Source of the DNA: an uncultured Gammaproteobacteria bacterium
GTDB lineage: Bacteria; Patescibacteriota; Microgenomatia; Levybacterales; UBA12049
NCBI GenBank assembly: GCA_964408485.1
Contig: CAYOZJ010000001.1
Span: 28,366 to 92,365 of the forward strand
Reading direction: 5' to 3'
Length of the DNA stretch: 64,000 nt
Shown here: piece by piece, positions 1 through 64,000 of the stretch
Layout of the letters: each line of letters opens with the position of its first letter
How positions within the stretch are numbered: position 1 is the first letter of the stretch
Program-made: the position numbers and the translations under genes
The notes under the pieces: generated by a model
Told to the model about the DNA's origin: nothing
Database searches by the model: none
The model's input: only the letters and a program-made list of their open reading frames with translations

Positions 1-1
1 T

Positions 2-337
2 AATCTTATCCTAATACAATCCATGATGGATCTTGGTATTTTGGATTTTACAAATGGAAAATGGCATTTAGACACAGAGGATCCACAAAAATTGGCAGGA
101 TATCATACAAGCACTAAGAATGCTTTTTTGGAATTTGCAAAAATTTATGAAGCAACAGATCCTGAAGTATCCAAGGCAGAAACAGCTGCATTTAAGGCAA
201 AATATCTAGACATTCCTTCACGTAAAATGCTTCAGCTCGTGCGTGATTCAGGAATTCTCTCAGAAAACGAATATCGAGCAGAAATGCAGAAGTATTATCC
301 CACAGATGGAAGAAGAACAGAACCTAATGCTGCATAA
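2..337 (+). CDS. hypothetical protein, 5'-truncated at window edge
   Basis: The reading frame has no stop codon back to position 2, so the start likely lies upstream of the window. A terminator hairpin follows at about 445-468. No recognisable family. Confidence 0.4.
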   Translation, partial: NLILIQSMMDLGILDFTNGKWHLDTEDPQKLAGYHTSTKNAFLEFAKIYEATDPEVSKAETAAFKAKYLDIPSRKMLQLVRDSGILSENEYRAEMQKYYPTDGRRTEPNAA

Positions 338-470
338 GTCTTGTCAAGGAAAATAGTTTTTTGTATAATAAATTCTCTTATGAACAAACAGATTATTGGC
401 ATTATCATTATTACCCGTTAGGGTGGGGATAATGCTGCTGTTGCAACCCCGCCATTGAGCGGGTTTTTTA

Positions 471-704
471 GTGGCTATGACAGAAAACCATACAAGAGAA
501 AAAATTATTAATGAACAGGCTGGTTTAGATAATAAACGAGTTCCAAGAGTTTCTGCACGCGATGCACGATTTTGGCCACGTATAACTGTGGATAGCAAGC
601 ATAGCCTAGGAGGAAAATATGTTCCTAGAGATGTAAACGTTTGGACGGACAGCAAAGGTAATACAATACCAGGAGGAGATCATGCTAATGAGGTTAAATG
701 GTAA
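471..704 (+). CDS. small hypothetical protein (77 aa)
   Basis: ORF with a GTG at 471 or an ATG at 477, directly after the upstream terminator. A plausible basic small protein. The opposite-strand ORF 344..655 is judged spurious. Confidence 0.35.
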   Translation: MAMTENHTREKIINEQAGLDNKRVPRVSARDARFWPRITVDSKHSLGGKYVPRDVNVWTDSKGNTIPGGDHANEVKW

Positions 705-819
705 AAACCTATTGCGTGTATACACTGGCCTCTTGCAATGAGTGAAAAGTTTTGATATTCTAATTATCACAATGACATTCTCAAAAAGATTTAGTTTTTT
801 CTTTTTTAACTCCTTAGAT

Positions 820-898
820 GGGGGAGAATGTAGTTGCTAAACTAATTTAGACAAAAGCACAACAACTCCCCACAGCGGGAGTTTTTTTGTGGGTTATG
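820..898 (+). ncRNA. structured RNA motif ending in an intrinsic terminator (family F, copy 1)
   Basis: GGGGGAG...TGTAGTTGCT...CTCCCC ACAGC GGGAG followed by T7. The same architecture is seen at 2637-2690, 6342-6390 and 13178-13251. Confidence 0.4.
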
Positions 899-914
899 GA
901 AGGAGGTGAAACAT

Positions 915-1064
915 ATGGCAGTAGAAGCAAAAGCAAAAACAGATAAACGGACAGATAGACTTCCAGGACCTGCACCTGTTGATCCTGTTTATCGAAGAGA
1001 AAGGCCAAACGCCAGGGAAGTTTACGAAAATAAAAGAAGGGAAGACAGAAAACCAGGCTTCTAA
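915..1064 (+). CDS. small basic hypothetical protein (49 aa), not in the ORF track
   Basis: ATG at 915 preceded by GGAAGGAGGTGAAACAT, a strong SD. Stop TAA at 1062-1064. The C-terminal ...RKPGF resembles the C-terminal part of ORF 2782. Confidence 0.4.
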   Translation: MAVEAKAKTDKRTDRLPGPAPVDPVYRRERPNAREVYENKRREDRKPGF

Positions 1065-1166
1065 TTTCATTTTTTATGAAACTGACAAGGGTTGTAAAGA
1101 GACGTCTTTATGACCCTTGTTTTTATACTTTTGAACAACAATGAATTTTGTTATAATTGAGCGTAC

Positions 1167-1240
1167 GGAGTTATAGCTCAGTTGGTTAGAGCGTTTCATT
1201 GACATTGAAAAGGTCACTGGTTCGAGTCCAGTTAGCTCCA
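1167..1240 (+). tRNA. tRNA-Val (anticodon GAC)
   Basis: Cloverleaf folds by hand: acceptor GGAGUUA/UAGCUCC, D-stem GCUC/GAGC, anticodon stem UUUCA/UGAAA with loop UUGACAU, T-stem ACUGG/CCAGU with loop UUCGAGU. CCA is not encoded. Confidence 0.8.
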
Positions 1241-1390
1241 CACTTCGGCAAGCTCAGTGCGAGCTAGACGTAATTAAATAAAGATCTAGACAAAAGTTTA
1301 CCCTGAGGGAAGCCGAAGGGAGTCCAGTACCGTCCACAAGAATCCCATACTACTTATATACTTAGCCTCAAAATTATTCTTCTGAACCTA

Positions 1391-1419
1391 TTGACAAATT
1401 ATTAAATTAACCCTATAAT
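1391..1419 (+). promoter_or_regulatory. consensus sigma70-type promoter TTGACA-N17-TATAAT
   Basis: Perfect -35 (1391-1396) and -10 (1414-1419) hexamers with a 17-nt spacer. The ATG of ORF 1426 lies 7 nt downstream, implying a leaderless transcript. Confidence 0.5.
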
Positions 1420-1425
1420 AGTTGT

Positions 1426-1641
1426 ATGTTAATCGCACCAAAACGAATGACGACTCCCAAACGGGGAATAAGTCCAAGACGACTAGCTGATACTGTAGAC
1501 ATAACAGAGCTTCGAGATGATCTTGCTGAAAAGATTGTAGAAAGAAATAAGCGTTTAAAAAGCCTCGAGCTTCAAGGAAAGATGGCACTTGTAGAGGCTG
1601 CTACACTTTTTGTTGAACGAGAAATTCGAAAGCTAAAATAA
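1426..1641 (+). CDS. small hypothetical protein (71 aa), possibly leaderless
   Basis: ORF begins at the predicted transcription start of the consensus promoter. Charged helical protein with no family recognised. Confidence 0.35.
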   Translation: MLIAPKRMTTPKRGISPRRLADTVDITELRDDLAEKIVERNKRLKSLELQGKMALVEAATLFVEREIRKLK

Positions 1642-1695
1642 TCCTTCATCACTTGTTACCTCAAACATACAATAATTTTCTGCTATACTTTTTCT

Positions 1696-2250
1696 GTGAC
1701 CCGAGAAACAGCTCTTCAAATTCTTACCAAACACCTTTCCAATAAAGTACTTCTTAAGCATTCATTAGCAGTTGAGGCTGTAATGCGGTCGTTAGCGCCT
1801 ATGTTTAAGGGAGATATAGAAGAATGGGGCATAGCAGGACTACTTCACGATGCAGACTACGACGAAGCAAAAGGACAGCCAGAAAGGCATGGATTTCTTC
1901 TTTTTCAACTTGAGCCAAATATGATTCCCAGTGTTGTCGAGCACGCAATTAAATCTCATAATTTTGAAGATACGCATATTGCACCAGAATCTCCCATGGA
2001 CTGGGCATTGTATTGCTGCGACGACCTAACGGGAATCATTACCGAGCTTGCCCAAGCACAGAAAGAAAAGGTCCTGTCATCAATCTCTTCCCAACAAATT
2101 GTCCAAGAGCTACTAGAAAAGCATAAAAACAAGAAAAATACACATCTTGCTGCTTTTCTGTCTGAGGAAAAATTAGGCATACCCCTCGAGCAATTTGTTA
2201 TTTTAAACTTAAAAGCAATGCAAGCAGCTCATGAAGAATTGGGATTATAG
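1696..2250 (+). CDS. HD-domain phosphohydrolase
   Basis: H...HD motif (GLLHDADYDE) and later conserved His typical of the HD/HDIG superfamily. GTG start. A TGCTATACT extended -10 lies 6 nt upstream. Confidence 0.65.
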   Translation: MTRETALQILTKHLSNKVLLKHSLAVEAVMRSLAPMFKGDIEEWGIAGLLHDADYDEAKGQPERHGFLLFQLEPNMIPSVVEHAIKSHNFEDTHIAPESPMDWALYCCDDLTGIITELAQAQKEKVLSSISSQQIVQELLEKHKNKKNTHLAAFLSEEKLGIPLEQFVILNLKAMQAAHEELGL

Positions 2251-2287
2251 ATATTGACTTCTTTTTTCTTCTGTTTATACTAAAAAT

Positions 2288-2563
2288 ATGATAAAGAAAA
2301 ACCAACCAGTCACAAAAGAAGAACTTAAAGAGGTGCTAAGAGACTATCCCACAAAAGATTATTTAGAAGACAGATTGGAGCTGTTTGAAAAAGGTATTGT
2401 CGAAGAGTTGGACGAGCGCATGGATAAGAAGTTTAAAATATACTTTAAAACAAACTTTGACGCGTTCTATCAAAGACTTATGAAGGGGATGGGTATTACC
2501 GTTGTAACCCATGAACAGAGAATCACAAAACTTGAAGACACTGTTTTCCCAACCAAAAGTTGA
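2288..2563 (+). CDS. hypothetical protein (91 aa)
   Basis: Intact ORF with a charged helical composition. No family recognised. Confidence 0.4.
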   Translation: MIKKNQPVTKEELKEVLRDYPTKDYLEDRLELFEKGIVEELDERMDKKFKIYFKTNFDAFYQRLMKGMGITVVTHEQRITKLEDTVFPTKS

Positions 2564-2690
2564 CAACATAATTTTCTTTATGATAAACTTATTAGTAATG
2601 AAACGACAAATTGCATTAACAACTACTACAACTCTTAGTTAGGAGGTTGTAGTTGCTGTGCAAAATATGACCTCCGAAAGGAGGTTTTTT
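2560..2690 (+). ncRNA. candidate small RNA: promoter (TTGACA-N18-TAAACT with upstream TG) plus ~100-nt transcript ending in family-F terminator (copy 2)
   Basis: -35 at 2560-2565, TGaTAAACT at 2581-2589. Inside are the stem CTACAAC...GTTGTAG, AGGAGG...CCTCC GAAA GGAGG and T6 (2671-2690). Confidence 0.4.
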
Positions 2691-2781
2691 GATGGAAAAC
2701 GTCCTTTCGAATAAAACGAGAGGCCTATCGAAGAGATTTCTCACTTTGTTCGAAATGACAAAGAGAAGGAGGTGAGAAAAT

Positions 2782-2976
2782 ATGATAGAAGAAGGTGAGG
2801 ATAGGTCTGATATATTAAGACAAAACGATAGAATCCTTATGGAAGTTATGCCAGAAAAAGCCGGCAGACGATGGAAACCGTTAGTTTTGATTAGGCAAGG
2901 AAACCAATGGGAAAAAGGTGAGGTAAGACGGGTTCGTAAACCTGGATTTCTTCAACGACTATTCCATAGGGCCTAG
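2782..2976 (+). CDS. small hypothetical protein (64 aa)
   Basis: ATG preceded by AAGGAGGTGAGAAAAT (strong SD). Contains RKPGF like ORF 915. Confidence 0.35.
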   Translation: MIEEGEDRSDILRQNDRILMEVMPEKAGRRWKPLVLIRQGNQWEKGEVRRVRKPGFLQRLFHRA

Positions 2977-3047
2977 AAATAAGGGAGAAGGGCGAACGTC
3001 GACCTGCCTTACTCCTTTCAAAGCAAAAATGAATTTGATACTATTAT

Positions 3048-3072
3048 GTCATTCTGAACGAAGCGAAGAATC
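3048..3072. repeat. short hairpin repeat unit GTCATTCTGAACGAAGCGAAGAATC (family A)
   Basis: Member of the dispersed GTCATYC...GRATC family, whose copies are listed in the findings. Confidence 0.7.
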
Positions 3073-3080
3073 TAGAAATA

Positions 3081-3131
3081 GGTGAGCAAACCTCACCCCA
3101 ACCCTCTCCTAAAAGGCGAGGGAGATCAAGG
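3081..3131 (+). promoter_or_regulatory. conserved thrS leader: GGTGAG-loop-CTCACC hairpin plus CCCTCTCC-TAAAAGG-CGAGGGAG hairpin (family D)
   Basis: The same two-hairpin arrangement, with the same GTCAT-type element before it, precedes pheS at 6470-6524. A TAAAAGG/TAGAAGG loop sits between complementary CCTCTCC/GGAGAGG arms just 5' of the AAGGA RBS. Confidence 0.45.
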
Positions 3132-3139
3132 AAAAATTT

Positions 3140-4900
3140 ATGAATATGGAAAAATTACAACATCTTAGGCATACGGCAGCACATTTACTTGCTGCAGCTG
3201 TTTTGCGCTTATATCCTGGCGCACATAATGCCATAGGACCATCAATCGAGGAAGGATTTTACCAAGACTTTGATATGGGCGAGCATAAAATTTCTGAGAA
3301 TGATCTTCCAAAAATAGAGGAAGAAATGAGAAAAATTGTTAAAGATTGGCATCACTTTGAAGTAAAAGAAGTAACACCGGATGAAGCAAGAAAAGCATTT
3401 GCTCACAATCCTTATAAATCAGAGCTTATAGAGGAGTTTGCTAAAGAAGGCAAAACAATTACCCTCAATAATCCTGGTGATTTTCTCGATCTTTGTAAAG
3501 GCGGACACTCTGACAACCCAGCAGAAGAGCTGAAGCATTTCAAGCTAATGAAGCTTGCTGGTGCATATTGGAGGGGAAGCGAAAAAAATAAAATGCTTAC
3601 CAGAATTTATGGAACAGCATTTTTCTCTCAAAAAGAATTGGATGACTATCTCCAAATGCTTGAAGAGGCAGAAAAACGAGACCATAAAAAATTAGGCAAA
3701 GAACTTGATCTATTTTTCTTTACAGAAACAGCTCCAGGTATGCCATATTGGTTACCAAAAGGACTTATTGTCTTCAATGAGCTTCTTAATTTTTCAAGAA
3801 GTGTAAGGAAAAGCTACGGCTATACAGAAATCATGACACCCATTATGTCCAAAAAGGAATTGTATGAGACATCAGGACATTGGTTTCATTACAGAGATGA
3901 CATGTTTATTTCCCCAATGAGCTATCTTCGCGGAGATAGTAAGGATCCATACGTTGGAGCAGAGATTTTTGGCATAAAACCAATGAATTGCCCCAATGCA
4001 ATGACTGTTTTTGCATCTATGACACGCTCGTATAGAGATTTGCCAATGAGATTATCCGAAACAACAGCACTTCATAGATTTGAATTATCTGGAACACTGA
4101 ATGGACTTTTCAGGGCGCGAGAATTTCATCAGGATGACTCCCATATTTTTGTGGGCATGAATCAAGTGGGAGAAGAATTTCAGAGAATTATTGAAACAAT
4201 TGAAATTTTCTATAAAGCGTTTGATCTTAAATACAAGCTTCGCTTTGGCACAAGACCAGAAAACTTTATGGGAGAAGCAAAGGACTGGGATATTGCAGAA
4301 AGAGAACTCAAGGTTGTTTTAGACAAATCAGGCCAAGAGTACTTCGAAGCAGCAGGAGAAGGGGCATTTTACGGACCAAAAATAGATATTCTTATGAAAG
4401 ACTCATTGGGCCGTGAATGGCAAACAGGGACAATTCAGCTTGATTTCCAGCAACCGAAAAATTTTAAACTAAAATACACAGATAGTGAAGGGAAGGATGT
4501 CCAACCTGCAGCATTCCATGTAGCGATTTATGGCTCATTTGAGCGCTTCCTTGGCATTCTTATTGAGAATTTTGAAGGAAAGCTTCCAACCTGGCTCGCG
4601 CCTGTCCAAGTTGCCCTTCTTCCTATTGCTGACAGGCACAATGACTATGCACAAAGTGTGGCTAAAGAGCTTGAAAAGATGGGATTTCGTGCAGAAGTTG
4701 ACAGTAGCCCAGAACGTCTCCAGGCTAAAATACGCAATGCAACTTTACAACATGTACCATTTATGGGTATAATAGGGGACAAGGAAATTGAGAATAAGGC
4801 TATCTCTGTAAGGAAACGAAGCAGTGAAGATTTAGGACCAATCTCTTTAGACCAATTTTTAGCCCAACTTAAGGGAGAAGTAGAAAACAAAGTTGTATAA
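3140..4900 (+). CDS. thrS: threonyl-tRNA synthetase
   Basis: Class II aaRS with HLRHTAAHLLAAAV, a tRNA_SAD editing-domain region and an anticodon-binding domain. At 586 aa it lacks the N-terminal TGS domain. Confidence 0.95.
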   Translation: MNMEKLQHLRHTAAHLLAAAVLRLYPGAHNAIGPSIEEGFYQDFDMGEHKISENDLPKIEEEMRKIVKDWHHFEVKEVTPDEARKAFAHNPYKSELIEEFAKEGKTITLNNPGDFLDLCKGGHSDNPAEELKHFKLMKLAGAYWRGSEKNKMLTRIYGTAFFSQKELDDYLQMLEEAEKRDHKKLGKELDLFFFTETAPGMPYWLPKGLIVFNELLNFSRSVRKSYGYTEIMTPIMSKKELYETSGHWFHYRDDMFISPMSYLRGDSKDPYVGAEIFGIKPMNCPNAMTVFASMTRSYRDLPMRLSETTALHRFELSGTLNGLFRAREFHQDDSHIFVGMNQVGEEFQRIIETIEIFYKAFDLKYKLRFGTRPENFMGEAKDWDIAERELKVVLDKSGQEYFEAAGEGAFYGPKIDILMKDSLGREWQTGTIQLDFQQPKNFKLKYTDSEGKDVQPAAFHVAIYGSFERFLGILIENFEGKLPTWLAPVQVALLPIADRHNDYAQSVAKELEKMGFRAEVDSSPERLQAKIRNATLQHVPFMGIIGDKEIENKAISVRKRSSEDLGPISLDQFLAQLKGEVENKVV

Positions 4901-5474
4901 ACGTACATTCAGTCCAAGACAACAATTTCGAATAAATGAGCGAATTTTCGCAAATTCTCTTCGGGTTTTGGACATAGAGGGCAAACAAGTTGGTGTTCTT
5001 TCAAAAACAGAAGCATTAAATAAAGCTCGCGAATTAGGAGTAGACCTGGTCGAAGTCGCACCACAAGCTACCCCTCCTGTTGCTAGACTTATTGATTACA
5101 ATAAGTTTTTGTACCAGGTAGAGAAGAAAAAGCGAGAAGAAAAACGAAAAGCAAAATCAACCGAGACAAAAGAAGTGAGGCTTGGACCCTTTATGGGTGC
5201 AGCCGATCTGGATAACATGACCAATCGGGCGAAAGGCTTTTTGCAGGACGGAAATAAAGTCCGTTTAGTGCTGAAATTCAGGGGAAGACAAATTGTTCAT
5301 CCTGAATTTGGACATGAAACAATTCAGAAGATGGTTGCAGCGTTAGCAGATGTTTCGAAAGTCGAAAAAGAACCTCGACTTGAAGGAAAACAGCTTATTG
5401 CAATTATCTCACCAGAAAGGAAAAAAACAAAAAATGAAGAAGAAAATCAAGAACTCAGTAGCCAGACGGTTTAA
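4893..5474 (+). CDS. infC: translation initiation factor IF-3
   Basis: INERI...LRVLDIEGKQVGVL...ARELGVDLVEV IF3 N- and C-domain signatures in the classic infC-rpmI-rplT order. Lys/Glu-rich C-terminal extension. Confidence 0.9.
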   Translation: MYKRTFSPRQQFRINERIFANSLRVLDIEGKQVGVLSKTEALNKARELGVDLVEVAPQATPPVARLIDYNKFLYQVEKKKREEKRKAKSTETKEVRLGPFMGAADLDNMTNRAKGFLQDGNKVRLVLKFRGRQIVHPEFGHETIQKMVAALADVSKVEKEPRLEGKQLIAIISPERKKTKNEEENQELSSQTV

Positions 5475-5628
5475 AGTTACCAAAACAGGTAAGGTACTTT
5501 TTGCACATCAAAATGCAGGGCATTTAAAAGCAGCAAAGTCTAACCGAAATAAAAGACGTAATAAAGTCCCAGGAGTACTTCCTGAAATGTTTGGAAGAAA
5601 AATAAAGAAGATGCTAGGGTATCTATAA
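5434..5628 (+). CDS. rpmI: 50S ribosomal protein L35
   Basis: MKKKIKNSVARRFKVTKTGKVLFAHQNAGH matches the L35 pattern (KxKTxxxxxKRFKxTxxGKV). The start was chosen at the internal Met, so it overlaps the infC 3' end. The ORF-track start at 5350 is probably too long. Confidence 0.8.
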   Translation: MKKKIKNSVARRFKVTKTGKVLFAHQNAGHLKAAKSNRNKRRNKVPGVLPEMFGRKIKKMLGYL

Positions 5629-5688
5629 AGAAAGGTTTATTCTTCGAGCGAAGCGAGAAGTTCTCACATTCGTTCGAACAATACATAT

Positions 5689-6039
5689 ATGAGAGTTAAA
5701 AGAGGAACAGTATCAAGACGAAAACATAATAAGCTTCTAGAACAAGCAGCGGGTTACCGTGGATCTCGTTCTAAATTAGTCCGCACAGCTAAACAAGCAG
5801 TACTTCAAGCAGGAAGTTATGCCTTTGCGGGTCGAAAGAATAAAAAGCGAGACTTCAGACAACTCTGGATTACCAGAATTTCTGAGGCAGCTAAAGAGCA
5901 GGAATTTTCCTACAGTAAGCTCATGAATAAACTTAAAAATGCCAACATTACCCTTGATAGAAAGATTCTTGCAGATATTGTTAATAGTGACCCAGAAACC
6001 TTTACACACTTGGTTGAAATGGCAAAGAAAGCCAACTAA
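5689..6039 (+). CDS. rplT: 50S ribosomal protein L20
   Basis: MRVKRGTVSRRKHNKLLEQAAGYRG...RDFRQLWITRI, the canonical L20 sequence. Confidence 0.95.
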   Translation: MRVKRGTVSRRKHNKLLEQAAGYRGSRSKLVRTAKQAVLQAGSYAFAGRKNKKRDFRQLWITRISEAAKEQEFSYSKLMNKLKNANITLDRKILADIVNSDPETFTHLVEMAKKAN

Positions 6040-6040
6040 T

Positions 6041-6304
6041 ATGTCAGCGGGTAGAAATCTTCATATAGAACGAGGTAATCTTCTAGAGAAATATAATGCA
6101 GCTACAACACGATTAACAGATGCAAAAAGAGAACATGGACGAAGAGGAAGTGCAGTAGCAGACGATAAACAGGAAGCGGGGCAATTAAGTAGAGCACTGG
6201 CAGCAAATAGAATTGCGCTAAAGGAAGAAAACAATACAGCACACGAAAGATATGTTCTTGGAAAAGCACAAGCGCAAGATCACAACACTCTTAATCAAGG
6301 ATGA
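6041..6304 (+). CDS. small hypothetical protein (87 aa)
   Basis: ATG at 6041 immediately after the rplT stop. The upstream part of ORF-track 5939..6304 overlaps rplT in another frame and was discarded. Low confidence. Confidence 0.3.
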   Translation: MSAGRNLHIERGNLLEKYNAATTRLTDAKREHGRRGSAVADDKQEAGQLSRALAANRIALKEENNTAHERYVLGKAQAQDHNTLNQG

Positions 6305-6341
6305 CAAATAAACTCTTTTTCTTTACATTTATTTCCTTTAA

Positions 6342-6390
6342 TTAGGAGGTTTTGTAGTGAAAAGCAAAAACCTCCGAAGGGAGGTTTTTT
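6342..6390 (+). terminator. family-F motif copy 3: AGGAGG...CCTCC GAAG GGAGG T6
   Basis: Hairpin CCTCC/GGAGG followed by a T-run. The upstream AGGAGG is complementary to the same CCTCC. Confidence 0.55.
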
Positions 6391-6393
6391 AAT

Positions 6394-6450
6394 GTCATCC
6401 CGCACTAGATGCGGGATCCAGAATTAGATTCCTGCTTTCGCAGGAATGAC
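6394..6450. repeat. composite hairpin repeat: GTCATCC-CGCACTAGATGCG-GGATC plus GATTCCTGC-TTTC-GCAGGAATGAC
   Basis: Two hairpin units in opposite orientation give overall terminal inverted repeats GTCAT...ATGAC. The same composite is at 16108-16167 and, in-frame, inside recG and the HhH-GPD gene. Confidence 0.7.
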
Positions 6451-6469
6451 AATCTGTTCTATAATCTAT

Positions 6470-6524
6470 GTGAGGAAATAACCTCACCTCAATCCTCTCC
6501 TAGAAGGAGAGGAAGAATAAAAGG
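6470..6524 (+). promoter_or_regulatory. conserved pheS leader (GTGAGG-loop-CCTCAC hairpin plus CCTCTCC-TAGAAGG-AGAGG hairpin; family D)
   Basis: Paralogous to the thrS leader at 3081-3131, immediately 5' of the pheS RBS. Confidence 0.45.
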
Positions 6525-6536
6525 AGAAAATTATAT

Positions 6537-7598
6537 ATGGAAGAACAATTAATGCAATTAAAAAATGATGCGCTAAGTCTTATCTTGGATGCATCTGACA
6601 AAAAAACGCTTGAGGAAATTAAGCTTCAATTTCTAGGAAAGAGTGGCAAGCTGACTCTGGCATTAAAAGATATTACAAAAGTTCCAATGGAAAAAAGGGC
6701 AGAAGTAGGCAAATTAGCTAATGAAGTAAAGCAGTCAGTTGAGGAAGCAATAGAGCGACAAGGAGAAGGCCTTACCCATAAGAGCCGTGAGACAAAGCGT
6801 CTGTCTTTAGACGTTACCAATCCAGGAATCAAGCCTCCACTTGGCCATTTACATTTAATAACGCAGGCAATTCAAGAAATTACCAGTATCTTTGAAAAAA
6901 TTGGATTTACTCGCGTAAGATATCCTGAAATTGATTGGGATTATTATGCATTTACTGCACTTAATTTTCCGGAAAATCATCCTGCACGAGATGATTGGGA
7001 AACATTTTTTACAAAAGAAGATACCGATAGTAAAAAAGGGCAAATTGTCCTTACGCCACATACATCTAATGGGCAGGTTAGAGAAATGGAGCGAGCTGTT
7101 GCAGAGAGTAAGGTAACAGGGCAACCAGTGAGTATCCGCATGCTCAATATTGCAAAATGCTACAGAAGGCAATCTGATGTCTCCCATACGCAAATGTTTC
7201 ATCAATTCGAAGGGCTTGTTGTTGGAGAAAATATTTCCATTGTCCATTTGAAGGGAGTACTGGATTATTTTGTAAAGTCATACTTCGGAGAAAATCGCAC
7301 ATCTCGAATCCGACCGTATCACTTTCAATTTACCGAACCCTCTTTTGAAATAGATGTTACGTGTGGCGTGTGTCTAGGCAAAGGATGCAAGCTCTGTAAA
7401 GCAGGATGGCTAGAAATGGGCGGAGCAGGTATGGTACATCCAAATGTCCTAAAATATGGCGGTGTTGATACGAAAAAATACACGGGCTTTGCATTTGGCT
7501 GGGGAGTCGAGCGAGTGCTCATGATGAAAGAGGGAATAGAGATAGATGACTTACGTTTACTCTATTCTAATAAATTAGAGTTTCTAGAACAGTTTTAA
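6537..7598 (+). CDS. pheS: phenylalanyl-tRNA synthetase alpha subunit
   Basis: Class II motifs (FQFTEPSFEIDV, GWLEMGGAGMVHPNVL). Confidence 0.95.
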   Translation: MEEQLMQLKNDALSLILDASDKKTLEEIKLQFLGKSGKLTLALKDITKVPMEKRAEVGKLANEVKQSVEEAIERQGEGLTHKSRETKRLSLDVTNPGIKPPLGHLHLITQAIQEITSIFEKIGFTRVRYPEIDWDYYAFTALNFPENHPARDDWETFFTKEDTDSKKGQIVLTPHTSNGQVREMERAVAESKVTGQPVSIRMLNIAKCYRRQSDVSHTQMFHQFEGLVVGENISIVHLKGVLDYFVKSYFGENRTSRIRPYHFQFTEPSFEIDVTCGVCLGKGCKLCKAGWLEMGGAGMVHPNVLKYGGVDTKKYTGFAFGWGVERVLMMKEGIEIDDLRLLYSNKLEFLEQF

Positions 7599-7599
7599 T

Positions 7600-7971
7600 A
7601 TGAAAATTACATCATATGATCAGGCAATTCATGTAACAAAGCCAACAGGACTTAAGGTGAGTTATTATTTATTTGATGAATATGAGGTGCACGTAAATGA
7701 GCAGCCACCACACAGTGTTCAAGATTGGCATCATCATGAAAAGATTTGGGAAAGTCTCATTATTTTAGAAGGGGAGTTAATCGCTAAATGGAAAGAAAAT
7801 GGGGAAGAAAAACAAGCAACCGTTAAAGCAGGAGATATTATTGAAACTGAGCATACACCGCATATTTTTGAGAACCAAACAGATAGTACGGTAAAGTTTA
7901 TTGTTTTAAAACAAGTAACAACAGGGGGGAATAAAAGGGAATTACTTAAAACAGATAAGGTTTTGGATTAA
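7600..7971 (+). CDS. cupin-domain protein
   Basis: Two-His cupin-like motifs (WHHHEKIW...GDIIETEHTPH). Sits between pheS and pheT. Confidence 0.55.
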   Translation: MKITSYDQAIHVTKPTGLKVSYYLFDEYEVHVNEQPPHSVQDWHHHEKIWESLIILEGELIAKWKENGEEKQATVKAGDIIETEHTPHIFENQTDSTVKFIVLKQVTTGGNKRELLKTDKVLD

Positions 7972-7973
7972 CT

Positions 7974-9929
7974 ATGGATATAAAAATACTTGATTCACAC
8001 TTACGAGAATATTTGCATACAGATGCCAAACCTATGGAGATTGCAAAAGCAGTATCCTTGACAAGTGCATCTATTGAACGTGTTGAACAATACGGAAAAG
8101 ATTTTGTGTATTCTGTAGAAATAACAACCAACAGACCGGATATGGTTAGTGTTTACGGCCTAGCAAGAGAAGCAGCTGCTGTTTTACCGTCCTTTGGATT
8201 TAGCGCAAAATTAGTACCTCTCAAACTTCCTGAAGTAAAAGTTGAAACAGATAAAAAAGAAAGTATAAAAGTTGTCAATGACGACACACTAGTAAGACGG
8301 GTTATGGGAGTTATTATAGAAGTTACAAAAGGAGAGTCGCCACAATATATGAAAGACCGACTTGATGCTGCAGGAATAAGAAGTCTTAATAATATTATTG
8401 ATGTCACTAATTATGTAATGCTTGAAATTGGTCATCCAACTCATGCATTTGATTACGATAGACTAACAACTAAGCAACTTATCATTAGACCTTCCAAAAA
8501 AGGAGAAAAGGTTATTACGCTTGATAAGAAAGAACACATACTACAGGGAGGCGATATTGTGGCAGATGATGGAACAGGTGAGATAGTTGACCTTCTCGGC
8601 GTAATGGGAACAGCAAATAGTGTCGTGACAGATAGCACGAAGCGAGTATTTTTCTTTCTCGACAATAATGATCCGTGGAAAATCAGAAAAACATCTATGG
8701 GCCTAGCTATTCGGACCGAGGCAGCAGCGCTCAACGAGAAGGGAGTCGACCCACAACTTGCTGAAGTAGCACTCAAAAGAGGAGTAGAGTTGTATAGACA
8801 GATGGGTGGAAAAGTTGTTAGTGACGTCATTGACATCTATCCGGGGAAAGTAAAACAGACAACAGTACGTGTTACTGTTGAGGAGATTTCCAAAATCATT
8901 GGTGTTGACGTAAAGGGGCGTCAAGCAGTCAAAATCCTGACAGATTTAGGTTTTGAAGTCTCTGAAAATTCTAGCAGTCTTACAGTTAAAGTGCCAAGTT
9001 GGCGGGAAGGGGACGTTGCAATTCCAGAAGATGTTATCGAAGAAGTCGCAAGATTGTATGGGTATCATAATATTCCGGTAAGACTTCCACCCTTCACTAT
9101 TCATAGTTTTTATCATCAAGGACAGAGTCAATTTTTCTGGGAACAGAAAGTAAAAGACGCATTAAAGTATTGGGGACTAACAGAAGTGTACACATACTCT
9201 ATGGTAAGTGAAACGCTTTTTGAAGGACCTCTAGAAGAAGCAGTAACGCTAGCAAATGCATTGGATAGCGAGCATGTCCATATGCGAGCAACACTAACAC
9301 CCAGCTTACTTCAAGTAGTTGCAGAGAATAAAGCACGTGAGAATGTGGCCATTTTTGAAATTGCCAATGTCTACAAGAAAAATAAGAAAGAAAAACTTCC
9401 CGATGAATTGCGAAGTCTCAGCTTTGTCCTAAAAGGAGAAAAGGGAACTTTTGCTAACGCAAAGGGGATTGTAGAGCAACTATTACATGAGCTGGGCATT
9501 CATAATGCTATTTATAGAGACTCCGAACTTGGTGGCATTGGAGCGAGTGTGTATATTGGAAAAGAGTCTATTGGCACAATTGAGGTTATGGAAAGCAGAT
9601 TGGTAACAGCAGAACTTAATTTTGAAAAGCTACTTATGCATGTAACCTTAAAAAAAGTCTATAAGCCACTCAGCAAATATCCTGCAATTACGGAAGACGT
9701 GTCATTCCTACTGCCTGAAGAAGTAAAAACAGGAGATGTTATAGAAGATATTCGTTTAACTGATAAGTTAATTGTAAACATTGAACTTCTTGATGTGTTT
9801 GAGAATAGCCGAACATTCCATGTTGTGTATCAAGATCCAGAAAGAAATCTAACAACAGAAGATGTGAGTGGTATTCATAAGAAAATTATTTCCTCTGTTG
9901 AGAAAAAGTTTAAAGGAAAGGCAAAATAG
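7974..9929 (+). CDS. pheT: phenylalanyl-tRNA synthetase beta subunit (short form)
   Basis: B3/B4 and B5 domains plus the C-terminal catalytic-like and FDX-ACB regions are recognisable. At 651 aa it lacks the N-terminal tRNA-binding domain. Confidence 0.9.
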   Translation: MDIKILDSHLREYLHTDAKPMEIAKAVSLTSASIERVEQYGKDFVYSVEITTNRPDMVSVYGLAREAAAVLPSFGFSAKLVPLKLPEVKVETDKKESIKVVNDDTLVRRVMGVIIEVTKGESPQYMKDRLDAAGIRSLNNIIDVTNYVMLEIGHPTHAFDYDRLTTKQLIIRPSKKGEKVITLDKKEHILQGGDIVADDGTGEIVDLLGVMGTANSVVTDSTKRVFFFLDNNDPWKIRKTSMGLAIRTEAAALNEKGVDPQLAEVALKRGVELYRQMGGKVVSDVIDIYPGKVKQTTVRVTVEEISKIIGVDVKGRQAVKILTDLGFEVSENSSSLTVKVPSWREGDVAIPEDVIEEVARLYGYHNIPVRLPPFTIHSFYHQGQSQFFWEQKVKDALKYWGLTEVYTYSMVSETLFEGPLEEAVTLANALDSEHVHMRATLTPSLLQVVAENKARENVAIFEIANVYKKNKKEKLPDELRSLSFVLKGEKGTFANAKGIVEQLLHELGIHNAIYRDSELGGIGASVYIGKESIGTIEVMESRLVTAELNFEKLLMHVTLKKVYKPLSKYPAITEDVSFLLPEEVKTGDVIEDIRLTDKLIVNIELLDVFENSRTFHVVYQDPERNLTTEDVSGIHKKIISSVEKKFKGKAK

Positions 9930-9930
9930 T

Positions 9931-10209
9931 ATGGTGCATGGAAAAAAAGGCGGAGAATCTTTAGAAGGATTATCGAGAGAACAAAACAAACCCAGAAGAG
10001 TAAGAAGAGTTTCTGTAACAGTAACAGCAGAAGCTGCAGAAAGAATATCAGGACTTCTTGGAACAGAACTTTTTAGAAGAGCTATGAAATGGCATGAAGA
10101 GCCAAATGCTGACCCAGAATTTGAAACTTTCGGAGCAATGACAAGACTTGGCAGCTCTTTAGGAAAAACAGCGCGAAGGATGAGAGAGGAAGAGCTTCAA
10201 GAAGAGTAG
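9931..10209 (+). CDS. small hypothetical basic protein
   Basis: ATG at 9931 just after the pheT stop. The ORF-track start at 9868 overlaps pheT and was not used. Confidence 0.35.
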   Translation: MVHGKKGGESLEGLSREQNKPRRVRRVSVTVTAEAAERISGLLGTELFRRAMKWHEEPNADPEFETFGAMTRLGSSLGKTARRMREEELQEE

Positions 10210-10215
10210 TAACAA

Positions 10216-10246
10216 GATTGCCACGTAGCGAGCTCCTCGCAATGAC
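10216..10246. repeat. hairpin repeat unit GATTGCCACG-TAGCGAGCTCCT-CGCAATGAC (family A/B)
   Basis: GATT...AATGAC flanks around an imperfect inverted repeat, in the spacer between the small ORF and the PBP 3' end. Confidence 0.6.
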
Positions 10247-10280
10247 ACATGATTCTTAATTCATACTTCTTGATTCTACG

Positions 10281-12566
10281 TTACGGTGTAGGCGTTGGGG
10301 TCGTTGGTTGGGTTGGCTGAATGTTAAGTGACTTCAATAAATCATCTGGTGGGTACCACTGATAATCTGCTGCTGAATGATTATCCTTAATCCATTGGTC
10401 TATTCCTGCTTGCCACCTATTTTGTCCATCTGTTGAGACTGGATCGTCTTCTCGGACTATATAGTAGATCTTTCCATCCTTACTTTGATACACAGGACTT
10501 GCTGATGTTGGCTCGGTTCCCTTGATGAAATATTCAGAACGTGTTGGCTGATTATTATAAGGAAGTCCACCAAAAAGCGTATCTACATTTACTGCTACAA
10601 TATTATCCGGCTTTTGCGGTTCTTCATTGGGCTTGCCCTTAAGCACATAGCTCATAATCTTATTCCAAATAGGGGACGCACCTGTTATACCTGATGCAAT
10701 TGCCTGATTCATTGCCGTATTGTCATTATTACCAACCCATACGCCGACAACATAAGACGGCGTGTACCCAACAGTCCAGTTGTCCTTTTTACTATCTGTC
10801 GTACCTGTTTTGACACTCACTGTCTTACCTGACACAACAAGCCAAGAATTTGTTCCGAATTCCAGAGAGCGGGCATTATTATCTAGTAATATATGAGAAA
10901 TTAGATACGTTACTTCTTTCGGCATTACTTGCACACCCGGCTTATCGTGATTTTCAAAAAGCACATTCCCATGACTATCAGTCACCTTAAGTATCGAGAC
11001 CGGGTCATGTCTCTGCCCTTGATCTGCAAATACGCTGTATGCTGTCATTTCATCAAGAAGTGTTGTTTCACGTCCTCCCAGGACAAGAGAGAGTCCTACA
11101 TCTTTCATATTTTCAGCCGTTGGCTCCCAATTCGTAATACCCATGTTGTAGCCTGTTGTCATCGTATCTTTAATACCTACTTTTGCAAGCATCTTTACTG
11201 CTGGAATATTCATAGAATTGCCCAAGGCAAAGCGAAGCTGAATGGGTCCATGATATTTTCCATCATAGTTAACTGGGGTATAGGTCGGATTCGCTGCCTC
11301 TCCTGTTGGAAAATCTGTCTTTACATCCATTATTTCTGTTGCCGGTGTATAACCTTTTTCAAAAGCTGTTGCATACATAATAGGCTTTAGAGACGATCCC
11401 GGCTGTCTATTAGCTAGAGCATCGTTATAATTCCCATCAATTGTTGTATCAAAATAATCTGTATTACCAACCATTGCTAAAATCTGGCCATTTTTTGGAT
11501 CCATTACCATTGCTGCGCCATTTGCAACATGATACCCCTTTAGATTTGCAATTTCTGTCTTCACGATATCTTCTGCATGTTTTTCGTAATCGTAATCGAG
11601 CGTTGTTGTTACTTGCAGTCCACCATTTTCTACAGCTGCTTCCCCAAATTGCTGTGCGAGAAGTTGTTTGACATACATTACCCAGTGGGGCGCTTTAATA
11701 GACCGATCGGTATCGGAGAATTTCATTGCTTGCACTTCTTTGTAGGCACTGTCATCCTCTTTTTGGGAAATATATCCTTCTTGCTGCATTGCATCGAGTA
11801 CTGCCTTTGTTCTGGCTAAATAGTATTTATTACCAGTAAATGGTGAGTACACACTTGGCGCCTGAGGAAGTCCTGCTAAAAATGCAGACTGCGCTAAATC
11901 CAGATCTTTCACATCTTTTCCAAAGTAAGCTTGCGCTGCAGATTCTACACCAATATTTGCTCCCCCATATGGTACGTCGTTAAGATACATTTCCAAAATT
12001 TGATCTTTGGAATATCTTTTATCCACTTGGATTGCCAAGATAAGCTCTTTGAGTTTTCGGACAAAGGTTTGTTGTGTGTCCTGAAGAAGGACATTTTTGA
12101 CTAATTGTTGAGTAAGTGTAGACCCTCCTCCTTCAATTCTTCGATAAACAATAAGATAAACTGCCGAGCGAAGATATCCTGTTACAGAAAATCCTGAATT
12201 AGTATAAAAATTTCTATCCTCGATGGAGATTGTTGCGCGTTGGACATTTTTTGGAATATCTTTTAATTGGACATAGGCTCTATTTTGATCTTTATACACA
12301 GAGTAGAGAAGTACGCCCTTTCTGTCAAAAATACGTGTAGACTCTGCAAGACTACTATTAATGAGTTTTCCCGGAGCGGGAAGATCGCGTCCATACCAAA
12401 TAAAGAGGAAAACAAAAATAACAACACCGATAATAAGCGCAAAAAGTGTAAGTCTGGCAAGACGACTATAGAGCACCATTCGAGACGATCCATTCACTGG
12501 GGGAAAGAGAAATCGCCAAAAACTAACAAGCAAACTCTGACGGCGACGCCTAGAGCGGAATTCCAT
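10281..12566 (-). CDS. class A penicillin-binding protein (transglycosylase/transpeptidase)
   Basis: GT51 motif GGSTLTQQLVKN, transpeptidase SxxK and KTG(T) motifs, N-terminal TM segment, Pro/Thr-rich C-terminus. Start placed at MEFRSRRRR; the ORF-track start at 12641 is also possible. Confidence 0.9.
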   Translation of the reverse strand: MEFRSRRRRQSLLVSFWRFLFPPVNGSSRMVLYSRLARLTLFALIIGVVIFVFLFIWYGRDLPAPGKLINSSLAESTRIFDRKGVLLYSVYKDQNRAYVQLKDIPKNVQRATISIEDRNFYTNSGFSVTGYLRSAVYLIVYRRIEGGGSTLTQQLVKNVLLQDTQQTFVRKLKELILAIQVDKRYSKDQILEMYLNDVPYGGANIGVESAAQAYFGKDVKDLDLAQSAFLAGLPQAPSVYSPFTGNKYYLARTKAVLDAMQQEGYISQKEDDSAYKEVQAMKFSDTDRSIKAPHWVMYVKQLLAQQFGEAAVENGGLQVTTTLDYDYEKHAEDIVKTEIANLKGYHVANGAAMVMDPKNGQILAMVGNTDYFDTTIDGNYNDALANRQPGSSLKPIMYATAFEKGYTPATEIMDVKTDFPTGEAANPTYTPVNYDGKYHGPIQLRFALGNSMNIPAVKMLAKVGIKDTMTTGYNMGITNWEPTAENMKDVGLSLVLGGRETTLLDEMTAYSVFADQGQRHDPVSILKVTDSHGNVLFENHDKPGVQVMPKEVTYLISHILLDNNARSLEFGTNSWLVVSGKTVSVKTGTTDSKKDNWTVGYTPSYVVGVWVGNNDNTAMNQAIASGITGASPIWNKIMSYVLKGKPNEEPQKPDNIVAVNVDTLFGGLPYNNQPTRSEYFIKGTEPTSASPVYQSKDGKIYYIVREDDPVSTDGQNRWQAGIDQWIKDNHSAADYQWYPPDDLLKSLNIQPTQPTTPTPTP

Positions 12567-12689
12567 ATAGCCTATTATGGCAAAGTTTTGGAGCAAAAAC
12601 AACTCAACTTGCAAAACCAGATAAATTATTATAAGATACACCTTATGACTGGCTTTGACTTAGATTATCGATGTGAACACCCTGATCCA

Positions 12690-13085
12690 CGATATAATGG
12701 CTTGCGTTGTTGGGCAGCAAGATGTAGAGCTGCGGGGGCGGGTAATGCCGCGGGAGATGAAGCTGCAAGTCGCCCAGGTAAACCATTACCTGCAGAACAA
12801 ATCGCTCGAGAAACTCAACGTAATGAAGCCCCAAGATTGTGTGGTAGAGTAGGTAGCAAAGGTAGACGTCAAACTTCATAATCTATGGCTGAATGTTCAA
12901 AATTTGAAGGACTACAATGTTTTCGAAAATGCAAAGCAGGCAAGGCTGGTCGAAGCATAGAAGTAAGACAAGGAAGACTGGGAGATCCAGGAGAAGTTCA
13001 GGAAAGATATGGGAAATCCGCTCAACAAGAATCTGCAAATAGAGATGGGTGTCTTAGGCAGGAGCGAAGTAGACCAAAAATATAA
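12690..13085 (+). ncRNA. rnpB: candidate RNase P RNA (GC-rich ORF-free island)
   Basis: GC content is far above the surrounding DNA and no convincing ORF is present. TGGGCAG...GGGTAATGCCGCGGG resembles the CR-II region AGGGCAGG..GGTAACGCCTGGG. GGTAAACC...CTCGAGAAACTCAACG resembles GGUAAACCCCUCGAGCGAGAAACCCAAAU of CR-III/IV. The 5' P4 strand (GGAAAGUCC) was not confidently located, so the boundaries are uncertain. Confidence 0.4.
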
Positions 13086-13088
13086 TTC

Positions 13089-13251
13089 TTGACATACATA
13101 TTCTTTTTTGCTAAACTAATCCTATAACTATGAAGAGTAATTCAGCACAAAACAGTTATTACTACAGTTTCTCTGACGGGGGAGACTGTACTTGTCGTGC
13201 ATAATTAGCAAATTTCAACAAATACACAATCTCCCACCAGGGAGATTTTTT
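13089..13251 (+). ncRNA. candidate small RNA: promoter TTGACA-N17-TAAACT plus ~125-nt transcript ending in family-F terminator (copy 4)
   Basis: -35 at 13089-13094 and -10 at 13112-13117, the same TAAACT -10 as the 2560 copy. Contains ACTACAG...CTGTAC pairing, GGGGGAG...CTCCC ACCAG GGAGA, and T6 at 13229-13251. Confidence 0.4.
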
Positions 13252-13299
13252 GTGTTCTATAGACATTTTTAAAGATAGCACACAATCCATCCGAAGCCT

Positions 13300-14475
13300 T
13301 TGGCGAAGGAGGATATGGAAAATATGAAAATAATAATAAATAACCAAGCACAAAAGTGGCTTGCTCAAAAGGAAAAGACATACACAAAGCCTTTCAAGAC
13401 AGAAGGAGTAATTTCCATGCACCTGGGAGAATGCTCTTTCCCAATCAAAACTCTGGAGAAAATTTTTCTCAGAACAAATTTTTCTGTAGCGCAGAAATAC
13501 CCAAAACAAACTACAGAAATAAAGAAAAAGCTCGCCAAAACATTTTCTATTACAGAAAACATGCTTGTGATGGGAAATGGGTCAGATGAGATTATTGAAA
13601 ATATTCCTCGGGTATTTTTAAACCCAGGAGATACTGTTCTTGTTGTAGTTCCAACGTTTTTCCGATTTCTTGATGCATCGGAAAAAGCAGGAGCAAAGAT
13701 ACACATAATCAAAACAAAGAAATCTGACAACTTTAGCATTACAGATGACATTACAAAAAAGATTATTCAAACAACGAAAGAGAAAAATATAAAACTTATC
13801 TGGCTTTGTAGCCCCAATAATCCAACAGGAATTCCTATTCCAAAGCAACATATAGAAAAGATTGCCAAGAAAACCAAATCTCTTATTGTATTGGATCAGG
13901 TATATGCAGAATTACAGGAAAATTCTTTTCTTAAACCTAAAGAAATTATTAAGAAGTTTCCGAATATTATCATTCTAAAAAGTTTTTCAAAAGTTTTCGG
14001 CCTTGCGGGACTTCGCGTGGGCTTTGCAATTGCAAATAAAAACATTGCTCAAAAACTTGAGAAATGGAATATGCCTTTTCATATTTCTTCATTGTCTCTT
14101 GAAATCGTAAAGAATGTTTTATCTCAAAAAAATGATATTACCTTAGAGGTAAGAAAAGTTGTAGAAAAAGAAAGAAATTTTTTAATTCACAAATTGAGAA
14201 AACAAAAAAATATAGAAGTTATTGAAGGATCACAGACAAATCTTATTCTTCTTCGTCATAAGACGAAAAATATATTTCAAGAACTTTTTAAAAGAAATAT
14301 TCTTGTTGCTGATTTTAATAATGCAAAAGGTATTGAAGGTATGGGTTTTGCAAGAGTAAGTCTTGGAACAAGAAATCAAAGCGCACTTCTTGTTAAAGCA
14401 TTAAACGATATTGATTCAACCTCTTTCTCTGACTCTGAAAGGAATCTTTCAGAGAATCAATATGAAAGGAGGTGA
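13300..14475 (+). CDS. class I/II PLP-dependent aminotransferase (HisC-like)
   Basis: SFSKVFGLAGLRVGFAIAN lysine motif and NPTG motif typical of the HisC/CobD family. Start may lie at a nearby downstream Met. Confidence 0.8.
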   Translation: MAKEDMENMKIIINNQAQKWLAQKEKTYTKPFKTEGVISMHLGECSFPIKTLEKIFLRTNFSVAQKYPKQTTEIKKKLAKTFSITENMLVMGNGSDEIIENIPRVFLNPGDTVLVVVPTFFRFLDASEKAGAKIHIIKTKKSDNFSITDDITKKIIQTTKEKNIKLIWLCSPNNPTGIPIPKQHIEKIAKKTKSLIVLDQVYAELQENSFLKPKEIIKKFPNIIILKSFSKVFGLAGLRVGFAIANKNIAQKLEKWNMPFHISSLSLEIVKNVLSQKNDITLEVRKVVEKERNFLIHKLRKQKNIEVIEGSQTNLILLRHKTKNIFQELFKRNILVADFNNAKGIEGMGFARVSLGTRNQSALLVKALNDIDSTSFSDSERNLSENQYERR

Positions 14476-14480
14476 GAAAT

Positions 14481-14699
14481 ATGACAGAAAGAAAAGCAAA
14501 AGTTTTTCGAACCGTACCTGAAGGAACACCTATTTCTTCAAGGTCTGTAGGCAAATTGAGAAGCCGATTTGCTGTTGTAGATAACATAAAGGCAGATCCT
14601 ACAGAAATAAGTGAGGATGAATGGGCAGCAGCAGGTTCTATAACTCGGCATCAAAGACATGAACGAGGAAAAACTCACCGGGCAAGGGGAGAAGCTTAA
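14481..14699 (+). CDS. small hypothetical protein (72 aa)
   Basis: AAGGAGGTGAGAAAT ATG, the same RBS context as ORFs 915 and 2782. Confidence 0.4.
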   Translation: MTERKAKVFRTVPEGTPISSRSVGKLRSRFAVVDNIKADPTEISEDEWAAAGSITRHQRHERGKTHRARGEA

Positions 14700-14769
14700 A
14701 GCTCTCTTACGGTAAGTGATTAGTCCGCGGCTAGTCACTTAAAAAATTTCATGCTATACTTTTGACGAT

Positions 14770-15990
14770 ATGGATAAAATAGAAGAACTATTAACAAGAG
14801 GAGTCGATACGGTATATCCAACAACAGACGCTTTGGAAAAAGCTTTGCGTGGTGGAAAAAAATTAACACTCTATCAGGGTTTTGATCCAACCGGCATCCA
14901 AATGCATATCGGTCATATGGTTGGATTTAGAAAGCTTGCGCAGTTTCAAAAGTTAGGACATCACGTAATCTTCCTTATTGGTGACGGAACAGGTCTTGCT
15001 GGAGATCCATCAGGTAAGACACGAGCTCGGGAGAAGTTTTTAAGCAGAGACGAACTTCGAGCAAATGCTTTGGATTATGTTAAGCAAGCAAGTAAATTAG
15101 TTAATTTTGAAGGAGAAAATGCCGTTGAAATTAAATACAACGGTGATTGGCTCACAAAACTAACACTCCAAGACATCCTGGAAATTGCAGGTAACTTTAC
15201 CTTGCAGCAATTAGAAGAGCGTGATTTATTCGAAAAGCGCAAACAAAGTGGTGAGCCAATCAACATGCGGGAATTCATGTATCCACTCCTTCAAGGATAT
15301 GATTCAGTTGCAATGAATGTTGATCTTGAACTAGGTGGATCAGATCAAATGTTTAACATGCTTGCTGGAAGAACTCTTGTTCAAAATATGTTGCGCAAAG
15401 AAAAATTTGTTATGACCACACCCCTTCTTACTGATAGTGAGGGAAGAAAAATTGGCAAGACAGAAGGTAATGTGATTGCACTTAATGATACTCCGGAGAA
15501 GATATTTGGAGACATAATGAATTTACCAGATGAAATAGTTATTAAAGGCTTAGAATACTTAACCGACATTCCAATGCAAGAGATTCACTCAATTGATGAA
15601 AGGATAAATAACGGAGCTAATCCTCAAGAGTTCAAAATGCTACTTGCAACAGAGGTCATAAAACAGCTTACAAGCGAAAAGGATGCTCAAAGGGCAAAAG
15701 TGACATTTGAAAACTCAATTAGACCTACAGCAGATATTTTTCAAATTTCCTTCCCAACTACGCTTGTTTCGGGCGCAACAATCATTGATGGACTAACAGA
15801 ACTACAGCTAGCTACAAGTAGATCAGAGGCTAAGAATTTAGTTAATGCTGGCGGAACAGCGATAATTACAAATGAATCAGGTCAAGTAAAAACTTCCACT
15901 ATTAAAAATCCTTCTGATCTTCTTCCAACAGGAGAATATTTTATTCGCGTTGGCAAGAAACCAATCGTGAAAGTGAAAAAGGAAGAATAA
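14770..15990 (+). CDS. tyrS: tyrosyl-tRNA synthetase
   Basis: HIGH motif (MHIGHMVGF), KMSKS-like KIGKTEG, and a C-terminal S4-like domain. TGCTATACT extended -10 lies 9 nt upstream of the ATG. Confidence 0.95.
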   Translation: MDKIEELLTRGVDTVYPTTDALEKALRGGKKLTLYQGFDPTGIQMHIGHMVGFRKLAQFQKLGHHVIFLIGDGTGLAGDPSGKTRAREKFLSRDELRANALDYVKQASKLVNFEGENAVEIKYNGDWLTKLTLQDILEIAGNFTLQQLEERDLFEKRKQSGEPINMREFMYPLLQGYDSVAMNVDLELGGSDQMFNMLAGRTLVQNMLRKEKFVMTTPLLTDSEGRKIGKTEGNVIALNDTPEKIFGDIMNLPDEIVIKGLEYLTDIPMQEIHSIDERINNGANPQEFKMLLATEVIKQLTSEKDAQRAKVTFENSIRPTADIFQISFPTTLVSGATIIDGLTELQLATSRSEAKNLVNAGGTAIITNESGQVKTSTIKNPSDLLPTGEYFIRVGKKPIVKVKKEE

Positions 15991-16107
15991 GCTTATGGAA
16001 TTTTTTAGAAAGCACCAGTGGGTTTTACGAACACTTATTATTATTGGTAGCTTAGCGCTTATTCTTGGCGCAATTGCCCCATATCTTCTTCTTGGACAAC
16101 AATAATC

Positions 16108-16167
16108 GTCATCCTCGACCTGATCGGGGATCCAGGAAATAGATTGCCGCGCTTCGCTCGCAATGAC
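16108..16167. repeat. composite hairpin repeat (GTCATCCTCGACC..GGGGATC plus GATTGCCGCGCTTCGCTCGCAATGAC)
   Basis: Same two-unit architecture as 6394-6450, immediately upstream of the recG promoter. Confidence 0.7.
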
Positions 16168-16189
16168 AGACGTTGTATAATCACATCAC

Positions 16190-18283
16190 ATGAAACTCTC
16201 AACCCCGATTACTAATGCAGGTAAACTGTATGCAAATTACGCAGGCCGCTTGGAAAAACTCGACATTTTTACCTTAAAGGATTTTTTGTATCACTTGCCA
16301 GCTCGCTATGACGACTTCTCTCATATTGTTGCAATTAAAGATTTGGTCGCTGGCGAGTTAGTAACAATACAGGGACAAATTACCGAAATAACAAATAGCT
16401 ATACACGGTCTCGTAAGCAAATTCAAAAAGCAACAATCACCGACGACAGCGGGACACTGCCTGTTATTTGGTTTAATCAACCATACATCACCAAGACGTT
16501 AAAGTTTGGTGATAGCGTGTCTTTATCAGGGAGAGTGCAATCGGATGGATTTATTCCAAGTCTTGTTGCACCTGATTTTGAAATTATTCCAATGAGCGGT
16601 AGGACAATTCATACTGGCAGGCTTGTCCCAGTGTATCCTGAGACAGCAGGGGTCAGCTCCAAATGGCTAAGACGCCAAGTAGATAAGTTACTTGCAACCT
16701 CTTATGAACTTGTTGAATTTCTACCAGATGAAACGCAAAAACGCCTTGACCTCATGCCATTTAATAAGGCCATTGCTCAGATTCATTTTCCCGATGCTCT
16801 AGGAGAATCAGAAAAAGCCCGCGAGCGCTTAGGATTTGATGAAATCTTTTTACTTCAATTAGCAAATATAAAAAGAAAAAGGGAGTGGCAAGAAAAAGTA
16901 TTAGGAAATACATTTGCGATAGAAAAATTCCAAAAGGAAATTGATAAATTTTGGGAAAGCCTACCATTTGAGCCAACAAGCGCGCAAAGACGAGCAATTC
17001 ATGAGATTATGAGTGACCTTGCTAGCCCTCATGCAATGAATAGATTACTCCAGGGAGATGTAGGAAGTGGCAAAACAATCGTCGCTGGTATTGCAATGTA
17101 TATGGCATTTTTAAATGGTTTTCAATCTGTCCTTATGGCACCAACAGAAATTTTAGCCAATCAACATTACGAAACACTAAAAAAATTACTCGAGCCGCTT
17201 GGAGTAAAGGTTGACTTAGCAACTGGTTCTAAAAAAACAGAACGCGTCATTGCGAGCGAAGCGAAGCAATCTAATATTAATAAGGAGAAGATTGCCGCGT
17301 CGTCTTCGACTCCTCGCAATGACAATTCATTTGACATCCTTATTGGTACCCATGCCGTACTTTCTGACAAGATAAATTACGAAAAATTAGGACTTGTTGT
17401 TATTGATGAGCAACATAGGTTTGGAGTAGAGCAACGATCTATTATTCGCTCCAAAGGCACAAATCCCCATGTCCTTACCATGACAGCAACACCAATCCCT
17501 CGTACCGTTGCGCTTACACTTTATGGGGATCTTGAGCTTTCTATTCTTGATGAAATGCCCAAAGGAAGACAAGTTATTAAGACATGGCTTGTCCCTAATC
17601 AAAAGCGTGAAGCAGGATATGAGTGGATAGAAAAACAAATTAAGAAAGGCGATCAGGCATTTATTGTCTGTCCGTTTATTGAAGAGTCTGAATCCCTAAC
17701 TACTATTAAAGCAGCGAGTAGTGAATTTGAACAACTTCAAAAACATGTTTTCCCAAAGCTCAAACTCGGACTTTTGCACGGAAAAATGCGAGCAAAAGAG
17801 AAAGATGAAGTTTTGGAGAAGTTTCGAAAGGGCAGTATAGATATTCTCGTCGCGACACCAGTTGTTGAAGTTGGCATAGACATTCCAAATGCAACAATTA
17901 TCCTTATTGAGGCAGCAGAAAGATTTGGACTATCACAGCTTCATCAACTCAGAGGTAGAGTTGGGAGAGGAGATAAGCAGTCATATTGCCTTCTTTTTAC
18001 CGAGAGTAGCAGCCCTCAAGCAACCCAACGTCTTAAAAGTATGGAACACATTCATAATGGCGCGGAATTAGCAGAGTTAGACTTAAAAATGCGAGGCTCT
18101 GGGGACTTATACGGCACTCTTCAACACGGCAGAAAATGGCTTAAAATAGCCTCATTTTCCGATACCAGACTTTTGGAAATAGCCAAACAAGAGGCAATAC
18201 GAGTTTTTCCAGATCTAAATAAATATCCACTTCTTATTGAGAAAATTGAAGAAACGGCCACAAAACAGGTTAGTCCAGACTGA
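16190..18283 (+). CDS. recG: ATP-dependent DNA helicase RecG
   Basis: Wedge domain, Walker A GDVGSGKT, DEQH box, helicase C motifs. Carries a 78-nt in-frame repeat insertion at 17246-17323. TATAAT lies 8 nt upstream of the ATG. Confidence 0.95.
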   Translation: MKLSTPITNAGKLYANYAGRLEKLDIFTLKDFLYHLPARYDDFSHIVAIKDLVAGELVTIQGQITEITNSYTRSRKQIQKATITDDSGTLPVIWFNQPYITKTLKFGDSVSLSGRVQSDGFIPSLVAPDFEIIPMSGRTIHTGRLVPVYPETAGVSSKWLRRQVDKLLATSYELVEFLPDETQKRLDLMPFNKAIAQIHFPDALGESEKARERLGFDEIFLLQLANIKRKREWQEKVLGNTFAIEKFQKEIDKFWESLPFEPTSAQRRAIHEIMSDLASPHAMNRLLQGDVGSGKTIVAGIAMYMAFLNGFQSVLMAPTEILANQHYETLKKLLEPLGVKVDLATGSKKTERVIASEAKQSNINKEKIAASSSTPRNDNSFDILIGTHAVLSDKINYEKLGLVVIDEQHRFGVEQRSIIRSKGTNPHVLTMTATPIPRTVALTLYGDLELSILDEMPKGRQVIKTWLVPNQKREAGYEWIEKQIKKGDQAFIVCPFIEESESLTTIKAASSEFEQLQKHVFPKLKLGLLHGKMRAKEKDEVLEKFRKGSIDILVATPVVEVGIDIPNATIILIEAAERFGLSQLHQLRGRVGRGDKQSYCLLFTESSSPQATQRLKSMEHIHNGAELAELDLKMRGSGDLYGTLQHGRKWLKIASFSDTRLLEIAKQEAIRVFPDLNKYPLLIEKIEETATKQVSPD
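17246..17323. repeat. composite hairpin repeat inserted in-frame within recG (78 nt, 26 codons)
   Basis: GTCATTGCGAGCGAAGCGAAGCAATC, a spacer, then GATTGCCGCGTCGTCTTCGACTCCTCGCAATGAC. It encodes ...ASEAKQSNINKEKIAASSSTPRNDNS.... A near-identical second half is in the HhH-GPD gene at 38596-38703. Confidence 0.75.
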
Positions 18284-18325
18284 AGTCTTGCGCAGAGGCT
18301 CAGAATCAGGTAAAATAGACTCACT

Positions 18326-18535
18326 ATGCCACACGAGCCAAAACGACGACATTCAACAGGCAGAAAAGGGAAGAGACGAGCATCAATAAAGCTTGCAGTT
18401 TCTAGTCTTGTTGCATGCGCGAATTGTGGAAAAATGACCTATCCTCACAAAGTCTGTAAATTCTGTGGCTACTACAAAGGCCAGGAAATCGTTAAAATGG
18501 TATCTAAAGCAAAAGTGACAAAAACAACCAGTTAA
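18326..18535 (+). CDS. rpmF: 50S ribosomal protein L32
   Basis: PKRRHSTGRKGKRR...ACANCGKMTYPHKVCKFCGYYKG matches the L32 zinc-ribbon pattern (CxxC...CxxC). Confidence 0.8.
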   Translation: MPHEPKRRHSTGRKGKRRASIKLAVSSLVACANCGKMTYPHKVCKFCGYYKGQEIVKMVSKAKVTKTTS

Positions 18536-18544
18536 AACATTTTT

Positions 18545-18569
18545 GTCATACTGAGTAAAACGAAGGATC
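18545..18569. repeat. hairpin repeat unit GTCATACTGAGTAAAACGAAGGATC
   Basis: Family A unit in the rpmF-nusB spacer. Confidence 0.6.
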
Positions 18570-18586
18570 TTATATCATCATATTGA

Positions 18587-18931
18587 ATGAAAAATCCCCT
18601 TGACCCAAGACATACAAATAGACAAAAATTAGTTGAACAACTCTTTAAGGCAGACTTCCACAAACAACCAATTACCAATAAAGCAAAGCAAATCCTAGAA
18701 AAAAAGGAAGCATTGGATGAGTATATCCGAAAAGCAGCACCTGAATTTCCTATAGAAAAGATTAATAAAGTGGATTTGGCAATTTTGCGCTTAGCAGTGT
18801 ACGAGCTTTTTATTGAGAAAAGTACGCCTCCAAAAGTTGTGGTTGATGAGGCAATCGAGCTTGCGAAAGAATACGGAGGCGAGCATAGCAGTGGCTTTAT
18901 TAACGGAGCCCTTGGCAAACTGATACAATAA
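18587..18931 (+). CDS. nusB: transcription antitermination factor NusB
   Basis: VDLAILRLAVYEL...PKVVVDEAIELAKEYGGEHSSGFINGALGK matches the conserved NusB core. Confidence 0.8.
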   Translation: MKNPLDPRHTNRQKLVEQLFKADFHKQPITNKAKQILEKKEALDEYIRKAAPEFPIEKINKVDLAILRLAVYELFIEKSTPPKVVVDEAIELAKEYGGEHSSGFINGALGKLIQ

Positions 18932-18940
18932 ATTAATACA

Positions 18941-19603
18941 ATGACTTTACCAGAATTTAACAATAAAAATCTTTTTGACCAGGCTTTTACTCATCGGTCA
19001 TACTTAAATGAGGCAAAAGAGAAAGTAGAATCCAACGAACGATTGGAATTTTTGGGGGACAGTATCTTGTCGTTTGTTGTTTCACGCGAACTTTTTGTTA
19101 GGTATCCAGAGTACGATGAAGGAATTCTTACTAATATTCGCTCTCTTCTTGTAAATACACGAATTCTGGCGGAAGTTGCCCATTCTCTTGGATTTGGACA
19201 ATTTCTTCTTCTCTCTAAAGGCGAGATTGAGGCAAAGGGAAGGGAAAATCAGAGCCTTCTTGCAGATAGCTTCGAGTCATATATTGGCGCACTTTTTCTT
19301 GACCAAGGACTGGAAGTTGTGTCTAAATTTGTGCTAGACAATCTTCTGCCCAAAATGAAAACAGTTGTTGAAAGTAAGCAGTTTAAAGATCCAAAAAGCC
19401 TCTTTCAAGAACAAACTCAATCTCTTCATCATGCTTCACCTGTCTATAAAGTTACCGGAGAAGCAGGACCTTCTCATGCAAAGATATTTACTGTTGGGGT
19501 ATTTGTGAAAGACATTCTAAAGGGTGAAGGAAAGGGAAAATCCAAGCAAATTGCCGAGGAAATGGCTGCAAAGCAGGCTCTTGAGAAGAAAGCTGAAAAA
19601 TGA
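18941..19603 (+). CDS. rnc: ribonuclease III
   Basis: ERLEFLGDSIL RNase III signature plus a C-terminal dsRBD. Confidence 0.95.
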   Translation: MTLPEFNNKNLFDQAFTHRSYLNEAKEKVESNERLEFLGDSILSFVVSRELFVRYPEYDEGILTNIRSLLVNTRILAEVAHSLGFGQFLLLSKGEIEAKGRENQSLLADSFESYIGALFLDQGLEVVSKFVLDNLLPKMKTVVESKQFKDPKSLFQEQTQSLHHASPVYKVTGEAGPSHAKIFTVGVFVKDILKGEGKGKSKQIAEEMAAKQALEKKAEK

Positions 19604-19614
19604 TAAAATAACAC

Positions 19615-19841
19615 GTATGTTAGTAATTAGACTCACCAAAACAGGTCACAAAGGCGAAGCAAAATATAGACTCGTTGTTACAGAGAGACGTTATCGACGA
19701 GATGGCAAACCAGCAGAGCAGCTTGGTTGGGTTGTCAAAACATCAAAGGGTATCCAAAAAGAGCTCAAAATGGATAGAGTACAATACTGGATATCTCAAG
19801 GCGCACGACCATCCGCAACAGTTAAAAAATTGATTGCGTAA
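19615..19841 (+). CDS. rpsP: 30S ribosomal protein S16
   Basis: MLVIRLTKTGHKGEAKYRLVV...DRVQYWISQGARPSATV. Start at the internal Met; the ORF-track 5' extension overlaps rnc. Confidence 0.9.
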
Positions 19842-19865
19842 ATTATAATTACAAAATTTATGCAA

Positions 19866-19889
19866 TCATCCTGAGCAGTGCGAAGGATC
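19866..19889. repeat. hairpin repeat unit ATCATCCTGAGCAGTGCGAAGGATC
   Basis: Family A unit in the rpsP-KH spacer. Confidence 0.6.
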
Positions 19890-19903
19890 TCATACCTAGA
19901 AAT

Positions 19904-20140
19904 ATGAAAGATATTTTAGAATACATCGTTAAAAATCTTGTAGAAGATCCAACTAGTGTTACTGTTACCGAAGAAGAGCTTGACGGTGTTGTAACACTTA
20001 CCATTACTCCAAGCAAAGAAGACATGGGAAAGCTTATTGGAAAAGGTGGCAAGATAATCCGCGCAATTCGAAATCTTATGAAAATCCCAGCAATGAAGCA
20101 AAACAAAAAAGTTAACGTCCAACTTGCTGAAAACCTCTAA
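19904..20140 (+). CDS. KH-domain RNA-binding protein (YlqC/UPF0109-like)
   Basis: GKLIGKGGKIIRAIRNL KH GXXG motif, in the conserved rpsP-KH-trmD gene neighbourhood. Confidence 0.75.
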   Translation: MKDILEYIVKNLVEDPTSVTVTEEELDGVVTLTITPSKEDMGKLIGKGGKIIRAIRNLMKIPAMKQNKKVNVQLAENL

Positions 20141-20170
20141 AGCATATTTCAAACCTGCTACAATTACCCT

Positions 20171-20968
20171 ATGAAGGTTACTATTCTCACTCTTTTTCCC
20201 GAAATGTTTGATGGACCATTTCGAGAATCTATTCTCAAACATGCCCAGCAAAAGGGATTATTGGAAATTACGTTAGTAAATATCCGAGATTTTGGAGAAG
20301 GACGACATAAAATCGTTGACGACAAACCCTATGGGGGTGGAGTTGGAATGGTAATGAAAGTTGATATTTTAGATAAAGCGATTCAAGCAGTAAAGGATAA
20401 CTCATTAGATACAACCCAACAAAAGGTAATTCTTCTCGATGCCAGAGGAAAAACATTTGTTCAGGAAAAAGCAAAAGAATTTTCAGGACTAAAACATCTT
20501 ATTATTCTTTGTGGACACTATGAGGGTGTGGACGAAAGAATAAGAGATCTTGTCGATGAAACAATTTCCCTTGGGGACTTTATTCTGACAGGGGGAGAAA
20601 TTCCTGCAATGATTATTGTAGATAGCGTTACTAGACTTATCCCTAGTGTGTTAAAAGACGATGCAACCCTTAAGGAATCGTTCAGCATAATCCATAGCAC
20701 TGCATCCCAACCTCACCCTGACCCGGCCAGGCTTGTCAAGCAAGCAGCCTCTCTCACTTCGTTCAGTCCGGCCCTAAAAGGAGAGGGAAATCAAGGAGAT
20801 GTTTCTTTATTAGAATTTCCTCAATATACTACACCAAGAGAATACAATGGAAAAGAAGTTCCTAATGTCTTACTGTCTGGCAATCATAAAGAAATAGAAA
20901 AATGGAGAAAAGAAAAGTCTCTTGAAATAACTCAACAACACAGACCTGATCTTCTTAAAAAGAATTAA
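20171..20968 (+). CDS. trmD: tRNA (guanine37-N1)-methyltransferase
   Basis: MKVTILTLFPEMF...YGGGVGMV SPOUT-fold motifs. Carries an in-frame insertion of about 120 nt (20690-20808) and a C-terminal extension. TACAAT lies 7 nt upstream of the ATG. Confidence 0.95.
   Translation: MKVTILTLFPEMFDGPFRESILKHAQQKGLLEITLVNIRDFGEGRHKIVDDKPYGGGVGMVMKVDILDKAIQAVKDNSLDTTQQKVILLDARGKTFVQEKAKEFSGLKHLIILCGHYEGVDERIRDLVDETISLGDFILTGGEIPAMIIVDSVTRLIPSVLKDDATLKESFSIIHSTASQPHPDPARLVKQAASLTSFSPALKGEGNQGDVSLLEFPQYTTPREYNGKEVPNVLLSGNHKEIEKWRKEKSLEITQQHRPDLLKKN
20690..20808. repeat. repeat-derived in-frame insertion in trmD (about 40 codons)
   Basis: Contains AACCTCACCC ... CCCTAAAAGGAGAGGGAAATCAAGG (family D) interrupted by CCGGCCAGG...CTCTCTCACTTCGTTCAGTCCGG (reverse family-A core ctgaacgaag). 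Encodes IIHSTASQPHPDPARLVKQAASLTSFSPALKGEGNQGDVS between the conserved DSF and LLE.P.YT segments. Confidence 0.6.
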
Positions 20969-20988
20969 CCACAAAAATATTGGAGTTA

Positions 20989-21828
20989 TTACTGCGCGCT
21001 CCCACTTGCAGAACTTGTTGGTGCGACAGTTACGCTTGGTGTTGGCGAAAGACTAACTATTGGACTTGGCGACACAGTTACTGTTGGCCCCGATTTAATC
21101 GGGGTTGGTGTCACTGATGGAATAATAGTTGCCGAAGAACTTGAAATAGTAGCATTTTGCAAATCATTACCACTTGCAAGAGTAGTCAAAAGCGTCTGAT
21201 CCGCTTGCCCTAGGATAGGAAGGGGATTACCGTCTTGAAAGACAATTTTTGGAATTGCTGCATAATAAAAGACAACCGTTACTGTTATTGACTCATTAGC
21301 ATTTACCGCAATTGCAATAGAATCAGACAAGGGAAGCTGTTTTTTTAATTGTGCAGCAAAACGTTGAGCAGAAAGTAAGTCCCCCTTAAGCGTTACATTT
21401 AATTGTACCGGCAACTGTGCTGTGGCTTTTCCTTTTTGATCTAACCCTGTCAAATCTCCCAATGAAAATGAATAATCTCCAAGAAGTGACCCGGATACGG
21501 CAGCGGCATTTTGGAGTGAATTCACAATGCCCGCAAAATCCTTTTCTGCAGGGAGCGCAGAGGTCGCTGTTGTTAATAGTTGATTTAACTTAACATCGTC
21601 AAGAGAGGTGAGGAGAGACAAGTTTTGACGCATAACTGAGACCTTTTGCGTATCAACGGCCAATGCATCTTTCTGCGCAAAGAAAGATTCCATTTGGGCA
21701 AGTACGACAAACCAAAAAAGTAACACGCAGACAAAAATTGTTGCAACAGGTATTATGAATGCACGATACCGATAATACAAACTTTTAAAAACTAATTGAT
21801 CAATAGTTACTCGTTGATTTGTGTTCAT
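20989..21828 (-). CDS. pilO: type IV pilus assembly protein PilO-like
   Basis: Single N-terminal TM segment, coiled coil, periplasmic domain. Position after pilM-pilN. Pro/Thr/Ser-rich C-terminal tail. Confidence 0.6.
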   Translation of the reverse strand: MNTNQRVTIDQLVFKSLYYRYRAFIIPVATIFVCVLLFWFVVLAQMESFFAQKDALAVDTQKVSVMRQNLSLLTSLDDVKLNQLLTTATSALPAEKDFAGIVNSLQNAAAVSGSLLGDYSFSLGDLTGLDQKGKATAQLPVQLNVTLKGDLLSAQRFAAQLKKQLPLSDSIAIAVNANESITVTVVFYYAAIPKIVFQDGNPLPILGQADQTLLTTLASGNDLQNATISSSSATIIPSVTPTPIKSGPTVTVSPSPIVSLSPTPSVTVAPTSSASGSAQ

Positions 21829-22358
21829 AATAAATCCCCACTTATTGTCAGGACATACTTCCCTCCCTTTTCATCGGAAACTAATCCCTCCACGGTGACA
21901 TTTTTTAAAACCTTTTTTGACGAAATGAGTGTAATAAAATTATCCACTGTCTTACCTAAAAGGGAAACATCTGAAGCAGAGACAGCAATAGATACTGTCT
22001 TTTGATCAAGAACAAAATTGGTAATACTTACGCCATCGGGAATTTGCTTTACAAAGGTTGCTATTGATTGGTCAAAATTACTTTTAGTTTTTTGAAGTAT
22101 TTTTATTTTGTTAATCCTATCAACAATAATAAGATACTTTGCTGTTTTACTCTGCAAAAGCGTTAGCTGTGCAATAATTCGCGACTCTTCATTCTTAACT
22201 GCAATAATGCTTGGGTCACGGCTTAGAAGAAAAAAAAGAATAGAAAGGGATAAAACCAATACAACAGAAACAACTGCTCCTATTTTTGAAAAAAGAAGAA
22301 GCCGTTCTTCAGAAAAGAATCCAATGTTTTTTTGTGGCAGTAGGTTAATATCACTCAT
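21825..22358 (-). CDS. pilN: type IV pilus assembly protein PilN
   Basis: N-terminal INLLP motif, single TM segment, fimbrial-assembly domain. Confidence 0.7.
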   Translation of the reverse strand: MSDINLLPQKNIGFFSEERLLLFSKIGAVVSVVLVLSLSILFFLLSRDPSIIAVKNEESRIIAQLTLLQSKTAKYLIIVDRINKIKILQKTKSNFDQSIATFVKQIPDGVSITNFVLDQKTVSIAVSASDVSLLGKTVDNFITLISSKKVLKNVTVEGLVSDEKGGKYVLTISGDLL

Positions 22359-22360
22359 GG

Positions 22361-23389
22361 TCAGTCGCGCATTGCAAGCCCAGCAGCAATTGCATACTCC
22401 GGAGCATTATCAATAATATCTTTTGGCACCTCCTGCGGGACAAGAAGCTTCCATGGATTGATTATTGCTGTCTCAACATTCGTATTTGCTGTAAAATAGG
22501 TTGCAAGACCAGGAAGCTTAGCCGATCCTCCAGCTAAAATAATTTGTTTAATTGGATCATCAGCATATTTTGTATTATAAAAAGCCAATGCCTTTCTGAC
22601 TTCAGTGAGAATACTGGAAAGAATTGGCTCGGTTACTTTACCAATTTTTCCACCTAATGCGCTATCTGCAAGCCCATATGCTTTCTTGTACTCCTCAGCT
22701 TGCTGCATAGCAAAACCTAAATCCGCTGCTATTGCCCGAGAAATTGCCACCCCTCCTGTTGCAAGAGAAAAGGTAAAGACCAAAACACCATTCTTAATAA
22801 TTGCCAACGATGTACTCATTGCGCCAATATTGACAATAAGTGTTGCAGGAAAATGGTCATCGGTAATAACAGCACGTGTTAGGGAAATAATCTCTGTCTC
22901 CACAGCATTAAGGGTAAGTCCTGCGATACCCAAAATTTTTTCATATCTTTCAATAAGTCCTGTTGGTGCACCAACAAGCAAAACCTGCATAAGTGCGCCT
23001 GCTTCTTTTGTTGTCGGGCGAGAAAGCACTTTATAATCAAGGGTTATGGTTGTTAACGGAACAGGAATATATTGCTCTGCCTCCCAATAAATAGCTGATG
23101 CCAACTCTTTATCAGAAAGTGTTGGTATTTCTATAACTTTTGTATAAACCTGATTTTCAGGAAGAGCGACAGTAACATACCTTGTAGAGATTTTTGCTTC
23201 ACTGACTAAGGTCCGTATTGCTTTTGCCATTTCCTCTTGATCAAGAGGGGATTCTGACATAATTCCCCTTTGAGGAGCGGGCATAACAAGCGCAGACGAC
23301 AAGAAAAAACCATTGGTGTCTTTTGCAAGCCAAACTGCTTTTATTGCATGCGTACCGATATCAAGACCGAATGCTTTTTGTTTTGTCAT
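22361..23389 (-). CDS. pilM: type IV pilus assembly ATPase-like protein PilM
   Basis: Actin-like fold (FGLDIGTHAIKAV...). 4-nt overlaps with neighbours indicate an operon. Confidence 0.85.
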   Translation of the reverse strand: MTKQKAFGLDIGTHAIKAVWLAKDTNGFFLSSALVMPAPQRGIMSESPLDQEEMAKAIRTLVSEAKISTRYVTVALPENQVYTKVIEIPTLSDKELASAIYWEAEQYIPVPLTTITLDYKVLSRPTTKEAGALMQVLLVGAPTGLIERYEKILGIAGLTLNAVETEIISLTRAVITDDHFPATLIVNIGAMSTSLAIIKNGVLVFTFSLATGGVAISRAIAADLGFAMQQAEEYKKAYGLADSALGGKIGKVTEPILSSILTEVRKALAFYNTKYADDPIKQIILAGGSAKLPGLATYFTANTNVETAIINPWKLLVPQEVPKDIIDNAPEYAIAAGLAMRD

Positions 23390-24258
23390 TTTGGTGAAAA
23401 AATTGAAAAGAAAAATTCTGAAGGCACACTATCGTATCCCTGAAAGAAGCTTATTTTTCTAACAGTTTGCGTATCGCTTCCTCCTGCCGTACCAGTCGAG
23501 GTAATAATTTTTCCTTGAATAGGTAACCCTGCACCTTTTATGCCAATTGTCCCTGCTTTGTATAAAGGAATTACTCGCGCAAGAAGACCGCTTGTCACAT
23601 CTATTTGCATACGGTAGTTAAATGTCGCACTTCCATTTATTCCATCAACAACAAATGCTCCTGCTGCAGAGGTAGGACACGATCCTCCAGCCCCAACAGC
23701 ACAGAATGAATTAACAGAGCGTCTTGTTGCACACTGGTCAAATGCATACTTTTTAAGCGTTGGGCTAAGCCGTGTACCAGAAATGACTAATACTTCCATT
23801 GCAGGATCACTACATCCATCGGTATTTGTTCCCCAATGAACAGTAAGTGTTCCATTCCAGGCTGTTTGGAAAAGCTGAGAAGGGGTATCTGTGTGAGGGG
23901 AAAGCCATACATCGGTCCCATCATCTTGAAATACAGGATTTCCATTATTAAGGAGAAATTGACTTCCATCGATAAGAGAAATGTCCACATTGCTAATTTG
24001 TGAATTATTTTTATCATGAAGTGATACATCAGAGAGAATAGCCGCACCATTCGTGTCGCCTAATTTTACAGCCTGTTCAACACCAGCTTCTGCTGCAGAA
24101 AATGCAGCCTGCGATGCAGCTTCATCTGTTGAATTACGAAGATTGGTAATACTCCGGGAAGCAAGAGACAATCCAACGGTTAAAACAATCACCATAACAA
24201 GTACGACAATAAGAAGTGCTTGGCCCTTTTCTGATAATCTCTGGGCTTTCTTATCCAT
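23386..24258 (-). CDS. PilX-N-domain minor pilin-like protein
   Basis: N-terminus KGQALLIVVLVMVIVLTVGLSLASRS resembles the PilX N-domain family rather than a class III signal. Confidence 0.5.
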   Translation of the reverse strand: MDKKAQRLSEKGQALLIVVLVMVIVLTVGLSLASRSITNLRNSTDEAASQAAFSAAEAGVEQAVKLGDTNGAAILSDVSLHDKNNSQISNVDISLIDGSQFLLNNGNPVFQDDGTDVWLSPHTDTPSQLFQTAWNGTLTVHWGTNTDGCSDPAMEVLVISGTRLSPTLKKYAFDQCATRRSVNSFCAVGAGGSCPTSAAGAFVVDGINGSATFNYRMQIDVTSGLLARVIPLYKAGTIGIKGAGLPIQGKIITSTGTAGGSDTQTVRKISFFQGYDSVPSEFFFSIFSPK

Positions 24259-24369
24259 ATACTCATGATATATATCTGAAATTGAGGTGTCAACAAAGTG
24301 AATGTAGTACGTATTAGGTAGTATGTTTTACGCAATAAGATACTTTATTTATACAAAACTTTATACATA

Positions 24370-24963
24370 CTACCTATTTATATTTCGTATACCAATTGAT
24401 GTCTGGAAAACAACAGCGCTTTGAGAAGCAAGTTGCTCTGCAAACGTACTGCTTGATGATTGTTGCAGCGAAAAGTTTATTAAAATAACTGGTAAGTCAG
24501 AATTGCTTTCTTGAGAACAAGTGAATGAACATGATTTCAATGAAACCTGTGATGTATCCAGCAGACTTGCACCATTTGATGATATTGTTGAACTTGTACA
24601 CGCGTAGGTTATTTGCTGATTATCAGGCGTAAGAAGAGAAATAGAATTTGCCGTTACCGGTGGACTGCAGGGAAAAGGAGTCACCAAACCTCTCGCATCC
24701 CGAATAGTTTTAGCCATTTGTGAAAGAGTATAATTTCCATTATTTTGCACAAGTGTAACAATATCTGTTTTATGGGATGTTCTAAATGTTGTTACGAGAA
24801 TACTAAATACGATCGATCCAACGACAATAAAAATTGCAATAACGGCAAGCATTTCAACAAGAGTAAACCCACGCGAAGAGCATAGGGCGAAGGGTCTAGG
24901 GCACAGAATGTCCTTATTCTTTTTAACTCTATGCTCTGTGCTATATGCTCTATGCTTTTTCAT
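24370..24963 (-). CDS. prepilin-type N-terminal cleavage/methylation domain protein (pseudopilin)
   Basis: RGFTLVEMLAVIAIFIVVG class III signal motif. Confidence 0.7.
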   Translation of the reverse strand: MKKHRAYSTEHRVKKNKDILCPRPFALCSSRGFTLVEMLAVIAIFIVVGSIVFSILVTTFRTSHKTDIVTLVQNNGNYTLSQMAKTIRDARGLVTPFPCSPPVTANSISLLTPDNQQITYACTSSTISSNGASLLDTSQVSLKSCSFTCSQESNSDLPVILINFSLQQSSSSTFAEQLASQSAVVFQTSIGIRNINR

Positions 24964-25508
24964 GGCGTTGGAAAAACAGTGAAATCAGAAAAACATGTAG
25001 ACAGTGTTACAGAGTGACAAAAAGGATTTAATGTGTCTTGGCATTTTGGATCATACCATGATGTCCTAACAGTTATCTTAACGTTTGCTGATAGCGCATT
25101 TACTTGACCATTTGGCGTAGGACTTACATTACAATCAGCAGAATCATGCTCGACAACAACTTCCCGTACAAATTTATCAACATTTTGACCACAACTTGTG
25201 GTTTTCACCCAACATTGTGCGTTATTACTATCAAGATCAGAGCAGGCTTTTGCCAAACAATATGTATCGTCTGGTAATAATTCTGCCGAGATTGATGCAA
25301 TATTTTCATTGCGCATATCACGAATCAGCTCAATTCCAGCTTGTGTATATTGTGTTGCAATATTTTGGTCTCTCGCAAAGTCACTATTATTTAACGCACT
25401 AAGTGATGCGCTAACAATTGCCCCAATAATAACAACTGCTGCCGTGAGCGCCACTAACACTTCAATAAGTGTCTGTCCTTTCTCATTTGAAATTTTAAAT
25501 TTCATCAC
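24960..25508 (-). CDS. prepilin-type pseudopilin
   Basis: KGQTLIEVLVALTAAVVIIG N-terminal motif. Start overlaps the upstream gene by 4 nt. Confidence 0.65.
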   Translation of the reverse strand: MMKFKISNEKGQTLIEVLVALTAAVVIIGAIVSASLSALNNSDFARDQNIATQYTQAGIELIRDMRNENIASISAELLPDDTYCLAKACSDLDSNNAQCWVKTTSCGQNVDKFVREVVVEHDSADCNVSPTPNGQVNALSANVKITVRTSWYDPKCQDTLNPFCHSVTLSTCFSDFTVFPTP

Positions 25509-26164
25509 TGTATTACTCCTGTTGCAGAAACAGTTGCAATCTTAGTAAACCCATATCCGGTTATACCAATCTGGGGCGTTGCACCTGACGCATTTGTTGT
25601 CACTGCACCAGTAACCGATGAGAAGAAGAAATAGGTTGCTTTTGTTTTACTTGATGTATCAATAGTCACACCCGGATCCTGAATTTTTTTCCCAAGACAA
25701 GTCTGCGTTATTCTTCCTGACCCATCTGAATTCCCATATACTGCTTGTAACTCATAGGTGTTGGTGTTGGTATTACACTGCGCAGATAAACAAAGTGAGC
25801 TAAATGAGCAACAGGCAACTACTTGGTATCCTTCTAATTCGTACCCCTGACCAGTAAATCCATTTGCAAAACAAGTAGTATCGCGAAGTTGGGAAAGCGC
25901 TCGGGATCTGGCAGTAAAAAGGGTTGTCTTAAACTCTTTCATTGCAGTGTCTACCTGCTGAGATCTGCTGTAGCTTACAAATGAGGCAATACCAACAAGG
26001 GAAAGAATTACCATAACAGAAAAAACAATAATAAGCTCTATGAGAGTAAAACCACGCTCATGCTTTGCATGAGAATTTCCAATTTCTAATTTCCAATTTC
26101 TAACAGAAAGTGTTACGGTGTTATTTTTAGAAGAATTTGAAATTTGACATTTGAAATTTGACAT
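25505..26164 (-). CDS. prepilin-type pseudopilin with long leader
   Basis: ERGFTLIELIIVFSVMVIL motif. A ~45-aa leader is encoded by a low-complexity GAAATTTGACATTT tandem repeat. Confidence 0.65.
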   Translation of the reverse strand: MSNFKCQISNSSKNNTVTLSVRNWKLEIGNSHAKHERGFTLIELIIVFSVMVILSLVGIASFVSYSRSQQVDTAMKEFKTTLFTARSRALSQLRDTTCFANGFTGQGYELEGYQVVACCSFSSLCLSAQCNTNTNTYELQAVYGNSDGSGRITQTCLGKKIQDPGVTIDTSSKTKATYFFFSSVTGAVTTNASGATPQIGITGYGFTKIATVSATGVIQ

Positions 26165-26173
26165 TTGAAATTT

Positions 26174-26740
26174 TTATGGGTTATTTTTTGTGTAGTATAC
26201 GCCTGAGGTACATGCACTATCTCCACCTGCAAACGAAGACGTTGAGTCTGTATCTGCTGAATTTTCAAGACATGCAGCAAGAGTATAGGTAGTACCTGTT
26301 GTATCGTAGTAATAACTTCCTACATGGTAATACGTATTACCCAGTGGGTCGCAGGGAATTTTCTGCATATAGGTTGACCCTGAGTAGGTAAAACTAGATG
26401 GAGTAGGGCAGGCAGCACTATTGAGCCTATTTGTCCCACCTTCTGGAGGATAAGTACCAGTATCAGATCTGTATAACTCAAGCGCCGATTGGATTTGTCT
26501 AACGTCAGATTTTCTTTGTGCATCTCTTGCACGCTGTCTAATACCAATAAAATTGGTCATAAGAAGCGTTGAAAGAATACCAATGATCGCAATAACAATA
26601 AGAAGTTCAATAAGAGTAAAGCCAGCGTTGCTGGAAGTTCCAAATCCCAATTTCCAAGAAACAATTAAATTCCAATACCTCAAATTCCACATTGTTTGTA
26701 TCTTGTTTCTTGTTTCTTGTTTCTTGTTCATACAGATCAA
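26174..26740 (-). CDS. type IV major pilin-like protein (paralog 1)
   Basis: NAGFTLIELLIVIAIIGIL followed by ARD..RKSD..QIQSALELYRSDTGTYP, the T4a pilin / GspG-like fold signature. 45-aa leader. Confidence 0.8.
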   Translation of the reverse strand: MICMNKKQETRNKIQTMWNLRYWNLIVSWKLGFGTSSNAGFTLIELLIVIAIIGILSTLLMTNFIGIRQRARDAQRKSDVRQIQSALELYRSDTGTYPPEGGTNRLNSAACPTPSSFTYSGSTYMQKIPCDPLGNTYYHVGSYYYDTTGTTYTLAACLENSADTDSTSSFAGGDSACTSGVYYTKNNP

Positions 26741-26772
26741 TGGTAAATGGTAAATAATAAATCGTCAATGGG

Positions 26773-27416
26773 CTAGGGTGTTGTGTTAGGACTACTAACA
26801 CCATAGTTGCAAGGGTGGTGTTTGCCTGACGCTCCACAATCAACTGCTGCTGGAACGTTACCACATGTGCAGTACGTGAGACTTTCCGGATTATTAATAC
26901 AATTAGAGACCGTGGCTTTGCAAGTTTGTGTGTCATTTGGTCCTTGTTCAATTGACGTATAGAGATAGTATGACTGAGGAGATCCTCCTGGGGCATAGTA
27001 CACATACGTTCTACTAGAATCCGGATCTTTCGGCACAAGATCCATGTATGGCGACCAACCGCCTGATGCTCCCCATCCAAGACTGACACCATTAAAATCT
27101 GTTATGGTGTATGACGAACTGCTTTTTGGATAATTACCATGATCTTGATAATATTGCTCTAATACTCTTTGAATTTGTGCTAAATCAGACTTACGCTCGC
27201 CATCTCGCGCTTTTCTAAATTGCGCAAGGGGATTAAGGGCTGCAAGAGCAAAAACAGCAAGAATTGCTAAGATTCCAATAACGATAATCAATTCTATAAG
27301 AGTAAAGCCAGCGTTGCTGGAAGTTCCAAATCCCAATTTCCAAGAAACAATTAAATTCCAATACCTCAAATTCCAAATTGTTTGTATCTTGTTTCTTGTG
27401 TCTTGTGTCTTCGTCA
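26773..27416 (-). CDS. type IV major pilin-like protein (paralog 2)
   Basis: Leader plus N-terminal helix nearly identical at DNA level to paralog 1. C-terminal domain divergent and Cys-containing. Start placed at MTKTQDTRNK. Confidence 0.8.
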
Positions 27417-27418
27417 TA

Positions 27419-28213
27419 TTAATTAAATGCACAACTTTGACTGCAGTGCTGATCACAATAACAGTGGATATCTCCACCATAGTCTGTACACTGCGTCTTT
27501 GGTGCAATACTATTACATCTATTATCTCCTGTGCATCCATAAAACTGGTCACCAGGGCATGCAAGCGGCGTAGGAGTTGGTGTTATAGTCGGACCACCAC
27601 TGCCACCAGTAACAGTTGGAACTGTATCGCCTTGATTAATAACGTAACTGGCAACTTGGCTACAATCAACACTTCCTGAAATAGTACAGTAATTATAGTT
27701 ATTGGTTCTATACCCATTTGGCACACATGATGTTCGCTGTGCAAGAGGACAAGCATTACTTGGGACAGACGAACTCCGCAGGGCTGAGTACAAGACGTTC
27801 CATTGAGGACAGCTACTCGTTGAGTCAGGCTCATATAAGTAACACTTATCCGAATCACTGCCACAATCAGGATCCTGAGGAACTTTTTCCATATACACAT
27901 GATTATGTACTTTCCAGATCACCCCAAAGGTCAAAGAAGTTGGGTAACATCCAGTATCATTAAAGTAGCTATCAAGTGCCCTTTGAATTTGTCCCAAATC
28001 ATGCTCTCTCTTTCCATCATTTGCTTTATTGTATTGAGCAAGGGGATTAAACGTAGTAATCAGTCCAACAAGAAGAATTCCTAAAATAGCCAAAACAACA
28101 ACTAGCTCAATAAGAGTAAAACCTGATTGATAATGAAACCAACTATACGACTGAGAAAGATTCTTCAAAAACCAAGAATTCTTACTGCGTATTTCCATAA
28201 AAAATCTCCCCAT
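27419..28213 (-). CDS. type IV pilin-like protein with Cys-rich C-terminal domain (paralog 3)
   Basis: QSGFTLIELVVVLAILGIL plus NDGKREHDLGQIQRALDSYFNDTGCYP. About 20 Cys in the C-terminal 120 aa. The start overlaps the pilD 3' end. Confidence 0.8.
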   Translation of the reverse strand: MGRFFMEIRSKNSWFLKNLSQSYSWFHYQSGFTLIELVVVLAILGILLVGLITTFNPLAQYNKANDGKREHDLGQIQRALDSYFNDTGCYPTSLTFGVIWKVHNHVYMEKVPQDPDCGSDSDKCYLYEPDSTSSCPQWNVLYSALRSSSVPSNACPLAQRTSCVPNGYRTNNYNYCTISGSVDCSQVASYVINQGDTVPTVTGGSGGPTITPTPTPLACPGDQFYGCTGDNRCNSIAPKTQCTDYGGDIHCYCDQHCSQSCAFN

Positions 28214-28935
28214 ATTAGTGCTAGTAATGCTCCGAGAAAAAGGAAAGGTCCAAAAGCAATTGTGCTTCCTTTAAATTTCTTTTTCCCTTCTAAAATGAGT
28301 ATGACGCCGCATATACCACCTGTCAAGAAAGCTATATAGTATGCAACAACAATATATGGAAATCCAAGAAGAAATCCTAAAATTGCAACAAGTTTTACAT
28401 CTCCAAACCCCATCCCCCTGCCTTTAGAAAAAAGAAAAATAAGAAAAAGCGGTAAACTAGCCATAATAGCTACAACTAATCGCAAAGGAATCGTTGTGGG
28501 ATCGACAAGGAAAACAGCACACACAACAAGAATTCCAAACACAATAAGCAATGCATCCGACAAGATATGATACTTGATATCCATAATCGCAAGAGCAATC
28601 CCTAGAGAAAACAGTAACGCACTAATTGAATACATACCGAGATGAACCATATCGGTAGGCCACTGAAAAAGAAAAATCCCAATAAAAGCGATGCCAGTGA
28701 GAAGTTCTATGAGAGGGTATTGAAAAGAAAGCTTTTTATGACAATACCTACATTTTCCTCTCAGGAAGGCAAAGGACACAATTGGAATGAGATCAAACGC
28801 AGAAAGAGTATGATGACAAAAATCACAATGTGACCGACCAAAAAGTACTGATTTATTTGCAGGTATTCTATCAATCAAAACATTAAGAAACGAACCCATA
28901 CATAATCCAAAAATAAATAAAAAAAATATTGCCAT
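28165..28935 (-). CDS. pilD: prepilin peptidase (A24 family)
   Basis: N-terminal CxxC...CxxC zinc-binding cytoplasmic domain and polytopic membrane domain (GMGFGDVKL region). Confidence 0.9.
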   Translation of the reverse strand: MAIFFLFIFGLCMGSFLNVLIDRIPANKSVLFGRSHCDFCHHTLSAFDLIPIVSFAFLRGKCRYCHKKLSFQYPLIELLTGIAFIGIFLFQWPTDMVHLGMYSISALLFSLGIALAIMDIKYHILSDALLIVFGILVVCAVFLVDPTTIPLRLVVAIMASLPLFLIFLFSKGRGMGFGDVKLVAILGFLLGFPYIVVAYYIAFLTGGICGVILILEGKKKFKGSTIAFGPFLFLGALLALIWGDFLWKYAVRILGF

Positions 28936-28998
28936 AAAACAACCCTCACCCTTGTATTCCCTCTCCCAAAAGGAGAGGGGGCTTTGTCACGTTACCCA

Positions 28999-30153
28999 TT
29001 ATGCTACCCAATAATTAAGACTATGCATCACAAGAAAAAGTCCTTGTAATAGTAAGCTTATGTAGAGATATGGAAAAGTAATTGTTTCATATTTTTTTTC
29101 ATATGACATAATCGATAAACATACAAATAAAGGAAAAATAATAACCAAATATCTTGTGTATGACATAAAACTACCACCCAAGACGGGCAACAATCCAAAG
29201 CAAAGACTATAAACAAAATATACTGCAGACACTCTTTTTCTCATAAAGAAAAGGGATACAACAAAGGAGAAAAAAAACAGTCTATCAAGCAGGGAATCAG
29301 TAAATCCATGAATATGCAATGGAAAAGTAAACAATGCCTTAAGAAAAAAGAGAGGATTAAAAAGAGAAAAAAATGAATAATGAGAAACAAAATTTTGCTG
29401 TGCGCTAAACTGTGCAAACAAGCTTCCCGCTGTAATATAATAGATGATCATTGCAAGAATAAGCCCAAAAATGGGAAGAAAAAGAAAGAGTGTCTTTTTT
29501 TGTAATACTGTTTTCCCAATAACATGCATTTCGTCATAAAAAGAATGACGAGAATATTCAAGAATATAGGAAAAAAAGAAAGGAATAAGTATCGCAACTC
29601 CAATCAAACGCGTCAACGGAAGGAAGAATGCAACAAGAGATGCTCTGACAAGTTTTTTTTCTTGGAGAAAAAGAAAGAATAAAATAACAAGCAGGAAAAA
29701 CAGACTTTCTGTGTAAATAAGAGAGAAATAAAAACTTGTTGGAAAAGCAAGCAGCAGCAACAGGCTTCTTTTTGCAATTTTTTCGTTGTATTGATTCTTA
29801 ATCAAGAGATAAAACAAGTAAAAGCCGATACAAGAGAAAACATTTGCAAGTACCATCCCTGCAACAAAACTATTTCTTACTATCAACGTTGTGAGAAATA
29901 TAATAAAAGGCAAAAGAGGAGAGAATGCATTAGATTCATCATTTTTATGATATCCTTTCTCGCTTATATAAAGATAGTGCTGTGCATCCCATGTTTTATA
30001 TGAAGTGACAAGTGAAATTTGTTCGCGTATTGGATACGTAAAATTTGCAAAATATGTTGGTGCATTAAATGGTAAAAGAGAAAAACAAAGAAAAATAAAA
30101 ACAACAATACAAATTTTTACTGACAGAATAATAAAAATTATATCTCGTTTCAT
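28999..30153 (-). CDS. polytopic membrane protein, putative GT-C-fold glycosyltransferase
   Basis: About 11 predicted TM segments and a WDAQHYLYISEKGY motif in the first extracytoplasmic loop, reminiscent of GT-C mannosyltransferases. Functional assignment is inferential. Confidence 0.45.
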   Translation of the reverse strand: MKRDIIFIILSVKICIVVFIFLCFSLLPFNAPTYFANFTYPIREQISLVTSYKTWDAQHYLYISEKGYHKNDESNAFSPLLPFIIFLTTLIVRNSFVAGMVLANVFSCIGFYLFYLLIKNQYNEKIAKRSLLLLLAFPTSFYFSLIYTESLFFLLVILFFLFLQEKKLVRASLVAFFLPLTRLIGVAILIPFFFSYILEYSRHSFYDEMHVIGKTVLQKKTLFLFLPIFGLILAMIIYYITAGSLFAQFSAQQNFVSHYSFFSLFNPLFFLKALFTFPLHIHGFTDSLLDRLFFFSFVVSLFFMRKRVSAVYFVYSLCFGLLPVLGGSFMSYTRYLVIIFPLFVCLSIMSYEKKYETITFPYLYISLLLQGLFLVMHSLNYWVA

Positions 30154-30162
30154 ACAATAGGT

Positions 30163-32196
30163 TTATTTACTTGATACTCCAAGCGTATCTTTTGACGCTG
30201 ACAATGCCTTTTGAAAGTCTTTGCGATAGAGTTGGGTATAGGCGATACTTACCTCACTTGCTCTTTTTTTATCTTTAAAACAATTCAGATACATAGTATA
30301 TAAGAGAAAGTATGGTGTTTCTTGATACTGGTTGAGTGCTAGTGATTGAGAAAGATTATCTGCTGCATAGCCACATTTTCCAGCAATTCCAGAATATAAA
30401 ACTCCCAACGCGCTATATGCTTTATCATTATTCGGCTCAATATCGCGGGCTTTTTTATAGAAAGAAAGCGCGCTATCTGTATCTTGATAGCGTGTATAGA
30501 TAAAGGTTCCAGTAGCAATAAGTGAATTACTATACGCATTGGGGATTTCCGCAATTGTTAGGCTATGAGCAACAGGATTTTTTCTTTCTTCAATTGTTGG
30601 AGCATGAAGCGTTGACCAAATAGAACCAACTTGCATTTCGTAACTTTTTTTGTCGGGGAGACGATCTACATCTTGATACATTTCAAAAACAAGTCCGAAA
30701 GGTACCCATATAAGTTTTTCGCCTGTTTTGGGTTGAAATTGAGTTGTTGAAAAAATTCGCCGTGTGCTACTCATCGAACGGACTATCTTTATTAGTGCTT
30801 CTGTTCTATTTTTCGAGCTAACTCCTTTAAGACCATCTGCAATACTATTGTGCGTTACAGGTGTTGCCCCTATATTATAAAGGAGAATGTCTGGCCGGTC
30901 ATGAAGCGCGTAATGCACATACCATGTATTAAAAATTTGTGTATCCCCAGATATAAGAAGTACAGCATTACGCGGCAATGGATCGAGAAAGTCTTTCGCG
31001 TAGGTATCGCCAATCATAAGGGATGCAAGATTTGTCTTAGGGGTATTATAGACAAAAAGCATGAGCGGAATGAAAAGAAAAAGACAGGTAAAAAGAACTT
31101 CATAATGACGTTTGGGTAAAAAGCTTGCAAGACGCACAGTAAATACATAAAGGCCAATTCCAAAAGGAATAAGAAAAATCACCGTTGAAAGTAAGGTAAA
31201 TCGTTCGTATGCACCAATAATAAAACTGCTTGTTAAAGGAAATCCTGCATACATCAAAAAAACTGGACCAGAAAGCAACCACGCAAGAAATAGTGACGTG
31301 AAGAGTATTTTATCCTTTTTGAAAATGTGCCAAAACCCAAGAAAAGTAAGTACTATCGTTGGAATTGTTAACTGAAATAAAAGATACTGTACATAAAGCC
31401 ATAAGGTAACAAGGCGTTGCGCAAAGGAAGGCGTATCAAAAATACCAGCTTGAAAGGTACCATAATCTTTCCGGAGAATTAAATGAAAAAAGGAGGGAAT
31501 ATCATGAACTGAATCCCAATTAATAATTGGGTTATGGGCAGATGCAATAAAAATATATAAGAAAGGTGTTAATCCAAGAACAAATGATAAAAGCAAAAGA
31601 AGAATCAATAACATATTCTTTTTTATCTGAAGAAATAATTGTTTCCCAATTAATAGAAAAAGTGATGGAACGATAAGAATAATTGTTGAATGATGCGTAG
31701 AGGCAAGTCCGAGGCAAAAAAAGAAAAGATACAATACGGGTCCTTTTTTACTTTGACGAAAAAGAAGCGCCAAAAGAAATAGCACAAGCGCAAAGAATGT
31801 ATTTAACATAAATACTTCAGCAACTTCCGCATAAAACCAATAGAGAAAAGAGAATCCAAGAATGAGTGATGCAACAACACTGTTTAATGAATTTTTTGTA
31901 AGTTGCTTGGTAAAAAGATAAAAACATACAACGCCACCTGCTCCCGCAAATGCAGAAATTAACCCAACGGCAAATGCAGGAGAAATACGAGCAAGAATGG
32001 AATGAGTTAGTAAAAATCCTAGAAAGGTGAATAACGGATATCCTGAAGGGTGAGCAACTCCTCCAACGCTTGCTGCTGTTACTAAGTCGCCAACATCTCC
32101 TCCATAAATACTTCTCGAGAGATGACTAACGTAAAGCAGCAAAAATCCACTAAACAAAAATGTGGGCAGGATAATTTTCTTAACTAAAGAGAGCAT
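30163..32196 (-). CDS. DUF2723/TMEM260-like GT-C membrane protein with C-terminal TPR repeats
   Basis: N-terminal polytopic domain with GGDVGDL...HPSGYPLF loop, then a soluble C-terminal TPR region (YKKARDIEPNNDKAYSALGVLY...). Confidence 0.55.
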   Translation of the reverse strand: MLSLVKKIILPTFLFSGFLLLYVSHLSRSIYGGDVGDLVTAASVGGVAHPSGYPLFTFLGFLLTHSILARISPAFAVGLISAFAGAGGVVCFYLFTKQLTKNSLNSVVASLILGFSFLYWFYAEVAEVFMLNTFFALVLFLLALLFRQSKKGPVLYLFFFCLGLASTHHSTIILIVPSLFLLIGKQLFLQIKKNMLLILLLLLSFVLGLTPFLYIFIASAHNPIINWDSVHDIPSFFHLILRKDYGTFQAGIFDTPSFAQRLVTLWLYVQYLLFQLTIPTIVLTFLGFWHIFKKDKILFTSLFLAWLLSGPVFLMYAGFPLTSSFIIGAYERFTLLSTVIFLIPFGIGLYVFTVRLASFLPKRHYEVLFTCLFLFIPLMLFVYNTPKTNLASLMIGDTYAKDFLDPLPRNAVLLISGDTQIFNTWYVHYALHDRPDILLYNIGATPVTHNSIADGLKGVSSKNRTEALIKIVRSMSSTRRIFSTTQFQPKTGEKLIWVPFGLVFEMYQDVDRLPDKKSYEMQVGSIWSTLHAPTIEERKNPVAHSLTIAEIPNAYSNSLIATGTFIYTRYQDTDSALSFYKKARDIEPNNDKAYSALGVLYSGIAGKCGYAADNLSQSLALNQYQETPYFLLYTMYLNCFKDKKRASEVSIAYTQLYRKDFQKALSASKDTLGVSSK

Positions 32197-32202
32197 GAGA
32201 GC

Positions 32203-32763
32203 CTATTGCGAGCACCAATAGCAGGCAGTTGATGTTGGATTACAATCTCCAGTTGGTGAGTGTGGCGAACCATCTCTATTAAATTTAGCATTTGGATCCG
32301 ACCTTTGAGCTTTTGATTGTGGTTGGAAGCAGGCGGTAATATCGGTATCTGTTCCACTGACAATGATACTAGTTAATACACTCGTTACTGTCGTGAAGGC
32401 AGCCTTAATCTCTCCATCTGACACAAGACTACTCAAGCAAGTTACCAAATCAGGATTAAGAGACAATGACGTTGGATTATTATTGCCATTACACCCATTA
32501 TGCCATGGCATACTGTTATGAGTTGTGTAGTAGCGAATATTTGCATCAATAAATTCAACCGCAGTATTTTTAGTGTTCGCATCATTTGCTTTCTTAAGCT
32601 GCTCGAATGGATCAATAGTTGCAACAAGCGCTGCAGCCAAAACACCTAAAATACCAATAACAACAAGGAGTTCGATAAGGGTAAAACCCTTTTGTGAAGA
32701 AATATGAAAACTCCTTAGGAGTTTGGACAGTTTTTTCATGAATCTATACTTTAAGTTAAACAT
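32203..32763 (-). CDS. type IV pilin-like protein
   Basis: KGFTLIELLVVIGILGVLAAALVATI class III signal and N-terminal helix. Start may be the second Met (MKKLSKLL). Confidence 0.75.
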   Translation of the reverse strand: MFNLKYRFMKKLSKLLRSFHISSQKGFTLIELLVVIGILGVLAAALVATIDPFEQLKKANDANTKNTAVEFIDANIRYYTTHNSMPWHNGCNGNNNPTSLSLNPDLVTCLSSLVSDGEIKAAFTTVTSVLTSIIVSGTDTDITACFQPQSKAQRSDPNAKFNRDGSPHSPTGDCNPTSTACYWCSQ

Positions 32764-32885
32764 ACTTTTTTTAACCTTGTCAAGCCCCGTGTTTAGTCTG
32801 TCAATCCCACCACGTAATTACTCTCTTACCTTTCTCTCGCTCCTTTTTGATTTTCTTTTATTTTTAAGAGTAAAAAATAAGTATA

Positions 32886-33397
32886 TGCGTCACCATGATA
32901 CACTTTTTACATATAATAAAAGCAGAGAAAGCAGTTCACCTAACCAACAAGGTCCTCCTTCCACAAATGAAAAGCAAAAACTCCACCATCTCATGAATAG
33001 ATCTCAAACACCACTGCTAGAAGTTACTACGGTTTTTCCTTTTGACTTGTTTCCTGACACGATTGTTATTGATGCAACCAAAGTACATATTATTGATAGG
33101 GAATTTTTCTTCACTGAAGAGATTCACAGTATCCCTATTAAAAATATCGTTGATATTTATGTCGATACAGGACCATTTTTTGCAACTCTTCGAATACTTC
33201 CTCAATTGATATTTCAAAACCAAATTACACAAATTCCAAAACTATGGAAATCAGATGCGATGAAAGCAAGAGATGTCATCCAAGGACTTATTCTTGCAAC
33301 AAAAGAAAATATTAATGTGACAAATCTGCCTGATGAGGTAGATACAGATCAACTGCAGCACGACTTACAATCACTGGGACGACCTCAGCCTCATTGA
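32886..33397 (+). CDS. hypothetical protein (about 170 aa), only plus-strand gene inside the pilus locus
   Basis: ATG at 32886. The ORF-track 5' extension overlaps the pilin on the opposite strand and was discarded. No family recognised. Confidence 0.35.
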
Positions 33398-34593
33398 ATA
33401 CTTGAAGTAAGGTTATAAATTGGAGTAATGATTGAAATAATCAGAAAAGATACGCCAATACCCAACACGATCATAATAAATGGTTCCATTGCCGTTGTTA
33501 ATGTTTTGACTGTCCCATCAACTTCACGCTCAAAGTACTCACTGACTTTAAGGAGCGATTCATCTAATTTTCCTGTTTGCTCGCCAATTTTTACCATTTG
33601 GACAAGAATGGGAGGAAAAATATCAAATGCATTCATAGCGTCCCCAATAGTAACGCCTTTTTCAACGCGCTTGGAAATCTCCTGAATTGCACTTCGATAG
33701 ATAACATTTCCTGTCGTATCAGCTGATTCATTTAATGACTGGACAACAAGCGTCCCTGCACTTATAAGAAGACCAAATGTACGGGTAAATTCAGCCATAA
33801 TGGTCTTTTTGATGAGATTACCAAAAACAGGAAGACGAAGCTTAATTCCATCGGTAATCAGTTTTCCTGAATCAGTTTTTCGCCATCTGTTATATGCAAC
33901 GCCAAACAAAATAACCATGCCCAAGATTAACGGCCAAAATCCAATGGTGAAATCAGAAACACTTACCATAAACTGTGTCGTGGGAGGCAAGGGAATATTG
34001 AGATTTTGGTACAAAACAGTTAATTGAGGAATAACAAAAATCATCATAACAAACATAACAACAACCATAAGGACAACAACAATAACAGGATAGGTAAGAG
34101 CAGACTTAATTGTCGCTTGCAATTTTTGTTGCTTCTCCAAGTTATCAGCAAGCCGCAAAAGTACTTTATCTAAAAATCCAGAAGATTCTGCAGCACGAAT
34201 AAGAGAAATGTAAATCGGATTAAAAATCTTCGGATACTTGGCAATTGCATCGGCAAATGTTTTTCCTTCTTGGACATCTCCTATAAGGCTATTTACCACT
34301 TGCTTCATCGCAGGATTCTGAACTTGTTCTTTTAAAATATTGAGCGCCTGCATAAGTGTTAGACCGGAGGAGAGAATGGATGACAATTGTCTTGTAAATA
34401 AAACCAAATCTTCTGTTGAAGATTTTTGAAAAAGTTGGGAAAAAGAAAAACTATTCGTTGCAATTTGCCTCACAGAAAGTGGCAACATACCTTTCCCTCT
34501 TAGAAATCCCACAGCCTCATTAACATCTCTTGCTTCCAAAACACCCTGGGTTATTTTGCCATCCTTGCTGGTCGCGCGGTACGTTATTTTCAT
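33391..34593 (-). CDS. pilC: type IV pilus platform protein PilC (GspF family)
   Basis: Two GspF-type repeats and three TM segments. Confidence 0.9.
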   Translation of the reverse strand: MKITYRATSKDGKITQGVLEARDVNEAVGFLRGKGMLPLSVRQIATNSFSFSQLFQKSSTEDLVLFTRQLSSILSSGLTLMQALNILKEQVQNPAMKQVVNSLIGDVQEGKTFADAIAKYPKIFNPIYISLIRAAESSGFLDKVLLRLADNLEKQQKLQATIKSALTYPVIVVVLMVVVMFVMMIFVIPQLTVLYQNLNIPLPPTTQFMVSVSDFTIGFWPLILGMVILFGVAYNRWRKTDSGKLITDGIKLRLPVFGNLIKKTIMAEFTRTFGLLISAGTLVVQSLNESADTTGNVIYRSAIQEISKRVEKGVTIGDAMNAFDIFPPILVQMVKIGEQTGKLDESLLKVSEYFEREVDGTVKTLTTAMEPFIMIVLGIGVSFLIISIITPIYNLTSSIQ

Positions 34594-34595
34594 GA

Positions 34596-35675
34596 TTATC
34601 CAACCATTCGAAGTAATTCGTCAGGATGCAAGCTGTAGGATTTTGCTGTATCAAGACTAATTGCTCCTGACAAGACGAGTTGAGAAAGAGAATTGTCTAA
34701 AGCAATCATGCCAACATCTTGTGACGTTTGAATAATTGAGTCTATAAGATGCGTTTTGCCATCTCGTACGTTACTTGCAACTGCTGGTGTCCCAACAAGT
34801 ATCTCAACTGCGGGAATTCGTCCTCCAGAGATTTGAGGAATAAGCCTTTGCGAAATAATGCCCTTTAACGTAAAGGAAAGTTGTGTACGAATTTGAGACT
34901 GTTGGTGCTCTGGAAAACTATCAATTATTCTATCAATTGACTGTGATGCAGAATTTGTATGCAAGGTAGATAAAACCAAATGACCAGTCTCAGCAATTGT
35001 CATTGCAGCAGCCATTGTGTCCGGATCTCGCATTTCTCCAATTAAGACAACGTCTGGATCTTCACGAAGAGCACTTCTGAGAGCCATTGTCCATGAATGA
35101 GTATCTGTCTTCATTTCGCGCTGAGAAATGATACTTTTCCCATTTGGATAAACATATTCAATTGGGTCTTCAATAGTTAATATATGACTACTTCTCGTCA
35201 TATTAATTTCATTAATCATTGAGGCAAGCGTTGTTGATTTTCCTTGTCCTGTTGGGCCAGTTACCAAAATAAATCCTTGACGTAGATTAGCGAAGTTATG
35301 ACAAATTCTTGGTAAATGTAAATCTTCGATTGTTTTGATTGTTTTGGGCAAAAAACGGAAAGCAGCACATAATTGACCTCTTTGGTAATATGCATTCACA
35401 CGAAATCTTCCTAGGTCTCCATAAATTCCTCCACCATATGGCATGGAAAAATCAAGCTCTTTATTTGCTACTAATAAATCTTTTTGCTCAGCAGAGAGCA
35501 AAGTAAAAAGCATACTCGTCACACTTTCCGAACTTAACGCTGCAATCGATGCAACATAGGAAAGGGCACCATCAACACGAATTGCTGGAGGAAGTCCAGG
35601 CAATAAATGCAAATCTGATGCATTACTTTTAACGACTAATTCTAATAATTGTTGTAAATCCATAAGTTCGATCAT
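34596..35675 (-). CDS. pilT: twitching-motility (retraction) ATPase PilT
   Basis: Walker A GPTGQGKSTT, Asp box and His box of PilT/GspE ATPases. Length of about 360 aa is typical of PilT. Confidence 0.9.
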   Translation of the reverse strand: MIELMDLQQLLELVVKSNASDLHLLPGLPPAIRVDGALSYVASIAALSSESVTSMLFTLLSAEQKDLLVANKELDFSMPYGGGIYGDLGRFRVNAYYQRGQLCAAFRFLPKTIKTIEDLHLPRICHNFANLRQGFILVTGPTGQGKSTTLASMINEINMTRSSHILTIEDPIEYVYPNGKSIISQREMKTDTHSWTMALRSALREDPDVVLIGEMRDPDTMAAAMTIAETGHLVLSTLHTNSASQSIDRIIDSFPEHQQSQIRTQLSFTLKGIISQRLIPQISGGRIPAVEILVGTPAVASNVRDGKTHLIDSIIQTSQDVGMIALDNSLSQLVLSGAISLDTAKSYSLHPDELLRMVG

Positions 35676-35752
35676 CGCCTATCGCAAATAGGTAATCGAT
35701 ATAATTTATTAAAACACAAACTATTACCGATAAGCCATATGCGATATGCCCA

Positions 35753-37594
35753 TCATTCCTGCGCAACGCGCAAAACCTCTTCAATTGTTGTTACTCCCGC
35801 GAGTGCTTTAAGATATCCATCTTGTTTCATTGTTATCATTCCTTCTGCAGTTGCTTGCTTTACGATTGTTTCCGCATCTGCTCGCTGCAAAATAAGATGA
35901 GCAATTTTTTCGGTTACTGTAAGGACTTCAAAAATACCAACTCGGCCAATGTATCCTGAGTCACCGCATTGATTACATCCTTTTCCTTTATAGAGCTTTA
36001 CCTCGCCAGTTGGCATAATCGGTCCCAGATTTGTTTTAATCTCCTCAACAAGCTGAGCAGCTGGAATATAGGATTCCTTACAGGTATCACAAATTTTTCT
36101 AACAATTCTTTGTCCCATAACGGCAGTAATTGTTGAAGCAAGTAAAAATGTCTCTGCGCCTAAATCAATAAGACGAGGGAGAGCACCCGATGCATCGGAG
36201 GTATGAAGGGTGGAGAAGACCAAATGGCCAGTGAGTGCCGCTTGGATAGCCAAATCCGTTGTCTCACCGTCTCGGATTTCTCCAACAAGAATAATATTTG
36301 GATCCTGACGAAGAAAACTACGTAATCCGTCAGCAAACGTTAATCCGACAGCTGGATTAATTTGTACTTGATTTACTCCCTGTATTTCATATTCGACCGG
36401 ATCCTCAAGTGACACAATATTTACGCGCGTTGTATTAAGTTTTGCAAGCACAGCATACAGCGTCGTTGTTTTTCCTGATCCCGTAGGTCCGCAAACAAGA
36501 ATAATGCCATGGGGCCGAAGAATTGCTGTCTCCAACGCCTTAAGAGACAATCCGTTAAGTCCGAGTTCTGGCAAAGTTGGGATACCACCTGATTTTCGAA
36601 GAAGTCTCATCACAATTTTTTCACCGTGTACTGTTGGAAGGACAGAAATACGAAGATCAACTTCTTGATTACCAACTTTAAAATTAAACCTGCCGTCTTG
36701 TGGCATGCGATGCTCATCGATTTTCATTTCCGACAAAACCTTAATACGGGAAATAACTGCTTCTTGTACTGTTTTAGGAAGACTCAACCGGTCATACAAA
36801 ATACCATCAATACGGTATCTCACCCGTACCCTGTCATCCATTGGTTCTATGTGCACATCAGATGCGCGGGAATTTACTGCATACTCAAGAATCGTTGCCA
36901 CAATTTTTGCAATTGGCGCTTCTTTAATAATTTGACCAATCTGGCTACTATCAACTGTTTTAGTTGTATTTTCTTGCTTTAGTGCTTCTGTTTCTTTAAC
37001 AGCTCTCCCAACTTCTCCAACTAATTCTTGTCTGTACTGCGCATTAATTGCATTCTTCACGTCTGTTGGTGTTGAGGCAAAAGTTTTTATGGTAAGTCCT
37101 GTTTTTTGTTGAATAAAGGAAAGTGCATCCAAATCTGCTGGGTTACTCATAGCAACCGAGAGAATTTTCGTCTTATCATCGTAAAGAAATGGAATCAGCT
37201 GAAACCGCTCAACAACGGCACGCGGAATAAAACTTAATGCTTCTGGAGAAAAGGATGCTGTTGCTAAATTAATGTAGGGGACACCAAGCATTTGCGCTTT
37301 GGCCTCAGCAATTTTTGCCTCATCCACTATATGCATTTCATCTAATACTTCGTCCGTTGATCTATTCGTTGTTGCGCTTTTTAATTTTATATCGTCATAT
37401 TGCTCTTTGGTAAGCAAATTTTCTCTGAATAATAAATCAGTAACACTCTCTCCAATAGTAGCTGAGACAGGAGGAGCAGGTTGTACCACTACTGAAGGAT
37501 TAAGAACAGGAGCAGCACCTCCGGCAGAAGAGGGAACAACTGGCACATTTGTTCCAACAGGTTGTGCCTGCGGAACGACTTGCTGATCGGGCAT
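35753..37594 (-). CDS. pilB: type IV pilus assembly ATPase PilB (GspE family)
   Basis: Walker A GPTGSGKTTT, N-terminal GspE_N domain, tetracysteine zinc motif CDTC...CNQC. Confidence 0.9.
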   Translation of the reverse strand: MPDQQVVPQAQPVGTNVPVVPSSAGGAAPVLNPSVVVQPAPPVSATIGESVTDLLFRENLLTKEQYDDIKLKSATTNRSTDEVLDEMHIVDEAKIAEAKAQMLGVPYINLATASFSPEALSFIPRAVVERFQLIPFLYDDKTKILSVAMSNPADLDALSFIQQKTGLTIKTFASTPTDVKNAINAQYRQELVGEVGRAVKETEALKQENTTKTVDSSQIGQIIKEAPIAKIVATILEYAVNSRASDVHIEPMDDRVRVRYRIDGILYDRLSLPKTVQEAVISRIKVLSEMKIDEHRMPQDGRFNFKVGNQEVDLRISVLPTVHGEKIVMRLLRKSGGIPTLPELGLNGLSLKALETAILRPHGIILVCGPTGSGKTTTLYAVLAKLNTTRVNIVSLEDPVEYEIQGVNQVQINPAVGLTFADGLRSFLRQDPNIILVGEIRDGETTDLAIQAALTGHLVFSTLHTSDASGALPRLIDLGAETFLLASTITAVMGQRIVRKICDTCKESYIPAAQLVEEIKTNLGPIMPTGEVKLYKGKGCNQCGDSGYIGRVGIFEVLTVTEKIAHLILQRADAETIVKQATAEGMITMKQDGYLKALAGVTTIEEVLRVAQE

Positions 37595-37649
37595 TACTTT
37601 TATAATAGGCGCTCCTGCGTTATACTGTCAAGGAAGGAGTGGAAAAATG

Positions 37650-37765
37650 AGCGAGTGACGAAGACCCCTCGTTATCGCTCTTTGAGCTGACGTACGAATA
37701 GTACTGAAGTCCGATTTAATCGGACTGAAAAGGCGAAAAGGAAGATTAGTGGGGTCAAGGAAGGA
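37650..37765 (+). repeat. about 115-nt conserved intergenic element (family C, copy 1)
   Basis: GAGCGAGTG...CGAATAGTACTGAAGTCCGATTTAATCGGACTGAAAAGGCGAAAAGG...GGGGTCAAGG shares extended similarity with 62768-62900. It contains the hairpin TCCGATTTAATCGGA. Confidence 0.55.
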
Positions 37766-37768
37766 TGT

Positions 37769-38425
37769 ATGCAAAGTTTTATTATTGCTTCCCGCAACAC
37801 AGAAAAAAGAAAAGACTATATAGAAAGTTTTTGCACCAGCAAATCTATTAGCCAATTTGACAAGCACTATATACAACCTGGAGAAAATTCCTTTGGTATT
37901 ACCGAAATCAGAAATGTTCAAAAAACAGCATTCCTTCGTCCACAAAAAGGAAGTGAGAAAGCAATTATTTTGGAGAATGCCCAAAAGCTTACTACAGAGG
38001 CCCAAAACGCATTACTCAAAATGCTGGAAGAACCTCCTACAAATACCTATATTTTCTTGTCTGCAACAACAGAGAATTTCTTTCTTCCAACTATCCTCTC
38101 ACGATGCAAGCTGATTATATTGCCAGAACAAGACACTACGATTTCTGATGAAGAAAAAGAGATACTACACAGTCAGATACAAATTATGACAACAGGTACT
38201 GTTGGCGATAAATTATATCTTGCTGAAAAGGTAGCAGGGGAGAAGGAGAAAATAGGGGAGTGGTTACGAGAAATCGTACTCCTTCTTCGAGACAACATGC
38301 TCGAAGATCCAAAGAATGCTACATATCCTAATTTTATTGTACAAATGCAGGAAGCGAGTAAGTTTTTCCAAACAACAAATGTCGCCCCACGAGTATTACT
38401 TGAGCATACATTTCTTTCTCTATGA
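37769..38425 (+). CDS. holB: DNA polymerase III delta' subunit-like (short)
   Basis: AQNALLKMLEEPP and TILSRC motifs of clamp-loader delta'. Reduced length of 218 aa. Confidence 0.7.
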   Translation: MQSFIIASRNTEKRKDYIESFCTSKSISQFDKHYIQPGENSFGITEIRNVQKTAFLRPQKGSEKAIILENAQKLTTEAQNALLKMLEEPPTNTYIFLSATTENFFLPTILSRCKLIILPEQDTTISDEEKEILHSQIQIMTTGTVGDKLYLAEKVAGEKEKIGEWLREIVLLLRDNMLEDPKNATYPNFIVQMQEASKFFQTTNVAPRVLLEHTFLSL

Positions 38426-39099
38426 AATTTAATGATCCAATACTGCAGGAGTTAGTCAAAAAATATCCTGCGCCAAAATTTGAAGACCGGACAGGAAAAC
38501 TTTATGAAGAATTGGTTGAATCTATTATTTCCCAACAACTATCTGTCAAAGCATCAGATACTATATATAAGCGGTTTAAGGACTTATTTAAACCTGTCAT
38601 TGCGAACAGTGCGCGACCCCTCGGCGAAGATAGTCCCGAGTCGGGAAAGCAATCTAATACAAATAACGAGATTGCCGCGTCGTCTTCGACTCCTCGCAAT
38701 GACGCCTTCCCATCGCCTCAACAAGTTCTTGCCATGTCGGACGAACTTCTTCGAACAGCAGGTATTTCTTTTCAAAAAATTTCCTATATAAAAAGTGTTG
38801 CCGATGCTTTTATTTCCGATTTAATTGATGTTGAAAAAATAAAGAAAATGACTAATGATGAAGTGATTGAGACACTTACCCAAATTCGGGGAGTAGGGAA
38901 GTGGACTGCAGAAATGACTCTTATTTTTACACTCAAAAAACCTGATGTATTTTCTTTGGGAGACTTAGGTCTTCGCAATGCAATTACCAAGCTGTATGGA
39001 ATAACAGATCAAAAGAAAATGCTTGAGTTATCTGAAACCTGGAAACCTTTTAGAAGTTATGCGTGTTGGTATTTGTGGAGAAGTCTGGAGAATAGTTAA
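38422..39099 (+). CDS. HhH-GPD superfamily DNA glycosylase (AlkA/3-methyladenine glycosylase II-like)
   Basis: Helix-hairpin-helix GVGKWTAEM followed by a catalytic Asp. Contains a 108-nt in-frame repeat insertion at 38596-38703. Confidence 0.7.
   Translation: MKFNDPILQELVKKYPAPKFEDRTGKLYEELVESIISQQLSVKASDTIYKRFKDLFKPVIANSARPLGEDSPESGKQSNTNNEIAASSSTPRNDAFPSPQQVLAMSDELLRTAGISFQKISYIKSVADAFISDLIDVEKIKKMTNDEVIETLTQIRGVGKWTAEMTLIFTLKKPDVFSLGDLGLRNAITKLYGITDQKKMLELSETWKPFRSYACWYLWRSLENS
38596..38703. repeat. composite hairpin repeat inserted in-frame within the HhH-GPD glycosylase gene (108 nt, 36 codons)
   Basis: GTCATTGCGAAC...GGGAAAGCAATC plus TAATACAAATAACGA plus GATTGCCGCGTCGTCTTCGACTCCTCGCAATGAC. 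The 33-nt second unit is identical to the recG copy. Encodes ...ARPLGEDSPESGKQSNTNNEIAASSSTPRNDA.... Confidence 0.75.
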
Positions 39100-39446
39100 C
39101 CTTGTTGCTGTGGAGCTTGTGGTTCAGTTGCTAAGCGCGTTGCCCTATTGACTCTCCACCTTGAAGCTGCTTCTTCTGCATTGTTTCCGTGAAGAATTTC
39201 GTCACCCTTAGATTTTGCGGTAGATGCACCAACAATTGCTGCCACCGGAATAAGAGGATGAACAACAACTGAAACAAGACCAATTATTATGGTTGCTCTT
39301 GTTCTTCCTGGAGTCCTACGTCTTGCTGCATCTGATAAAGCTTTTTCTCTACGATATTCTTCTGCTGCAGCATTTTCATCAAGAAGGAGTTGAACTCCTG
39401 CGGGTAACTTTGCTCTTTCGGAAAGTGATGTAGATCCTTTTTTCAT
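39096..39446 (-). CDS. hypothetical membrane-anchored protein (116 aa)
   Basis: ORF with one hydrophobic segment. No family recognised. Confidence 0.4.
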   Translation of the reverse strand: MKKGSTSLSERAKLPAGVQLLLDENAAAEEYRREKALSDAARRRTPGRTRATIIIGLVSVVVHPLIPVAAIVGASTAKSKGDEILHGNNAEEAASRWRVNRATRLATEPQAPQQQG

Positions 39447-39540
39447 CTATTTATTTTTTATCAACTTATAGTGATTTTGTCAAGTAAGAAAAATGCTTAA
39501 AGGGAGTACAAATCTCTGTTACAAAAACAGATTACTATAG

Positions 39541-41526
<1,986 letters not shown>

Positions 41527-41665
41527 GTATCATGTATTAAGTATCACGTAGTGTGTACACATTTTCATAATACGTAATACTTGCTACATACTACATCTTG
41601 ATCATGTAGATAAGCAGTAGGTTGCAAAAGAACTATAATATATATATTATAAGAGGAATAAAACT

Positions 41666-42205
41666 ATGCCAGACTTTAATAAAATATTAACACCAGGAAA
41701 AGTAGATGAGGGAATGGTAAATGCAATTGTTGATATTCCGGAGGGTTCTTCTTTAAAAATTGAATATGACCGCGAGCATGGTATGTTTGTGTTAGACAGA
41801 GTAGAACCAGATATTTTTGCAAAACCAGTTAATTATGGTTTTATCCCGGCGACAAAAGATACAGATGGAGACGAATTAGACGTCTTATTGGTAACAGATG
41901 AACCAATCCCAACAGGGACATTGGTACATAGTAAAGTAGTGGGTATTTTTAACTTTGAAGACGATGGGGAAATGGATTACAAAATTGTCTGTGTCCCAGA
42001 AGACGACAGAAATACTGGAGACAGTATTAATTCCCTTGATGATTTAGGTAAACGCTGGCAGCAAAAAATTGAATTCCACTTTGCACACTACAAAGATCTT
42101 AAAAAACCAGGGACAACCAAAGTCTTAGGATGGGGAGATGTTGAAGAAGCAAAAAAAATTATTCATGAGTGCATAGAGCGCTTCCAGAATGAAGGATTTA
42201 AGTAG
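41666..42205 (+). CDS. ppa: inorganic pyrophosphatase (family I)
   Basis: DGDELDVLL and EYDREHG motifs. Sits between gyrB and gyrA. Confidence 0.95.
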   Translation: MPDFNKILTPGKVDEGMVNAIVDIPEGSSLKIEYDREHGMFVLDRVEPDIFAKPVNYGFIPATKDTDGDELDVLLVTDEPIPTGTLVHSKVVGIFNFEDDGEMDYKIVCVPEDDRNTGDSINSLDDLGKRWQQKIEFHFAHYKDLKKPGTTKVLGWGDVEEAKKIIHECIERFQNEGFK

Positions 42206-42335
42206 TAGACGATAGATGATTGATAATAGAAGATGGGTTTGGAAAATAGAAAATTGTTTGTAGAACTTCTACCTTCAATCTTCTAGCTTCTACCACTACT
42301 TTCTATAATCTATTTTCTATCGTCAAATATTTTAT

Positions 42336-44867
42336 ATGGCAGATATAGGCCAATTACAAAAAGCTGAATTAACATTTGAAATGAAACGGGCGTATTTGGA
42401 TTACGCCATGTCTGTTATTGTTGATCGCGCACTTCCAGACGTGAGAGATGGCCTTAAACCAGTCCATCGTCGCATTTTGTATGCAATGAGCGAGATGGGA
42501 CTGGACCACTCCAGCAAATACAAAAAGTCCGCAACTGTTGTTGGAGAAGTGCTCGGAAAATACCATCCACATGGAGACGTACCAGTGTATGATGCAATGG
42601 TTCGTTTGGCTCAAGAATTTTCACTTCGGTATCCGCTTATTGACGGACAAGGAAACTTTGGATCACTTGACGGCGACCCACCAGCAGCCATGCGTTATAC
42701 TGAGGCACGAATGGCAGCAATTGCATCTGAAATGCTGTGGGATTTAGATAAAGAAACAGTAGACACAAGACCAAATTTTGATTCTTCAAGGCAAGAACCT
42801 ATCTATTTACCAGCAAAATTACCAAATCTCCTTCTTGCCGGTGCAGAAGGTATTGCAGTTGGCATGGCAACCAAAATTCCCCCACATAATTTGTCTGAGG
42901 TAATTGATGCAATTCATGCAATGATTGCCAAAACAAAAATTACAAAAGTGGGATTAAAAGAGGGAGAAAAAGAATCTTCCCAAAACGGCGCAAAAGGAAC
43001 TCATTCTTCAACAGACCAAATAACACTCACCACAGACATTACTATTGAAGAACTCCTCGAACATATTAAAGGCCCTGATTTCCCAACGAGAGGAATGATT
43101 TATGACATTACAGAAATTCGAAATCTTTATACAACGGGTAAGGGTAAAATTATTATTCGCGGCAAGGCAGAAATTGAAGAAATAGGACAGGGAAAAAGTG
43201 CAATTATTATTACCGAGCTGCCATACCAAGTAAATAAAGCGCTTCTTGTTGCAAGAATTGCCGATTTGGCAAAAGAGAAAAAAGTAGAGGGCATTTCAGA
43301 TTTACGAGATGAATCAGATAGACACGGTCTTCGAGTAGTTATTGAGCTTAAGCGAGATGCAGCGCCAAAAAAAGTACTCAATAATCTTTACAAGAATACA
43401 GCACTCCAAACCTCTTTCCCAGGAAATGTCGTAGCACTTGTTAATGGCACACCTCAGACTCTTACCCTTAAAGCAATTTTAGAAGAATACCTTAAGCACC
43501 GATTTATTGTTATTACAAGGCGATCTGAATTTGAGCTTCGCCAAGCAAAAGCAAGGCTTCATATTTTAGAAGGACTCAAAATTGCAGTAGACCATATTGA
43601 TGCAGTCATTAAGACAATTCGTGAATCAAAAGACCAGGAAGAAGCAAAGAAAAACTTAATGGAAAAGTTTAAATTATCAGAGCTTCAATCAACAGCAATC
43701 TTAGATATGCAACTCAGACGCCTCGCAGCACTTGAGCGGCAAAAGATTGAAGATGAGTTGCTTATGATTAAAGAAACAATTGCTTATATAGAAGACTTAC
43801 TCGCACATCCTGAGAAAATTCTTAAAGTAGTTGGAGAAGAATTAACACACCTGAAAGAAAAATATGGAGACGAAAGACGTACCAAAGTGTACAAAGGAAA
43901 AGTCGATGAATTCTCTGAAGAAGATTTAATTCCTAATGAGCCAACCGTAATTACTATTACCAACACAGGATACATAAAACGCCAATCAACCAATTCATTC
44001 CATACACAAAATAGAGGAGGGAAGGGAATTAAAGGCATGACAACAAAAGAAGAAGATGACATTATGAATATTCGCTATGCTCAGACCCATGATAATTTGC
44101 TTTTCTTTACCAATAAAGGAAAGGTATTCCAGCTAAAAGCATATGAAATTGCAGAATCTTCTCGCACCAGTAAGGGTAGTGCAATTGTTAACTTACTTAA
44201 TATAGAAGCAGGGGAGAAGATTGAGTCATTTATTAATTATCAGGGCAAATTAAAAGACACGTATGTATTCCTGACAACTCGAAATGGGACAGTTAAAAAA
44301 TCAAAAGTCAGTGAATTTGAAAATATTAGGAAAAGTGGCATTGTTGCGATAAAATTAGATAAAGGAGACGAATTAGTATGGAGCACCTTAACATCTGATG
44401 ATGATGAGATACTTCTTGTTACAAAAGAAGGAAAGGCAATTCGATTTAATGAAAAACAAGTACGTGCAATGGGAAGAGCAACACAAGGAGTACGGGGAGT
44501 TAAAATAAATGCAACCGATGAAGTGATTAGTATGGATATTGTCCATCACGACGACAAAGATGCAGTACTTTTTACTATTATGGAAAATGGATTAGGCAAG
44601 AAAACACTTGCTAGTGAATTTAGAGGCCAAACACGAGGTGGCATGGGAGTAAAAGTTGCTAATGTTACCGAGAAAACAGGAAAAGTAGCCGTGTCACAGA
44701 TTGTTCCACCAAATTGCACAAGTGTTATTATTACATCCAAAAAGGGACAGGTAGTACAGCTTGAGTTAAAATCTATTCCCAAGCTTTCCCGCGCAACACA
44801 AGGCGTTATCTTAATGCGATTTAGTAAATCCGGCGATCACGTTGCCTCAGCAACCTGCGTAGAATAA
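42336..44867 (+). CDS. gyrA: DNA gyrase subunit A
   Basis: [28 protein letters not shown] catalytic Tyr region and a C-terminal beta-pinwheel repeat domain. Confidence 0.95.
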
Positions 44868-44911
44868 CTACTTGATTTTATTTTATTTGCTCTTTATAAT
44901 CCTTACTTAAT

Positions 44912-45175
44912 ATGTCAGGACAACAAGGATCAAGAAGAAACCCCTCGGGAAGACCAACCCCCGCTCAAGATGAAATCTTAGATATGGCTAGATCAAGAGG
45001 AACGTTTGACTTACGCGTATTAAGAGAAGAAGCAAACCTTCGTGAGTTATCAATTCCTTATGAGGGAGCATTGAGAAGACTTGCAGAAAATCAAGGAGTC
45101 GAGGTCAAGGGTAACAAAAAATGGCGTTCAGATCTAGAGAAAAAACTCCAAAGCAAACCAGCGGAATCTGAATAA
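44912..45175 (+). CDS. small hypothetical protein (87 aa)
   Basis: Intact ORF, basic. No family recognised. Confidence 0.4.
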   Translation: MSGQQGSRRNPSGRPTPAQDEILDMARSRGTFDLRVLREEANLRELSIPYEGALRRLAENQGVEVKGNKKWRSDLEKKLQSKPAESE

Positions 45176-45198
45176 AGAAATTTTGCTATAATAGCCTC

Positions 45199-46053
45199 AT
45201 GTTGTTAGATGGAAAAACAGTTGCCAATTATATTCTTGCTGGACTTATCGAGCGTGTAGATTTGCTGCAAGAGCAAAATATTCAGCCTCACTTGGCTGTT
45301 ATTCAAGTTGGGGAAAATCCCGAATCCACTTCTTATATTGTCCAGAAAGAAAAAAAAGCTAGAGAAATTGGTGTAGTTGTAAGCGTTTATAATCATCCAG
45401 AGGATATATCTCAGGAAAAGTTACAAGAAACAATTGATTTTCTACAAAAAGACGGCACAATTCATGGCATTATCTTGCAGCTACCCATTCCAAAAAGTCT
45501 TGACGCACAAAAACTTATTGATTCAATTCCACCAGAAAAAGATGTTGATGGATTTGTACCCAACTCACCATTTATTGTCCCCATTGCTGCCGCAATTATG
45601 AAGCTCTTGGAGGTGCCAATGATGAAAGAAGCACTAACAACAGGAGAATCCTTTAACGAATGGCTTTTATCCAAGCAGATTGTTGTTATGGGAAAAGGGA
45701 CAACAGGAGGAATGCCAATTATTCAAGAACTTCAAAAAAGAGGAGTCGAGCCTATTGTCATTGATTCAAAGACACAAAACCCAACAGAAGCAACAAAACG
45801 CGCAGATATTATTATAACCGCTGTTGGCAAACCTGGAATTTTAACAAGAGATATGATTAAAGAGGACGCTATCCTTCTAAATGTTGGCATGACAAGGGAA
45901 GGTGACGGCAAGTTTGTTGGAGATTACACTGAAGAAGACATAAAGGATATTGCTGGGTGGTACAGCCCAACTCCAGGCGGCGTTGGACCGGTTAATGTGG
46001 CATGTTTACTCGAAAATGTTGTAATAGCTGCAGAGAAAACATCTTCAAATTGA
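45199..46053 (+). CDS. folD: bifunctional methylene-THF dehydrogenase/methenyl-THF cyclohydrolase
   Basis: N-terminal catalytic and C-terminal NAD(P)-binding domains (GKGTTGGMPI..., PGGVGPVNVACLLEN). Confidence 0.9.
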   Translation: MLLDGKTVANYILAGLIERVDLLQEQNIQPHLAVIQVGENPESTSYIVQKEKKAREIGVVVSVYNHPEDISQEKLQETIDFLQKDGTIHGIILQLPIPKSLDAQKLIDSIPPEKDVDGFVPNSPFIVPIAAAIMKLLEVPMMKEALTTGESFNEWLLSKQIVVMGKGTTGGMPIIQELQKRGVEPIVIDSKTQNPTEATKRADIIITAVGKPGILTRDMIKEDAILLNVGMTREGDGKFVGDYTEEDIKDIAGWYSPTPGGVGPVNVACLLENVVIAAEKTSSN

Positions 46054-46081
46054 CAAAGAAAATACAATTTCCATTTTCTTT

Positions 46082-46106
46082 GTCATCCTGAGCAAAGCGA
46101 AGGATC
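46082..46106. repeat. hairpin repeat unit GTCATCCTGAGCAAAGCGAAGGATC
   Basis: Family A unit just after folD, followed by a promoter-like TTGACA-N18-CATAAT at 46149-46178 and two intrinsic terminators at about 46186-46216 and 46253-46280. Confidence 0.6.
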
Positions 46107-46312
46107 TCTCATCAATTGTAAGAATCTAATGAAGAAAAGGTAAGTACTTGACAGAATTTCCATTGTTGTATCATAATTAAACTCCAGAGACATATGAAAT
46201 ACTCTGGTTTTTTTGAAGCTAAGAAGCTCTTTATTATTAATAAGACGAAGTATCAAACGCCCACACAGGCGTTTTTTTTTGACATTTTTGCAGCCTACCA
46301 GCTGCATTTTTA

Positions 46313-47428
46313 TTGCGTATGAGAAGTGCCAACGAAGTACCAACATTGCTATCCAACTTTGCAGTTAAACGCACCACAGCAAACTCTGAGTCATCTTACG
46401 CAGTACGCCGTTTCCCTCGTCTTGGAGCTATAAGAAGAGGGGGAGGGGGAGAAGATAGACAACCTAATATTAAAGTTCCTCGACCTGATATGGAAAAAAC
46501 GCTTACGCTGTTTCAGCAAAGTGCGGAAAAAACAGGACTGGAAATTGGCCAACATGACCCTGCGGTAAAACTTCTCCGTGTTACAGGAATCGGATTTGGA
46601 GACTCACGCGAAAATCCTAATATGCATCCAGCAGAAGCGCTCATGCAAATCAACGATGGGACAGGAAACTCTCTGAGATTTCGTCTCATTAACCAGGGAT
46701 CATTCACTGACGGAGAAGGACGAGTATGGGACGGAAGAGTTGTCGCATTTGTCGAGCAAGCAAAAATTCATGGACAAAATATCGACTTAACTCATGAAAT
46801 GACTCACGAGGGTTTTGTTTTTCTTACTAAAGGTATGCCTGATATTCTTCAACAAGTAAAAAATGGGGATCAACCTACAGCAACAATCCGCCAAGAAACA
46901 CCAGACGCGGTTTGTTTTATTGACGGTCATCACACATTTATTGGAAGACATGACATGGGATGTTACTGTAAAGAAGAACGAGAAGCATCCCTTGCCGTTA
47001 TTCACGCTACAGGCGGGGTGAGCAGTCTTATGCCAGGCACAGGAAATGGCAATGGAAGAAGAGCACAAGACATGCAAATTGCCGCACGCTATAGCCTTGC
47101 AGAAAACGACAGCTCTCTTGAATTACTTCCTTCCTATCCTGAGGTCTATAACAGAATGGGCAAGAAGGGCGATGATAGGAATAGGACACTAAAAATTTCA
47201 ACCCTCCTTCTTGAACATCTTTTCCAAATAAAAAATGTTCCAAATATCACAACGTTAACTGAAAGCAAAGCAAAGCAAAATGTTTGGAATGAATTTGGTG
47301 CACAACACATGGTAACTGGACAGTCTCTCCATGTAACTCCTGTTGACCACCCTGACTCACGATACAAACAGCAAGTTTTGGGTTACTCACGAGCAGACGA
47401 AGTACCTTTCCCGCTTCAGCGCAGATAA
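46313..47428 (+). CDS. hypothetical protein with HExxH motif (putative metallo-hydrolase)
   Basis: LTHEMTHEGF contains HEMTH, an HExxH zinc-binding motif. No other family signature. Part of the integrase-adjacent cargo. Start may be a downstream Met. Confidence 0.45.
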   Translation: MRMRSANEVPTLLSNFAVKRTTANSESSYAVRRFPRLGAIRRGGGGEDRQPNIKVPRPDMEKTLTLFQQSAEKTGLEIGQHDPAVKLLRVTGIGFGDSRENPNMHPAEALMQINDGTGNSLRFRLINQGSFTDGEGRVWDGRVVAFVEQAKIHGQNIDLTHEMTHEGFVFLTKGMPDILQQVKNGDQPTATIRQETPDAVCFIDGHHTFIGRHDMGCYCKEEREASLAVIHATGGVSSLMPGTGNGNGRRAQDMQIAARYSLAENDSSLELLPSYPEVYNRMGKKGDDRNRTLKISTLLLEHLFQIKNVPNITTLTESKAKQNVWNEFGAQHMVTGQSLHVTPVDHPDSRYKQQVLGYSRADEVPFPLQRR

Positions 47429-47471
47429 AAGAATCTTGTCAATAAGTGGGTTTTCCCATATACTGTCTAAT

Positions 47472-48020
47472 ATGCCTCTTACCAAATCAGATATTGCCAA
47501 GGAGTATCAACCTTTCATAAGTGTCCAGGATTATTCTCCCAAGCAAAAAATTGAAGGCGTAGAAGTTGTTGAAATAAAAGTCTTTACTGGGGAAGACGGC
47601 GACTTTTCCGAATTAGCACGACTCACGCCAAGTGGAAAATTAGAAGGATTTCCTGATTTTCAAGTGCGACAAATGAGTAGATCCAAAGTTATGCCAAAAT
47701 CTGTCAAGGCATGGCATTTTCATTTAAAGCAAGATGAAATCCAGACAGTACTTCCTGAAGATAAATTAATTATTGGTCTGTGGGACCTGAGGGAAAAATC
47801 TAAGACAAAGAGTATGACCATGAGGCTAGCATTTGGGGGAGGAAAGGCTCACTGGCTTTATATCCCTAAAGGAGTTGCACACGGCTACATGAATCCATTC
47901 GAAACACCAGCAACAGTACTCTATATGATGAACGAGCAATTTGATATAAAAAATCCAGATGAAATGCGCATGCCCTGGGACGCAATGGGTAAAGAATTTT
48001 GGGAATTAGCCAAAGAATAG
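47472..48020 (+). CDS. RmlC-like cupin (dTDP-4-dehydrorhamnose 3,5-epimerase family)
   Basis: WHFHLKQDE...IPKGVAHGY resembles RmlC catalytic His and Tyr motifs. Start placed at MPLTKSD. Confidence 0.55.
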   Translation: MPLTKSDIAKEYQPFISVQDYSPKQKIEGVEVVEIKVFTGEDGDFSELARLTPSGKLEGFPDFQVRQMSRSKVMPKSVKAWHFHLKQDEIQTVLPEDKLIIGLWDLREKSKTKSMTMRLAFGGGKAHWLYIPKGVAHGYMNPFETPATVLYMMNEQFDIKNPDEMRMPWDAMGKEFWELAKE

Positions 48021-48085
48021 CCTCAAAGCGTAAGAATTTGTCTTATAGTATTGACATTTCTGAAAGAAATGTTTATAATGCTCAT

Positions 48086-48964
48086 ATGAATCGAGTACCC
48101 GAAGGCTACGTGCCAGGTAATTATTCTCAAACTCCTGATGTAAGTAAAGTTCCACTAGTCGGAGGAGCGGTAAATGTACTATCTCAGGTGAATATGACAA
48201 GAAAGCGAGCATTGGCAGCTTCCCGGGCAGTTGCACAAACACCAGGAAGAGCAATCGAGGCAGGAAGAAACGCTGCACAACATGCAAGAACAGATATAAG
48301 CAGAGGCTTAACTTCTAAAACAAAAGCTATTGAAACAGGAATAGACCAGGCGAGTCAAGCACTTGCTGAACGCGCAGAAAGAGCAAAAGCCGATCTAGGT
48401 AATAGTATTACCTCTACGTTAAAGGCAGCTGAAGCTGCAATCAACACAAGCAACCAAAGACTTGACACTACTGGACAGAGGCTTGCCCAACGATTTGAAA
48501 CTACAATGACAAATCTAGATACCAGACTTAGTCATGTAAAGGCTGCTATTGAAAGCGTAGAAACGAAGATCGATGACGCGATGGGATTGAAAAAAACTCA
48601 AGCATTTTCAGAACCAAAATTACCTACACCCCCGACACACAGACAAACCAAAACTATTAATAGGCGCGAATATACTCCAGATGAAAACGCAGGACAAGAT
48701 GAAAGACCTAAAGTAAGAAATACTACAGAACCGAGCTATGTGGATCTGCGATCTCACGACTTAGGTCAAAATACTCTACGCGAGACTAGAAAACCTACTG
48801 ACCCTAATAGTCGTTCCAATGATCTTGAGCTAGGTGCAGATGGTAAACCATGGGATGTTGCCCTACGTGAGAGACTTGGCGTACCAAAACCAGGAACCTA
48901 TATTTCAAGTCCTGAGCAAAGAAAAGCAGAACTGCAAGAAGTCTTTAGACGTTACCATTTATAA
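48086..48964 (+). CDS. hypothetical helical-repeat protein
   Basis: Long amphipathic, coiled-coil-like repeats (ALAERAERAKADLGNSITSTLKAAEAA...). No family recognised. Confidence 0.45.
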   Translation: MNRVPEGYVPGNYSQTPDVSKVPLVGGAVNVLSQVNMTRKRALAASRAVAQTPGRAIEAGRNAAQHARTDISRGLTSKTKAIETGIDQASQALAERAERAKADLGNSITSTLKAAEAAINTSNQRLDTTGQRLAQRFETTMTNLDTRLSHVKAAIESVETKIDDAMGLKKTQAFSEPKLPTPPTHRQTKTINRREYTPDENAGQDERPKVRNTTEPSYVDLRSHDLGQNTLRETRKPTDPNSRSNDLELGADGKPWDVALRERLGVPKPGTYISSPEQRKAELQEVFRRYHL

Positions 48965-48965
48965 T

Positions 48966-49988
48966 TTATTTCCCCTTATTACCACTGTGAAATTGCTTGT
49001 GAATGTCTCTTAACTGCTTATTTGTGATATGCGTGTAAATTTGGGTTGTGGCAATGTTTTTATGCCCAAGCATTTCTTGTACACTTCTCAAATCCGCCCC
49101 GTTAGACAATAAGTCTGTTGCAAAACTATGTCGCAAGGTATGGACCGTTGCATCAACAGGTATCCGGGCTATCCGCACATACTTTTTTACCATTCGCTCT
49201 ACACTTCGTGGCGTTAGTCGCATTTTCTCTCCACCATTCTCGGGCATTTCCTTACCAGAGTAGCGAATAAAAAGAGGCTTATACACGTCTTCTCTAGCAG
49301 CCATATATTTCTCGATCCAATCTGCAGCTCTATCGGAAATAAAGACCACACGCGCTCGTCCGCCTTTTCCAATAACACCAAACTCGCGTCTTTCTATATT
49401 TATCTGCTGATGATTTAACTTACATAGCTCAGACACACGAAGACCAGTCGAGAAGAGGAGTTCTAGCATTGCTCTATCTCGAATTCCCTCAATTTTGGAC
49501 GTATCGATACTCGTTACCATTCTGTCTATATGATCTCGCTCTAAAAATTTAAGGCTTCTAGATTCTGTTTTGGGTAAATCAATTTTTGTCGGCTCAAGTG
49601 TCTTGACATCATTTTTTAAAAGAAATTTCAAAAAAGACCGAAGACAAATAATGTAGTAATTTTGGGTAACGCGTTTCATCGTCATCCCGTGCAAGTCCAT
49701 TTTGGATGCTAAAAATACTCTAAATCTTCTTACTGTCTGCACGTCTAAATCTTCTATTGTTTTATGTGTCTGCGTTGTCCCAAACCATTCACCAAATACT
49801 TCTAAGTAGTGCCTATAATCTCTAATAGTAAGTTTGGAGCAATTTCGCTCAACAGATAAGTAGTCTAAGAAATCATTTATATGAAGGAGTAGGGAAGGGG
49901 GCATATTATTTTCAGGGGTAGGGATAGGCAAATGTGTTTCTTCGGGAATTACTGAAACAACTGGTGCTAAAACATCTTGGGCAGTCAT
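48966..49988 (-). CDS. tyrosine recombinase (XerC/XerD / phage-integrase family)
   Basis: C-terminal catalytic R...HxxR...Y motifs (HTLRHSFATDLL...LGHKNIATTQIYTHI) and N-terminal SAM-like core-binding domain. Cannot tell whether it is the chromosomal Xer or an element integrase. Confidence 0.85.
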   Translation of the reverse strand: MTAQDVLAPVVSVIPEETHLPIPTPENNMPPSLLLHINDFLDYLSVERNCSKLTIRDYRHYLEVFGEWFGTTQTHKTIEDLDVQTVRRFRVFLASKMDLHGMTMKRVTQNYYIICLRSFLKFLLKNDVKTLEPTKIDLPKTESRSLKFLERDHIDRMVTSIDTSKIEGIRDRAMLELLFSTGLRVSELCKLNHQQINIERREFGVIGKGGRARVVFISDRAADWIEKYMAAREDVYKPLFIRYSGKEMPENGGEKMRLTPRSVERMVKKYVRIARIPVDATVHTLRHSFATDLLSNGADLRSVQEMLGHKNIATTQIYTHITNKQLRDIHKQFHSGNKGK

Positions 49989-50065
49989 AGATATTGATGA
50001 TTTATAATTTATTATTTACCATTGACGAAAACTTTTATGGACATATTAATTAGAATATTTTGCGA

Positions 50066-50126
50066 CGTGAAAACTCATGTCGTAAAATGTAACAACCTCT
50101 TAACTTATTCTGCGACGTGAAAACTC
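50066..50126 (+). promoter_or_regulatory. two direct repeats ATTYTGCGACGTGAAAACTC (40-nt periodicity) in the divergent integrase / ORF50148 spacer
   Basis: Copies at 50066-50086 and 50104-50126. Related GTGCGACGTT at 51501-51510 and CGTGAAAAGT / CGTGAAACCT at 51995-52030. Confidence 0.5.
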
Positions 50127-50147
50127 TTTTGTCAACTCTTCTACTTA

Positions 50148-51005
50148 GTGTACAATTGTTCTATGAATTTAAGGAAAGCAATTGTTCAAGTTCAGCAAAT
50201 TGGTCTTGAGCATGGATTTACCATAGTCATTGTTGGAGGCGCGCTAGTGCGACTTATTGGTAAAAAAACAACAATTACAAAAATAGATGCAGACAAAAAA
50301 AATATTTTTCTTGAAGGAGCAGAAAATCCGACAACCAAAAGGGAAGACGCTAAAACAACAGTAGATATAGATTGTATTGCTTTCTCAAATAACCATGATC
50401 CTTTTGAAAAAGAAGTAAGAAAAGACTTCGAAAATCTGCAGAAAGATCTAAAAAAGCTACAACAATCAGACTTTCCTGCTATATCTCTAGAACCAGTCCT
50501 ATATCATCCATATTTCCCCAAACCAAATAATCTTCTTCAATTTGTCTCATCTGTTGAATCCTACCATGACCATGACTATTTTTTCCGTTTGGGAAGCATT
50601 AAACAGGATGTTAAGAAATCATCTCTTTCATTCTGGACATACACATTTGATAATTCAGACCAACAAATTACAAGCCTTAGTCCTTTGGCAATTCAACTAC
50701 GGTATAAAATCCGCGGATTCTCTATAAAACCTAAAGATAAAGAAAAAATATTTGGAAATAAATCAGCATTTGCTCAATTTACTGCAGGTTTTAATACAAA
50801 AACCAAGGACGCTTATAAAAATGACTATGCTGAGTGGGATAAATTTGCAGAAAGCGTGAGCAATGCCAAACAACCATCTCTACGACTCAAGAAAGCCCTC
50901 TGGGACGCGTATTGGAACACAATTGGCACATACCTCGCTCATGGTACAGGATTTGTTGGGAAATTGCTTTTGCCTCTTGGCAATACCTTCTTTGCGGGAA
51001 AATGA
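50148..51005 (+). CDS. hypothetical protein (285 aa)
   Basis: Intact ORF with no recognisable motifs. Confidence 0.4.
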   Translation: MYNCSMNLRKAIVQVQQIGLEHGFTIVIVGGALVRLIGKKTTITKIDADKKNIFLEGAENPTTKREDAKTTVDIDCIAFSNNHDPFEKEVRKDFENLQKDLKKLQQSDFPAISLEPVLYHPYFPKPNNLLQFVSSVESYHDHDYFFRLGSIKQDVKKSSLSFWTYTFDNSDQQITSLSPLAIQLRYKIRGFSIKPKDKEKIFGNKSAFAQFTAGFNTKTKDAYKNDYAEWDKFAESVSNAKQPSLRLKKALWDAYWNTIGTYLAHGTGFVGKLLLPLGNTFFAGK

Positions 51006-51015
51006 TTGTTACCTT

Positions 51016-51195
51016 TTACCCACGCTCTGTATGAACCGAAGTTTGTTCTCTTGTTCTCTCATCGTGTTCTTTCGCAACTTCATCTGCTTTACTAAATTCT
51101 GCATACTTATTGCTTTTTCTTTCACCACCTTGACCAGGTTTTACATTTTTCCTAGCGTCGCGTTGTGCTTTTTGAAAATTTGACTTTGAAGCCAT
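51016..51195 (-). CDS. small basic hypothetical protein
   Basis: MASKSNFQKAQRDARKNVKPGQGGERK.... Start taken at the internal Met. Confidence 0.3.
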   Translation of the reverse strand: MASKSNFQKAQRDARKNVKPGQGGERKSNKYAEFSKADEVAKEHDERTREQTSVHTERG

Positions 51196-52200
51196 TTGAG
51201 AAAATATAAAATATTTGCAAACCCTTGTCAACAGAGAGTTAATTGTGCATTTATCATTTAATAAAAACTACAGCTTTAATGAAAAAAGTAAATTTACTTT
51301 ATAAACAAGCACTGTTTATAAAACTTTTAAGTCCTGTAGTAGGGGATAGGACAATTTTTAGACCTGTCAAAAAGAGAGAATATTAAGCCGAAGAATGAAA
51401 GGTGTAATGACAAATGTGTCGTTATTTCTACAAAGTAATAAGCAGTAATCAAACCTCCTCCCCAGGACTCCAGCCTGAGTGACGTCGTAAAAGTATTATT
51501 GTGCGACGTTATTACATGAGCTTCCCTTGGGTCTTTACGTGGTATTTTTTGTCTTTTAAGACAAAGGCATTTGTCTATAAGTAACTCTTTATGGTAGGGG
51601 TAATAGACCTCTTCTCTAAGAAGAGAACGATAAATTAATGAACAAGTGTTCGTCCCTTCATGTACCTATTCGTCCTAAGGCATCCTAGGCCACTACTTTC
51701 CCCGAAAGGCCTAAGCAGCATTACGATTTGGTTGCCAATTAAGGCTAAAGTCTCTAAATTAGCTTCAATCTGTAAGAAATATGAGAGCAACTATGATGGT
51801 TTAGATTGATTTATCGACCTAAACTTTCCATTTTAGCCTCGAAATGCGAATAGTCGTTCGACTTTTTTTCATTCATTTCAGTACAGACTGTATCAAGAAG
51901 GAGGTACTCTTTCACATCACAATATGAATATTCACGCTTGTGCTACCCGCATATACTCGCTTTATGGTGAAGCATATATGCTTTCTTGTTTAGAGGGCCG
52001 TGAAAAGTGAGGCTTTAAAACCCGTGAAACCTCTTGAGTTATCCACATTGAGCTTGTCGAAATGTCCTATAATTTTAGATATTTTATTATAGGTCTTATA
52101 GTTTATGTGTATCAAACTATATCATTTGAGGCTATTTTCCTAAAATACCCACTCTCCTCTTCCCTAGTTGATTAAGAAGAAATTTTTATTTTATTCGTAG

Positions 52201-52398
52201 CTAGTTAGCCTCAGAATTATTTGAATCCTGCTCATCCTTCATAAACTCTTCATGATGATTAATTGCTTCCTGAGCATTTTTCCTTCGACCTAGAGGTAAT
52301 GAATCATGCATTTTCTGTAATATTTCCTTTACTGTTTCATCTATCTTTCTTCCCCATTTTCTATGTTTGTATGAAGAATATCTATCATTCATTGCCAA
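52201..52398 (-). CDS. small hypothetical protein (65 aa)
   Basis: Intact ORF overlapping the next gene by 10 nt. Confidence 0.3.
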   Translation of the reverse strand: MAMNDRYSSYKHRKWGRKIDETVKEILQKMHDSLPLGRRKNAQEAINHHEEFMKDEQDSNNSEAN

Positions 52399-53237
52399 TT
52401 ACTAAACCACAATAAAACAAAAACAGCAACAACTGCAACCCAAGAATACTCCCAGAGTACACTTTTAAAAAGCCTTTTATCTAACCAAACATGCGTAAGT
52501 CCGGTAAAAATATAAAATACAGCAGCAATAAAAAGAGCAAAAACAGTTGGTGGCGTTGGCCAAAACCACAAGAGCGCAGCAAACTCCGTCATACAAATAG
52601 TAAGGATACCATTCCACAGTAAATCATCCCGCACGCTCTTCCCTAGTGTATACGTCCAAATACTGTGGAGGAAAAATAAAAAGGTAAATAATGCAAATAA
52701 CCCAAGTGTTGGAAAAATACTAAGTCGAAAAGAAAAAATAGTATTTGTTACAAAAAAGTATGCAACAAGGGTTATGACAAAGGTAACGATTCTCGCACTG
52801 CTTAGTAACGCTATTGTGCGAATACTTCCTACAACAAAGATATTCTCAGAAAGCAAAACTGAGTACATTCCAATTGCAAAAAGTGAGGTAAGGATTAATC
52901 TTGTCAAAAGTCTTGCTGGCGCCAGAAAGTAGAAAAAACCAAAAGACAAACTCCATAAAAAAGGAAGGGTTAATGGATAGATTGAGAAATTTGAAAATAA
53001 GTCGTCACCAAGTGACATGATAACCAACAAATCTGTTACAACAGCAAGAATGCCTGCGAAAAGTACACCGTAGCCACTAAAAAGATACTCTGAAGAAAAA
53101 AGACCAACAGACAAAAGTCCAACAGTAATGACAAATTTTTGCCTTTTGCTCAAAGAAATTCTTGAACCATTTTCTTTTTTATGAGGTTTTGGTTGCAAGT
53201 GTGGCGGAAGCAACCTAATAAATATATTCTGTATCAT
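52389..53237 (-). CDS. polytopic membrane protein, unknown function
   Basis: About 8 predicted TM segments. Confidence 0.5.
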   Translation of the reverse strand: MIQNIFIRLLPPHLQPKPHKKENGSRISLSKRQKFVITVGLLSVGLFSSEYLFSGYGVLFAGILAVVTDLLVIMSLGDDLFSNFSIYPLTLPFLWSLSFGFFYFLAPARLLTRLILTSLFAIGMYSVLLSENIFVVGSIRTIALLSSARIVTFVITLVAYFFVTNTIFSFRLSIFPTLGLFALFTFLFFLHSIWTYTLGKSVRDDLLWNGILTICMTEFAALLWFWPTPPTVFALFIAAVFYIFTGLTHVWLDKRLFKSVLWEYSWVAVVAVFVLLWFSNWQ

Positions 53238-53240
53238 CTG

Positions 53241-53960
53241 CTACACCATGTTTGAGTATGTTTTCTGTACGTCATCCAACTCTTCAATTCTTTCAAGCAA
53301 ATTCATTACTTTCTCGCCTGTTGCATCATCTACTTCCATTGTTACTGTTGGTTTAAAAATCAGTTCCATTTCCTTAACAACTATCCCCTTATCAGAAAGA
53401 CTATCCCTCACCTTTGCTAAATCAGAGGGATTCGTGTAGACAAATGCCAATTCGTCTGCTTCTTCTACATCTTCTGCCCCGCTATCTGCTGCTTCCAAGA
53501 AAAGATCATCAAATGACTTGTTACCCTTTTCTACTACTAATTGCCCCATTTTTTTAAATTGATAACTTACCGATCCCATGGCTCCCATATTTCCCCCATT
53601 TTTATTAAACGCGTTTGCAACTTCACTTGTTGTTCTATTTTTATTATCCGTTGCCGCCTCAACAATAATCCCAACTCCATTTGGACCAAAACCTTCATAC
53701 AGCACCTCTTCCATGACTCCTCCACCTTTCCCTGCTCCCTTTTCAATTGCCCGTTCTATATTTTCTTTGGGCATATTTGCTGCTCTTGCTGCCTCTACAG
53801 CAAGTCGAAGTCGAAAATTTTGTGCAGGATCAGGAACACCGCCTCCGGAAACAACGGCAATAGAAATTGCTTTTGAAAGTTTGGTAAAAATTGCGCCACG
53901 CTTTGCATCGTTGGCACCTTTTTGACGTTTAATTGTTGACCATTTTGAATGTCCAGACAT
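53241..53960 (-). CDS. yebC: YebC/PmpR-family transcriptional regulator
   Basis: MSGHSKWSTIKRQKGANDAKRGAIFTKLSK canonical N-terminus. Confidence 0.9.
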   Translation of the reverse strand: MSGHSKWSTIKRQKGANDAKRGAIFTKLSKAISIAVVSGGGVPDPAQNFRLRLAVEAARAANMPKENIERAIEKGAGKGGGVMEEVLYEGFGPNGVGIIVEAATDNKNRTTSEVANAFNKNGGNMGAMGSVSYQFKKMGQLVVEKGNKSFDDLFLEAADSGAEDVEEADELAFVYTNPSDLAKVRDSLSDKGIVVKEMELIFKPTVTMEVDDATGEKVMNLLERIEELDDVQKTYSNMV

Positions 53961-54003
53961 AAAATGCTTAGGGCATAGTGCCTAGTGCTTAGAGAAAAAC
54001 TCT

Positions 54004-54774
54004 ATGCTCTTTGCCCTATGCTCTTTGCGTAATTATACCTCTTCCACCTTGACTTTTGCAATGAAGACCGTTACAATTTTTCAATTAGAAACTACTAAAT
54101 TCTTCAAAATGACTTCTTTAAAAACACAAGCAATCCAAATAGCCCTCCTTGGTGATTGGCAACAAGCAGCGAGCCTAAATACGCAAATTATTAAAGAAAA
54201 TCCCAAAGATACCGAAGCCCTTAACCGCTTAGCATTTGCCCTGACTGCCTTGGGAAATAATAAAGAGGCAAAAGAAACATATGAGCGCGTTCTCATTCTT
54301 GATCCACTTAATCCAATTGCATCACGTGGACTTAAAAGAATCGCTACACCAGGTAGTCATGCTGCAATTCCAACACATTTGGTAAGTAATATGTTTTTAG
54401 AAGAGTCAGGTAAAACAAAAATTGTGAGCTTACTAAATACCGCTCCGGCAAAGGAAATTCATAGTCTGCAAATTGGTCAAACAGTATTGCTTTGCAAAAA
54501 ACGTAATAAAATTTTTATCCAAGGGGAAAGCAAGGAATATATTGGTGTACTTCCCGATGATTTAGGAAGACGACTTATTAAATTTATTGACGGCGGAAAT
54601 GACTACGAAGCATATATAAAGTCTGCCAACGATCATGGAGTTGTTATTTTCCTTAAGGAAACAAAACGAGCAAATCGTTTTAAAAACCAACCGTCATTTT
54701 TATTCGGTGACAAAACACATCTTTCTTTCAGCAAAACCCCTGCAAAAGTTCCTCAAGAGGAAGTTGAAGAGTGA
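54004..54774 (+). CDS. TPR-repeat hypothetical protein
   Basis: TPR-like helices (EALNRLAFALTALGNNKEAKETYERVLILDPLNP). Start may be the downstream MTSLKTQ. Confidence 0.45.
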   Translation: MLFALCSLRNYTSSTLTFAMKTVTIFQLETTKFFKMTSLKTQAIQIALLGDWQQAASLNTQIIKENPKDTEALNRLAFALTALGNNKEAKETYERVLILDPLNPIASRGLKRIATPGSHAAIPTHLVSNMFLEESGKTKIVSLLNTAPAKEIHSLQIGQTVLLCKKRNKIFIQGESKEYIGVLPDDLGRRLIKFIDGGNDYEAYIKSANDHGVVIFLKETKRANRFKNQPSFLFGDKTHLSFSKTPAKVPQEEVEE

Positions 54775-55021
54775 TTACTACTTTGCCAATAGGCATTTAT
54801 TGAAAATAGTATTAGCGGTGGCCAATTCTTCTGAAGCAAGTTTGCCTGGTGCTAACCAAGTTTATTTTTTCTTGTAGTAGTACAGCACTCTCCCCTTTGC
54901 CAATTTTTCCTTTACTTCTGCTACCTCTCTTTGCTTTTTTGATTCACGAATGAGCGAAGTATACGAAATAACAACAGAAATAATAACTAAAAGGAAAATA
55001 ACAATGGCAAGAATCATAGTC

Positions 55022-55810
55022 TTATTCTACCAGGGAAATACTTTTTTTGCCAAGAATAAGCGTGATGTCCGAAAGTCCAGGCTCTGTTGCATGGATAACT
55101 TGCCCATTAAAGAGCCGTTGTAATCGATTAATCGTATACGAATTTGTCTGCTGTGCTGAAATAGTTGTCCCGTCTTGTACGGAATCTGATGTAATAACAG
55201 AAATAACATTCACACCAATGGTAGTTAACATGTGGGCAAGCTTTGATCCAATACCACTTTCCCCTGTTGCATTCACAATGGTAACGCTTTCATTGTCATT
55301 GTATATAGTGGTATCAACAAAAAGACTGGGAAGCTCTTTTTCCGTCACAGTTGCATCAACTGGCAGTGTTATGGAAGCATGCTGAAAGTCACTGGGCTTA
55401 AGGGAATTTGTAAAAATGAGTAACCTTACTTTGTCGATGATTGTCATACCGCTTTCAGATTTTGTCCCAAAAAGCATTGTCCCAACAAGTTTTGATGTAT
55501 CTTGCATTGTATTCATCTGAATTGTTGCATCTGTGGGAATTCCTAGATATTTTCCAAAACCGTGGTCTGTGCTACCGGTAATAAAAAGTGTTACAACTGA
55601 TTTTTTGTCTGGATTAAATGCAATAATCTCGCCTCTAGCTTTACTTTCATCAACTTCAACAATATATTGATGCGCGCTATCAAATGCGGATGCCCGAAGA
55701 ACTAAAAATAGCTTGAGAAGAATTCCACTAAAAACAAGTAGACCTATGCAGATAAAAAAAATTACTGCAATCTTTAAACTTGCATCATGATGACTGGGCG
55801 AGCGTCTCAT
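55022..55810 (-). CDS. membrane-anchored LytR_C-domain protein
   Basis: N-terminal TM segment. C-terminal VTIVNATGESGIGSKLAHMLTTIGVNV resembles the LytR_C (cell-envelope-related) domain. Confidence 0.45.
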   Translation of the reverse strand: MRRSPSHHDASLKIAVIFFICIGLLVFSGILLKLFLVLRASAFDSAHQYIVEVDESKARGEIIAFNPDKKSVVTLFITGSTDHGFGKYLGIPTDATIQMNTMQDTSKLVGTMLFGTKSESGMTIIDKVRLLIFTNSLKPSDFQHASITLPVDATVTEKELPSLFVDTTIYNDNESVTIVNATGESGIGSKLAHMLTTIGVNVISVITSDSVQDGTTISAQQTNSYTINRLQRLFNGQVIHATEPGLSDITLILGKKSISLVE

Positions 55811-56438
55811 ACTGGGCAGAAATTGAGCCTATTTTTCTCGTTTTTCTTTTTTTATTTGTACTGGTGCAACAAAGACAGGTCTTGTTGAAAGAGAAGACCC
55901 TGTACCACCAGATCCTTGTTTTTTCTTCTTTTTTTCTCTTTTACCAAAGTCTCCAAATGATCCCATTTTTTACACCTCCTTTGTGCTTTAATGGTAGCAA
56001 ATTAAAAATATATGAACAAGACCTTGATTTGATATAAATTAGGTAATAGAATTGCATTCAAATTTGCATAAAACAATAGAGAGTGATAGAATTATAGGCC
56101 ATATGGCAATAAGAGCTGACATAAATCCCGAACCTTTCTGGAATGATGATATTCGAGTTGATAGAAATCCCGAACCTTTGCGATGGGCTGATGTTCGAGA
56201 AGAAGTTTTGAACAATACAGCTGGTGAAGGCGTAGGGCAAGATTTCAAGTAAAAAATGCAGAAGAGGATTCATATCAAACCCTCGAACGATTAGAAAGCG
56301 AGATCCATGACAGACATGCAGTTGCTGCAGCAGAAGAATTAACATGGAGACGACCTAATCAATCAAGAGTACCAAAAAGACGGGATGAACTTGATTTTTT
56401 AAAATTTCTACGTGAGCGAGGAAGACTCAAGTCTTAAG

Positions 56439-57311
56439 TTATTTTTCTTCAAAAGATTTTAGCACTTCACTCAATTCATTCGGCAAAGGTGCCTCAAAGT
56501 CCATTTTCTTTCCATTTATTGGATGGGTAAAGGAAATATGCGCTGCGTGAAGAAAAACGCGAGGAAGTACCCTCCTGTCTTCTCTACTTACTTTCCTCCC
56601 GGCATATAGCTCGTCACCAAAAATTGGATGACCAATGTATTGCAAATGGACTCTAATTTGATGTGTTCTACCTGTTTTGGGGAAAAGCCTAACAAAAGAA
56701 AGGATTTCTTTTGTTTTAGGACTTTCTAAATACCTCTCGACTTCGTAATGCGTAACAGATTCCCTACCTCCAGCCACAACACCAAACCGCTTACGATTAA
56801 ATTCTAACCGTCCAACAGGTACATTTATTTCCCCTTTTGCTGGAAGAATTTTCCCATGGGCAAGAGCAATGTAATTTTTCTCAATTACTCTTTCTTTAAA
56901 TTGTTTTTGCAGCTCAATAAAACTATCCAGTGTTTTGGCAACAAGCATAACTCCTGATGTTTCTTTATCAAGGCGGTGAACAATACCTGCGCGGTTGGCA
57001 AAGGCGTCCTCGGGAGGTTCCCAATTGGGATTCCATTGTTCTGGTAAACGTTGTTCTTTAAGTAAACCCGCGCCGCCTGTCGACACTTCGTGCGCAGGCA
57101 AGCTCCTCACTTCGTTCGTCCGCTCCCATTCTCCTTCTTTTCTTTGCGTAATAAGACGGATAGGATTTTTAGGGATATGGAGGTAATCTTGCACCATCTC
57201 TTGCAAAGTAATGACATGTGCAGTTGTGTCTGAGTTATTTACAATTACTCCCGCAGGCTTATTAACAACGAGCAAATCAGTATCCTCATAGATCACATCA
57301 AGCCTACTCAT
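56439..57311 (-). CDS. RluA-family pseudouridine synthase
   Basis: VVNKPAGV and HRLDKETSG catalytic Asp motif. An in-frame insertion of about 45-50 aa lies between the conserved blocks (57000-57149). Confidence 0.85.
   Translation of the reverse strand: MSRLDVIYEDTDLLVVNKPAGVIVNNSDTTAHVITLQEMVQDYLHIPKNPIRLITQRKEGEWERTNEVRSLPAHEVSTGGAGLLKEQRLPEQWNPNWEPPEDAFANRAGIVHRLDKETSGVMLVAKTLDSFIELQKQFKERVIEKNYIALAHGKILPAKGEINVPVGRLEFNRKRFGVVAGGRESVTHYEVERYLESPKTKEILSFVRLFPKTGRTHQIRVHLQYIGHPIFGDELYAGRKVSREDRRVLPRVFLHAAHISFTHPINGKKMDFEAPLPNELSEVLKSFEEK
57000..57149. repeat. repeat-derived in-frame insertion in the RluA-family gene
   Basis: Plus-strand text contains CAAGCTCCTCACTTCGTTCGTCCGCTCCC, closely matching CAGCCTCTCTCACTTCGTTCAGTCCGGCCC in the trmD insertion. 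Encodes TQRKEGEWERTNEVRSLPAHEVSTGGAGLLKEQRLPEQWNPNWEPPEDAF, which is not found in family homologues. Confidence 0.5.
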
Positions 57312-57979
57312 GCTTTTTGTTGTGTCTTTCTAAATTGTGCAATAAGAAAACATACAAAAAGAAGGAAAAAAAGTGCCACAGAAATACTAATATCTATGGG
57401 TAATGCCTTAAAGCGAATAGTAAGAAAGCTTGATATAAGAAAAGCCACATTAACAACAAAAAGACTAATGAGTGCTGCAGATCCATCTTTCCAAGAAAAT
57501 GTATTAGATAATTTTTGCAGTAAGATAAAAAGAATAAGCAAAACGCATGCTTCTATTCCAAATCCAGCGGCAAGGAAAAAGTCTTTTCTGTAAAGCACCT
57601 CCCCTGCCCTCCCAGCAAAAAACATAACTGTGGATAAAAGAAAAGACAAGGTGAAAATATCAAACAACTTTCCCAAAGGGAATTTTTTTCTCATGGCAAA
57701 AAGATACAACACGCTACATCCTCCGAAAAGAAGACCACTCGCAGTAAGTCCTGGAAAATACGGAATAATAAAAAAAACAAAAGGGTTTAAAAAATTCAAT
57801 GAAAAATGTGTTAGAGCGTAAAAAAGTCGTGAGAAGAAAAGTCCACCAAGTCCAACAAAAAATGCGATATCAAAAATGGTTTGTGGTGTAACATTTCGAC
57901 GAAGCAAAACAAAATCATCTTTTGAAAAAACAAAAAGACAAAATAAAAATACGATGATACAAAGCGCAAGAGTAATCAT
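57308..57979 (-). CDS. polytopic membrane protein, unknown function
   Basis: 6-7 predicted TM segments. Start overlaps the MFS gene stop by 4 nt. Confidence 0.45.
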   Translation of the reverse strand: MITLALCIIVFLFCLFVFSKDDFVLLRRNVTPQTIFDIAFFVGLGGLFFSRLFYALTHFSLNFLNPFVFFIIPYFPGLTASGLLFGGCSVLYLFAMRKKFPLGKLFDIFTLSFLLSTVMFFAGRAGEVLYRKDFFLAAGFGIEACVLLILFILLQKLSNTFSWKDGSAALISLFVVNVAFLISSFLTIRFKALPIDISISVALFFLLFVCFLIAQFRKTQQKA

Positions 57980-59235
57980 GAATGTTTTGTTAGTAAGCGA
58001 ATTATACCAATAATGCCAACACTTATCCCAAGTACCATAAGGACTGCTGCCACACCATAAATATCTGCCAACGATCCAACAATAACAATCGGAAGTAACG
58101 AGAGAAGCGATATGAGCGAGTTAAGCGCACCGTATATTTTCCCCCGTACTTCGTCATTTGTTTCTTCCTGAATAAGCGTATTTGCTGGCACAAACATAAA
58201 TGCATTTGCAAGTCCCGAAAAGAAGGCAAGGATCGCCATAAAGTGAATTTGCGTAAATTGGAGAAATGGTGGAACCTGCGTATTGTATGGTTTTATATGA
58301 GACACCACTTCCCCACCAAAAGGCAAAAGAAAAAGCGCTAAGGCTGTTGTGAAGATACCAACATTAATAATTGTTTCTTTAGAAACGTGATGGAAATAAT
58401 TTGTTAACACAAAGGCGCCAACCCCCATACCTACCGCAGCAGGTAAAACAAATAACAATGGAAAACTACTTACGGGAATTTTAAGAATATGCGTTGCAAA
58501 TCCTGGCCCAATAACCGCAATAACTAACACTAAGATTTGTGAAATTGCTAAAAGCAAAAATGAATGAGATATTTTTCTGCTCGCAAAAATGATATGAATT
58601 GCCGATGTAATTTCTCCCCCAATAGTAAGTGTTTTTGCTTTTTTGGATTGTTTTTTTACTTCTTGAGATCGTTTGATAAGACTGGAAAAAATACTAGCGA
58701 GCAAAAACATTCCTGTTAATGCAAAAAAGACATTACTCTGTCCAAAGAAAATAAGAAGTGGTCCAGACAAAGCATAGGCAATAAGAAGTGATCCATAAAA
58801 TGCAATCCCAAAAAGTGCATTGGCCGATAACAACAATTTTTTATCAACAAGAAGTGGAATCATTGGCGTTTCAGCAGGAATAAAAAATTGCGTTGCTGTT
58901 GCAACGGCAAACGTAAGTATATATACACCGATCAAACTACTGTGCATATACGCAAGGATTAAAAGAATGATTGCGCGTACAATATTCGTTATAGTCAATA
59001 CATGTTTTTTGTCCTGATGGTCAACAAATACTCCTGCAAAAATGCCAAAGAGAATTGCTGGGAGTAAAAAGGCAATCATAATCCCCGACACCGCTGTATT
59101 CGAATTCGTTAAGGAAAAAACAACCAAAAGAAGAATGAAATTTGTCATATTGGAAGCAATTTGTGAGAGAACTTCGGCAAGCCAGAGGAATAAAAATGGT
59201 CTATTCTTAAGAGATGCAAAGAGATGATTTTCCAT
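57976..59235 (-). CDS. MFS transporter
   Basis: 12 TM segments with MFS-like loop motifs. Start placed at MENHLF. Confidence 0.75.
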   Translation of the reverse strand: MENHLFASLKNRPFLFLWLAEVLSQIASNMTNFILLLVVFSLTNSNTAVSGIMIAFLLPAILFGIFAGVFVDHQDKKHVLTITNIVRAIILLILAYMHSSLIGVYILTFAVATATQFFIPAETPMIPLLVDKKLLLSANALFGIAFYGSLLIAYALSGPLLIFFGQSNVFFALTGMFLLASIFSSLIKRSQEVKKQSKKAKTLTIGGEITSAIHIIFASRKISHSFLLLAISQILVLVIAVIGPGFATHILKIPVSSFPLLFVLPAAVGMGVGAFVLTNYFHHVSKETIINVGIFTTALALFLLPFGGEVVSHIKPYNTQVPPFLQFTQIHFMAILAFFSGLANAFMFVPANTLIQEETNDEVRGKIYGALNSLISLLSLLPIVIVGSLADIYGVAAVLMVLGISVGIIGIIRLLTKHS

Positions 59236-59288
59236 GCTGTACAAGTATATCACTGCACACAACGTCTGTCAGCAGATTGTAATAGAAG

Positions 59289-59843
59289 TTATACACGTTC
59301 TGTATAAGCACCTGTCCTTGTATCCACCCTAACTGTATCCCCTACGTTAATGAAGAGGGGTACTTTTGTTGAAAGTCCATTTTCGAGTGTTGCTTCTTTG
59401 AAAACATTCGATGCAGAATTACCCTTAACACCTGGTGCAGTATCGGTAACTTTTAAGTCAACTTTTGGCGGCATAAGCAAAGAAAGTGCTTCCGTATCTC
59501 TAAAAGAAACTGGATAATTTTGTCCTTCTTTGAGGAAAGCTGCTTCAGGCAGAATATTTAGCGCAATAGTAACTTGCTCAAAGCTAACTGGATCCATAAA
59601 GTATGCACTATCTCCATCTTGGTATAAGTATTGCATTTCCCGCTTTAAGACAGATACATCTTGTACTTTTTGGCCATTAACATAGCCTTTCTCTGAAATA
59701 CTTCCTGTGCGAAGATTCTTTACTTTTACTTTAATCGTAGCGCTCCCTCTTCCCATTTTAACGTGCTCAAAGGATACTACCTGGAGTAAATTGCCATATT
59801 CCTCATAAATTGCACCCTGGCGAAGGTCATTTACTGAAATCAT
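59289..59843 (-). CDS. efp: elongation factor P
   Basis: MISVNDLRQGAIYEEYGNLLQVVSFEHVKMGRGSATIKVKVKNLRTGS with three OB/KOW domains. Confidence 0.95.
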   Translation of the reverse strand: MISVNDLRQGAIYEEYGNLLQVVSFEHVKMGRGSATIKVKVKNLRTGSISEKGYVNGQKVQDVSVLKREMQYLYQDGDSAYFMDPVSFEQVTIALNILPEAAFLKEGQNYPVSFRDTEALSLLMPPKVDLKVTDTAPGVKGNSASNVFKEATLENGLSTKVPLFINVGDTVRVDTRTGAYTERV

Positions 59844-59884
59844 AAAGACAATTATACTGTTTTGAACTGAGATTTTCCAGTGGG

Positions 59885-60127
59885 CTATGGTCTTCCATTT
59901 TCTGGATCACTTAACCATATATTTAGTAAGGTTCGTTCAAGGCGCATATCCTCAACATCGCTTGTCAATTCTTCAGGAGTTGAAAAACCTCTATCGCCTC
60001 TTGCCCGCCTCGCTACTGCTCTTTCATGTACTCGATTATGATGCGCAGCTGCAACCTCACCTAATAGCCTTCCGGCATCTCGTGGGGTTATTGCTGATAT
60101 TCCGTGTCGTGTTCGATCCGCTGTCAT
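59885..60127 (-). CDS. GC-rich small ORF of doubtful coding status
   Basis: ORFs are present on both strands in a locally GC-rich, Arg-rich stretch. It could equally be a structured RNA. Confidence 0.2.
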   Translation of the reverse strand: MTADRTRHGISAITPRDAGRLLGEVAAAHHNRVHERAVARRARGDRGFSTPEELTSDVEDMRLERTLLNIWLSDPENGRP

Positions 60128-60148
60128 AGAGGGAGAATACCAAGGGGT

Positions 60149-62692
60149 TTATTGTTTGTCAAGATATTTCTCAATCGCTTCTCTATCCCGCTTTGCCCAA
60201 TCAAGATTTGATTCAATTTGCTCTTTTACTTGTCTCATGGCTTTATCGAGTTTGGGATATGGATGAGAGGTAAAAAATGCAAAAATGTCTTTTGCCAAAG
60301 TCTCATCTACAATGCTTGCTGCACCGTCAATAATCCAATCCATTTCTATTCCTTCCATTCTCTCTAATAATTCGTCCCAATGATCTTTTACAAATTGCCA
60401 TGTTACCTGCCATCCTTTTTTATTTCCAAAACTTATCACTAAAAATCGTCCGATATCCTGTGTCCTGACATGTTCTGACAAAGAAAAATCTAAGGCCTTC
60501 TTAATGATATTTGGATCTTCAAATAAACACATTGCGTTACCAATTCTATTTTTTTCTGAAGATAATTCTTCTTTGATATAGAGATTTTTAAGAATTTCAA
60601 ATTCTTTTTCTCCACTATTCTCTGCTGTAATGACATACACAATACCACGAACATCGGTGTCAACAGTACTTTTATCTTTAACTGCCTTCTCAAATAATTC
60701 TTTTGCTTTTGCTATTGTCTCTTTATCTTTATACATCCCAAGAGATGAAAGAATGGTGCTTCGTAGTAGAATATCTTCATGTAAATCACCAGCTTTTTTC
60801 TCCCACCCAACTCTTTTACCAACTTCTGAAAAAATACTGCACGCATATGACGCAAATTGTTTTTCTGAATTTTCTGTATCTAATATGTTTTCAACTTTCC
60901 CCAATTTTCCAGCTAAACTTGCCCAGACAATGTAGGAAGTTTCATTTTTATATGATTTTGCCAGTTCTAATGCCTTAACGACAGAGGAATATCCACTTTC
61001 TGCAGAGTCAAATGCATCACGAATAATTCCCATTCTATCAACACTAGGAAGAAGTTTTCCTTCAATTGGTTGTTTTAACACCGAGTAGAGCGCTTCATCA
61101 TAAACTGTTCTAGCAAAACTGGTTTCACCCACATTTAGCTTTATCCATGATGGAGTTTTTGCAAACTCTGTTGATTTTTTATCGAGAAGCAATGTCTCTT
61201 CTTTTCCATCCATACTACTTTTTAGAGGTACAGACCACACTGTTGTATCTTTTGACTGTTTACGGGAAATTGCATTGCTAAAGAATCTCTCCTGCGTAAT
61301 ATGCAGTTTTTCACCAAAACTTTTTACAGAAAGAATTGGATAACCAGGCTTTTGTGTAAAGGTACGCATAATATGGGTCACCTGCTTACCAGACACTTTC
61401 TCTAACGCAATCCACAAATCCTCTGTTTCTGCATTGCCATATGAATGCTTTTTTAAATAATGTCGTAGTCCTTCACGAAAATCCTTTTCACCTAAATAGG
61501 TTGCCACCATTTGAATAATGCTTGCTCCTTTTGAGTAGCTTACTTCATCAAAGTTTTCAGAAATCTTCTCTACACTTGTTATTTTTGATTGAATTGGGTG
61601 GGTATTTTCAAGACTATCCAGCCCCATTGCTCTATTATGGTCTAGTACTGCAAACTGCTCCCACACTTTCCATTCAGGGAAGAATTTGTCCATCCCCGCA
61701 TATTCCATGTAGGATGCAAATCCTTCATTAAGCCACAGGTCTTCCCACCACTTCATGGTAACTAAATTACCAAACCACATGTGTGTTAATTCATGCGCAA
61801 TAACTGTTGCAACCCATTGCTTGTTAGCAGCAGAGGTCTGCTCGGAGTCAACAAGAATTGCTACTTCGCGAGCGGTAATTGCTCCCCAATTTTCCATTGC
61901 TCCTGCGTCAAAATCAGGAATAGCAATAAGATCCATAACAGGAAGTGGATATTTAATGTCAAAATATTCCTCATAGAATGGCAACATTTTTACTGTTGTA
62001 CTTAGTGCAAATTGCGCTTGTGATTTTTTCCCAGGAGTTACATATACCCGCACCCTAATTCCACTTGTCGTTGTATCTTCAAGGTATTCAAATTCACCAA
62101 CAATAAATGCCAATGCATAGGTAGCCATTTTGGGAGTTGGGGAAAATGTAACTGTCTTGTATCCATTCTCATGCTCAACAGTATGCGTATCCACTGTATT
62201 AGAAATTGCAGTCAAGTGGCTTGGGATCATAAGGGAAATAGTAAAAATAGCTTTTGCCAATGGATCATCTATAGATGGAAAAACTTCCCGAGCGCCAATT
62301 TCTTCAAATTGTGTTGTTGCTAAATGTCTTGTCTCTCCATTTACAGAATAAGCACTCTTGTACCAACCTTTGAGTTTTTCTCCAATTACTCCTTTGAAAA
62401 CCAGTTGGACTTTGTGTTGACCTTTTTCAATACCTTTTGAAAAATGCAAAACAACTGCCATTTCTTTTTCTTTATAGGAAATTTCTGCTTCTATTTGCTT
62501 CTCCCCTTCCAAAAGCACTGCTTTTGTAACCTCGACATTTTTTGCATGAAGCAAAATGTCTTGTGTAGGTTTTTCTAAAGAAAATGTAATGGTTTCTTCC
62601 CCTGTAAAAGTAAATGCCTGCATATCAGGCTTAAGAAGAATGTCGTATTCTAAGGGTTTTATAATGTGGAGCAATCTGTCTTCTAGATTCAT
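60149..62692 (-). CDS. pepN: M1-family aminopeptidase N
   Basis: GAMEN and HELTHMWFGN...x18...E gluzincin motifs. C-terminal ERAP1-like domain. Confidence 0.9.
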   Translation of the reverse strand: MNLEDRLLHIIKPLEYDILLKPDMQAFTFTGEETITFSLEKPTQDILLHAKNVEVTKAVLLEGEKQIEAEISYKEKEMAVVLHFSKGIEKGQHKVQLVFKGVIGEKLKGWYKSAYSVNGETRHLATTQFEEIGAREVFPSIDDPLAKAIFTISLMIPSHLTAISNTVDTHTVEHENGYKTVTFSPTPKMATYALAFIVGEFEYLEDTTTSGIRVRVYVTPGKKSQAQFALSTTVKMLPFYEEYFDIKYPLPVMDLIAIPDFDAGAMENWGAITAREVAILVDSEQTSAANKQWVATVIAHELTHMWFGNLVTMKWWEDLWLNEGFASYMEYAGMDKFFPEWKVWEQFAVLDHNRAMGLDSLENTHPIQSKITSVEKISENFDEVSYSKGASIIQMVATYLGEKDFREGLRHYLKKHSYGNAETEDLWIALEKVSGKQVTHIMRTFTQKPGYPILSVKSFGEKLHITQERFFSNAISRKQSKDTTVWSVPLKSSMDGKEETLLLDKKSTEFAKTPSWIKLNVGETSFARTVYDEALYSVLKQPIEGKLLPSVDRMGIIRDAFDSAESGYSSVVKALELAKSYKNETSYIVWASLAGKLGKVENILDTENSEKQFASYACSIFSEVGKRVGWEKKAGDLHEDILLRSTILSSLGMYKDKETIAKAKELFEKAVKDKSTVDTDVRGIVYVITAENSGEKEFEILKNLYIKEELSSEKNRIGNAMCLFEDPNIIKKALDFSLSEHVRTQDIGRFLVISFGNKKGWQVTWQFVKDHWDELLERMEGIEMDWIIDGAASIVDETLAKDIFAFFTSHPYPKLDKAMRQVKEQIESNLDWAKRDREAIEKYLDKQ

Positions 62693-62767
62693 AGGAATAA
62701 TTTGTTGAACTGAGTGTAGCTAAAAGTATATAATATGAAAGCTGAAAACGAAAGACTCAGCTTACCC

Positions 62768-62900
62768 GGGCGAGTGGTGGAATGCGAAGTCCGCCGACCA
62801 ATTTTGGCATGAGGCGTATTCGAATAGAATTGAAATCCGATTCAATCGGATTGAAAAGCCGAATGCGAAAATAAGGCGGGGTAGACACGCGGAGCGAAAA
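62768..62900 (+). repeat. family-C intergenic element (copy 2) beginning with a tRNA-Leu-like 5' fragment
   Basis: GGGCGAGTGGTGGAATG resembles the first 17 nt of the adjacent tRNA-Leu (GGGCAAGTGGCGGAATG). Then CGAATAGAATTGAAATCCGATTCAATCGGATTGAAAAGCCGAA... is homologous to 37650-37765. Confidence 0.5.
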
Positions 62901-62947
62901 GGATTTGTTGATCAGATTCAATTAGTAAGTTTAAATAAAGAATATTA

Positions 62948-63034
62948 GGGCAAGTGGCGGAATGGTATACGCGTCAGTCTCAAAAACTGATGGTTATAAT
63001 GACTATGAGGGTTCGAGTCCCTCCTTGCCCACCA
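62948..63034 (+). tRNA. tRNA-Leu (anticodon CAA), CCA encoded
   Basis: Acceptor GGGCAAG/CUUGCCC, anticodon stem UCAGU/ACUGA with loop CUCAAAA, long variable arm, T-stem GAGGG/CCCUC with loop UUCGAGU, 3' ACCA. Confidence 0.85.
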
Positions 63035-63041
63035 GAATAAT

Positions 63042-63635
63042 TTATTTTCCTCCGCCTCCACCCGGAATTGGTCCTGGTCTTTTAACACCCCGTCCAAAAC
63101 CTCTTGGATCTGCCCATCTTGGTGCATTTATTGGTGCATTTGGATCTCCATGTTCATATACACGAGGTCTTCTATCGGCTGGACCAGCTGGTTGGTTTCC
63201 GTTCAGATAATCTGTCCCACCTCCTGGTCCATGACGTAAAGGCTTAAGTCTTCCATGGGTTTGGGCATATTGAGTTGGCGTCATTCCATTATCAACTTGT
63301 GATGGAGAAGGATATCTTGGTTTCCTTAAAAGGAAAGGCAATTTAGAAAAAAATTTCTCCCTGGATTCATTGCCTCTTCTTCTAGAAATTTCTGCTTTTC
63401 TTTCTTCTCTTTCCTCTGGAGTTCGATACCGAACATCATCAATCTGTTGATTCAACGCCTCCTGTTGAACTCTTCTACGATCAGTTGGGCTTAACCTACC
63501 AAGTCGCTTTTCTGCTAAGTGTTTTTCCTCTTGGTAAGGATCATAAAAAAGATAATTCTTATTTTCCCTTTCTAATTGATCCAGATATTCTGTTGCTTCT
63601 CGTTTTACCTGATCTTCTGTTAATCTTTCTACCAC
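63042..63635 (-). CDS. hypothetical protein with Gly/Pro-rich C-terminus
   Basis: Charged N-terminal half followed by a G/P/R-rich low-complexity tail. Confidence 0.45.
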   Translation of the reverse strand: MVERLTEDQVKREATEYLDQLERENKNYLFYDPYQEEKHLAEKRLGRLSPTDRRRVQQEALNQQIDDVRYRTPEEREERKAEISRRRGNESREKFFSKLPFLLRKPRYPSPSQVDNGMTPTQYAQTHGRLKPLRHGPGGGTDYLNGNQPAGPADRRPRVYEHGDPNAPINAPRWADPRGFGRGVKRPGPIPGGGGGK

Positions 63636-63689
63636 AGCACTATTATACTCCTGACCGTCAAATCAGGCTAAATACAATAAATCCCGGAC

Positions 63690-63712
63690 GTGCCGGGATT
63701 TATATAATGCAA
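63690..63712. terminator. bidirectional hairpin AAATCCCGGACGTGCCGGGATTT
   Basis: Perfect 8-bp GC-rich stem flanked by A/T runs, between two convergent-looking minus-strand ORFs. Confidence 0.5.
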
Positions 63713-63721
63713 GAGACTAGC

Positions 63722-64000
63722 TTACGCCTTTTTTCCCATTGCATCGAGTTTTGCTTCTATTCTATCTAGACTATCAAGAATTTCATTCAAAACATCTTCT
63801 GCATAGGAATAGTCATCTTCTCCTGCTGGCTTTTTATGCTCTGGCATAGGAGCAACAGGCATTGGTGCAGATGCTAAATCTGCCATTGGATTAACTGCTG
63901 GTGCAGGCATAGCAGGCTCTGGTGCTACTTGCATAGGTTCTGGCATAACAGGCGCTGGTGGCGGTGGTGTCATTCCTGCAACGTCGCTCATACTATTCAT
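63722..64000 (-). CDS. Pro/Ala/Met-rich small protein with C-terminal coiled coil
   Basis: The ATG is the last codon of the window (63998-64000). The PxxP-rich N-terminal half ends in ...LDSLDRIEAKLDAMGKKA. Confidence 0.4.
   Translation of the reverse strand: MNSMSDVAGMTPPPPAPVMPEPMQVAPEPAMPAPAVNPMADLASAPMPVAPMPEHKKPAGEDDYSYAEDVLNEILDSLDRIEAKLDAMGKKA

Follow-up and report, generated by a model that had tools for sequence, protein, structure and literature searches.

Four short elements on the plus strand of a 64,000-nucleotide stretch of Levybacteria-like DNA (hereafter, the window) are very probably leader-peptide transcription attenuators that depend on the ribosome to sense charged tRNA. 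Specifically, L2 would monitor tRNA-Thr, L1 and L3 would monitor tRNA-Phe, and L4 would monitor tRNA-Tyr/Phe. This reading is based on the ORFs that open the elements, their codon bias, three alternative RNA helices, what the adjacent genes encode, and the conservation and covariation seen across relatives. From these features, we infer where transcription starts, that the leaders are translated, that ribosomes stall on them, and how regulation at L1–L4 turns out. The kind of element is already known; its occurrence in a CPR lineage and its thrS target are new examples.

Architecture of the four elements

The original prediction drew attention to four plus-strand loci sharing a G-rich segment, a C-rich segment, a second G-rich segment, and a T-run, and all four are present as described (Table 1). 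The upstream G-rich segment, 20–50 nt away, repeats the 3′ arm of a terminator-like hairpin, so the C-rich strand is able to pair with either copy. Both the G-rich copies and folds of the individual segments bear out the earlier proposal that the middle strand takes part in mutually exclusive structures. Three such helices form at each locus with comparable energies: helix 1:2, helix 2:3 (the antiterminator), and helix 3:4 (the terminator). The 3:4 hairpins range from -11.3 to -14.9 kcal/mol, and each is followed by 5–7 U residues. The sequence TGTAGTTG is genuinely common to the elements and, in the Thr-type elements, is complementary to the Thr codons ACAACUACA. No further terminators of this architecture were found in the 64-kb window.

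Each element opens with a short, apparently leaderless ORF enriched in one amino acid (Thr, Phe, or Tyr). With the exception of L1, which precedes an orphan ORF, the elements lie on the same strand as, and just 5′ of, cognate amino-acid or tRNA-synthetase genes. The cognate-codon clusters are TTTTT (L2), FSFFFF (L1), FFFTFISF (L3), and YYYSF (L4). The Thr run of L2 is the only run of five in a six-frame translation of the 64 kb and one of just two runs of at least four. Phe and Tyr runs alone are not statistically unusual in this AT-rich DNA, whose six frames contain 13 FFFF and 17 YYY by chance. Thus, the codon argument is strong by itself for L2 only, and given the 17 chance YYY runs, L4 has the weakest codon evidence of the four elements. 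Taken together, the loci possess a cognate-codon ORF, a downstream terminator, an exclusive antiterminator and anti-antiterminator, and, except at L1, cognate genes, as classical attenuators do.

Table 1. Positions of the elements, their parts, and neighboring genes in the window
Feature	Coordinates	Strand	Description
L1 candidate promoter	733–761	+	TTGCAA, 17-nt spacer, TGaTATTCT (TG-extended -10); read from sequence
L1 leader ORF	772–840	+	MTFSKRFSFFFFNSLDGGECSC-stop; ATG 772–774, in frame with the listed 742–840 ORF
L1 Phe codons	790–807	+	
L1 region 1	810–815	+	CUCCUU
L1 switch	821–890	+	region 2 GGGGAG 821–826; region 3 CUCCCC 866–871
L1 terminator hairpin	864–883	+	AACUCCC 864–870 pairs with GGGAGUU 877–883; T-run ends at 890
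sORF1	915–1064	+	49 aa; SD GGAAGGAGGTGA
L2 promoter	2560–2589	+	TTGACA, 18-nt spacer, TGaTAAACT; 10/12 plus TG extension
L2 leader ORF	2598–2642	+	MKRQIALTTTTTLS-stop
L2 region 1	2619–2633	+	five consecutive Thr codons
L2 switch	2642–2691	+	region 2 GGAGGUUGUAGUUG 2642–2655; region 3 UAUGACCUCC 2666–2675
L2 terminator-like hairpin	2669–2686	+	followed by T-run
L2 region 4	2680–2686	+	GGAGGUU, then T-run
sORF2	2782–2976	+	64 aa; SD AGAAGGAGGTGA; between the L2 attenuator and thrS
thrS	3140–4900	+	threonine–tRNA ligase, cognate L2 target; TIGR00418 636 bits; Pfam
infC	4893–5474	+	after thrS
rpmI	5431–5628	+	after thrS
rplT	5689–6039	+	after thrS
L3 leader ORF	6301–6345	+	MTNKLFFFTFISFN-stop; before pheS-pheT
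L3 region 1	6331–6337	+	AUUUCCU
L3 switch	6344–6390	+	region 2 AGGAGGUUUUG 6344–6354; region 3 AAAAACCUCC 6366–6375; region 4 GGAGGUUUUU 6380–6389
L3 terminator-like hairpin	6366–6389	+	followed by T-run
pheS promoter	6437–6465	+	TTCGCA-17-TATAAT; pheS's own, downstream of L3
L3 cognate targets	6537–9929	+	pheS 6537–7598; cupin gene 7600–7971; pheT 7974–9929
L4 promoter	13089–13117	+	TTGACA, 17-nt spacer, TGcTAAACT
L4 leader ORF	13130–13204	+	MKSNSAQNSYYYSFSDGGDCTCRA-stop; contains YYYSFS; Tyr codons 13157–13165
L4 region 1	13163–13174	+	UACAGUUUCUCU
L4 switch	13178–13252	+	region 2 GGGGGAGACUGUA 13178–13190; region 3 AAUCUCCC 13228–13235
L4 terminator-like hairpin	13228–13247	+	followed by T-run
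L4 region 4	13240–13247	+	GGGAGAUU, then T-run
Aminotransferase	13324–14475	+	HisC-family, class I/II; hisC TIGR01141 248 bits, below cutoff
tyrS promoter	14732–14760	+	tyrS's own; TG-extended
tyrS	14770–15990	+	TIGR00234 313 bits
G-rich copies of 3′ arms	821–826; 2642–2647; 6345–6350; 13178–13183	+	GGGGAG (L1); GGAGGT (L2); GGAGGT (L3); GGGGGA (L4)

Individual elements and their putative targets

Element L2 provides the clearest case. The near-identical promoters noticed earlier upstream of L2 (TTGACA-18-TAAACT) and L4 (TTGACA-17-TAAACT) exist at a suitable distance from the elements, and both carry a TG-extended -10. Because the L2 leader ATG lies 8 nt past the -10, the transcript would be leaderless or nearly so. 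The UAG stop codon abuts region 2, and the TTTTT run lies approximately 500 nt upstream of thrS. Segment folds yield -18.1 (1:2), -16.8 (2:3), and -11.3 (3:4) kcal/mol. In simulations in which a ribosome masks part of the RNA, the antiterminator is the lowest-energy fold only when the ribosome is stalled at Thr codons 1–3, and the terminator is the lowest-energy fold when the ribosome is at the stop codon or the RNA is free. L2 scores 77.8 bits with a covariance model of the Thr leaders; Rfam Thr_leader (RF00506) does not match it even at E <= 5. Orthologous leaders occur in related loci L002, L008, L029, L040, L053, L061, L068, and L079. The intervening sORF2 matches only itself among 5.8 billion proteins.

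Element L3 precedes pheS-pheT. Its leader ATG overlaps the TGA of an upstream 87-aa ORF (6041–6304), and its UAG stop codon likewise abuts region 2. The full Rfam Phe_leader model matches L3 at 6300–6393 with 35.9 bits (E = 0.006 over 12.8 kb), short of its gathering score of 55, and L3 is also cross-matched by the Thr-leader covariance model (39 bits, E = 2.8e-4). Helix energies are -5.5 (1:2), -13.2 (2:3), and -13.8 (3:4) kcal/mol by segment folding. In simulation, the terminator remains the lowest-energy fold at equilibrium whichever ribosome mask is applied, so antitermination at L3 must be kinetic. The closest relatives possess a plain rplT terminator alone at this position.

At L4, the leader ATG lies 12 nt past the -10. 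The segment folds (1:2, -15.6; 2:3, -15.9; 3:4, -12.8 kcal/mol) are accompanied by a switch of the lowest-energy fold to the antiterminator at some stall positions in the ribosome-mask simulation. The aminotransferase and tyrS are likely the L4 targets. No orthologue of L4 is recognizable at the DNA level in 80 related loci.

L1 follows a candidate promoter that is weak (8/12, under the promoter-scan threshold) and whose -10 ends 10 nt 5′ of the leader ATG; the 5′ UTR would be only ~3–4 nt. The leader is similar to the pheS leaders of relatives, for example MTFSKNYFWFYFTPPGGGSLVE (related locus L049) and MTFVKNYFWFYFTSPGEGSLVA (L041), and Rfam Phe_leader matches at 776–891 (29.7 bits, E = 0.14, under the gathering score). 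Segment-fold energies are -6.4 (1:2), -15.4 (2:3), and -14.9 (3:4) kcal/mol, and the lowest-energy fold switches to the antiterminator at some stall positions in the mask simulation. Since sORF1 is the sole gene between L1 and the next terminator (1084–1121), it is the apparent L1 target. sORF1 has no relatives except itself among 5.8 billion proteins and no Pfam or NCBIfam match. That L1 would control this orphan 49-aa ORF only, with no obvious physiological logic, counts against the attenuator reading. L1, too, has no DNA-level orthologue among the 80 related loci.

Conservation and covariation in relatives

The comparison set consisted of 80 related Levybacteria loci. The architecture exceeds chance: across the window and these loci, 23% of 450 terminators are preceded within 80 nt by a 5-mer copy of their 3′ arm, versus approximately 6% in shuffled or distant controls. 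The own-arm test considered terminators chosen only for a biased ATG-leader ORF: 71% of them have, upstream, a stretch of 5 nt or more that is exactly complementary to their own 5′ arm, compared with 16% of the others. For these leader-ORF terminators, the complement averages 5.2 nt to their own arms versus 3.5 nt to foreign arms (p = 6e-11). Region 3 occurs as CCUCC, CUCCC, UCUCCC, CCCCGC, or UCCCCC, each variant with matching regions 2 and 4.

Leader class and downstream gene correspond closely. Of 11 Thr-class leaders, 10 are found no more than 1.5 kb 5′ of thrS and none before pheS. Conversely, 15 aromatic-class leaders (consensus F[WG]FYFTS) precede pheS and none precedes thrS; the remaining 16 leaders of this class include some 5′ of the genes for DAHP synthase, 3-dehydroquinate synthase, and prephenate dehydratase. 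A structure-first scan places the relatives' pheS leaders ~300–400 nt upstream, behind a small ORF. All-frame counts of amino-acid runs in 700-nt upstream regions are too noisy for use. Leaderless starts are normal in the lineage: pheS and tyrS of relatives start 6–9 nt past the -10 box, as do the relatives' Thr leaders.

The covariance model, built from 10 Thr leaders, found five further leaders; in the window it matches L2 and L3 only, and its weaker matches are nearly all on the gene strand. Pairing in helix 1:2 of the Thr leaders extends to 86.5% of cells, with both sides changed in 6 of 13 pairs. Only 0–2 of 500 shuffles equal the values observed for the modeled structure (helix 1:2 plus the terminator). 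No slid control equals that structure in the percentage of cells paired or in covariation score, while the -2 slide control has more pairs changed on both sides than the modeled structure. The MAFFT and Infernal alignments misregister terminators with 4-nt versus 6-nt loops, and the helix 3:4 count (64%) consequently understates pairing; pair counts are therefore used for helix 1:2 only. Compensatory covariation, which the original prediction had put forward as the feature distinguishing these elements from ordinary terminators, is present, and this argues against plain terminators.

Comparison with Rfam was likewise proposed earlier. At gathering thresholds, the window and eight related loci contain tRNAs only and no leader family. 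At relaxed thresholds, the Phe_leader matches on L3 and L1 are the only non-tRNA matches, and both are below cutoff.

Proposed mechanism

The idea is that transcription starts a few nucleotides before the short ORF, which, lacking a Shine-Dalgarno sequence, would be translated in a leaderless or near-leaderless manner. L3 would be the exception, with translation of its leader coupled to that of the ORF before it. Given ample cognate charged tRNA, the ribosome would reach the stop codon, which directly adjoins region 2 in L2 and L3 and is located past region 2 in L1 and L4, and would thereby mask the G-rich region 2. C-rich region 3 would then pair with region 4 to form the terminator, and a transcript of ~90–130 nt would be released. 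If the leader is not translated, region 1, composed of the regulatory codons and their neighbors, would sequester region 2, again causing termination. If the cognate tRNA runs short, the ribosome would stall on the Thr, Phe, or Tyr codons, covering region 1 and leaving region 2 free. Free region 2 would pair with region 3 as it emerges, no terminator would form, and RNA polymerase would read through into thrS-infC-rpmI-rplT, pheS-pheT, the aminotransferase gene (possibly also tyrS), or sORF1. The discrete terminated transcripts foreseen in the original prediction would exist as attenuated leader RNAs, of ~97 nt for L2 and ~130 nt for L4.

Comparison with known systems

The closest parallel is the E. 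coli pheST attenuator (PheM). Position and gene order, thrS-infC-rpmI-rplT-leader-pheS-pheT, are as in the window. In both cases the leader is a 14-residue, Phe-rich peptide, ending FFFYFST-stop in E. coli pheM and containing FFFTFISFN-stop in L3 (relatives, F[WG]FYFTS). E. coli pheM is followed by GGAGGCU...AGCCUCC-CAGU-GGAGGCU-U7; thus, both systems have GGAGG soon after the stop codon, a (G)CCUCC region 3, and a GGAGG(C) region 4 with a U-run. Unlike pheM, L3 lacks its own promoter and SD and is ATGA-coupled to the inserted 87-aa ORF, and, unlike in E. coli, pheS in the window has an extra promoter downstream of the leader. The closest relatives are without the L3 element, and L3 may be either orthologous to or convergent with E. 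coli pheM.

Rfam Phe_leader (RF01859), the gamma-proteobacterial pheA leader pheL, and the Thr, Leu, His, and Trp leader families belong to the same mechanism class. L3 and L1 align to Phe_leader over its full length, including its UUCC...GGAGG hairpin and CCUCC/GGAGG terminator, but differ from it enough to fall below the gathering score. Relative to the Rfam leader families, the targets in the window include aminoacyl-tRNA synthetases and are not merely biosynthetic operons. In Deinococcus deserti, attenuation has been predicted for leaderless leader peptides (PMC4007540), and in Streptomyces for the classical trpS and leuS attenuators (PMC1262725). The present elements differ from those in phylum (CPR/Patescibacteria, Levybacteria-like) and in the amino acids and genes concerned (thrS, pheS, aro genes, and a HisC-like aminotransferase gene). 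When we searched the literature for leader peptides or attenuation in CPR/Patescibacteria, nothing relevant emerged.

In Firmicutes, thrS, pheS, and tyrS are usually controlled by T-box riboswitches. The T-box and the E. coli thrS translational operator follow the same logic as that proposed here, namely, induction of the synthetase when charged tRNA is scarce, and the T-box likewise uses a terminator/antiterminator switch. The difference is that the T-box binds tRNA directly, whereas sensing here would occur via translated cognate codons. The window contains no T-box match at the Rfam gathering or E-value threshold, and the ~20–45 nt between regions 2 and 3 leave no room for a T-box Stem I or specifier.

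Alternative readings

The structural part of the earlier small-RNA-family proposal stands, while the part that made the loci independent sRNA genes is the less likely reading: cognate ORFs and matching downstream genes point to cis-acting attenuators. It is very unlikely that L1–L4 are trans-acting sRNA genes of ~100–130 nt whose GGAGG and CCUCC act as SD/anti-SD mimics on mRNAs or ribosomes. A promoter plus a terminator, as at L2 and L4, would yield discrete short transcripts, and region 3 (ACCUCC) resembles the anti-SD core. There is also precedent in other bacteria for attenuator-derived RNAs that act in trans, for example Sinorhizobium rnTrpL (PMC6614838). Nevertheless, trans-acting sRNA genes would leave unexplained the cognate-codon ORFs, the strict same-strand siting just 5′ of matching amino-acid genes in many genomes, and the helix that region 2 forms with the regulatory codons. 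Moreover, the sequences vary between loci and lineages wherever three-strand complementarity permits, which argues against a conserved interface with trans targets. The notion of a small-RNA family, with possible SD/anti-SD mimicry, missed the decisive feature, the ORF enriched in one amino acid before matching genes. While leader RNAs released by attenuators could also act in trans, such a role would be at most secondary, and nothing that we found requires one.

That the elements, especially L1 and the L3 copy that closes the rplT operon, are plain intrinsic terminators of upstream genes, accompanied by chance G-rich copies and ORFs, is highly improbable. The plain terminator after rplT in the closest relatives, the frequency of chance FFFF and YYY runs, and the separate promoters of pheS and tyrS all fit such terminators. 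They do not account for an upstream copy of the 3′ arm at 4-fold the control level, its concentration at leader-ORF terminators (71% versus 16%), or the near-perfect match of leader class to gene across genomes. Furthermore, L2 and L4 directly follow their own promoters with no intervening gene, and L3 is picked by both Rfam Phe_leader and the Thr-leader covariance model. We give practically no credence to the possibility that the short ORFs encode functional Cys-containing peptides, of the RiPP or signaling type with a double-glycine leader and a Cys-rich core, and that the RNA structure is incidental. The idea stems from the ends of L1 (DGGECSC) and L4 (DGGDCTCRA), which have a common C-terminal D-G-G-[ED]-C-[ST]-C. 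That motif is, however, the translation of region 2 (GGGGGAGA) plus UGUAGUUG or UGUACUUG, and the same nucleotides lie untranslated past the stop codon in L2 and L3. The ends of related leaders vary (SPGEGSLVA, PPGGGSLVE, SLTGR, or TS-stop) while RNA complementarity is kept, and no recognizable peptide-maturation enzyme is encoded by the gene immediately following any of the four window loci.

Implications

Gene regulation has barely been characterized in the CPR/Patescibacteria, uncultured bacteria with reduced genomes. If L1–L4 are attenuators, this lineage would sense charged-tRNA levels via mini-ORFs, apparently leaderless, whose translation is coupled to their transcription, and that sensing would control the aminoacyl-tRNA synthetase genes thrS and pheST. 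In relatives, aromatic-amino-acid biosynthesis genes would also be controlled, implying that those pathways are active and regulated. The mechanism is textbook; the gain is in scope, not in principle. One practical consequence is that the identity of the leader codons can label unannotated downstream genes, a form of guilt by attenuator. For example, the HisC-like enzyme is a likely aromatic aminotransferase, and labels also fall on a HAD hydrolase and a kinase-like protein behind Thr leaders and on several orphan small proteins. For annotation pipelines, the lesson is that curated Rfam thresholds miss these cis-regulatory leaders.

We speculate, as an unlikely extension, that these attenuators have a role beyond tuning synthetase genes: in this lineage, their first and sometimes sole regulated product would be a fast-evolving small protein, such that the CPR possess a set of small proteins induced by amino-acid starvation, and/or the terminated leader RNAs would act in trans.

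Further observations

We considered whether region 4 (GGAGG) could serve as an SD for a start codon located right after the T-run, as in L2, L3, and several relatives. This arrangement is indistinguishable from chance in T/G-rich tails, and it is partly accounted for by extension of the hairpin through A-tract/U-tract pairing; we therefore rejected it.

Small orphan ORFs with strong SDs often lie between an attenuator and an enzyme gene. Small proteins encoded behind attenuators in the window are exemplified by sORF1 and sORF2. In relatives, a family of ~70-aa proteins with the motif ...TREGLAA(L/I)(I/V)E(L/M)HG is encoded downstream of the Phe attenuator and ahead of a leaderless pheS that has a separate promoter.

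Leader ORFs and predicted switchable terminators

As a set, the four window elements L1–L4 are very probably classical leader-peptide attenuators. Each opens with a short ORF dominated by a single amino acid (the L1 frame was read from the sequence), and the leader amino acid agrees with the downstream genes. Specifically, the Thr leader of L2 precedes sORF2 (64 aa), thrS, infC, rpmI, and rplT; L3 precedes pheS, a cupin-domain gene (123 aa), and pheT; and L4 precedes genes for a HisC-family aminotransferase and then tyrS. Downstream of L1 lies only sORF1 (49 aa), followed by a terminator and tRNA-Val. The five-codon Thr run of L2 is the only one in the six reading frames of the 64 kb. At 38.5% G+C, the six frames also hold 13 FFFF and 17 YYY runs. 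Such runs are common by chance; thus, the case for L1, L3, and L4 rests on structure, position, and comparison combined.

The original prediction proposed a small RNA family. The architecture it described is present at all four loci, as are its two near-identical promoters, those of L2 and L4. At each locus, the 3′ arm has a G-rich copy 20–50 nt upstream of the hairpin, so the C-rich strand has two possible partners and can, as had been proposed, pair either way. Nonetheless, with cognate-codon ORFs in front of matching genes, leader-peptide attenuation replaces the small RNA reading. A scan of the entire 64-kb window yielded no fifth terminator of this architecture. Of 450 terminators from the window and 80 related loci, 23% repeat a 5-mer of their own 3′ arm no more than 80 nt upstream; shuffled sequence, or sequence 300 nt more distant, gives 6%. 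The arm-copy architecture is more than a chance property of this lineage's terminators.

Features of the window and of related loci (L001–L080)
Feature	Position	Strand	Remarks
L1 candidate promoter	733-761	+	TTGCAA-17-TGaTATTCT, read directly from sequence; weaker than L2/L4
L1 leader peptide	772-840	+	MTFSKRFSFFFFNSLDGGECSC
L1 hairpin and T-run	864-883	+	terminator-like
sORF1	915-1064		49 aa
L2 promoter	2560-2589	+	TTGACA-18-TAAACT, TG-extended -10
L2 leader peptide	2598-2642	+	MKRQIALTTTTTLS
L2 hairpin and T-run	2669-2686	+	terminator-like
L2 post-T-run ORF	2693-2776		27 codons
sORF2	2782-2976		64 aa
Two-hairpin module, thrS	3082-3128
87-aa ORF	6041-6304
L3 leader peptide	6301-6345	+	MTNKLFFFTFISFN
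L3 hairpin and T-run	6366-6389	+	terminator-like
L3 post-T-run ORF	6392-6427		11 codons
pheS promoter	6437-6465
Two-hairpin module, pheS	6470-6515
Cupin-domain gene	7600-7971		between pheS and pheT
L4 promoter	13089-13117	+	TTGACA-17-TAAACT, TG-extended -10
L4 leader peptide	13130-13204	+	MKSNSAQNSYYYSFSDGGDCTCRA
L4 hairpin and T-run	13228-13247	+	terminator-like
REP/MITE-like elements	6394-6456; ~3045-3078; ~5640-5690
Ile- or Asn/Lys-rich elements	L028:~4900-4997; L042:~3871-3966; L056:~4017-4107; L068:~1599-1697; L033:178-273; L053:~2189-2284
L20 3′-end hairpin	L003 ~5909; similar in L001, L002, L005-L008		end of rplT

Competing helices

Segment folds predict three competing helices per locus: 1:2, between the regulatory-codon strand and the G-rich strand; 2:3, the antiterminator, between the G-rich and C-rich strands; and 3:4, the terminator, between the C-rich and second G-rich strands. 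In Thr-type elements, the common TGTAGTTG, part of the motif originally described, is complementary to the Thr codons ACAACUACA and therefore belongs to helix 1:2.

Predicted helix energies (kcal/mol)
Element	1:2	2:3	3:4
L1	-6.4	-15.4	-14.9
L2	-18.1	-16.8	-11.3
L3	-5.5	-13.2	-13.8
L4	-15.6	-15.9	-12.8

Ribosome footprints were masked, the RNA was refolded, and the lowest-energy fold was taken for each stall position. For L2, the model gives helix 1:2 plus terminator in free RNA, the antiterminator with a ribosome stalled at Thr codons 1–3, and the terminator with a ribosome at the stop codon; this predicted switching is the textbook attenuator pattern. The L1 and L4 folds switch at some stall positions. 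The L3 terminator stays the equilibrium fold under every mask, and thus any L3 antitermination would have to be kinetic. The UAG stop of the leader ORF adjoins region 2 in L2 and L3. The ORFs of L1 and L4 continue through region 2, and their peptides consequently share DGG(E/D)C(S/T)C; we rejected this as a conserved peptide, as these residues are what GGGGGAGA plus UGUAGUUG or UGUACUUG encodes.

Leader class and covariation among relatives

PheS groups the window with metagenome-assembled genomes of Candidatus Levybacteria and other Patescibacteria, and the 80 related loci were taken with 10-kb flanks. A structure-first scan for a terminator, an upstream arm copy, and a short ORF revealed many analogous elements. 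Among the Thr leaders are MQNKQLVITTTTTTL, MKSQIALQTTTTTS, MQMQKFNTTTTTSS, and MNKQFALTTTTAL, with (G)GGAGG and GUUGUAGUUG immediately after each; the core of the aromatic leaders is F[WG]FYFTS, and some leaders are Ile-rich. Downstream genes were clustered, identified with Pfam, and cross-tabulated against leader class. Thr leaders precede thrS in 10 cases, pheS in none, and other genes in one; for aromatic leaders, the corresponding counts are 0, 15, and 16, the last including sites before DAHP synthase, 3-dehydroquinate synthase, prephenate dehydratase, and a pfkB kinase.

The original prediction had pointed to compensatory covariation as a check, and it is present in both upstream helices. 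When terminators were picked solely for a biased ATG-leader ORF, 71% were preceded by a stretch of 5 nt or more exactly complementary to their own 5′ arm, versus 16% of others, and the fit to the own arm exceeded that to a foreign arm (5.2 versus 3.5 nt; p = 6e-11). Region 3 varies (CCUCC, CUCCC, UCUCCC, CCCCGC, UCCCCC), and regions 2 and 4 match it in each variant. With ten Thr leaders as seed, a covariance model picked up five further ones and cross-matched L3 (E = 2.8e-4). In its alignment, helix 1:2 is 86.5% paired, with both sides changed in 6 of 13 pairs; the 3:4 pair counts were not used because differing loop lengths put the terminator columns out of register. The values observed for the whole modelled structure were reached in only 0–2 of 500 shuffles. 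The covariation score and the percentage of paired cells of this structure are higher than in any slid control, but two-sided pair changes are more numerous in the -2 slide.

Side observations also emerged from the relatives. Attenuator-like elements with Ile-rich (e.g., MNTRSIISIIEIITS) or Asn/Lys-rich leaders stand in front of genes for unannotated proteins and an ATP-grasp protein. In front of a HAD hydrolase (L014, L043, L047) and of a P-loop or shikimate-kinase-like protein (L003), the leader is of the Thr type. The function of such genes might be guessed from the codons of their leaders.

Known systems and strength by locus

At curated thresholds, Rfam matched none of the elements. Relaxed thresholds yielded no Thr_leader or T-box match; the best non-tRNA matches were to Phe_leader (L3, 35.9 bits; L1, 29.7 bits; gathering score 55). 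In E. coli K-12, the pheM leader peptide is followed by GGAGGCU ... AGCCUCC-CAGU-GGAGGCU-U7 and occupies the same place as L3, in the order thrS-infC-rpmI-rplT-pheM/leader-pheS-pheT. Thus, L3 is the positional and structural counterpart of pheM. The likeness may reflect either orthology or convergence, and we keep both because the closest relatives have a plain terminator after rplT, with neither the leader nor the 87-aa ORF found there in the window.

Attenuation of this kind is known: classical attenuators govern trpS and leuS in Streptomyces and pheST in gamma-proteobacteria (PMC1262725), and Deinococcus deserti has 14 leader peptides that are leaderless and precede tRNA-synthetase and amino-acid genes (PMC4007540). 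What these elements add is a new lineage (CPR), thrS as a target, an apparently leaderless arrangement in CPR, and small ORFs that accompany the attenuators; a non-exhaustive literature search found no paper on such elements in CPR/Patescibacteria.

L2 is the most secure attenuator, followed by L3 and then by L1 and L4. L2 is very well supported. The attenuator assignment of L3 is supported by comparison; because pheS has its own promoter downstream of L3, L3 may gate read-through from the thrS–rplT operon into pheST rather than act as sole control. For L4, a Tyr/Phe leader before an aromatic-type aminotransferase and tyrS is coherent; tyrS has its own promoter, and the 80 sampled loci contain no L4 orthologue. 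The L1 sequence resembles that of the pheS leaders in L041 and L049, and the only apparent target of L1 is the orphan sORF1.

Apparently leaderless starts and small ORFs

In L1, L2, L4, and the relatives' Thr leaders, the ATG lies 6–12 nt past the -10 box with no SD. Many ordinary genes of the lineage start likewise, including the relatives' pheS and tyrS and a window ORF at 1426, 6 nt past a perfect TATAAT. Leaderless genes of this type are common, their start codons being 6–9 nt past a consensus, often TG-extended, -10 box (window 1391-1428 and 14732-14772; pheS/tyrS of L001–L080), and tyrS in relatives is almost always preceded by TATGCTATACT. The L3 leader ATG overlaps the TGA (ATGA) of the 87-aa ORF, which is inserted after rplT and matches no family; the leader would therefore be translated by coupling.

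Behind 16 of 52 attenuators, the next gene, within 140 nt, is not the enzyme gene but a small ORF (49–94 aa, near-perfect SD). Such ORFs may encode starvation-induced small proteins. sORF1 and sORF2 share RKPGF and returned only self-matches among 5.8 billion proteins. Small ORFs also lie between a Phe attenuator and pheS in L014, L018, L041, L049, and L079. A conserved ~70-aa family at this position in several relatives, ending in TREGLAA(L/I)(I/V)E(L/M)HG, matches no Pfam family. The pheS behind it is separately promoted, leaderless, and SD-less; if its internal SD-less AUG is poorly translated, regulation in those genomes may act mainly on the small protein.

Additionally, L2 and L3 each have an ATG 7 nt past region 4 (GGAGG) and the T-run; in L2, it opens an ORF that ends in the sORF2 SD. 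Several relatives have a start codon at the same position, which could reflect coupling or chance.

Other features nearby

A two-hairpin 5′ UTR module, GUGAG(G)-loop-(C)CUCAC then CCUCUCC-loop-GGAGAGG or GAGGGAG, lies just ahead of the thrS and pheS start codons. The pattern has only these two occurrences in the window, against a chance expectation of 0.01, and each copy folds well, at z about -3.5. None of the 80 related loci, whose pheS genes are leaderless, contains it. REP/MITE-like palindromic elements are also present in the window (e.g., GUCAUCCCGCACUAGAUGCGGGAUCC...AUUCCUGCUUUCGCAGGAAUGAC; -27.6 kcal/mol, z = -5.8), with similar intergenic copies, often adjoining promoters, in L003, L004, L012, L017, and L019. 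Finally, in relatives, the 3′ end of the L20 coding sequence (GGUUGAGAUGGCAAAGAAAG) is complementary to sequence just past its stop (CUUUCCAGCCGUUCUCAGCC), and the two form a long hairpin that precedes the rplT terminator.

Follow-up and report, generated by a model that had tools for sequence, protein, structure and literature searches.

A 64-kb stretch of DNA (hereafter, the window) from a Levybacteria-like member of the Patescibacteria, a candidate-phyla-radiation bacterium, carries in its 38.5% GC sequence a family of ~25-base hairpin repeats that is probably explained as CGTC-tagged repetitive palindromes of the REP / Rickettsia RPE type. The class appears assignable by anatomy and encoded peptides, the units having been set beside its published description; on this assignment the family is an already described class, which the original description did not recognize, and what is new is the Patescibacteria host lineage and a sub-variant. 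The window holds 15 units, seven single and eight forming four head-to-head dimers. Most are intergenic, but two genes for DNA repair, recG and an HhH-GPD DNA glycosylase gene, contain in-frame copies (Table 1).

Table 1. Hairpin units and dimers in the window, with local context and score against a profile trained on other phyla.
Feature	Position	Strand	Context and remarks
Single CGTC-type unit GTCATTTCGAACAAAGTGAGAAATC	2735..2759	-	49 nt after terminator 2669-2686; nhmmer E=5e-3
Single unit (T)GTCATTCTGAACGAAGCGAAGAATC(TA)	3048..3072	+	Upstream of thrS; nhmmer E=8e-8; 1 mismatch from units in L064 and L080
Decayed remnant ATTCTTCGAGCGAAGCGAGAAGTTC	5638..5664	+	Upstream of rplT; nhmmer E=0.18, core only
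Head-to-head heterodimer	6394..6450	.	Between terminator 6366-6389 and TATAAT box 6460-6465; DNA fold -16.6 kcal/mol, z = -6.1
Left unit of this dimer	6394-6418	+	8-bp stem, 5-nt loop
Right unit of this dimer	6427-6450	-	8-bp stem, GAAA loop
Single unit GTCATTGCGAGGAGCTCGCTACGTGGCAATC	10216..10246	-	Between convergent genes; 35 nt past stop of penicillin-binding protein gene 10281-12641 (-)
Head-to-head heterodimer	16108..16167	.	Units 16108-16132 (+; CGTC tag, 8-bp stem, CCA tail) and 16142-16167 (-); 4 nt after stop of small conserved ORF, 8 nt before conserved recG TATAAT box
Head-to-head dimer, 78 nt	17246..17323	.	In frame inside recG (16190-18283)
Single unit, one stem mismatch	18545..18569	+	~9 nt after rpmF (L32) stop; nhmmer E=0.07
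Single unit, degenerate tag ATCAT	19865..19889	+	24 nt after rpsP stop; nhmmer E=2e-3
Head-to-head dimer, 108 nt	38596..38703	.	In frame inside HhH-GPD DNA glycosylase gene (38422-39099)
Single unit (T)GTCATCCTGAGCAAAGCGAAGGATC(TC)	46082..46106	+	29 nt after folD stop; nhmmer E=2.6e-8

Definition and anatomy of the units

Units in the window follow the layout YGTC-AT-stem-loop-stem-AT-C, and dimers, which span 57-108 nt, present the ends GTCAT…ATGAC with the tags outward. Under a strict definition (GTCAT, a stem of at least 5 bp and ATC within 36 nt), 12 matches occur in the window against 1.8 +/- 1.2 (maximum 5) in 200 dinucleotide shuffles, and the pairing positions of the stem covary (0.327 over 41 units picked by termini alone, against 0.145 in shuffles, none of 500 reaching the observed value, and at most 0.17 with slid partners). 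The original reading of the copies as one dispersed family, in which termini are conserved and stem changes compensate each other, with counts above chance, is upheld within the window. Relaxing the motif to TCAT…ATC around a 5-bp stem yields 26 matches where 19 are expected, which is not above chance and is the outcome to be anticipated if the family were a mere chance resemblance in AT-rich DNA; such a coincidence is nevertheless refuted by the strict count, by the covariation, which beats 500 of 500 shuffles, and by an independent profile search with E-values down to 4.5e-9.

All the loci originally listed hold the motif, cleanly at 3048, 10216 and 46082 and in the dimers at 6394 and 16108, but three of them are weaker: a stem mismatch is present at 18545, the tag is degenerate at 19865 and the interval ~5645-5675 contains only a decayed remnant, best delimited as 5638-5664. 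Three further loci, 2735-2759 (-) and the dimers at 17246-17323 and 38596-38703, were absent from that list and, since both of these dimers lie in genes, the description of the copies as intergenic does not extend to the whole family. The pairing of units in opposite orientation holds for all four window dimers, which, like both dimers of the syntenic relative L121, are head to head; tail-to-tail pairs are also present in Bacteroidales loci.

The YGTC tag is present in 13 of the 15 window units, the exceptions being the unit at 19865 (ATC) and the remnant at 5638, which is devoid of a GTC tag, and C or T precedes GTC in 71 of 76 units across all loci. Every clean unit has the AT…AT stem foot, the invariance of which in the alignment of termini-chosen units is by construction, as it served as a selection criterion. 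The first base of the 3' tail is an invariant C; the tail reads CCA in units 6394 and 16108 and CTA, CTC or CTT in the other window units, and the counts across loci are 24 CTC, 13 CTA and 13 CCA.

Two stem architectures can be distinguished. Units 6394-6418, 6427-6450 and 16108-16132 have an 8-bp stem with a 4-5-nt loop. The others present five Watson-Crick pairs followed by G·A/A·G, two further pairs and a 3-nt loop, that is, nine stacked positions that are not equivalent to 8-9 standard pairs, and in most window units the 5-bp Watson-Crick stem closes a conserved GA-GCGAAGC-GA(A) core. When nearest-neighbour DNA parameters are used, folding is clearly better than in shuffles for just two groups: the 8-bp units, three in number (z = -5.4, -6.0 and -1.8), and the pair of intragenic dimers (z = -6.1 and -4.2), each of which can fold into a single long hairpin. 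The predicted hairpins are backed by stem covariation, but the GAGCGAAGCGAAG-type units, with their 5-bp stem, fold no better than shuffles under standard parameters (z near 0). Among Rfam covariance models, only two tRNAs reach the gathering score in the window, with nothing at six dimer-bearing loci and only chance-level matches around recG.

In-frame copies and insertion polymorphism

The recG dimer, whose long hairpin accounts for the z of -6.1, encodes 26 amino acids (VIASEAKQSNINKEKIAASSSTPRND), and its left unit (nhmmer E=4.5e-9) is identical at 26 of 26 positions to units in loci L063 and L081. The orthologues of recG exist in an empty form of 671 aa and a filled form with 26 additional residues. 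Read in codons, the insert extends from GTC ATT precisely to AAT GAC, and the number of codons flanking it (five) is preserved, with no duplication. The same dimer is found in a relative at 82% protein identity, there with a 9-nt in-frame deletion. The glycosylase dimer adds 36 aa in frame and is a paralogue of the recG dimer, down to a near-identical spacer, and its left unit has an additional block of 33 nt in the loop; its right unit (38669-38703) matches recG 17289-17323 at 35 of 35 positions. The glycosylase insertion site is empty in 89 of 120 orthologues and contiguous in PDB 3s6i, and the AAT GAC found there in the relative that carries the recG dimer is a probable remnant of the insert. 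An AlphaFold2 model of the glycosylase gives pLDDT values of 43-75 for the insert and above 90 for the core, in keeping with a tolerated loop. Translated units persist in protein surface loops that are predicted to be disordered, and the same protein loop holds different CGTC subtypes in different lineages. Both inserts are probably older than the split from the closest relative, and therefore the 35-nt identical arm could reflect gene conversion instead of recent transposition.

The window and the syntenic loci L121 and L122 have different tyrS-recG, rpmF-nusB and rpsP-KH spacers, and insertions occupy different positions within the same spacer. Syntenic regions contain nine units in the window, four in L121 and one in L122. 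The dimer at 16108-16167 and the unit at 18545-18569 are missing from both relatives, and the unit at 19865-19889 has an orthologous copy in L122 and none in L121. No replacement structure was seen at the empty orthologous sites of the relatives. Units are therefore insertions, which some related genomes have at an orthologous site and others lack, and the mobile-element behavior originally suggested is confirmed in this respect. Insertion happens without target-site duplication, which was detected neither at the codon-resolved recG site nor at the spacer sites compared with L121 and L122. The relatives used for this comparison are distant ones, with 77-82% RecG identity, and the insertions could therefore date far back. 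Once inserted, units decay through point mutation and in-frame deletion, and they persist downstream of genes.

These data bear on a non-mobile interpretation, in which the units would be selected structural motifs (mRNA 3'-end stabilizers, processing sites or host-protein binding sites) alike by convergence. The covarying stems are compatible with it, as is the fact that in five of the seven single units the tagged strand reads in the same direction as the upstream gene, 4-35 nt from its stop; moreover, E. coli REPs are described in passages of PMC3733652 and PMC6006769 as acting on mRNA stability and as binding gyrase, Pol I and IHF. However, a 3'-end role is impossible for the in-frame copies in two ORFs, the orthologous sites of relatives are empty and contain no structure in replacement, separate canonical terminators (2669-2686 and 6366-6389) precede the units at 2735 and 6394, and convergence hardly yields 26-nt identity across phyla. 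We consequently regard this interpretation as quite improbable, exaptation of individual copies being possible. The placement of units at operon boundaries is in part as anticipated, with units just after stops or terminators and two dimers just 5' of TATAAT boxes, but two dimers are intragenic and in frame. Their translation in recG and the glycosylase argues against a primary role in transcription punctuation. Promoter-like sites show no enrichment (43 against 44.7 expected). As intrinsic terminators, defined by a GC-rich stem and a T-run after it, the units were rejected: they lack a T-run and only 16147-16163 (-) passes a loose scan.

Proposed mobilization and candidate enzymes

The GTCAT…ATGAC ends had suggested MITE-like elements, and the inverted ends are indeed present, but the target-site duplications that were looked for are not. 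In their classical form, MITEs would be deletion derivatives of a DDE-transposase IS with GTCAT… terminal inverted repeats, to which the 57-108-nt dimers with 5-11-nt inverted ends (GTCATTGCGAG…CTCGCAATGAC) could correspond. Besides the lack of duplications at the recG and spacer sites, single units are common, heterodimers join unrelated stems and neither the window nor 0.94 Mb of loci yielded an IS with such ends, all of which makes this origin very improbable.

In agreement with the initial report of no transposase in the window, a Pfam scan of ~40 window ORFs revealed no transposase or nuclease candidate, the sole recombinase being an Xer-like tyrosine recombinase, and no RAYT (Y1 HUH) gene was found within the 64 kb. 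Across the 0.94 Mb of loci, units do not consistently border any enzyme gene, and 18 unit-flanked ORFs in other loci, read by eye, include none that is transposase-like. Similarly, the published survey of the class encountered no transposase gene with CGTC units at its sides (PMC3733652). The suggested IS200/IS605 TnpA is a sensible parallel to RAYT and its GTAG REPs, but no unit-flanked transposase accompanies it here or in that survey.

The shortage of candidate enzymes would also fit relics, spread long ago by a dedicated enzyme now lost and immobile today, subject only to decay, deletion and gene conversion; an extinct "CGTC REPtron" is one hypothesis in PMC3733652. The decayed copies at 5638, 18545 and 19865, the recG dimer shared, with its in-frame deletion, with a relative at 82% protein identity, and the probable AAT GAC remnant in that relative are in line with this possibility. 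On the other hand, the strongly differing density of syntenic units, the different insertion positions within one spacer, the identical 35-nt arm with its near-identical spacer in two genes and the different CGTC subtypes in one protein loop all speak against it, and we consider the relic scenario unlikely.

A scan of a genome collection returned at least 120 matches in at least 10 phyla. An nhmmer profile trained on other phyla only, with the window left out, recovers six window units (E 4.5e-9 to 5e-3), and one of them is identical at 26 of 26 positions to a Bradyrhizobium copy; a vertically inherited, host-specific enzyme does not explain this cross-phylum identity. Each unit is composed of an unpaired 5' YGTC tag, a hairpin with a constant A-T, T-A foot and a short unpaired C-led tail, the hairpin interior being free to vary provided that pairing holds. 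Such units would be non-autonomous, and their movement in trans, in the form of single-stranded hairpin DNA, would rely on a structure-specific nuclease/ligase that recognizes both the foot and the tag, much as RAYT HUH-Y1 enzymes do with GTAG REPs. The dimer may be the usual mobile unit, by analogy with REPINs.

Relation to known palindromic repeats

IS200/IS605-derived palindrome-associated elements (PATEs) follow a hairpin-dependent, single-strand logic without target duplication, which is the one proposed here for window units. In PATEs the left and right subterminal hairpins differ from each other and lie on the same strand, and insertion takes place 3' of a fixed sequence of four or five nucleotides, whereas the ends of window dimers are inverted copies and the four resolvable targets differ. 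The small dispersed repeats of cyanobacteria, described by Elhai et al. in 2008, are said to be 21-27 nt long, to nest inside other palindromes and to be restricted to the Nostocales; no enzyme is known for them, and they are likened to window units by description.

A closer parallel is provided by GTAG REPs and REPINs, mobilized by RAYT (TnpA-REP) HUH-Y1 enzymes (Nunvar 2010; Bertels & Rainey 2011, PMC3116915; Ton-Hoang 2012; Quentin et al. 2018, PMC6006769). Like these, window units are short hairpins with an unpaired 5' tetranucleotide at the foot, may form inverted doublets, which in the case of both intragenic dimers can fold into a single long hairpin, show no target duplication and are intergenic, downstream of genes, with some copies in frame. 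They differ in the tag, which is GT[AG]G in the former and (C/T)GTC followed by AT here, and in that no RAYT was found with them; REPINs, moreover, are described as host-specific and vertically inherited, whereas window-type sequences are near-identical across phyla. In a similar vein, Rickettsia palindromic elements (Ogata et al. 2000, as cited in PMC3733652) are, as far as described there, palindromic repeats in frame in genes for functional proteins with no known mobilizing mechanism, although RPE-1, at ~100-150 nt, is given as longer and unrelated in sequence to window units; only RPE-4/-6 are placed in the CGTC class (PMC3733652).

The CGTC-tagged superfamily (Di Nocera, De Gregorio & Rocco 2013, BMC Genomics 14:522, PMC3733652) comprises families CGTC-1 to -4 and, according to its authors, includes R. 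conorii RPE-4/RPE-6 and Neisseria dRS3. Its members have an unpaired, terminal CGTC tag, often TGTC or CCTC, almost invariably complementary A and T at stem positions 1 and 2, an 8-9-bp stem with a 4-5-nt loop and a short, unpaired 3' tail of consensus CCA; dimers are mostly head to head with the tags outside, and intragenic copies are in frame and concentrated in replication/repair (DNA synthesis) genes. Window units share the unpaired YGTC tag, the A-T/T-A foot, the C-led tail (CCA in two units), head-to-head dimers, sites just downstream of ORFs, in-frame copies in DNA repair genes and the lack of a linked transposase, to which three units add the 8-bp stem with a 4-5-nt loop. They differ in their host, since the Patescibacteria (CPR) lie outside the five phyla of the 2013 list (PMC3733652), and in that most have a 5-bp stem and a GA-GCGAAGC-GA(A) core instead of a plain 8-9-bp stem; atypical loops have been noted for Bradyrhizobium CGTC-1 (PMC3733652). 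None of the published intragenic peptides, VIPAKAGI (CGTC-1), SFPRKRES and DSRFRGND (PMC3733652), matches this core subtype. VIPAKAGI itself recurs in inserts of recG and glycosylase orthologues (P0003, P0137 and P0147), and window unit 6427-6450 is consistent with a single compensated pair from its back-translation.

Unit anatomy and departure from chance

At every coordinate listed in the original prediction of a dispersed hairpin family, the repeats follow a common design, made up of a (C/T)GTC tag, an AT stem foot, a variable self-complementary core, a second AT and a C followed by a short tail. Regular-expression, repeat and profile scans bring the window total to 15 units, all located between 2.7 and 46.1 kb, and add to the earlier list the unit at 2735 and the two dimers that lie within genes, all of which it had omitted. 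The outward orientation of the tags (GTCAT…ATGAC) is common to four of four dimers.

CGTC units and dimers located in the window by regular-expression, repeat and profile scans
Feature	Coordinates	Strand	Remarks
Single unit	2735-2759	-	
Single unit	3048-3072	+	
Remnant	~5638-5664		decayed
Dimer	6394-6450		tags outward
Single unit	10216-10246	-	
Dimer	16108-16167		tags outward
Dimer	17246-17323		tags outward; in frame in recG
Single unit	18545-18569	+	
Single unit	19865-19889	+	tag degenerated to ATC
Dimer	38596-38703		tags outward; in frame in glycosylase gene
Single unit	46082-46106	+	

Three lines of evidence place the family above chance, and it is better supported than the sequence alone had allowed. 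A strict definition (GTCAT, a stem of at least 5 bp from AT, ATC, and at most 36 nt) yields 12 matches in the window against 1.8 +/- 1.2 (maximum 5) in 200 dinucleotide shuffles, and a loose definition gives 26 against 19 expected, which is not significant. An nhmmer profile trained on 132 units from other organisms only recovers the units at 17245 (E = 4.5e-9), 46080 (2.6e-8), 3047 (8e-8) and 16141 (1.6e-5), together with weaker ones at 19866 (2e-3), 2733 (5e-3), 18543 (0.07) and 5643 (0.18). Finally, among 41 distinct 25-nt candidates chosen by their termini alone, some false ones included, the nine-position stem is 71.5% paired with a covariation of 0.327, compared to 59.1% and 0.145 in shuffles (0 of 500 reaching the observed values); slid partners give a pairing of at most 40% and a covariation of at most 0.17. 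Stem positions 3, 5 and 8 have changed on both sides in 14-16 of these sequences each, and the main subtype has G·A/A·G at positions 6-7, where the others have Watson-Crick pairs. At the gathering score, Rfam returned no family for the repeats, whether in the window or in six loci that carry dimers; around recG its matches were at chance level only.

The units at 6394, 6427 and 16108 form plain 8-bp hairpins whose loops measure 4-5 nt, with DNA folding energies of -9.0, -7.8 and -5.0 kcal/mol (z = -5.4, -6.0 and -1.8, respectively). In the remaining units a 5-bp stem encloses either a conserved GA-GCGAAGC-GA(A) core or a longer inner hairpin, and under standard DNA fold parameters these units fold no better than shuffles (z ~0). 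Tandem sheared G·A pairs, d(GCGAAGC) and further mini-hairpins with GNA loops form unusually stable DNA that lies outside nearest-neighbour tables, and the fold scores of the 5-bp-stem units may miss this stability; GTCATTGCGAGCGAAGCGAAGCAATC, for instance, is predicted to form a stack of sheared G·A pairs and a GNA mini-hairpin that nearest-neighbour models would miss. The two intragenic dimers each fold as one long hairpin (z = -6.1 and -4.2); the two intergenic ones are heterodimers with two independent hairpins each. The asymmetry between G·T and A·C mismatches provided too few cases to serve as a guide to the folding strand.

Insertions in recG, the glycosylase gene and syntenic loci

The 78-nt recG dimer lies in frame and adds VIASEAKQSNINKEKIAASSSTPRND to a protein whose orthologues at 76-78% identity have 671 aa and no insert. 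The window codons read …AAA AAA ACA GAA CGC (GTC ATT … AAT GAC) AAT TCA TTT GAC, with the dimer in parentheses, and those of an empty relative …AAA AAA ACT GGT ACA AAA GCA TTT GAT; since the spacing from KK to F is five codons in both, the insert corresponds exactly to the dimer. The target-site duplication that had been suggested as a check is therefore absent from this codon-level comparison, and the CGTC copies are insertions without duplication. The second intragenic dimer adds 108 nt (36 aa), likewise in frame, to an HhH-GPD glycosylase gene. The PDB homologue 3s6i is contiguous over this site (its adjacent chain residues 78 and 79 align with query residues 55 and 91), the site is empty in 89 of 120 orthologues (P0121-P0240), and the insert is modelled by AlphaFold2 as coil, with pLDDT of 43-75 against more than 90 in the core. 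Both dimers are paralogous over arms and spacer, with right arms identical at 35 of 35 positions, and differ by a 33-nt block in the left-unit loop of the glycosylase copy (38606-38645), which has a small hairpin, CCCGAGTCGGG, and may have arisen by nested insertion within the loop of a hairpin.

Comparison with syntenic loci of relatives (L121 and L123, from GCA_035457005.1, with RecG 82% identical, and L122, with RecG 77% identical) reveals both occupied and empty sites. The dimer at 16108 is missing in L121 and L122, and L121 carries a different dimer about 110 nt upstream in the same intergenic spacer. Unit 18545 is missing in both relatives, and unit 19865 is common to the window and L122 and missing in L121. 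L121 also has the recG dimer, with a 9-nt in-frame deletion in the right arm, and the relative's glycosylase site keeps seven extra codons, ending …CAA AAT GAC, which are probably a deletion remnant. Copies inside genes are translated and subsequently decay without loss of the frame. Reading them as introns, inteins or bypass elements was rejected because the insert lengths are multiples of three, the frame stays open through them and their decay in the relative preserves it. Over the syntenic stretch the window holds nine units, L121 four and L122 one; the relatives are distant, so these data speak of unit gain and loss and not of recency. That the copies are relics, immobile now, seems rather unlikely. 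At the four resolvable sites, with left flanks ending in …CGC, …ATC, …AGT and …TTT, no obvious common target motif was found.

The two protein loops have been refilled repeatedly by different palindromes in related lineages. The recG loop (window 17225-17340) has more than 10 extra residues in 75 of 120 orthologues (P0001-P0120), with inserts of 10-55 residues between GSKK and DILIGTHA, and is a striking hot spot for in-frame insertion. Most of these are translated AT-rich palindromes unrelated to CGTC units (e.g. YKVSSIKY…NTKYIIQNTD and IKNQELRIK…HNSSFIIHNS), and about 13 are CGTC-like (e.g. VIPAKAGIQ…VRDD and VIASKAKQS…AQDD). The glycosylase loop (window 38590-38710) is filled in 31 of its 120 orthologues; several inserts are CGTC-like (e.g. 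VIPAKAGIQ…SGMT and RHPELVSGS…KRVRHD), and a recurrent palindromic family, GVARxGDPQN…(E/D)RQDP, is also found. This repeated use of two loops fits a tolerance filter and would also be compatible with targeting to these sites.

Class, host range and mobilisation

Di Nocera, De Gregorio and Rocco (2013) defined two superfamilies of REPs, one of them CGTC-tagged, which then covered five phyla (Proteobacteria, Chlorobi, Bacteroidetes, Spirochaetes and Thermotogae) and includes the R. conorii RPE-4 and RPE-6 and the Neisseria dRS3 (PMC3733652). The window family resembles this superfamily in its unpaired CGTC tag (often TGTC or CCTC), its mostly head-to-head dimers, its location near the 3' ends of ORFs, its intragenic copies, many of them in genes for DNA synthesis or repair, and, among the ORFs scanned, its lack of association with transposase genes (PMC3733652). 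Published tails of 3 nt are mostly CCA; in the window every tail begins with C, and CCA stands at 6394 and 16108, with CTA, CTC or CTT elsewhere. Among the published repeat-encoded peptides (VIPAKAGI, SFPRKRES, DSRFRGND and IPAFAGMT; PMC3733652), VIPAKAGI also occurs in inserts of orthologues from the candidate phyla radiation (CPR). Exact-string literature searches with unit DNA and encoded peptides returned nothing relevant, and no literature was found on REPs or RPEs together with Patescibacteria or the CPR. The window repeats are best explained as a published class in a new host lineage and in the form of a sub-variant, and not as an element of a new kind; the CGTC-tagged REP/RPE class is thereby extended to the CPR. 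Small, streamlined genomes and small gene sets are generally reported for CPR lineages, and selfish palindromes are present even in a host from such a lineage, with two of them translated inside DNA-repair proteins. As a warning for annotation, peptides such as VIASEAKQS…PRND, VIPAKAGIQ and HPELVSGS in CPR proteins are repeat-derived and not functional motifs.

A scan of one-genome-per-species contigs with GTCATYSYGAGCGAAGCGARSRRATC, a 26-mer pattern ending …ARSRRATC, matched at least 120 stretches, against about 0.03 expected in 596 Gb by arithmetic assuming uniform base composition. Hosts among the matches listed comprise Bacteroidales, Hyphomicrobiales/Bradyrhizobium, Verrucomicrobiota, Gemmatimonadales, Acidobacteriota, Nitrospira, Planctomycetota, Chloroflexota, Trichodesmium, Elusimicrobia, Chlorobi-related bacteria and others, a list indicative of breadth and not of proportions, given that the pattern excludes the fully paired AGCAATC form and favours TCC/GGA variants. 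With that same form excluded, viral contigs gave 0 matches. Many matches are the same head-to-head dimers, and those in Bacteroidales also include tail-to-tail pairs and tandem partial copies. The left unit of the recG dimer has counterparts identical over 26 of 26 nt in Bradyrhizobium guangdongense (L063) and in a further locus, L081. In four Bacteroidales loci (L045, L015, L018 and L102), tandem 18- or 24-nt partial copies adjoin CGTC units, before or after them; one example, (CAGCGAAGCGAAGGAATC)n, would encode SEAKES repeats in the frame of the unit, and such arrays suggest slippage seeded by the CGTC repeat.

Termini are constant and stems compensate, the dimer behaves as a copied unit, and the proposal that these are mobile elements is supported. 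If the analogy with IS200/IS605 and with GTAG REPs and their RAYT holds, a nuclease/ligase acting in trans would recognise the single-stranded hairpin foot and the unpaired, guide-like tag, and would move the element at replication forks; that this enzyme is specifically of the HUH type is a tentative proposition, at somewhat less than even chances. No transposase or HUH gene was found among the window ORFs scanned, the sole recombinase being a Xer-like tyrosine recombinase with Phage_integrase and SAM_1 domains (48966-49988, minus strand), and none of 18 unit-flanked ORFs read by eye in 0.94 Mb of loci was transposase-like. A small GIY-YIG nuclease gene with CGTC units on both sides (L087, 3141-3488) was dropped as a mobilising candidate; as it is the only GIY-YIG ORF in these 0.94 Mb, no association can be claimed. 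Later work assigns no enzyme to the CGTC class (PMC6006769, PMC12306157). To narrow down what mobilises the class, CPR genomes that differ strongly in repeat load present a small space to search.

It is improbable, if worth stating, that there is no dedicated transposase and that a universal housekeeping replication or repair activity copies or moves the repeats, its substrate being a hyper-stable single-stranded hairpin with a YGTC tag, an A-T foot and a GA/GNA mini-hairpin core. Such an activity would explain why a CPR bacterium and Bradyrhizobium share a unit at 26/26 nt, why no linked gene has been found since 2000 for RPEs and 2013 for CGTC REPs, and why loops of DNA-repair genes have been colonised repeatedly. 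If so, the small gene sets and lineage-variable repeat loads of CPR bacteria would make them the best place to find it, by exclusion and phylogenetic profiling.

Genomic setting

The RecG and glycosylase homologues place the host, as judged from sequence, in the Patescibacteria, close to Candidatus Levybacteria. The window has a GC content of 38.5% and, according to Pfam and synteny, a gene order of thrS-infC-rplT-pheST, a penicillin-binding protein gene, tyrS, recG, rpmF-nusB-rnc-rpsP-trmD, a type IV pilus cluster, holB, the glycosylase gene, gyrB, ppa, gyrA and folD. Stop codons precede the single units by 4-35 nt, and in five of seven the tagged strand is the sense strand of the upstream gene. 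Transcription punctuation, which had been put forward as a role for the hairpins, is unsupported as their primary one by terminator and promoter scans: separate canonical terminators (2669-2686 and 6366-6389) precede units 2735 and 6394, respectively, and promoter-like sites number 43 against 44.7 expected, with no overall enrichment. TATAAT boxes lie 8-9 nt past the ends of both intergenic dimers.

Several further features were observed in the window. A small ORF for a hydrophobic product of about 36 aa (MEFFRKHQW…) lies between tyrS and recG (~15996-16106, plus strand), ends 4 nt before the dimer at 16108 and is kept in three genomes (the window, L121 at 5570-5680 and L122 at 8905-9015). A second repeat, a two-hairpin block with AACCTCACCnCAAyCCTCTCCTArAAGG, occurs at 3081-3123 and 6470-6513 (two copies against 0 expected; RNA fold z = -2.9 and -4.1), in both cases directly on the 3' side of a CGTC unit or dimer, with the start codons of thrS and pheS about 20 nt further on. 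In L086 and L097, CGTC units are followed by similar CCCTCACCC…CCTCTCCCC…GGAGAGGGG blocks. The block may represent a further palindromic repeat that occurs across phyla, or else a leader shared by aaRS genes. Over about 1 kb at ~51240-52200, no ORF reaches 72 aa and Rfam gives no match, even at E <=1. Within the type IV pilus cluster, the stretch 24814-32688 (minus strand) contains six paralogous prepilin N-terminal segments (repeat family D1) and a 160-nt direct repeat, 90% identical, at 26573 and 27259.

Follow-up and report, generated by a model that had tools for sequence, protein, structure and literature searches.

An in-frame repeat in recG

The window analysed here is the whole stretch of 64,000 nucleotides. 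Its recG gene (16190-18283, + strand) encodes a protein of 697 aa, which was identified by the Pfam domains RecG_wedge, DEAD, Helicase_C and RecG_dom3_C and by its orthologs. The first-pass annotation had reported a 26-codon element in frame inside this gene, and the sequence, the ORF and the Pfam domains all agreed with it. The 78-nt repeat occupies positions 17246-17323 and comprises a left unit of 26 nt, a spacer of 18 nt and a right unit of 34 nt. The left unit (17246-17271, + strand; GTCATTGCGAGCGAAGCGAAGCAATC) consists, in order, of a (c)GTC tag, ATTGC, GAGCGAAGCGAA, GCAAT and a final C, and it encodes VIASEAKQS. The A/T-rich spacer (17272-17289, + strand; TAATATTAATAAGGAGAA) forms the terminal loop of a predicted long hairpin; it has another length and another sequence in the sister genome L001. 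The right unit (17290-17323, - strand) reads GATTGCCGCGTCGTCTTCGACTCCTCGCAATGAC on the sense strand, where it encodes IAASSSTPRND, and GTCATTGCGAGGAGTCGAAGACGACGCGGCAATC as the reverse complement. As this unit is inverted, its tag points outward. The conceptual translation of the whole insert is VIASEAKQSNINKEKIAASSSTPRND, residues 353-378 of RecG. With a length divisible by three and four open frames out of six, the insert leaves the gene unbroken. Folded as DNA, the 78-mer reached -21.1 kcal/mol (z = -6.1); folded as RNA, it reached -31.2 kcal/mol (z = -5.2). Its GC content was 0.47, compared with 0.385 for the whole window.

The annotation also spoke of new peptide loops in essential proteins. 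RecG, however, is non-essential in model bacteria, and thus the word "essential" overstates the case.

The nearest RecG orthologs without the insert (P0008, P0010, P0011, P0012 and P0014) are 671 aa long and 77-78% identical to the window RecG, which is longer by exactly 26 residues. An alignment with orthologs had been proposed as a check. It gave a clean 26-residue difference, corresponding to a 78-nt indel in the DNA, and placed it inside a variable linker of four codons. At the junction, TGSKKT-GTKA-FDML in the genome L002 is matched by TGSKKT-ER[78 nt]NS-FDIL in the window. The gene order tyrS-recG-rpmF-nusB-rnc is conserved around the indel, and the same insert was present in recG of an independent assembly, GCA_035457005.1. 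The segment had been described as one not expected in RecG. It is indeed not native to RecG: an exact copy of its final 35 nt lies in a second gene of the window, and its left unit is found in many phyla.

The repeat family in the window

Ten repeat sites were found in the window, eight intergenic and two intragenic. The search pattern suggested by the first-pass annotation, GTCATYC-N(10-40)-GRATC, matched the window eight times where 1.47 matches were expected, and all 100 shuffles stayed below eight. Further copies are therefore present above chance. The tags lie outside in all four dimers of the window (6394-6450, 16108-16167, 17246-17323 and 38596-38703). These include the two intergenic sites, 6394-6450 and 16108-16167, for which the same two-unit architecture as in recG had been proposed.

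The unstranded dimer at 16108-16167 lies in the spacer between tyrS and recG. Its left unit is CGTC ATCCTCGA CCTGA TCGGGGAT CCA, and its right unit, of the ATTGC type, is 93% complementary to the left unit in recG. In the sister genome L001 this spacer also holds a dimer, whose left unit differs. The dimer at 6394-6450, also unstranded, consists of a left unit tGTC ATCCCGCA CTAGA TGCGGGAT CCA and a right unit whose reverse complement is GTC ATTCCTGC GAAA GCAGGAAT C. The other intergenic sites are single units: 2735-2759 (- strand; GTCATTTCGAACAAAGTGAGAAATC), 3048-3072 (+ strand; GTCATTCTGAACGAAGCGAAGAATC), 10216-10246 (- strand, ATTGC type; GTCATTGCGAGGAGCTCGCTACGTGGCAATC), 18545-18569 (+ strand, slightly degenerate; GTCATACTGAGTAAAACGAAGGATC), 19865-19889 (+ strand, tag-less; ATCATCCTGAGCAGTGCGAAGGATC) and 46082-46106 (+ strand; GTCATCCTGAGCAAAGCGAAGGATC). 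The orthologous spacer of L002 holds a counterpart of the unit at 19865-19889. L002 and L003, both with an empty recG, have one tag-less degenerate single unit each, and a more sensitive search revealed no tagged units or dimers in these two genomes. At the gathering threshold, Rfam detected two tRNAs in the window and no family for the element.

The second intragenic copy (38596-38703, + strand) was overlooked in the first reading of the sequence. It is an in-frame dimer of 108 nt (36 codons) that belongs to the same subfamily as the recG copy and is read in the same frame (VIANS...IAASSSTPRND). Its host is an ORF for an HhH-GPD protein resembling DNA-3-methyladenine glycosylase (38422-39099, + strand), as assigned by Pfam PF00730 and the names of its homologs. 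The protein has 225 aa here, compared with 188-194 aa and an insert-free loop in roughly two-thirds to three-quarters of 120 homologs. Positions 17289-17323 in recG and 38669-38703 in the glycosylase gene are identical at 35 of 35 nt. As synonymous divergence between the sister genomes is saturated, this identity supports recent activity of the family, which had been called active or recently active.

Relationship to the CGTC-tagged REPs

The superfamily of CGTC-tagged REPs was described by Di Nocera, De Gregorio and Rocco (2013, BMC Genomics 14:522; PMC3733652). Its members carry an unpaired C/T-GTC tag (CGTC, with TGTC or CCTC accepted), a stem starting with AT and a short tail that is mostly CCA, and the published family table gives stems of 8-9 bp and loops of 4-5 nt (PMC3733652). 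They are mostly intergenic, occur in several phyla and are mainly arranged as tags-outside dimers with spacers of 20-100 nt. The intragenic dimers are in frame and encode 20-30 residues, and many of them lie in replication and repair genes. Neisseria dRS3 is included as CGTC-1, and aberrant loops are noted for Bradyrhizobium CGTC-1 (PMC3733652).

By its sequence features, the recG element belongs to the CGTC-tagged REPs and forms a dimer with the tags outside ("HH", REPIN-like). The tag region reads cGTCATT in the left recG unit and tGTCATT in the reverse complement of the right one; the tag is CGTC at 16108 and TGTC at 6394, 3048 and 46082. Every tagged unit opens with GTC-AT and closes with AT-C, for example ATTGC...GCAAT, ATCCCGCA...TGCGGGAT and ATTCCTGC...GCAGGAAT. 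The units at 6394 and 16108 have a CCA tail; it is replaced by CTA in the left recG unit, 6450(-) and 16167(-), and by CTT in the right recG unit. Among units of the same type from other phyla, 130 of 225 have the CCA tail. Stem and loop sizes are within the published range at 6394 (8 bp, 5 nt), 6450(-) (8 bp, 4 nt) and 16108 (8 bp including one G-T pair, 5 nt). The recG units are outside this range, with an outer stem of 5 bp, an inner segment of 12 or 20 nt and a mini-hairpin of the GCGAAGC type (GAA loop). The ATTGCGAG-type units of recG fit the superfamily by their tag, A-T stem start, tail and HH dimers, and may fall in one of its four published families.

The intergenic units at 6394, 6450(-) and 16108 have stems and loops like those of the published CGTC REPs, and translation of 6450(-) would give VIPAKAGI, the peptide listed for R. 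conorii CGTC-1 (PMC3733652). They differ in their host, a Levybacteria-like member of the Patescibacteria, which is a phylum outside those surveyed. The recG and HhH-GPD glycosylase genes are likewise not among the host genes that the survey names. For CPR/Patescibacteria, our search of the literature on REPs and other palindromic repeats returned nothing relevant, and the search by element sequence returned unrelated primers only.

A dimer scan by these termini found at least 120 loci in more than eight phyla. The GAGCGAAGCGAA inner segment is the second commonest variant among the 225 units from other phyla. The left 26-mer of recG is identical to units in loci of Bradyrhizobium, Sphingomonadales and Coxiellaceae; such identity with a Patescibacteria genome of ~1 Mb goes beyond the published picture. 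In-frame copies in other phyla were confirmed only in a UvrA and a GMP synthase. Many ORFs that span dimers in GC-rich genomes were rejected as intragenic cases, since most of them look like spurious antisense ORFs.

Inserts at the same loop in related RecG proteins

Within helicase domain 1, the insert follows the beta-strand that ends in TGS and precedes the strand that begins with ILIGTHA. In an AlphaFold2 model with a mean pLDDT of 84.8, the insert scored 47-53 and the flanking strands (341-344 and 383-386) scored 80-92. According to this model, the insert is probably a disordered surface loop. An alignment to PDB 1gm5 showed that solved RecG structures have ~16-20 residues at this site, compared with 8 in the empty Levybacteria forms.

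Inserts of more than 12 residues occur at this loop in ~73 of 120 Levybacteria-type RecG orthologs, and it is the only large internal indel site among the 120. The inserts are of several types and, where they were read as DNA, form hairpins. In a bootstrapped neighbour-joining tree based on Kimura distances, filled and empty orthologs were sisters four times (bootstrap 93-100), and four empty orthologs have a KKxxLDxF loop in common. A single ancestral insertion therefore cannot explain the close clade. The tree suggests that the same loop gained or lost repeats several times in related bacteria. The published picture does not extend to one RecG loop being filled or emptied at least four times in a genus-level clade, with several unrelated hairpin families.

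We compared recG of the window with that of L001, both of which have the insert. The dN/dS was 0.095 upstream and 0.073 downstream of the insert, with a dS of 1.4-1.8. Within the insert, dN was 0.25 and dS was 0.37, giving a dN/dS of ~0.7 that covers 23 codons only and stands beside a saturated flanking dS. The insert changes slowly at all codon positions, suggesting that its DNA is under constraint or is corrected against other copies. From the strong purifying selection downstream, as measured by dN/dS, we infer that the insert is translated with RecG. A repeat within a coding gene that appears to be constrained as DNA, and not as peptide, is also beyond the published picture.

Discussion

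We consider it very likely that a CGTC dimer inserted in a surface linker of RecG, is read through as a loop, is kept where it is tolerated and is conserved as a nucleotide sequence. The dimer would have entered recG at a short surface linker of helicase domain 1, would be transcribed with the gene and would appear in the RecG protein as a loop of 26 residues. Insertions at other RecG sites would be removed by selection, which would be the cause of the hotspot at this loop. The insert would persist because the linker appears to be the sole site in RecG that tolerates extra residues. Its peptide is not conserved and would be neutral. The nucleotide sequence would be kept almost unchanged by a factor that recognises and copies the repeats, or by copy correction within the family.

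The length of this region is hypervariable among the orthologs, so that some of the variation could be ordinary loop evolution. However, the idea of a native lineage-specific RecG loop, or of an assembly artefact, with no inserted repeat is refuted by the 35 nt in common with the copy in another gene, the left unit identical to those of other phyla, the indel of exactly 26 codons against five close orthologs, the recovery of the insert in a second assembly and the GC content of the insert; its chance is negligible. It is also highly improbable that the insert is a classical MITE, derived from a decayed insertion sequence whose terminal inverted repeats would survive as the 11-bp ends GTCATTGCGAG/CTCGCAATGAC and whose DDE transposase would move it in trans. 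Such an origin would account for the terminal inverted repeats of 11 bp, which are perfect, and for the small size and the many copies of the element. However, a target-site duplication is absent at all four dimers, single units exist alone, and every unit is itself a tagged REP-type hairpin. We saw neither a target-site duplication nor a conserved target motif at the insertion sites. A parent insertion sequence or transposase was not found in the window, and the published survey links no transposase to CGTC repeats (PMC3733652). Among ten unassigned ORFs of the 64-kb window, which is part of a longer genome, there was no HUH/Y1 or DDE transposase, but only a XerC/D-like integrase at 48966-49988.

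Co-option of the insert would mean that the loop alters RecG activity and is maintained because selection acts on the protein, or on an RNA or DNA hairpin within the gene. The loop might replace the canonical RecG helix at this site, or it might weaken the processing of branches or hairpins and so favour the repeats. The large share of orthologs that carry an insert at the loop (~73/120) would agree with such a role, as would the roughly 8-12 residues by which the empty Levybacteria RecG is shorter here than the solved structures, and the maintenance of the reading frame over a divergence with saturated dS. Both intragenic copies of the window lie in genes for DNA repair, in line with the enrichment that has been published for replication and repair genes (PMC3733652). 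However, the insert peptides are wholly different among close relatives, and close relatives fare well without any. The dN/dS of ~0.7 and the pLDDT of 47-53 within the insert also argue against co-option, and unrelated enzymes such as GMP synthase take the same repeats. We think that co-option is unlikely, and insertion of a CGTC dimer at a tolerant linker is the explanation that we prefer.

There is a further idea, to which we give only a small chance, that CGTC repeats enter DNA-repair proteins (RecG, the AlkA-like glycosylase and UvrA) non-randomly. Either the loops would be favoured by selection for retuning repair or branch-processing enzymes, which would otherwise remove the hairpin repeats, or a conserved host repair or replication activity would copy the repeats and couple insertion to these genes. 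If this is true, near-identical minimal genomes that are rich or poor in repeats would expose the long-sought mobilising factor, and this factor would serve a repeat family that is conserved to the base across phyla. As Patescibacteria genomes have ~1,000 genes and CGTC repeats have no known mobilising enzyme, a comparison of repeat-rich genomes (that of the window, L001, L004 and L005) with repeat-poor close relatives (L002, L003 and L130) gives a short, testable list of candidates.

Like the recG insert, the Rickettsia palindromic elements are palindromic, lie in frame in conserved genes and are read as extra surface peptides. RPE-1 of Rickettsia is ~100-150 bp long. The recG element is shorter, at 78 nt, and belongs to the CGTC type; it would be unrelated to RPE-1 in sequence and share with it only the in-frame colonisation of genes. 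Expression of RPE-containing proteins has been demonstrated in Rickettsia, whereas the recG case is known from sequence, and its host is outside an obligate intracellular context. The first-pass annotation had compared the insert with the Rickettsia elements, and the likeness turned out to be more than an analogy: the units of the window fit the superfamily that holds R. conorii RPE-6 (CGTC-1) and RPE-4 (CGTC-4) (PMC3733652).

The GTAG REPs and REPINs resemble the CGTC repeats in being short hairpins with an unpaired 5′ tag, in forming inverted doublets able to fold as a single long hairpin, in their high copy number and in their occasional intragenic copies. They differ in having a GTAG tag and a flanking RAYT (an HUH tyrosine transposase); the recG units have a (C/T)GTC tag, and the search of the window gave no RAYT-like ORF. 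The core of Neisseria dRS3, ATTCCC...GGGAAT, is like that of the window unit at 6427-6450. The dRS3 repeats form large clusters and serve as a phage integration site, neither of which was seen in the window. In Coxiella, small palindromic elements described as in-frame MITEs alter proteins in frame (PMC5896051). In-frame insertion of such repeats is thus already published, and the recG insert adds a member to a known phenomenon. The Candidate Phyla Radiation thereby joins the groups in which tagged repeats are read as peptide loops of DNA-repair enzymes, a phenomenon that is still poorly understood. In metagenome gene catalogues, such inserts inflate the apparent novelty of proteins and create spurious small ORFs.

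Taken as an observation in its own right, the location of both intragenic copies in DNA-repair genes, together with ~60% of the orthologs being filled, is more than purely neutral tolerance obviously predicts.

A 78-nt segment within recG

The first-pass annotation had described a 78-nt composite lying in frame inside recG, and this was borne out. Window positions 17246-17323 read GTCATTGCGAGCGAAGCGAAGCAATC (left unit, 17246-17271), TAATATTAATAAGGAGAA (spacer, 17272-17289) and GATTGCCGCGTCGTCTTCGACTCCTCGCAATGAC (right unit, 17290-17323, reverse strand), 26 codons in total. The host ORF (16190-18283, 697 aa) is identified as RecG by Pfam matches to the wedge, DEAD, Helicase_C and RecG domain-3 models. 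As an inverted repeat, the 78-mer is strong (DNA fold -21.1 kcal/mol, z = -6.1; RNA fold -31.2 kcal/mol, z = -5.2), and no shuffled sequence matched its fold strength as DNA or as RNA. The predicted structure is a single long hairpin in which one unit is base-paired with the other.

An ortholog alignment, which the annotation had proposed as a check, revealed the 26-residue indel. Among 120 RecG homologs from Patescibacteria, most of them labelled Levybacteria, the closest insert-free orthologs (P0008, P0010, P0011, P0012 and P0014; 77-78% identity) were 671 aa long, exactly 26 residues shorter than the window protein. The gene order tyrS, recG, rpmF, nusB, rnc, rpsP is common to the window and the loci of insert-free relatives. 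At the DNA level, the junction corresponds to TGSKKT-GTKA-FDML in L002, one of these loci, versus TGSKKT-ER-(78 nt)-NS-FDIL in the window. The 78-nt segment is an insertion and not a native part of RecG. The sister genome (L001, GCA_035457005.1), whose RecG is 83% identical to that of the window outside the loop, has the insert at the identical place with a shortened right unit.

Family assignment and distribution

Di Nocera et al. 2013 (PMC3733652) defined a REP superfamily whose members have an unpaired CGTC (or TGTC) tag, a stem opening with two A-T pairs and a short tail, mostly CCA; these REPs favour dimers with the tags outside and have no associated transposase. R. conorii RPE-6 and Neisseria dRS3 are placed there in CGTC-1 and R. 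conorii RPE-4 in CGTC-4, and the supplement gives VIPAKAGI as the peptide of R. conorii CGTC-1. In the window, unit 6394 reads tGTC-ATCCCGCA-CTAGA-TGCGGGAT-CCA, unit 16108 reads CGTC-ATCCTCGA-CCTGA-TCGGGGAT-CCA, and unit 6450(-) reads GTC-ATTCCTGC-GAAA-GCAGGAAT-C, the translation of which would be VIPAKAGI. The recG units agree with these in tag, AT start, tail and dimer layout but not in their stem, the outer part of which has 5 bp (ATTGC/GCAAT) and surrounds an inner segment of 12 or 20 nt that contains a GAA-looped mini-hairpin. By these features, the window's units fit the CGTC-tagged superfamily. The parallel with Rickettsia palindromic elements drawn in the annotation holds through RPE-6 and RPE-4, as classified in that paper.

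A scan of 185,579 species genomes with the pattern GTCATTGCGAG-N35-65-CTCGCAATGAC returned at least 120 loci. The matches listed included Alpha-, Gamma- and Deltaproteobacteria, Bacteroidota, Chloroflexi, Planctomycetota, Cyanobacteria, Zixibacteria, Rickettsiales, Coxiellaceae and other Patescibacteria. Several loci of Bradyrhizobium, Sphingomonadales and Coxiellaceae contain units identical to the recG left unit over its full 26 nt, of which the 11 leading nt were set by the search pattern and the other 15 were free. The inner segment of the recG left unit was the second commonest among the 225 units from the matches listed, 130 of which had the CCA tail. In-frame copies in other genomes were confirmed in a UvrA (VIASKAKQSHSTGSANNGIATSPLAPRND) and a GMP synthase.

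Repeat sites in the window

A census combining a structure-aware scan, a blastn-short search and a peptide-motif scan revealed ten repeat sites, eight intergenic and two intragenic. Four are dimers, at 6394-6450 and 16108-16167 (both intergenic), 17246-17323 (recG) and 38596-38703 (an HhH-GPD glycosylase ORF). Six single units, all intergenic, lie at 2735, 3048, 10216, 18545, 19865 and 46082. The two intergenic dimers, earlier said to have the two-unit architecture of the recG insert, are real and alike in layout, and the degenerate pattern proposed for the family had 8 matches versus 1.47 expected. Both stop 8-12 nt 5′ of a TATAAT box (6437-6465; 16140-16185) preceding the next gene, a pheS-like ORF at 6537 and recG at 16190. 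A promoter scan of 6437-6465 gave TTCGCA-17-TATAAT (10/12), with the -35-like hexamer within the right arm of the repeat. These dimers may supply or abut promoters.

Both intragenic dimers have a length that is a multiple of three, four of six frames open and a GC content of 0.47-0.54, versus 0.385 for the window. The glycosylase dimer (108 nt, 36 codons) is in frame, in the same phase as in recG, and its positions 38669-38703 are 100% identical (35/35) to the last 35 nt of the recG insert. Its host protein has 225 aa, whereas roughly two-thirds to three-quarters of 120 homologs have 188-194 aa and lack an insert at the loop. In other lineages, glycosylase homologs have inserts at one loop (RFKxLF/FPTP), of the types VIPAKAGIQ-, RHPELDSGS- and RHSGKSE-. 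The left unit of the window's glycosylase dimer (38596-38654) is 59 nt long and not about 26; its extra inner segment, CAGTGCGCGACCCCTCGGCGAAGATAGTCCCGAGTCGGGA, has small palindromes of its own and resembles either a nested insertion or an expanded loop.

The RecG loop as a recurrent site of inserts

In the AlphaFold2 model of the window RecG, built from a 120-sequence alignment (mean pLDDT 84.8), the insert residues 353-378 had a pLDDT of 47-53 and the flanking strands 341-344 and 383-386 had 80-92. Loop lengths were read from an alignment to solved structures (PDB 1gm5, 9wm0; window 17210-17340). The stretch between the TGS strand and the IGTHA strand has 18 residues (TTPSEKEKIKSGLRNGQI) in T. 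maritima RecG (1gm5), roughly 16-20 in E. coli RecG and only 8 in the empty Levybacteria forms, which have no insert. To judge from this alignment, the insertion site is a shortened surface linker. In RecG of the Levybacteria-type lineage, helicase domain 1 has lost a surface helix.

This loop was the sole internal position with large indels in the 120-ortholog alignment; it has at most 12 residues in about 47 orthologs and more in about 73. Among the inserts were ATTGC-type CGTC dimers (VIAS...PRND), ATYCT-type dimers (VILNASEES...SAQDDK in locus L004), a CGTC-1 and CGTC-4 pair (VIPAKAGIQKKEWIPDRVRDD), a triple cluster (ortholog P0005) and A/T-rich imperfect hairpins (IKNQELGIK...NSSFIIHNS in locus L127; KSQI...NWKLDIGN). 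A neighbour-joining tree of the 22 closest RecG sequences, with the loop masked, contained four filled/empty sister pairs (P0006/P0016, P0009/P0011, P0007/P0008 and P0013/P0012; bootstrap 93-100), 81-88% identical outside the loop. The KKxxLDxF linker common to four empty forms from different pairs argues that the empty loop is the ancestral state. Either repeated insertion or recombinational transfer of loop alleles may have produced the filled/empty pattern.

Another inverted repeat, imperfect and A/T-rich (AATTTCAAATGTCAAATTTCAAAT ... AGAAATTGGAAATTAGAAATTGGAAATT; DNA fold z = -3.1), was found at 26040-26170 (-), in the upstream part of ORF 25505-26164. It directly precedes the GFTLIEL leader of a pilin-like gene and translates to KCQIS...NWKLEIGN, a motif that fills the RecG loop in P0029, P0048, P0070 and P0093. 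These copies represent a second family of hairpin repeats, different from the CGTC type.

Selection and recent activity

We compared recG of the window with that of the sister genome, both of which have the insert. Upstream of the insert the dN/dS was 0.095, and downstream of it 0.073; dS (1.4-1.8) was saturated. As helicase motifs II-VI lie downstream and are made only via read-through, we infer that the insert has been translated, or at least held open, over a long time. Within the insert, dN was 0.25 and dS 0.37, a ratio near 0.7 from a small sample of 23 codons, yet both rates were 4-6 times below the flanking synonymous rate. This suggests constraint or copy correction acting on the nucleotide sequence and not selection on the peptide.

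At the site of the 108-nt dimer, the sister-genome glycosylase (L128 3001-3594) has only 24 extra nt (AAACAAGGGAGGCAACAAAATGACACC), which end in AATGAC, like a repeat terminus, and may be a deletion remnant. Between the two genomes, the orthologous recG copies are not identical, unlike the matching recG and glycosylase copies inside the window. Taken together, these observations place copying or conversion of the repeats after the split of the two genomes, in agreement with the earlier description of the family as recently active. In the empty-recG genomes L002 and L003, 16-21 kb of syntenic DNA contained no tagged units or dimers and one tag-less single unit each. The tag-less unit ATCATCCTGAGCAGTGCGAAGGATC at 19865-19889, in the rpsP-KH spacer of the window, has its counterpart in the same spacer of L002 (about 12560-12590); the tag-less unit of L003 lies between nusB and rnc (about 6940-6970). 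Such units look old and retained, possibly with a function.

We propose that the CGTC repeat is selfish DNA, or an autonomous repeat at least, which would spread and would survive within genes only at sites where length, frame and protein structure permit. Two observations speak against a purely neutral view: both intragenic copies of the window sit in repair genes, and the share of filled RecG orthologs is high. We therefore retain co-option of the insert as an alternative, although an improbable one. As for the spread of an autonomous repeat, a search of the window's unassigned ORFs found no transposase, and the family is not known to have one. The only recombinase among them was a XerC/D-like tyrosine recombinase at 48966-49988 (-), with Phage_integrase and SAM-like N-terminal domains, and no link to the repeats was seen. 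Published work already covers this class of element and its in-frame behaviour; new here are the host phylum, the host genes (recG and the HhH-GPD glycosylase) and the loop hotspot.

Other repeats

At 24814-32688, a cluster of pilin-like genes contains a family of 57-nt direct repeats in six copies and a 160-nt pair (26573-26732 and 27259-27418, 90% identical). The locus is one for a type IV pilus, and the repeats match the GFTLIELL segments conserved at the N-termini of its paralogous pseudopilins. The orthologous loci encode PilM, a prepilin peptidase and T2SS-E ATPases. The 33-nt A/T-rich sequence TCAATGGTAAATGGTAAATAATAAATCGTCAAT at 26737-26769 has an inverted copy 23 kb off, at 49993-50025 (88% complementarity), and may be another dispersed repeat. 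At 56113-56196, a 42-nt unit is duplicated in tandem with 74% identity.
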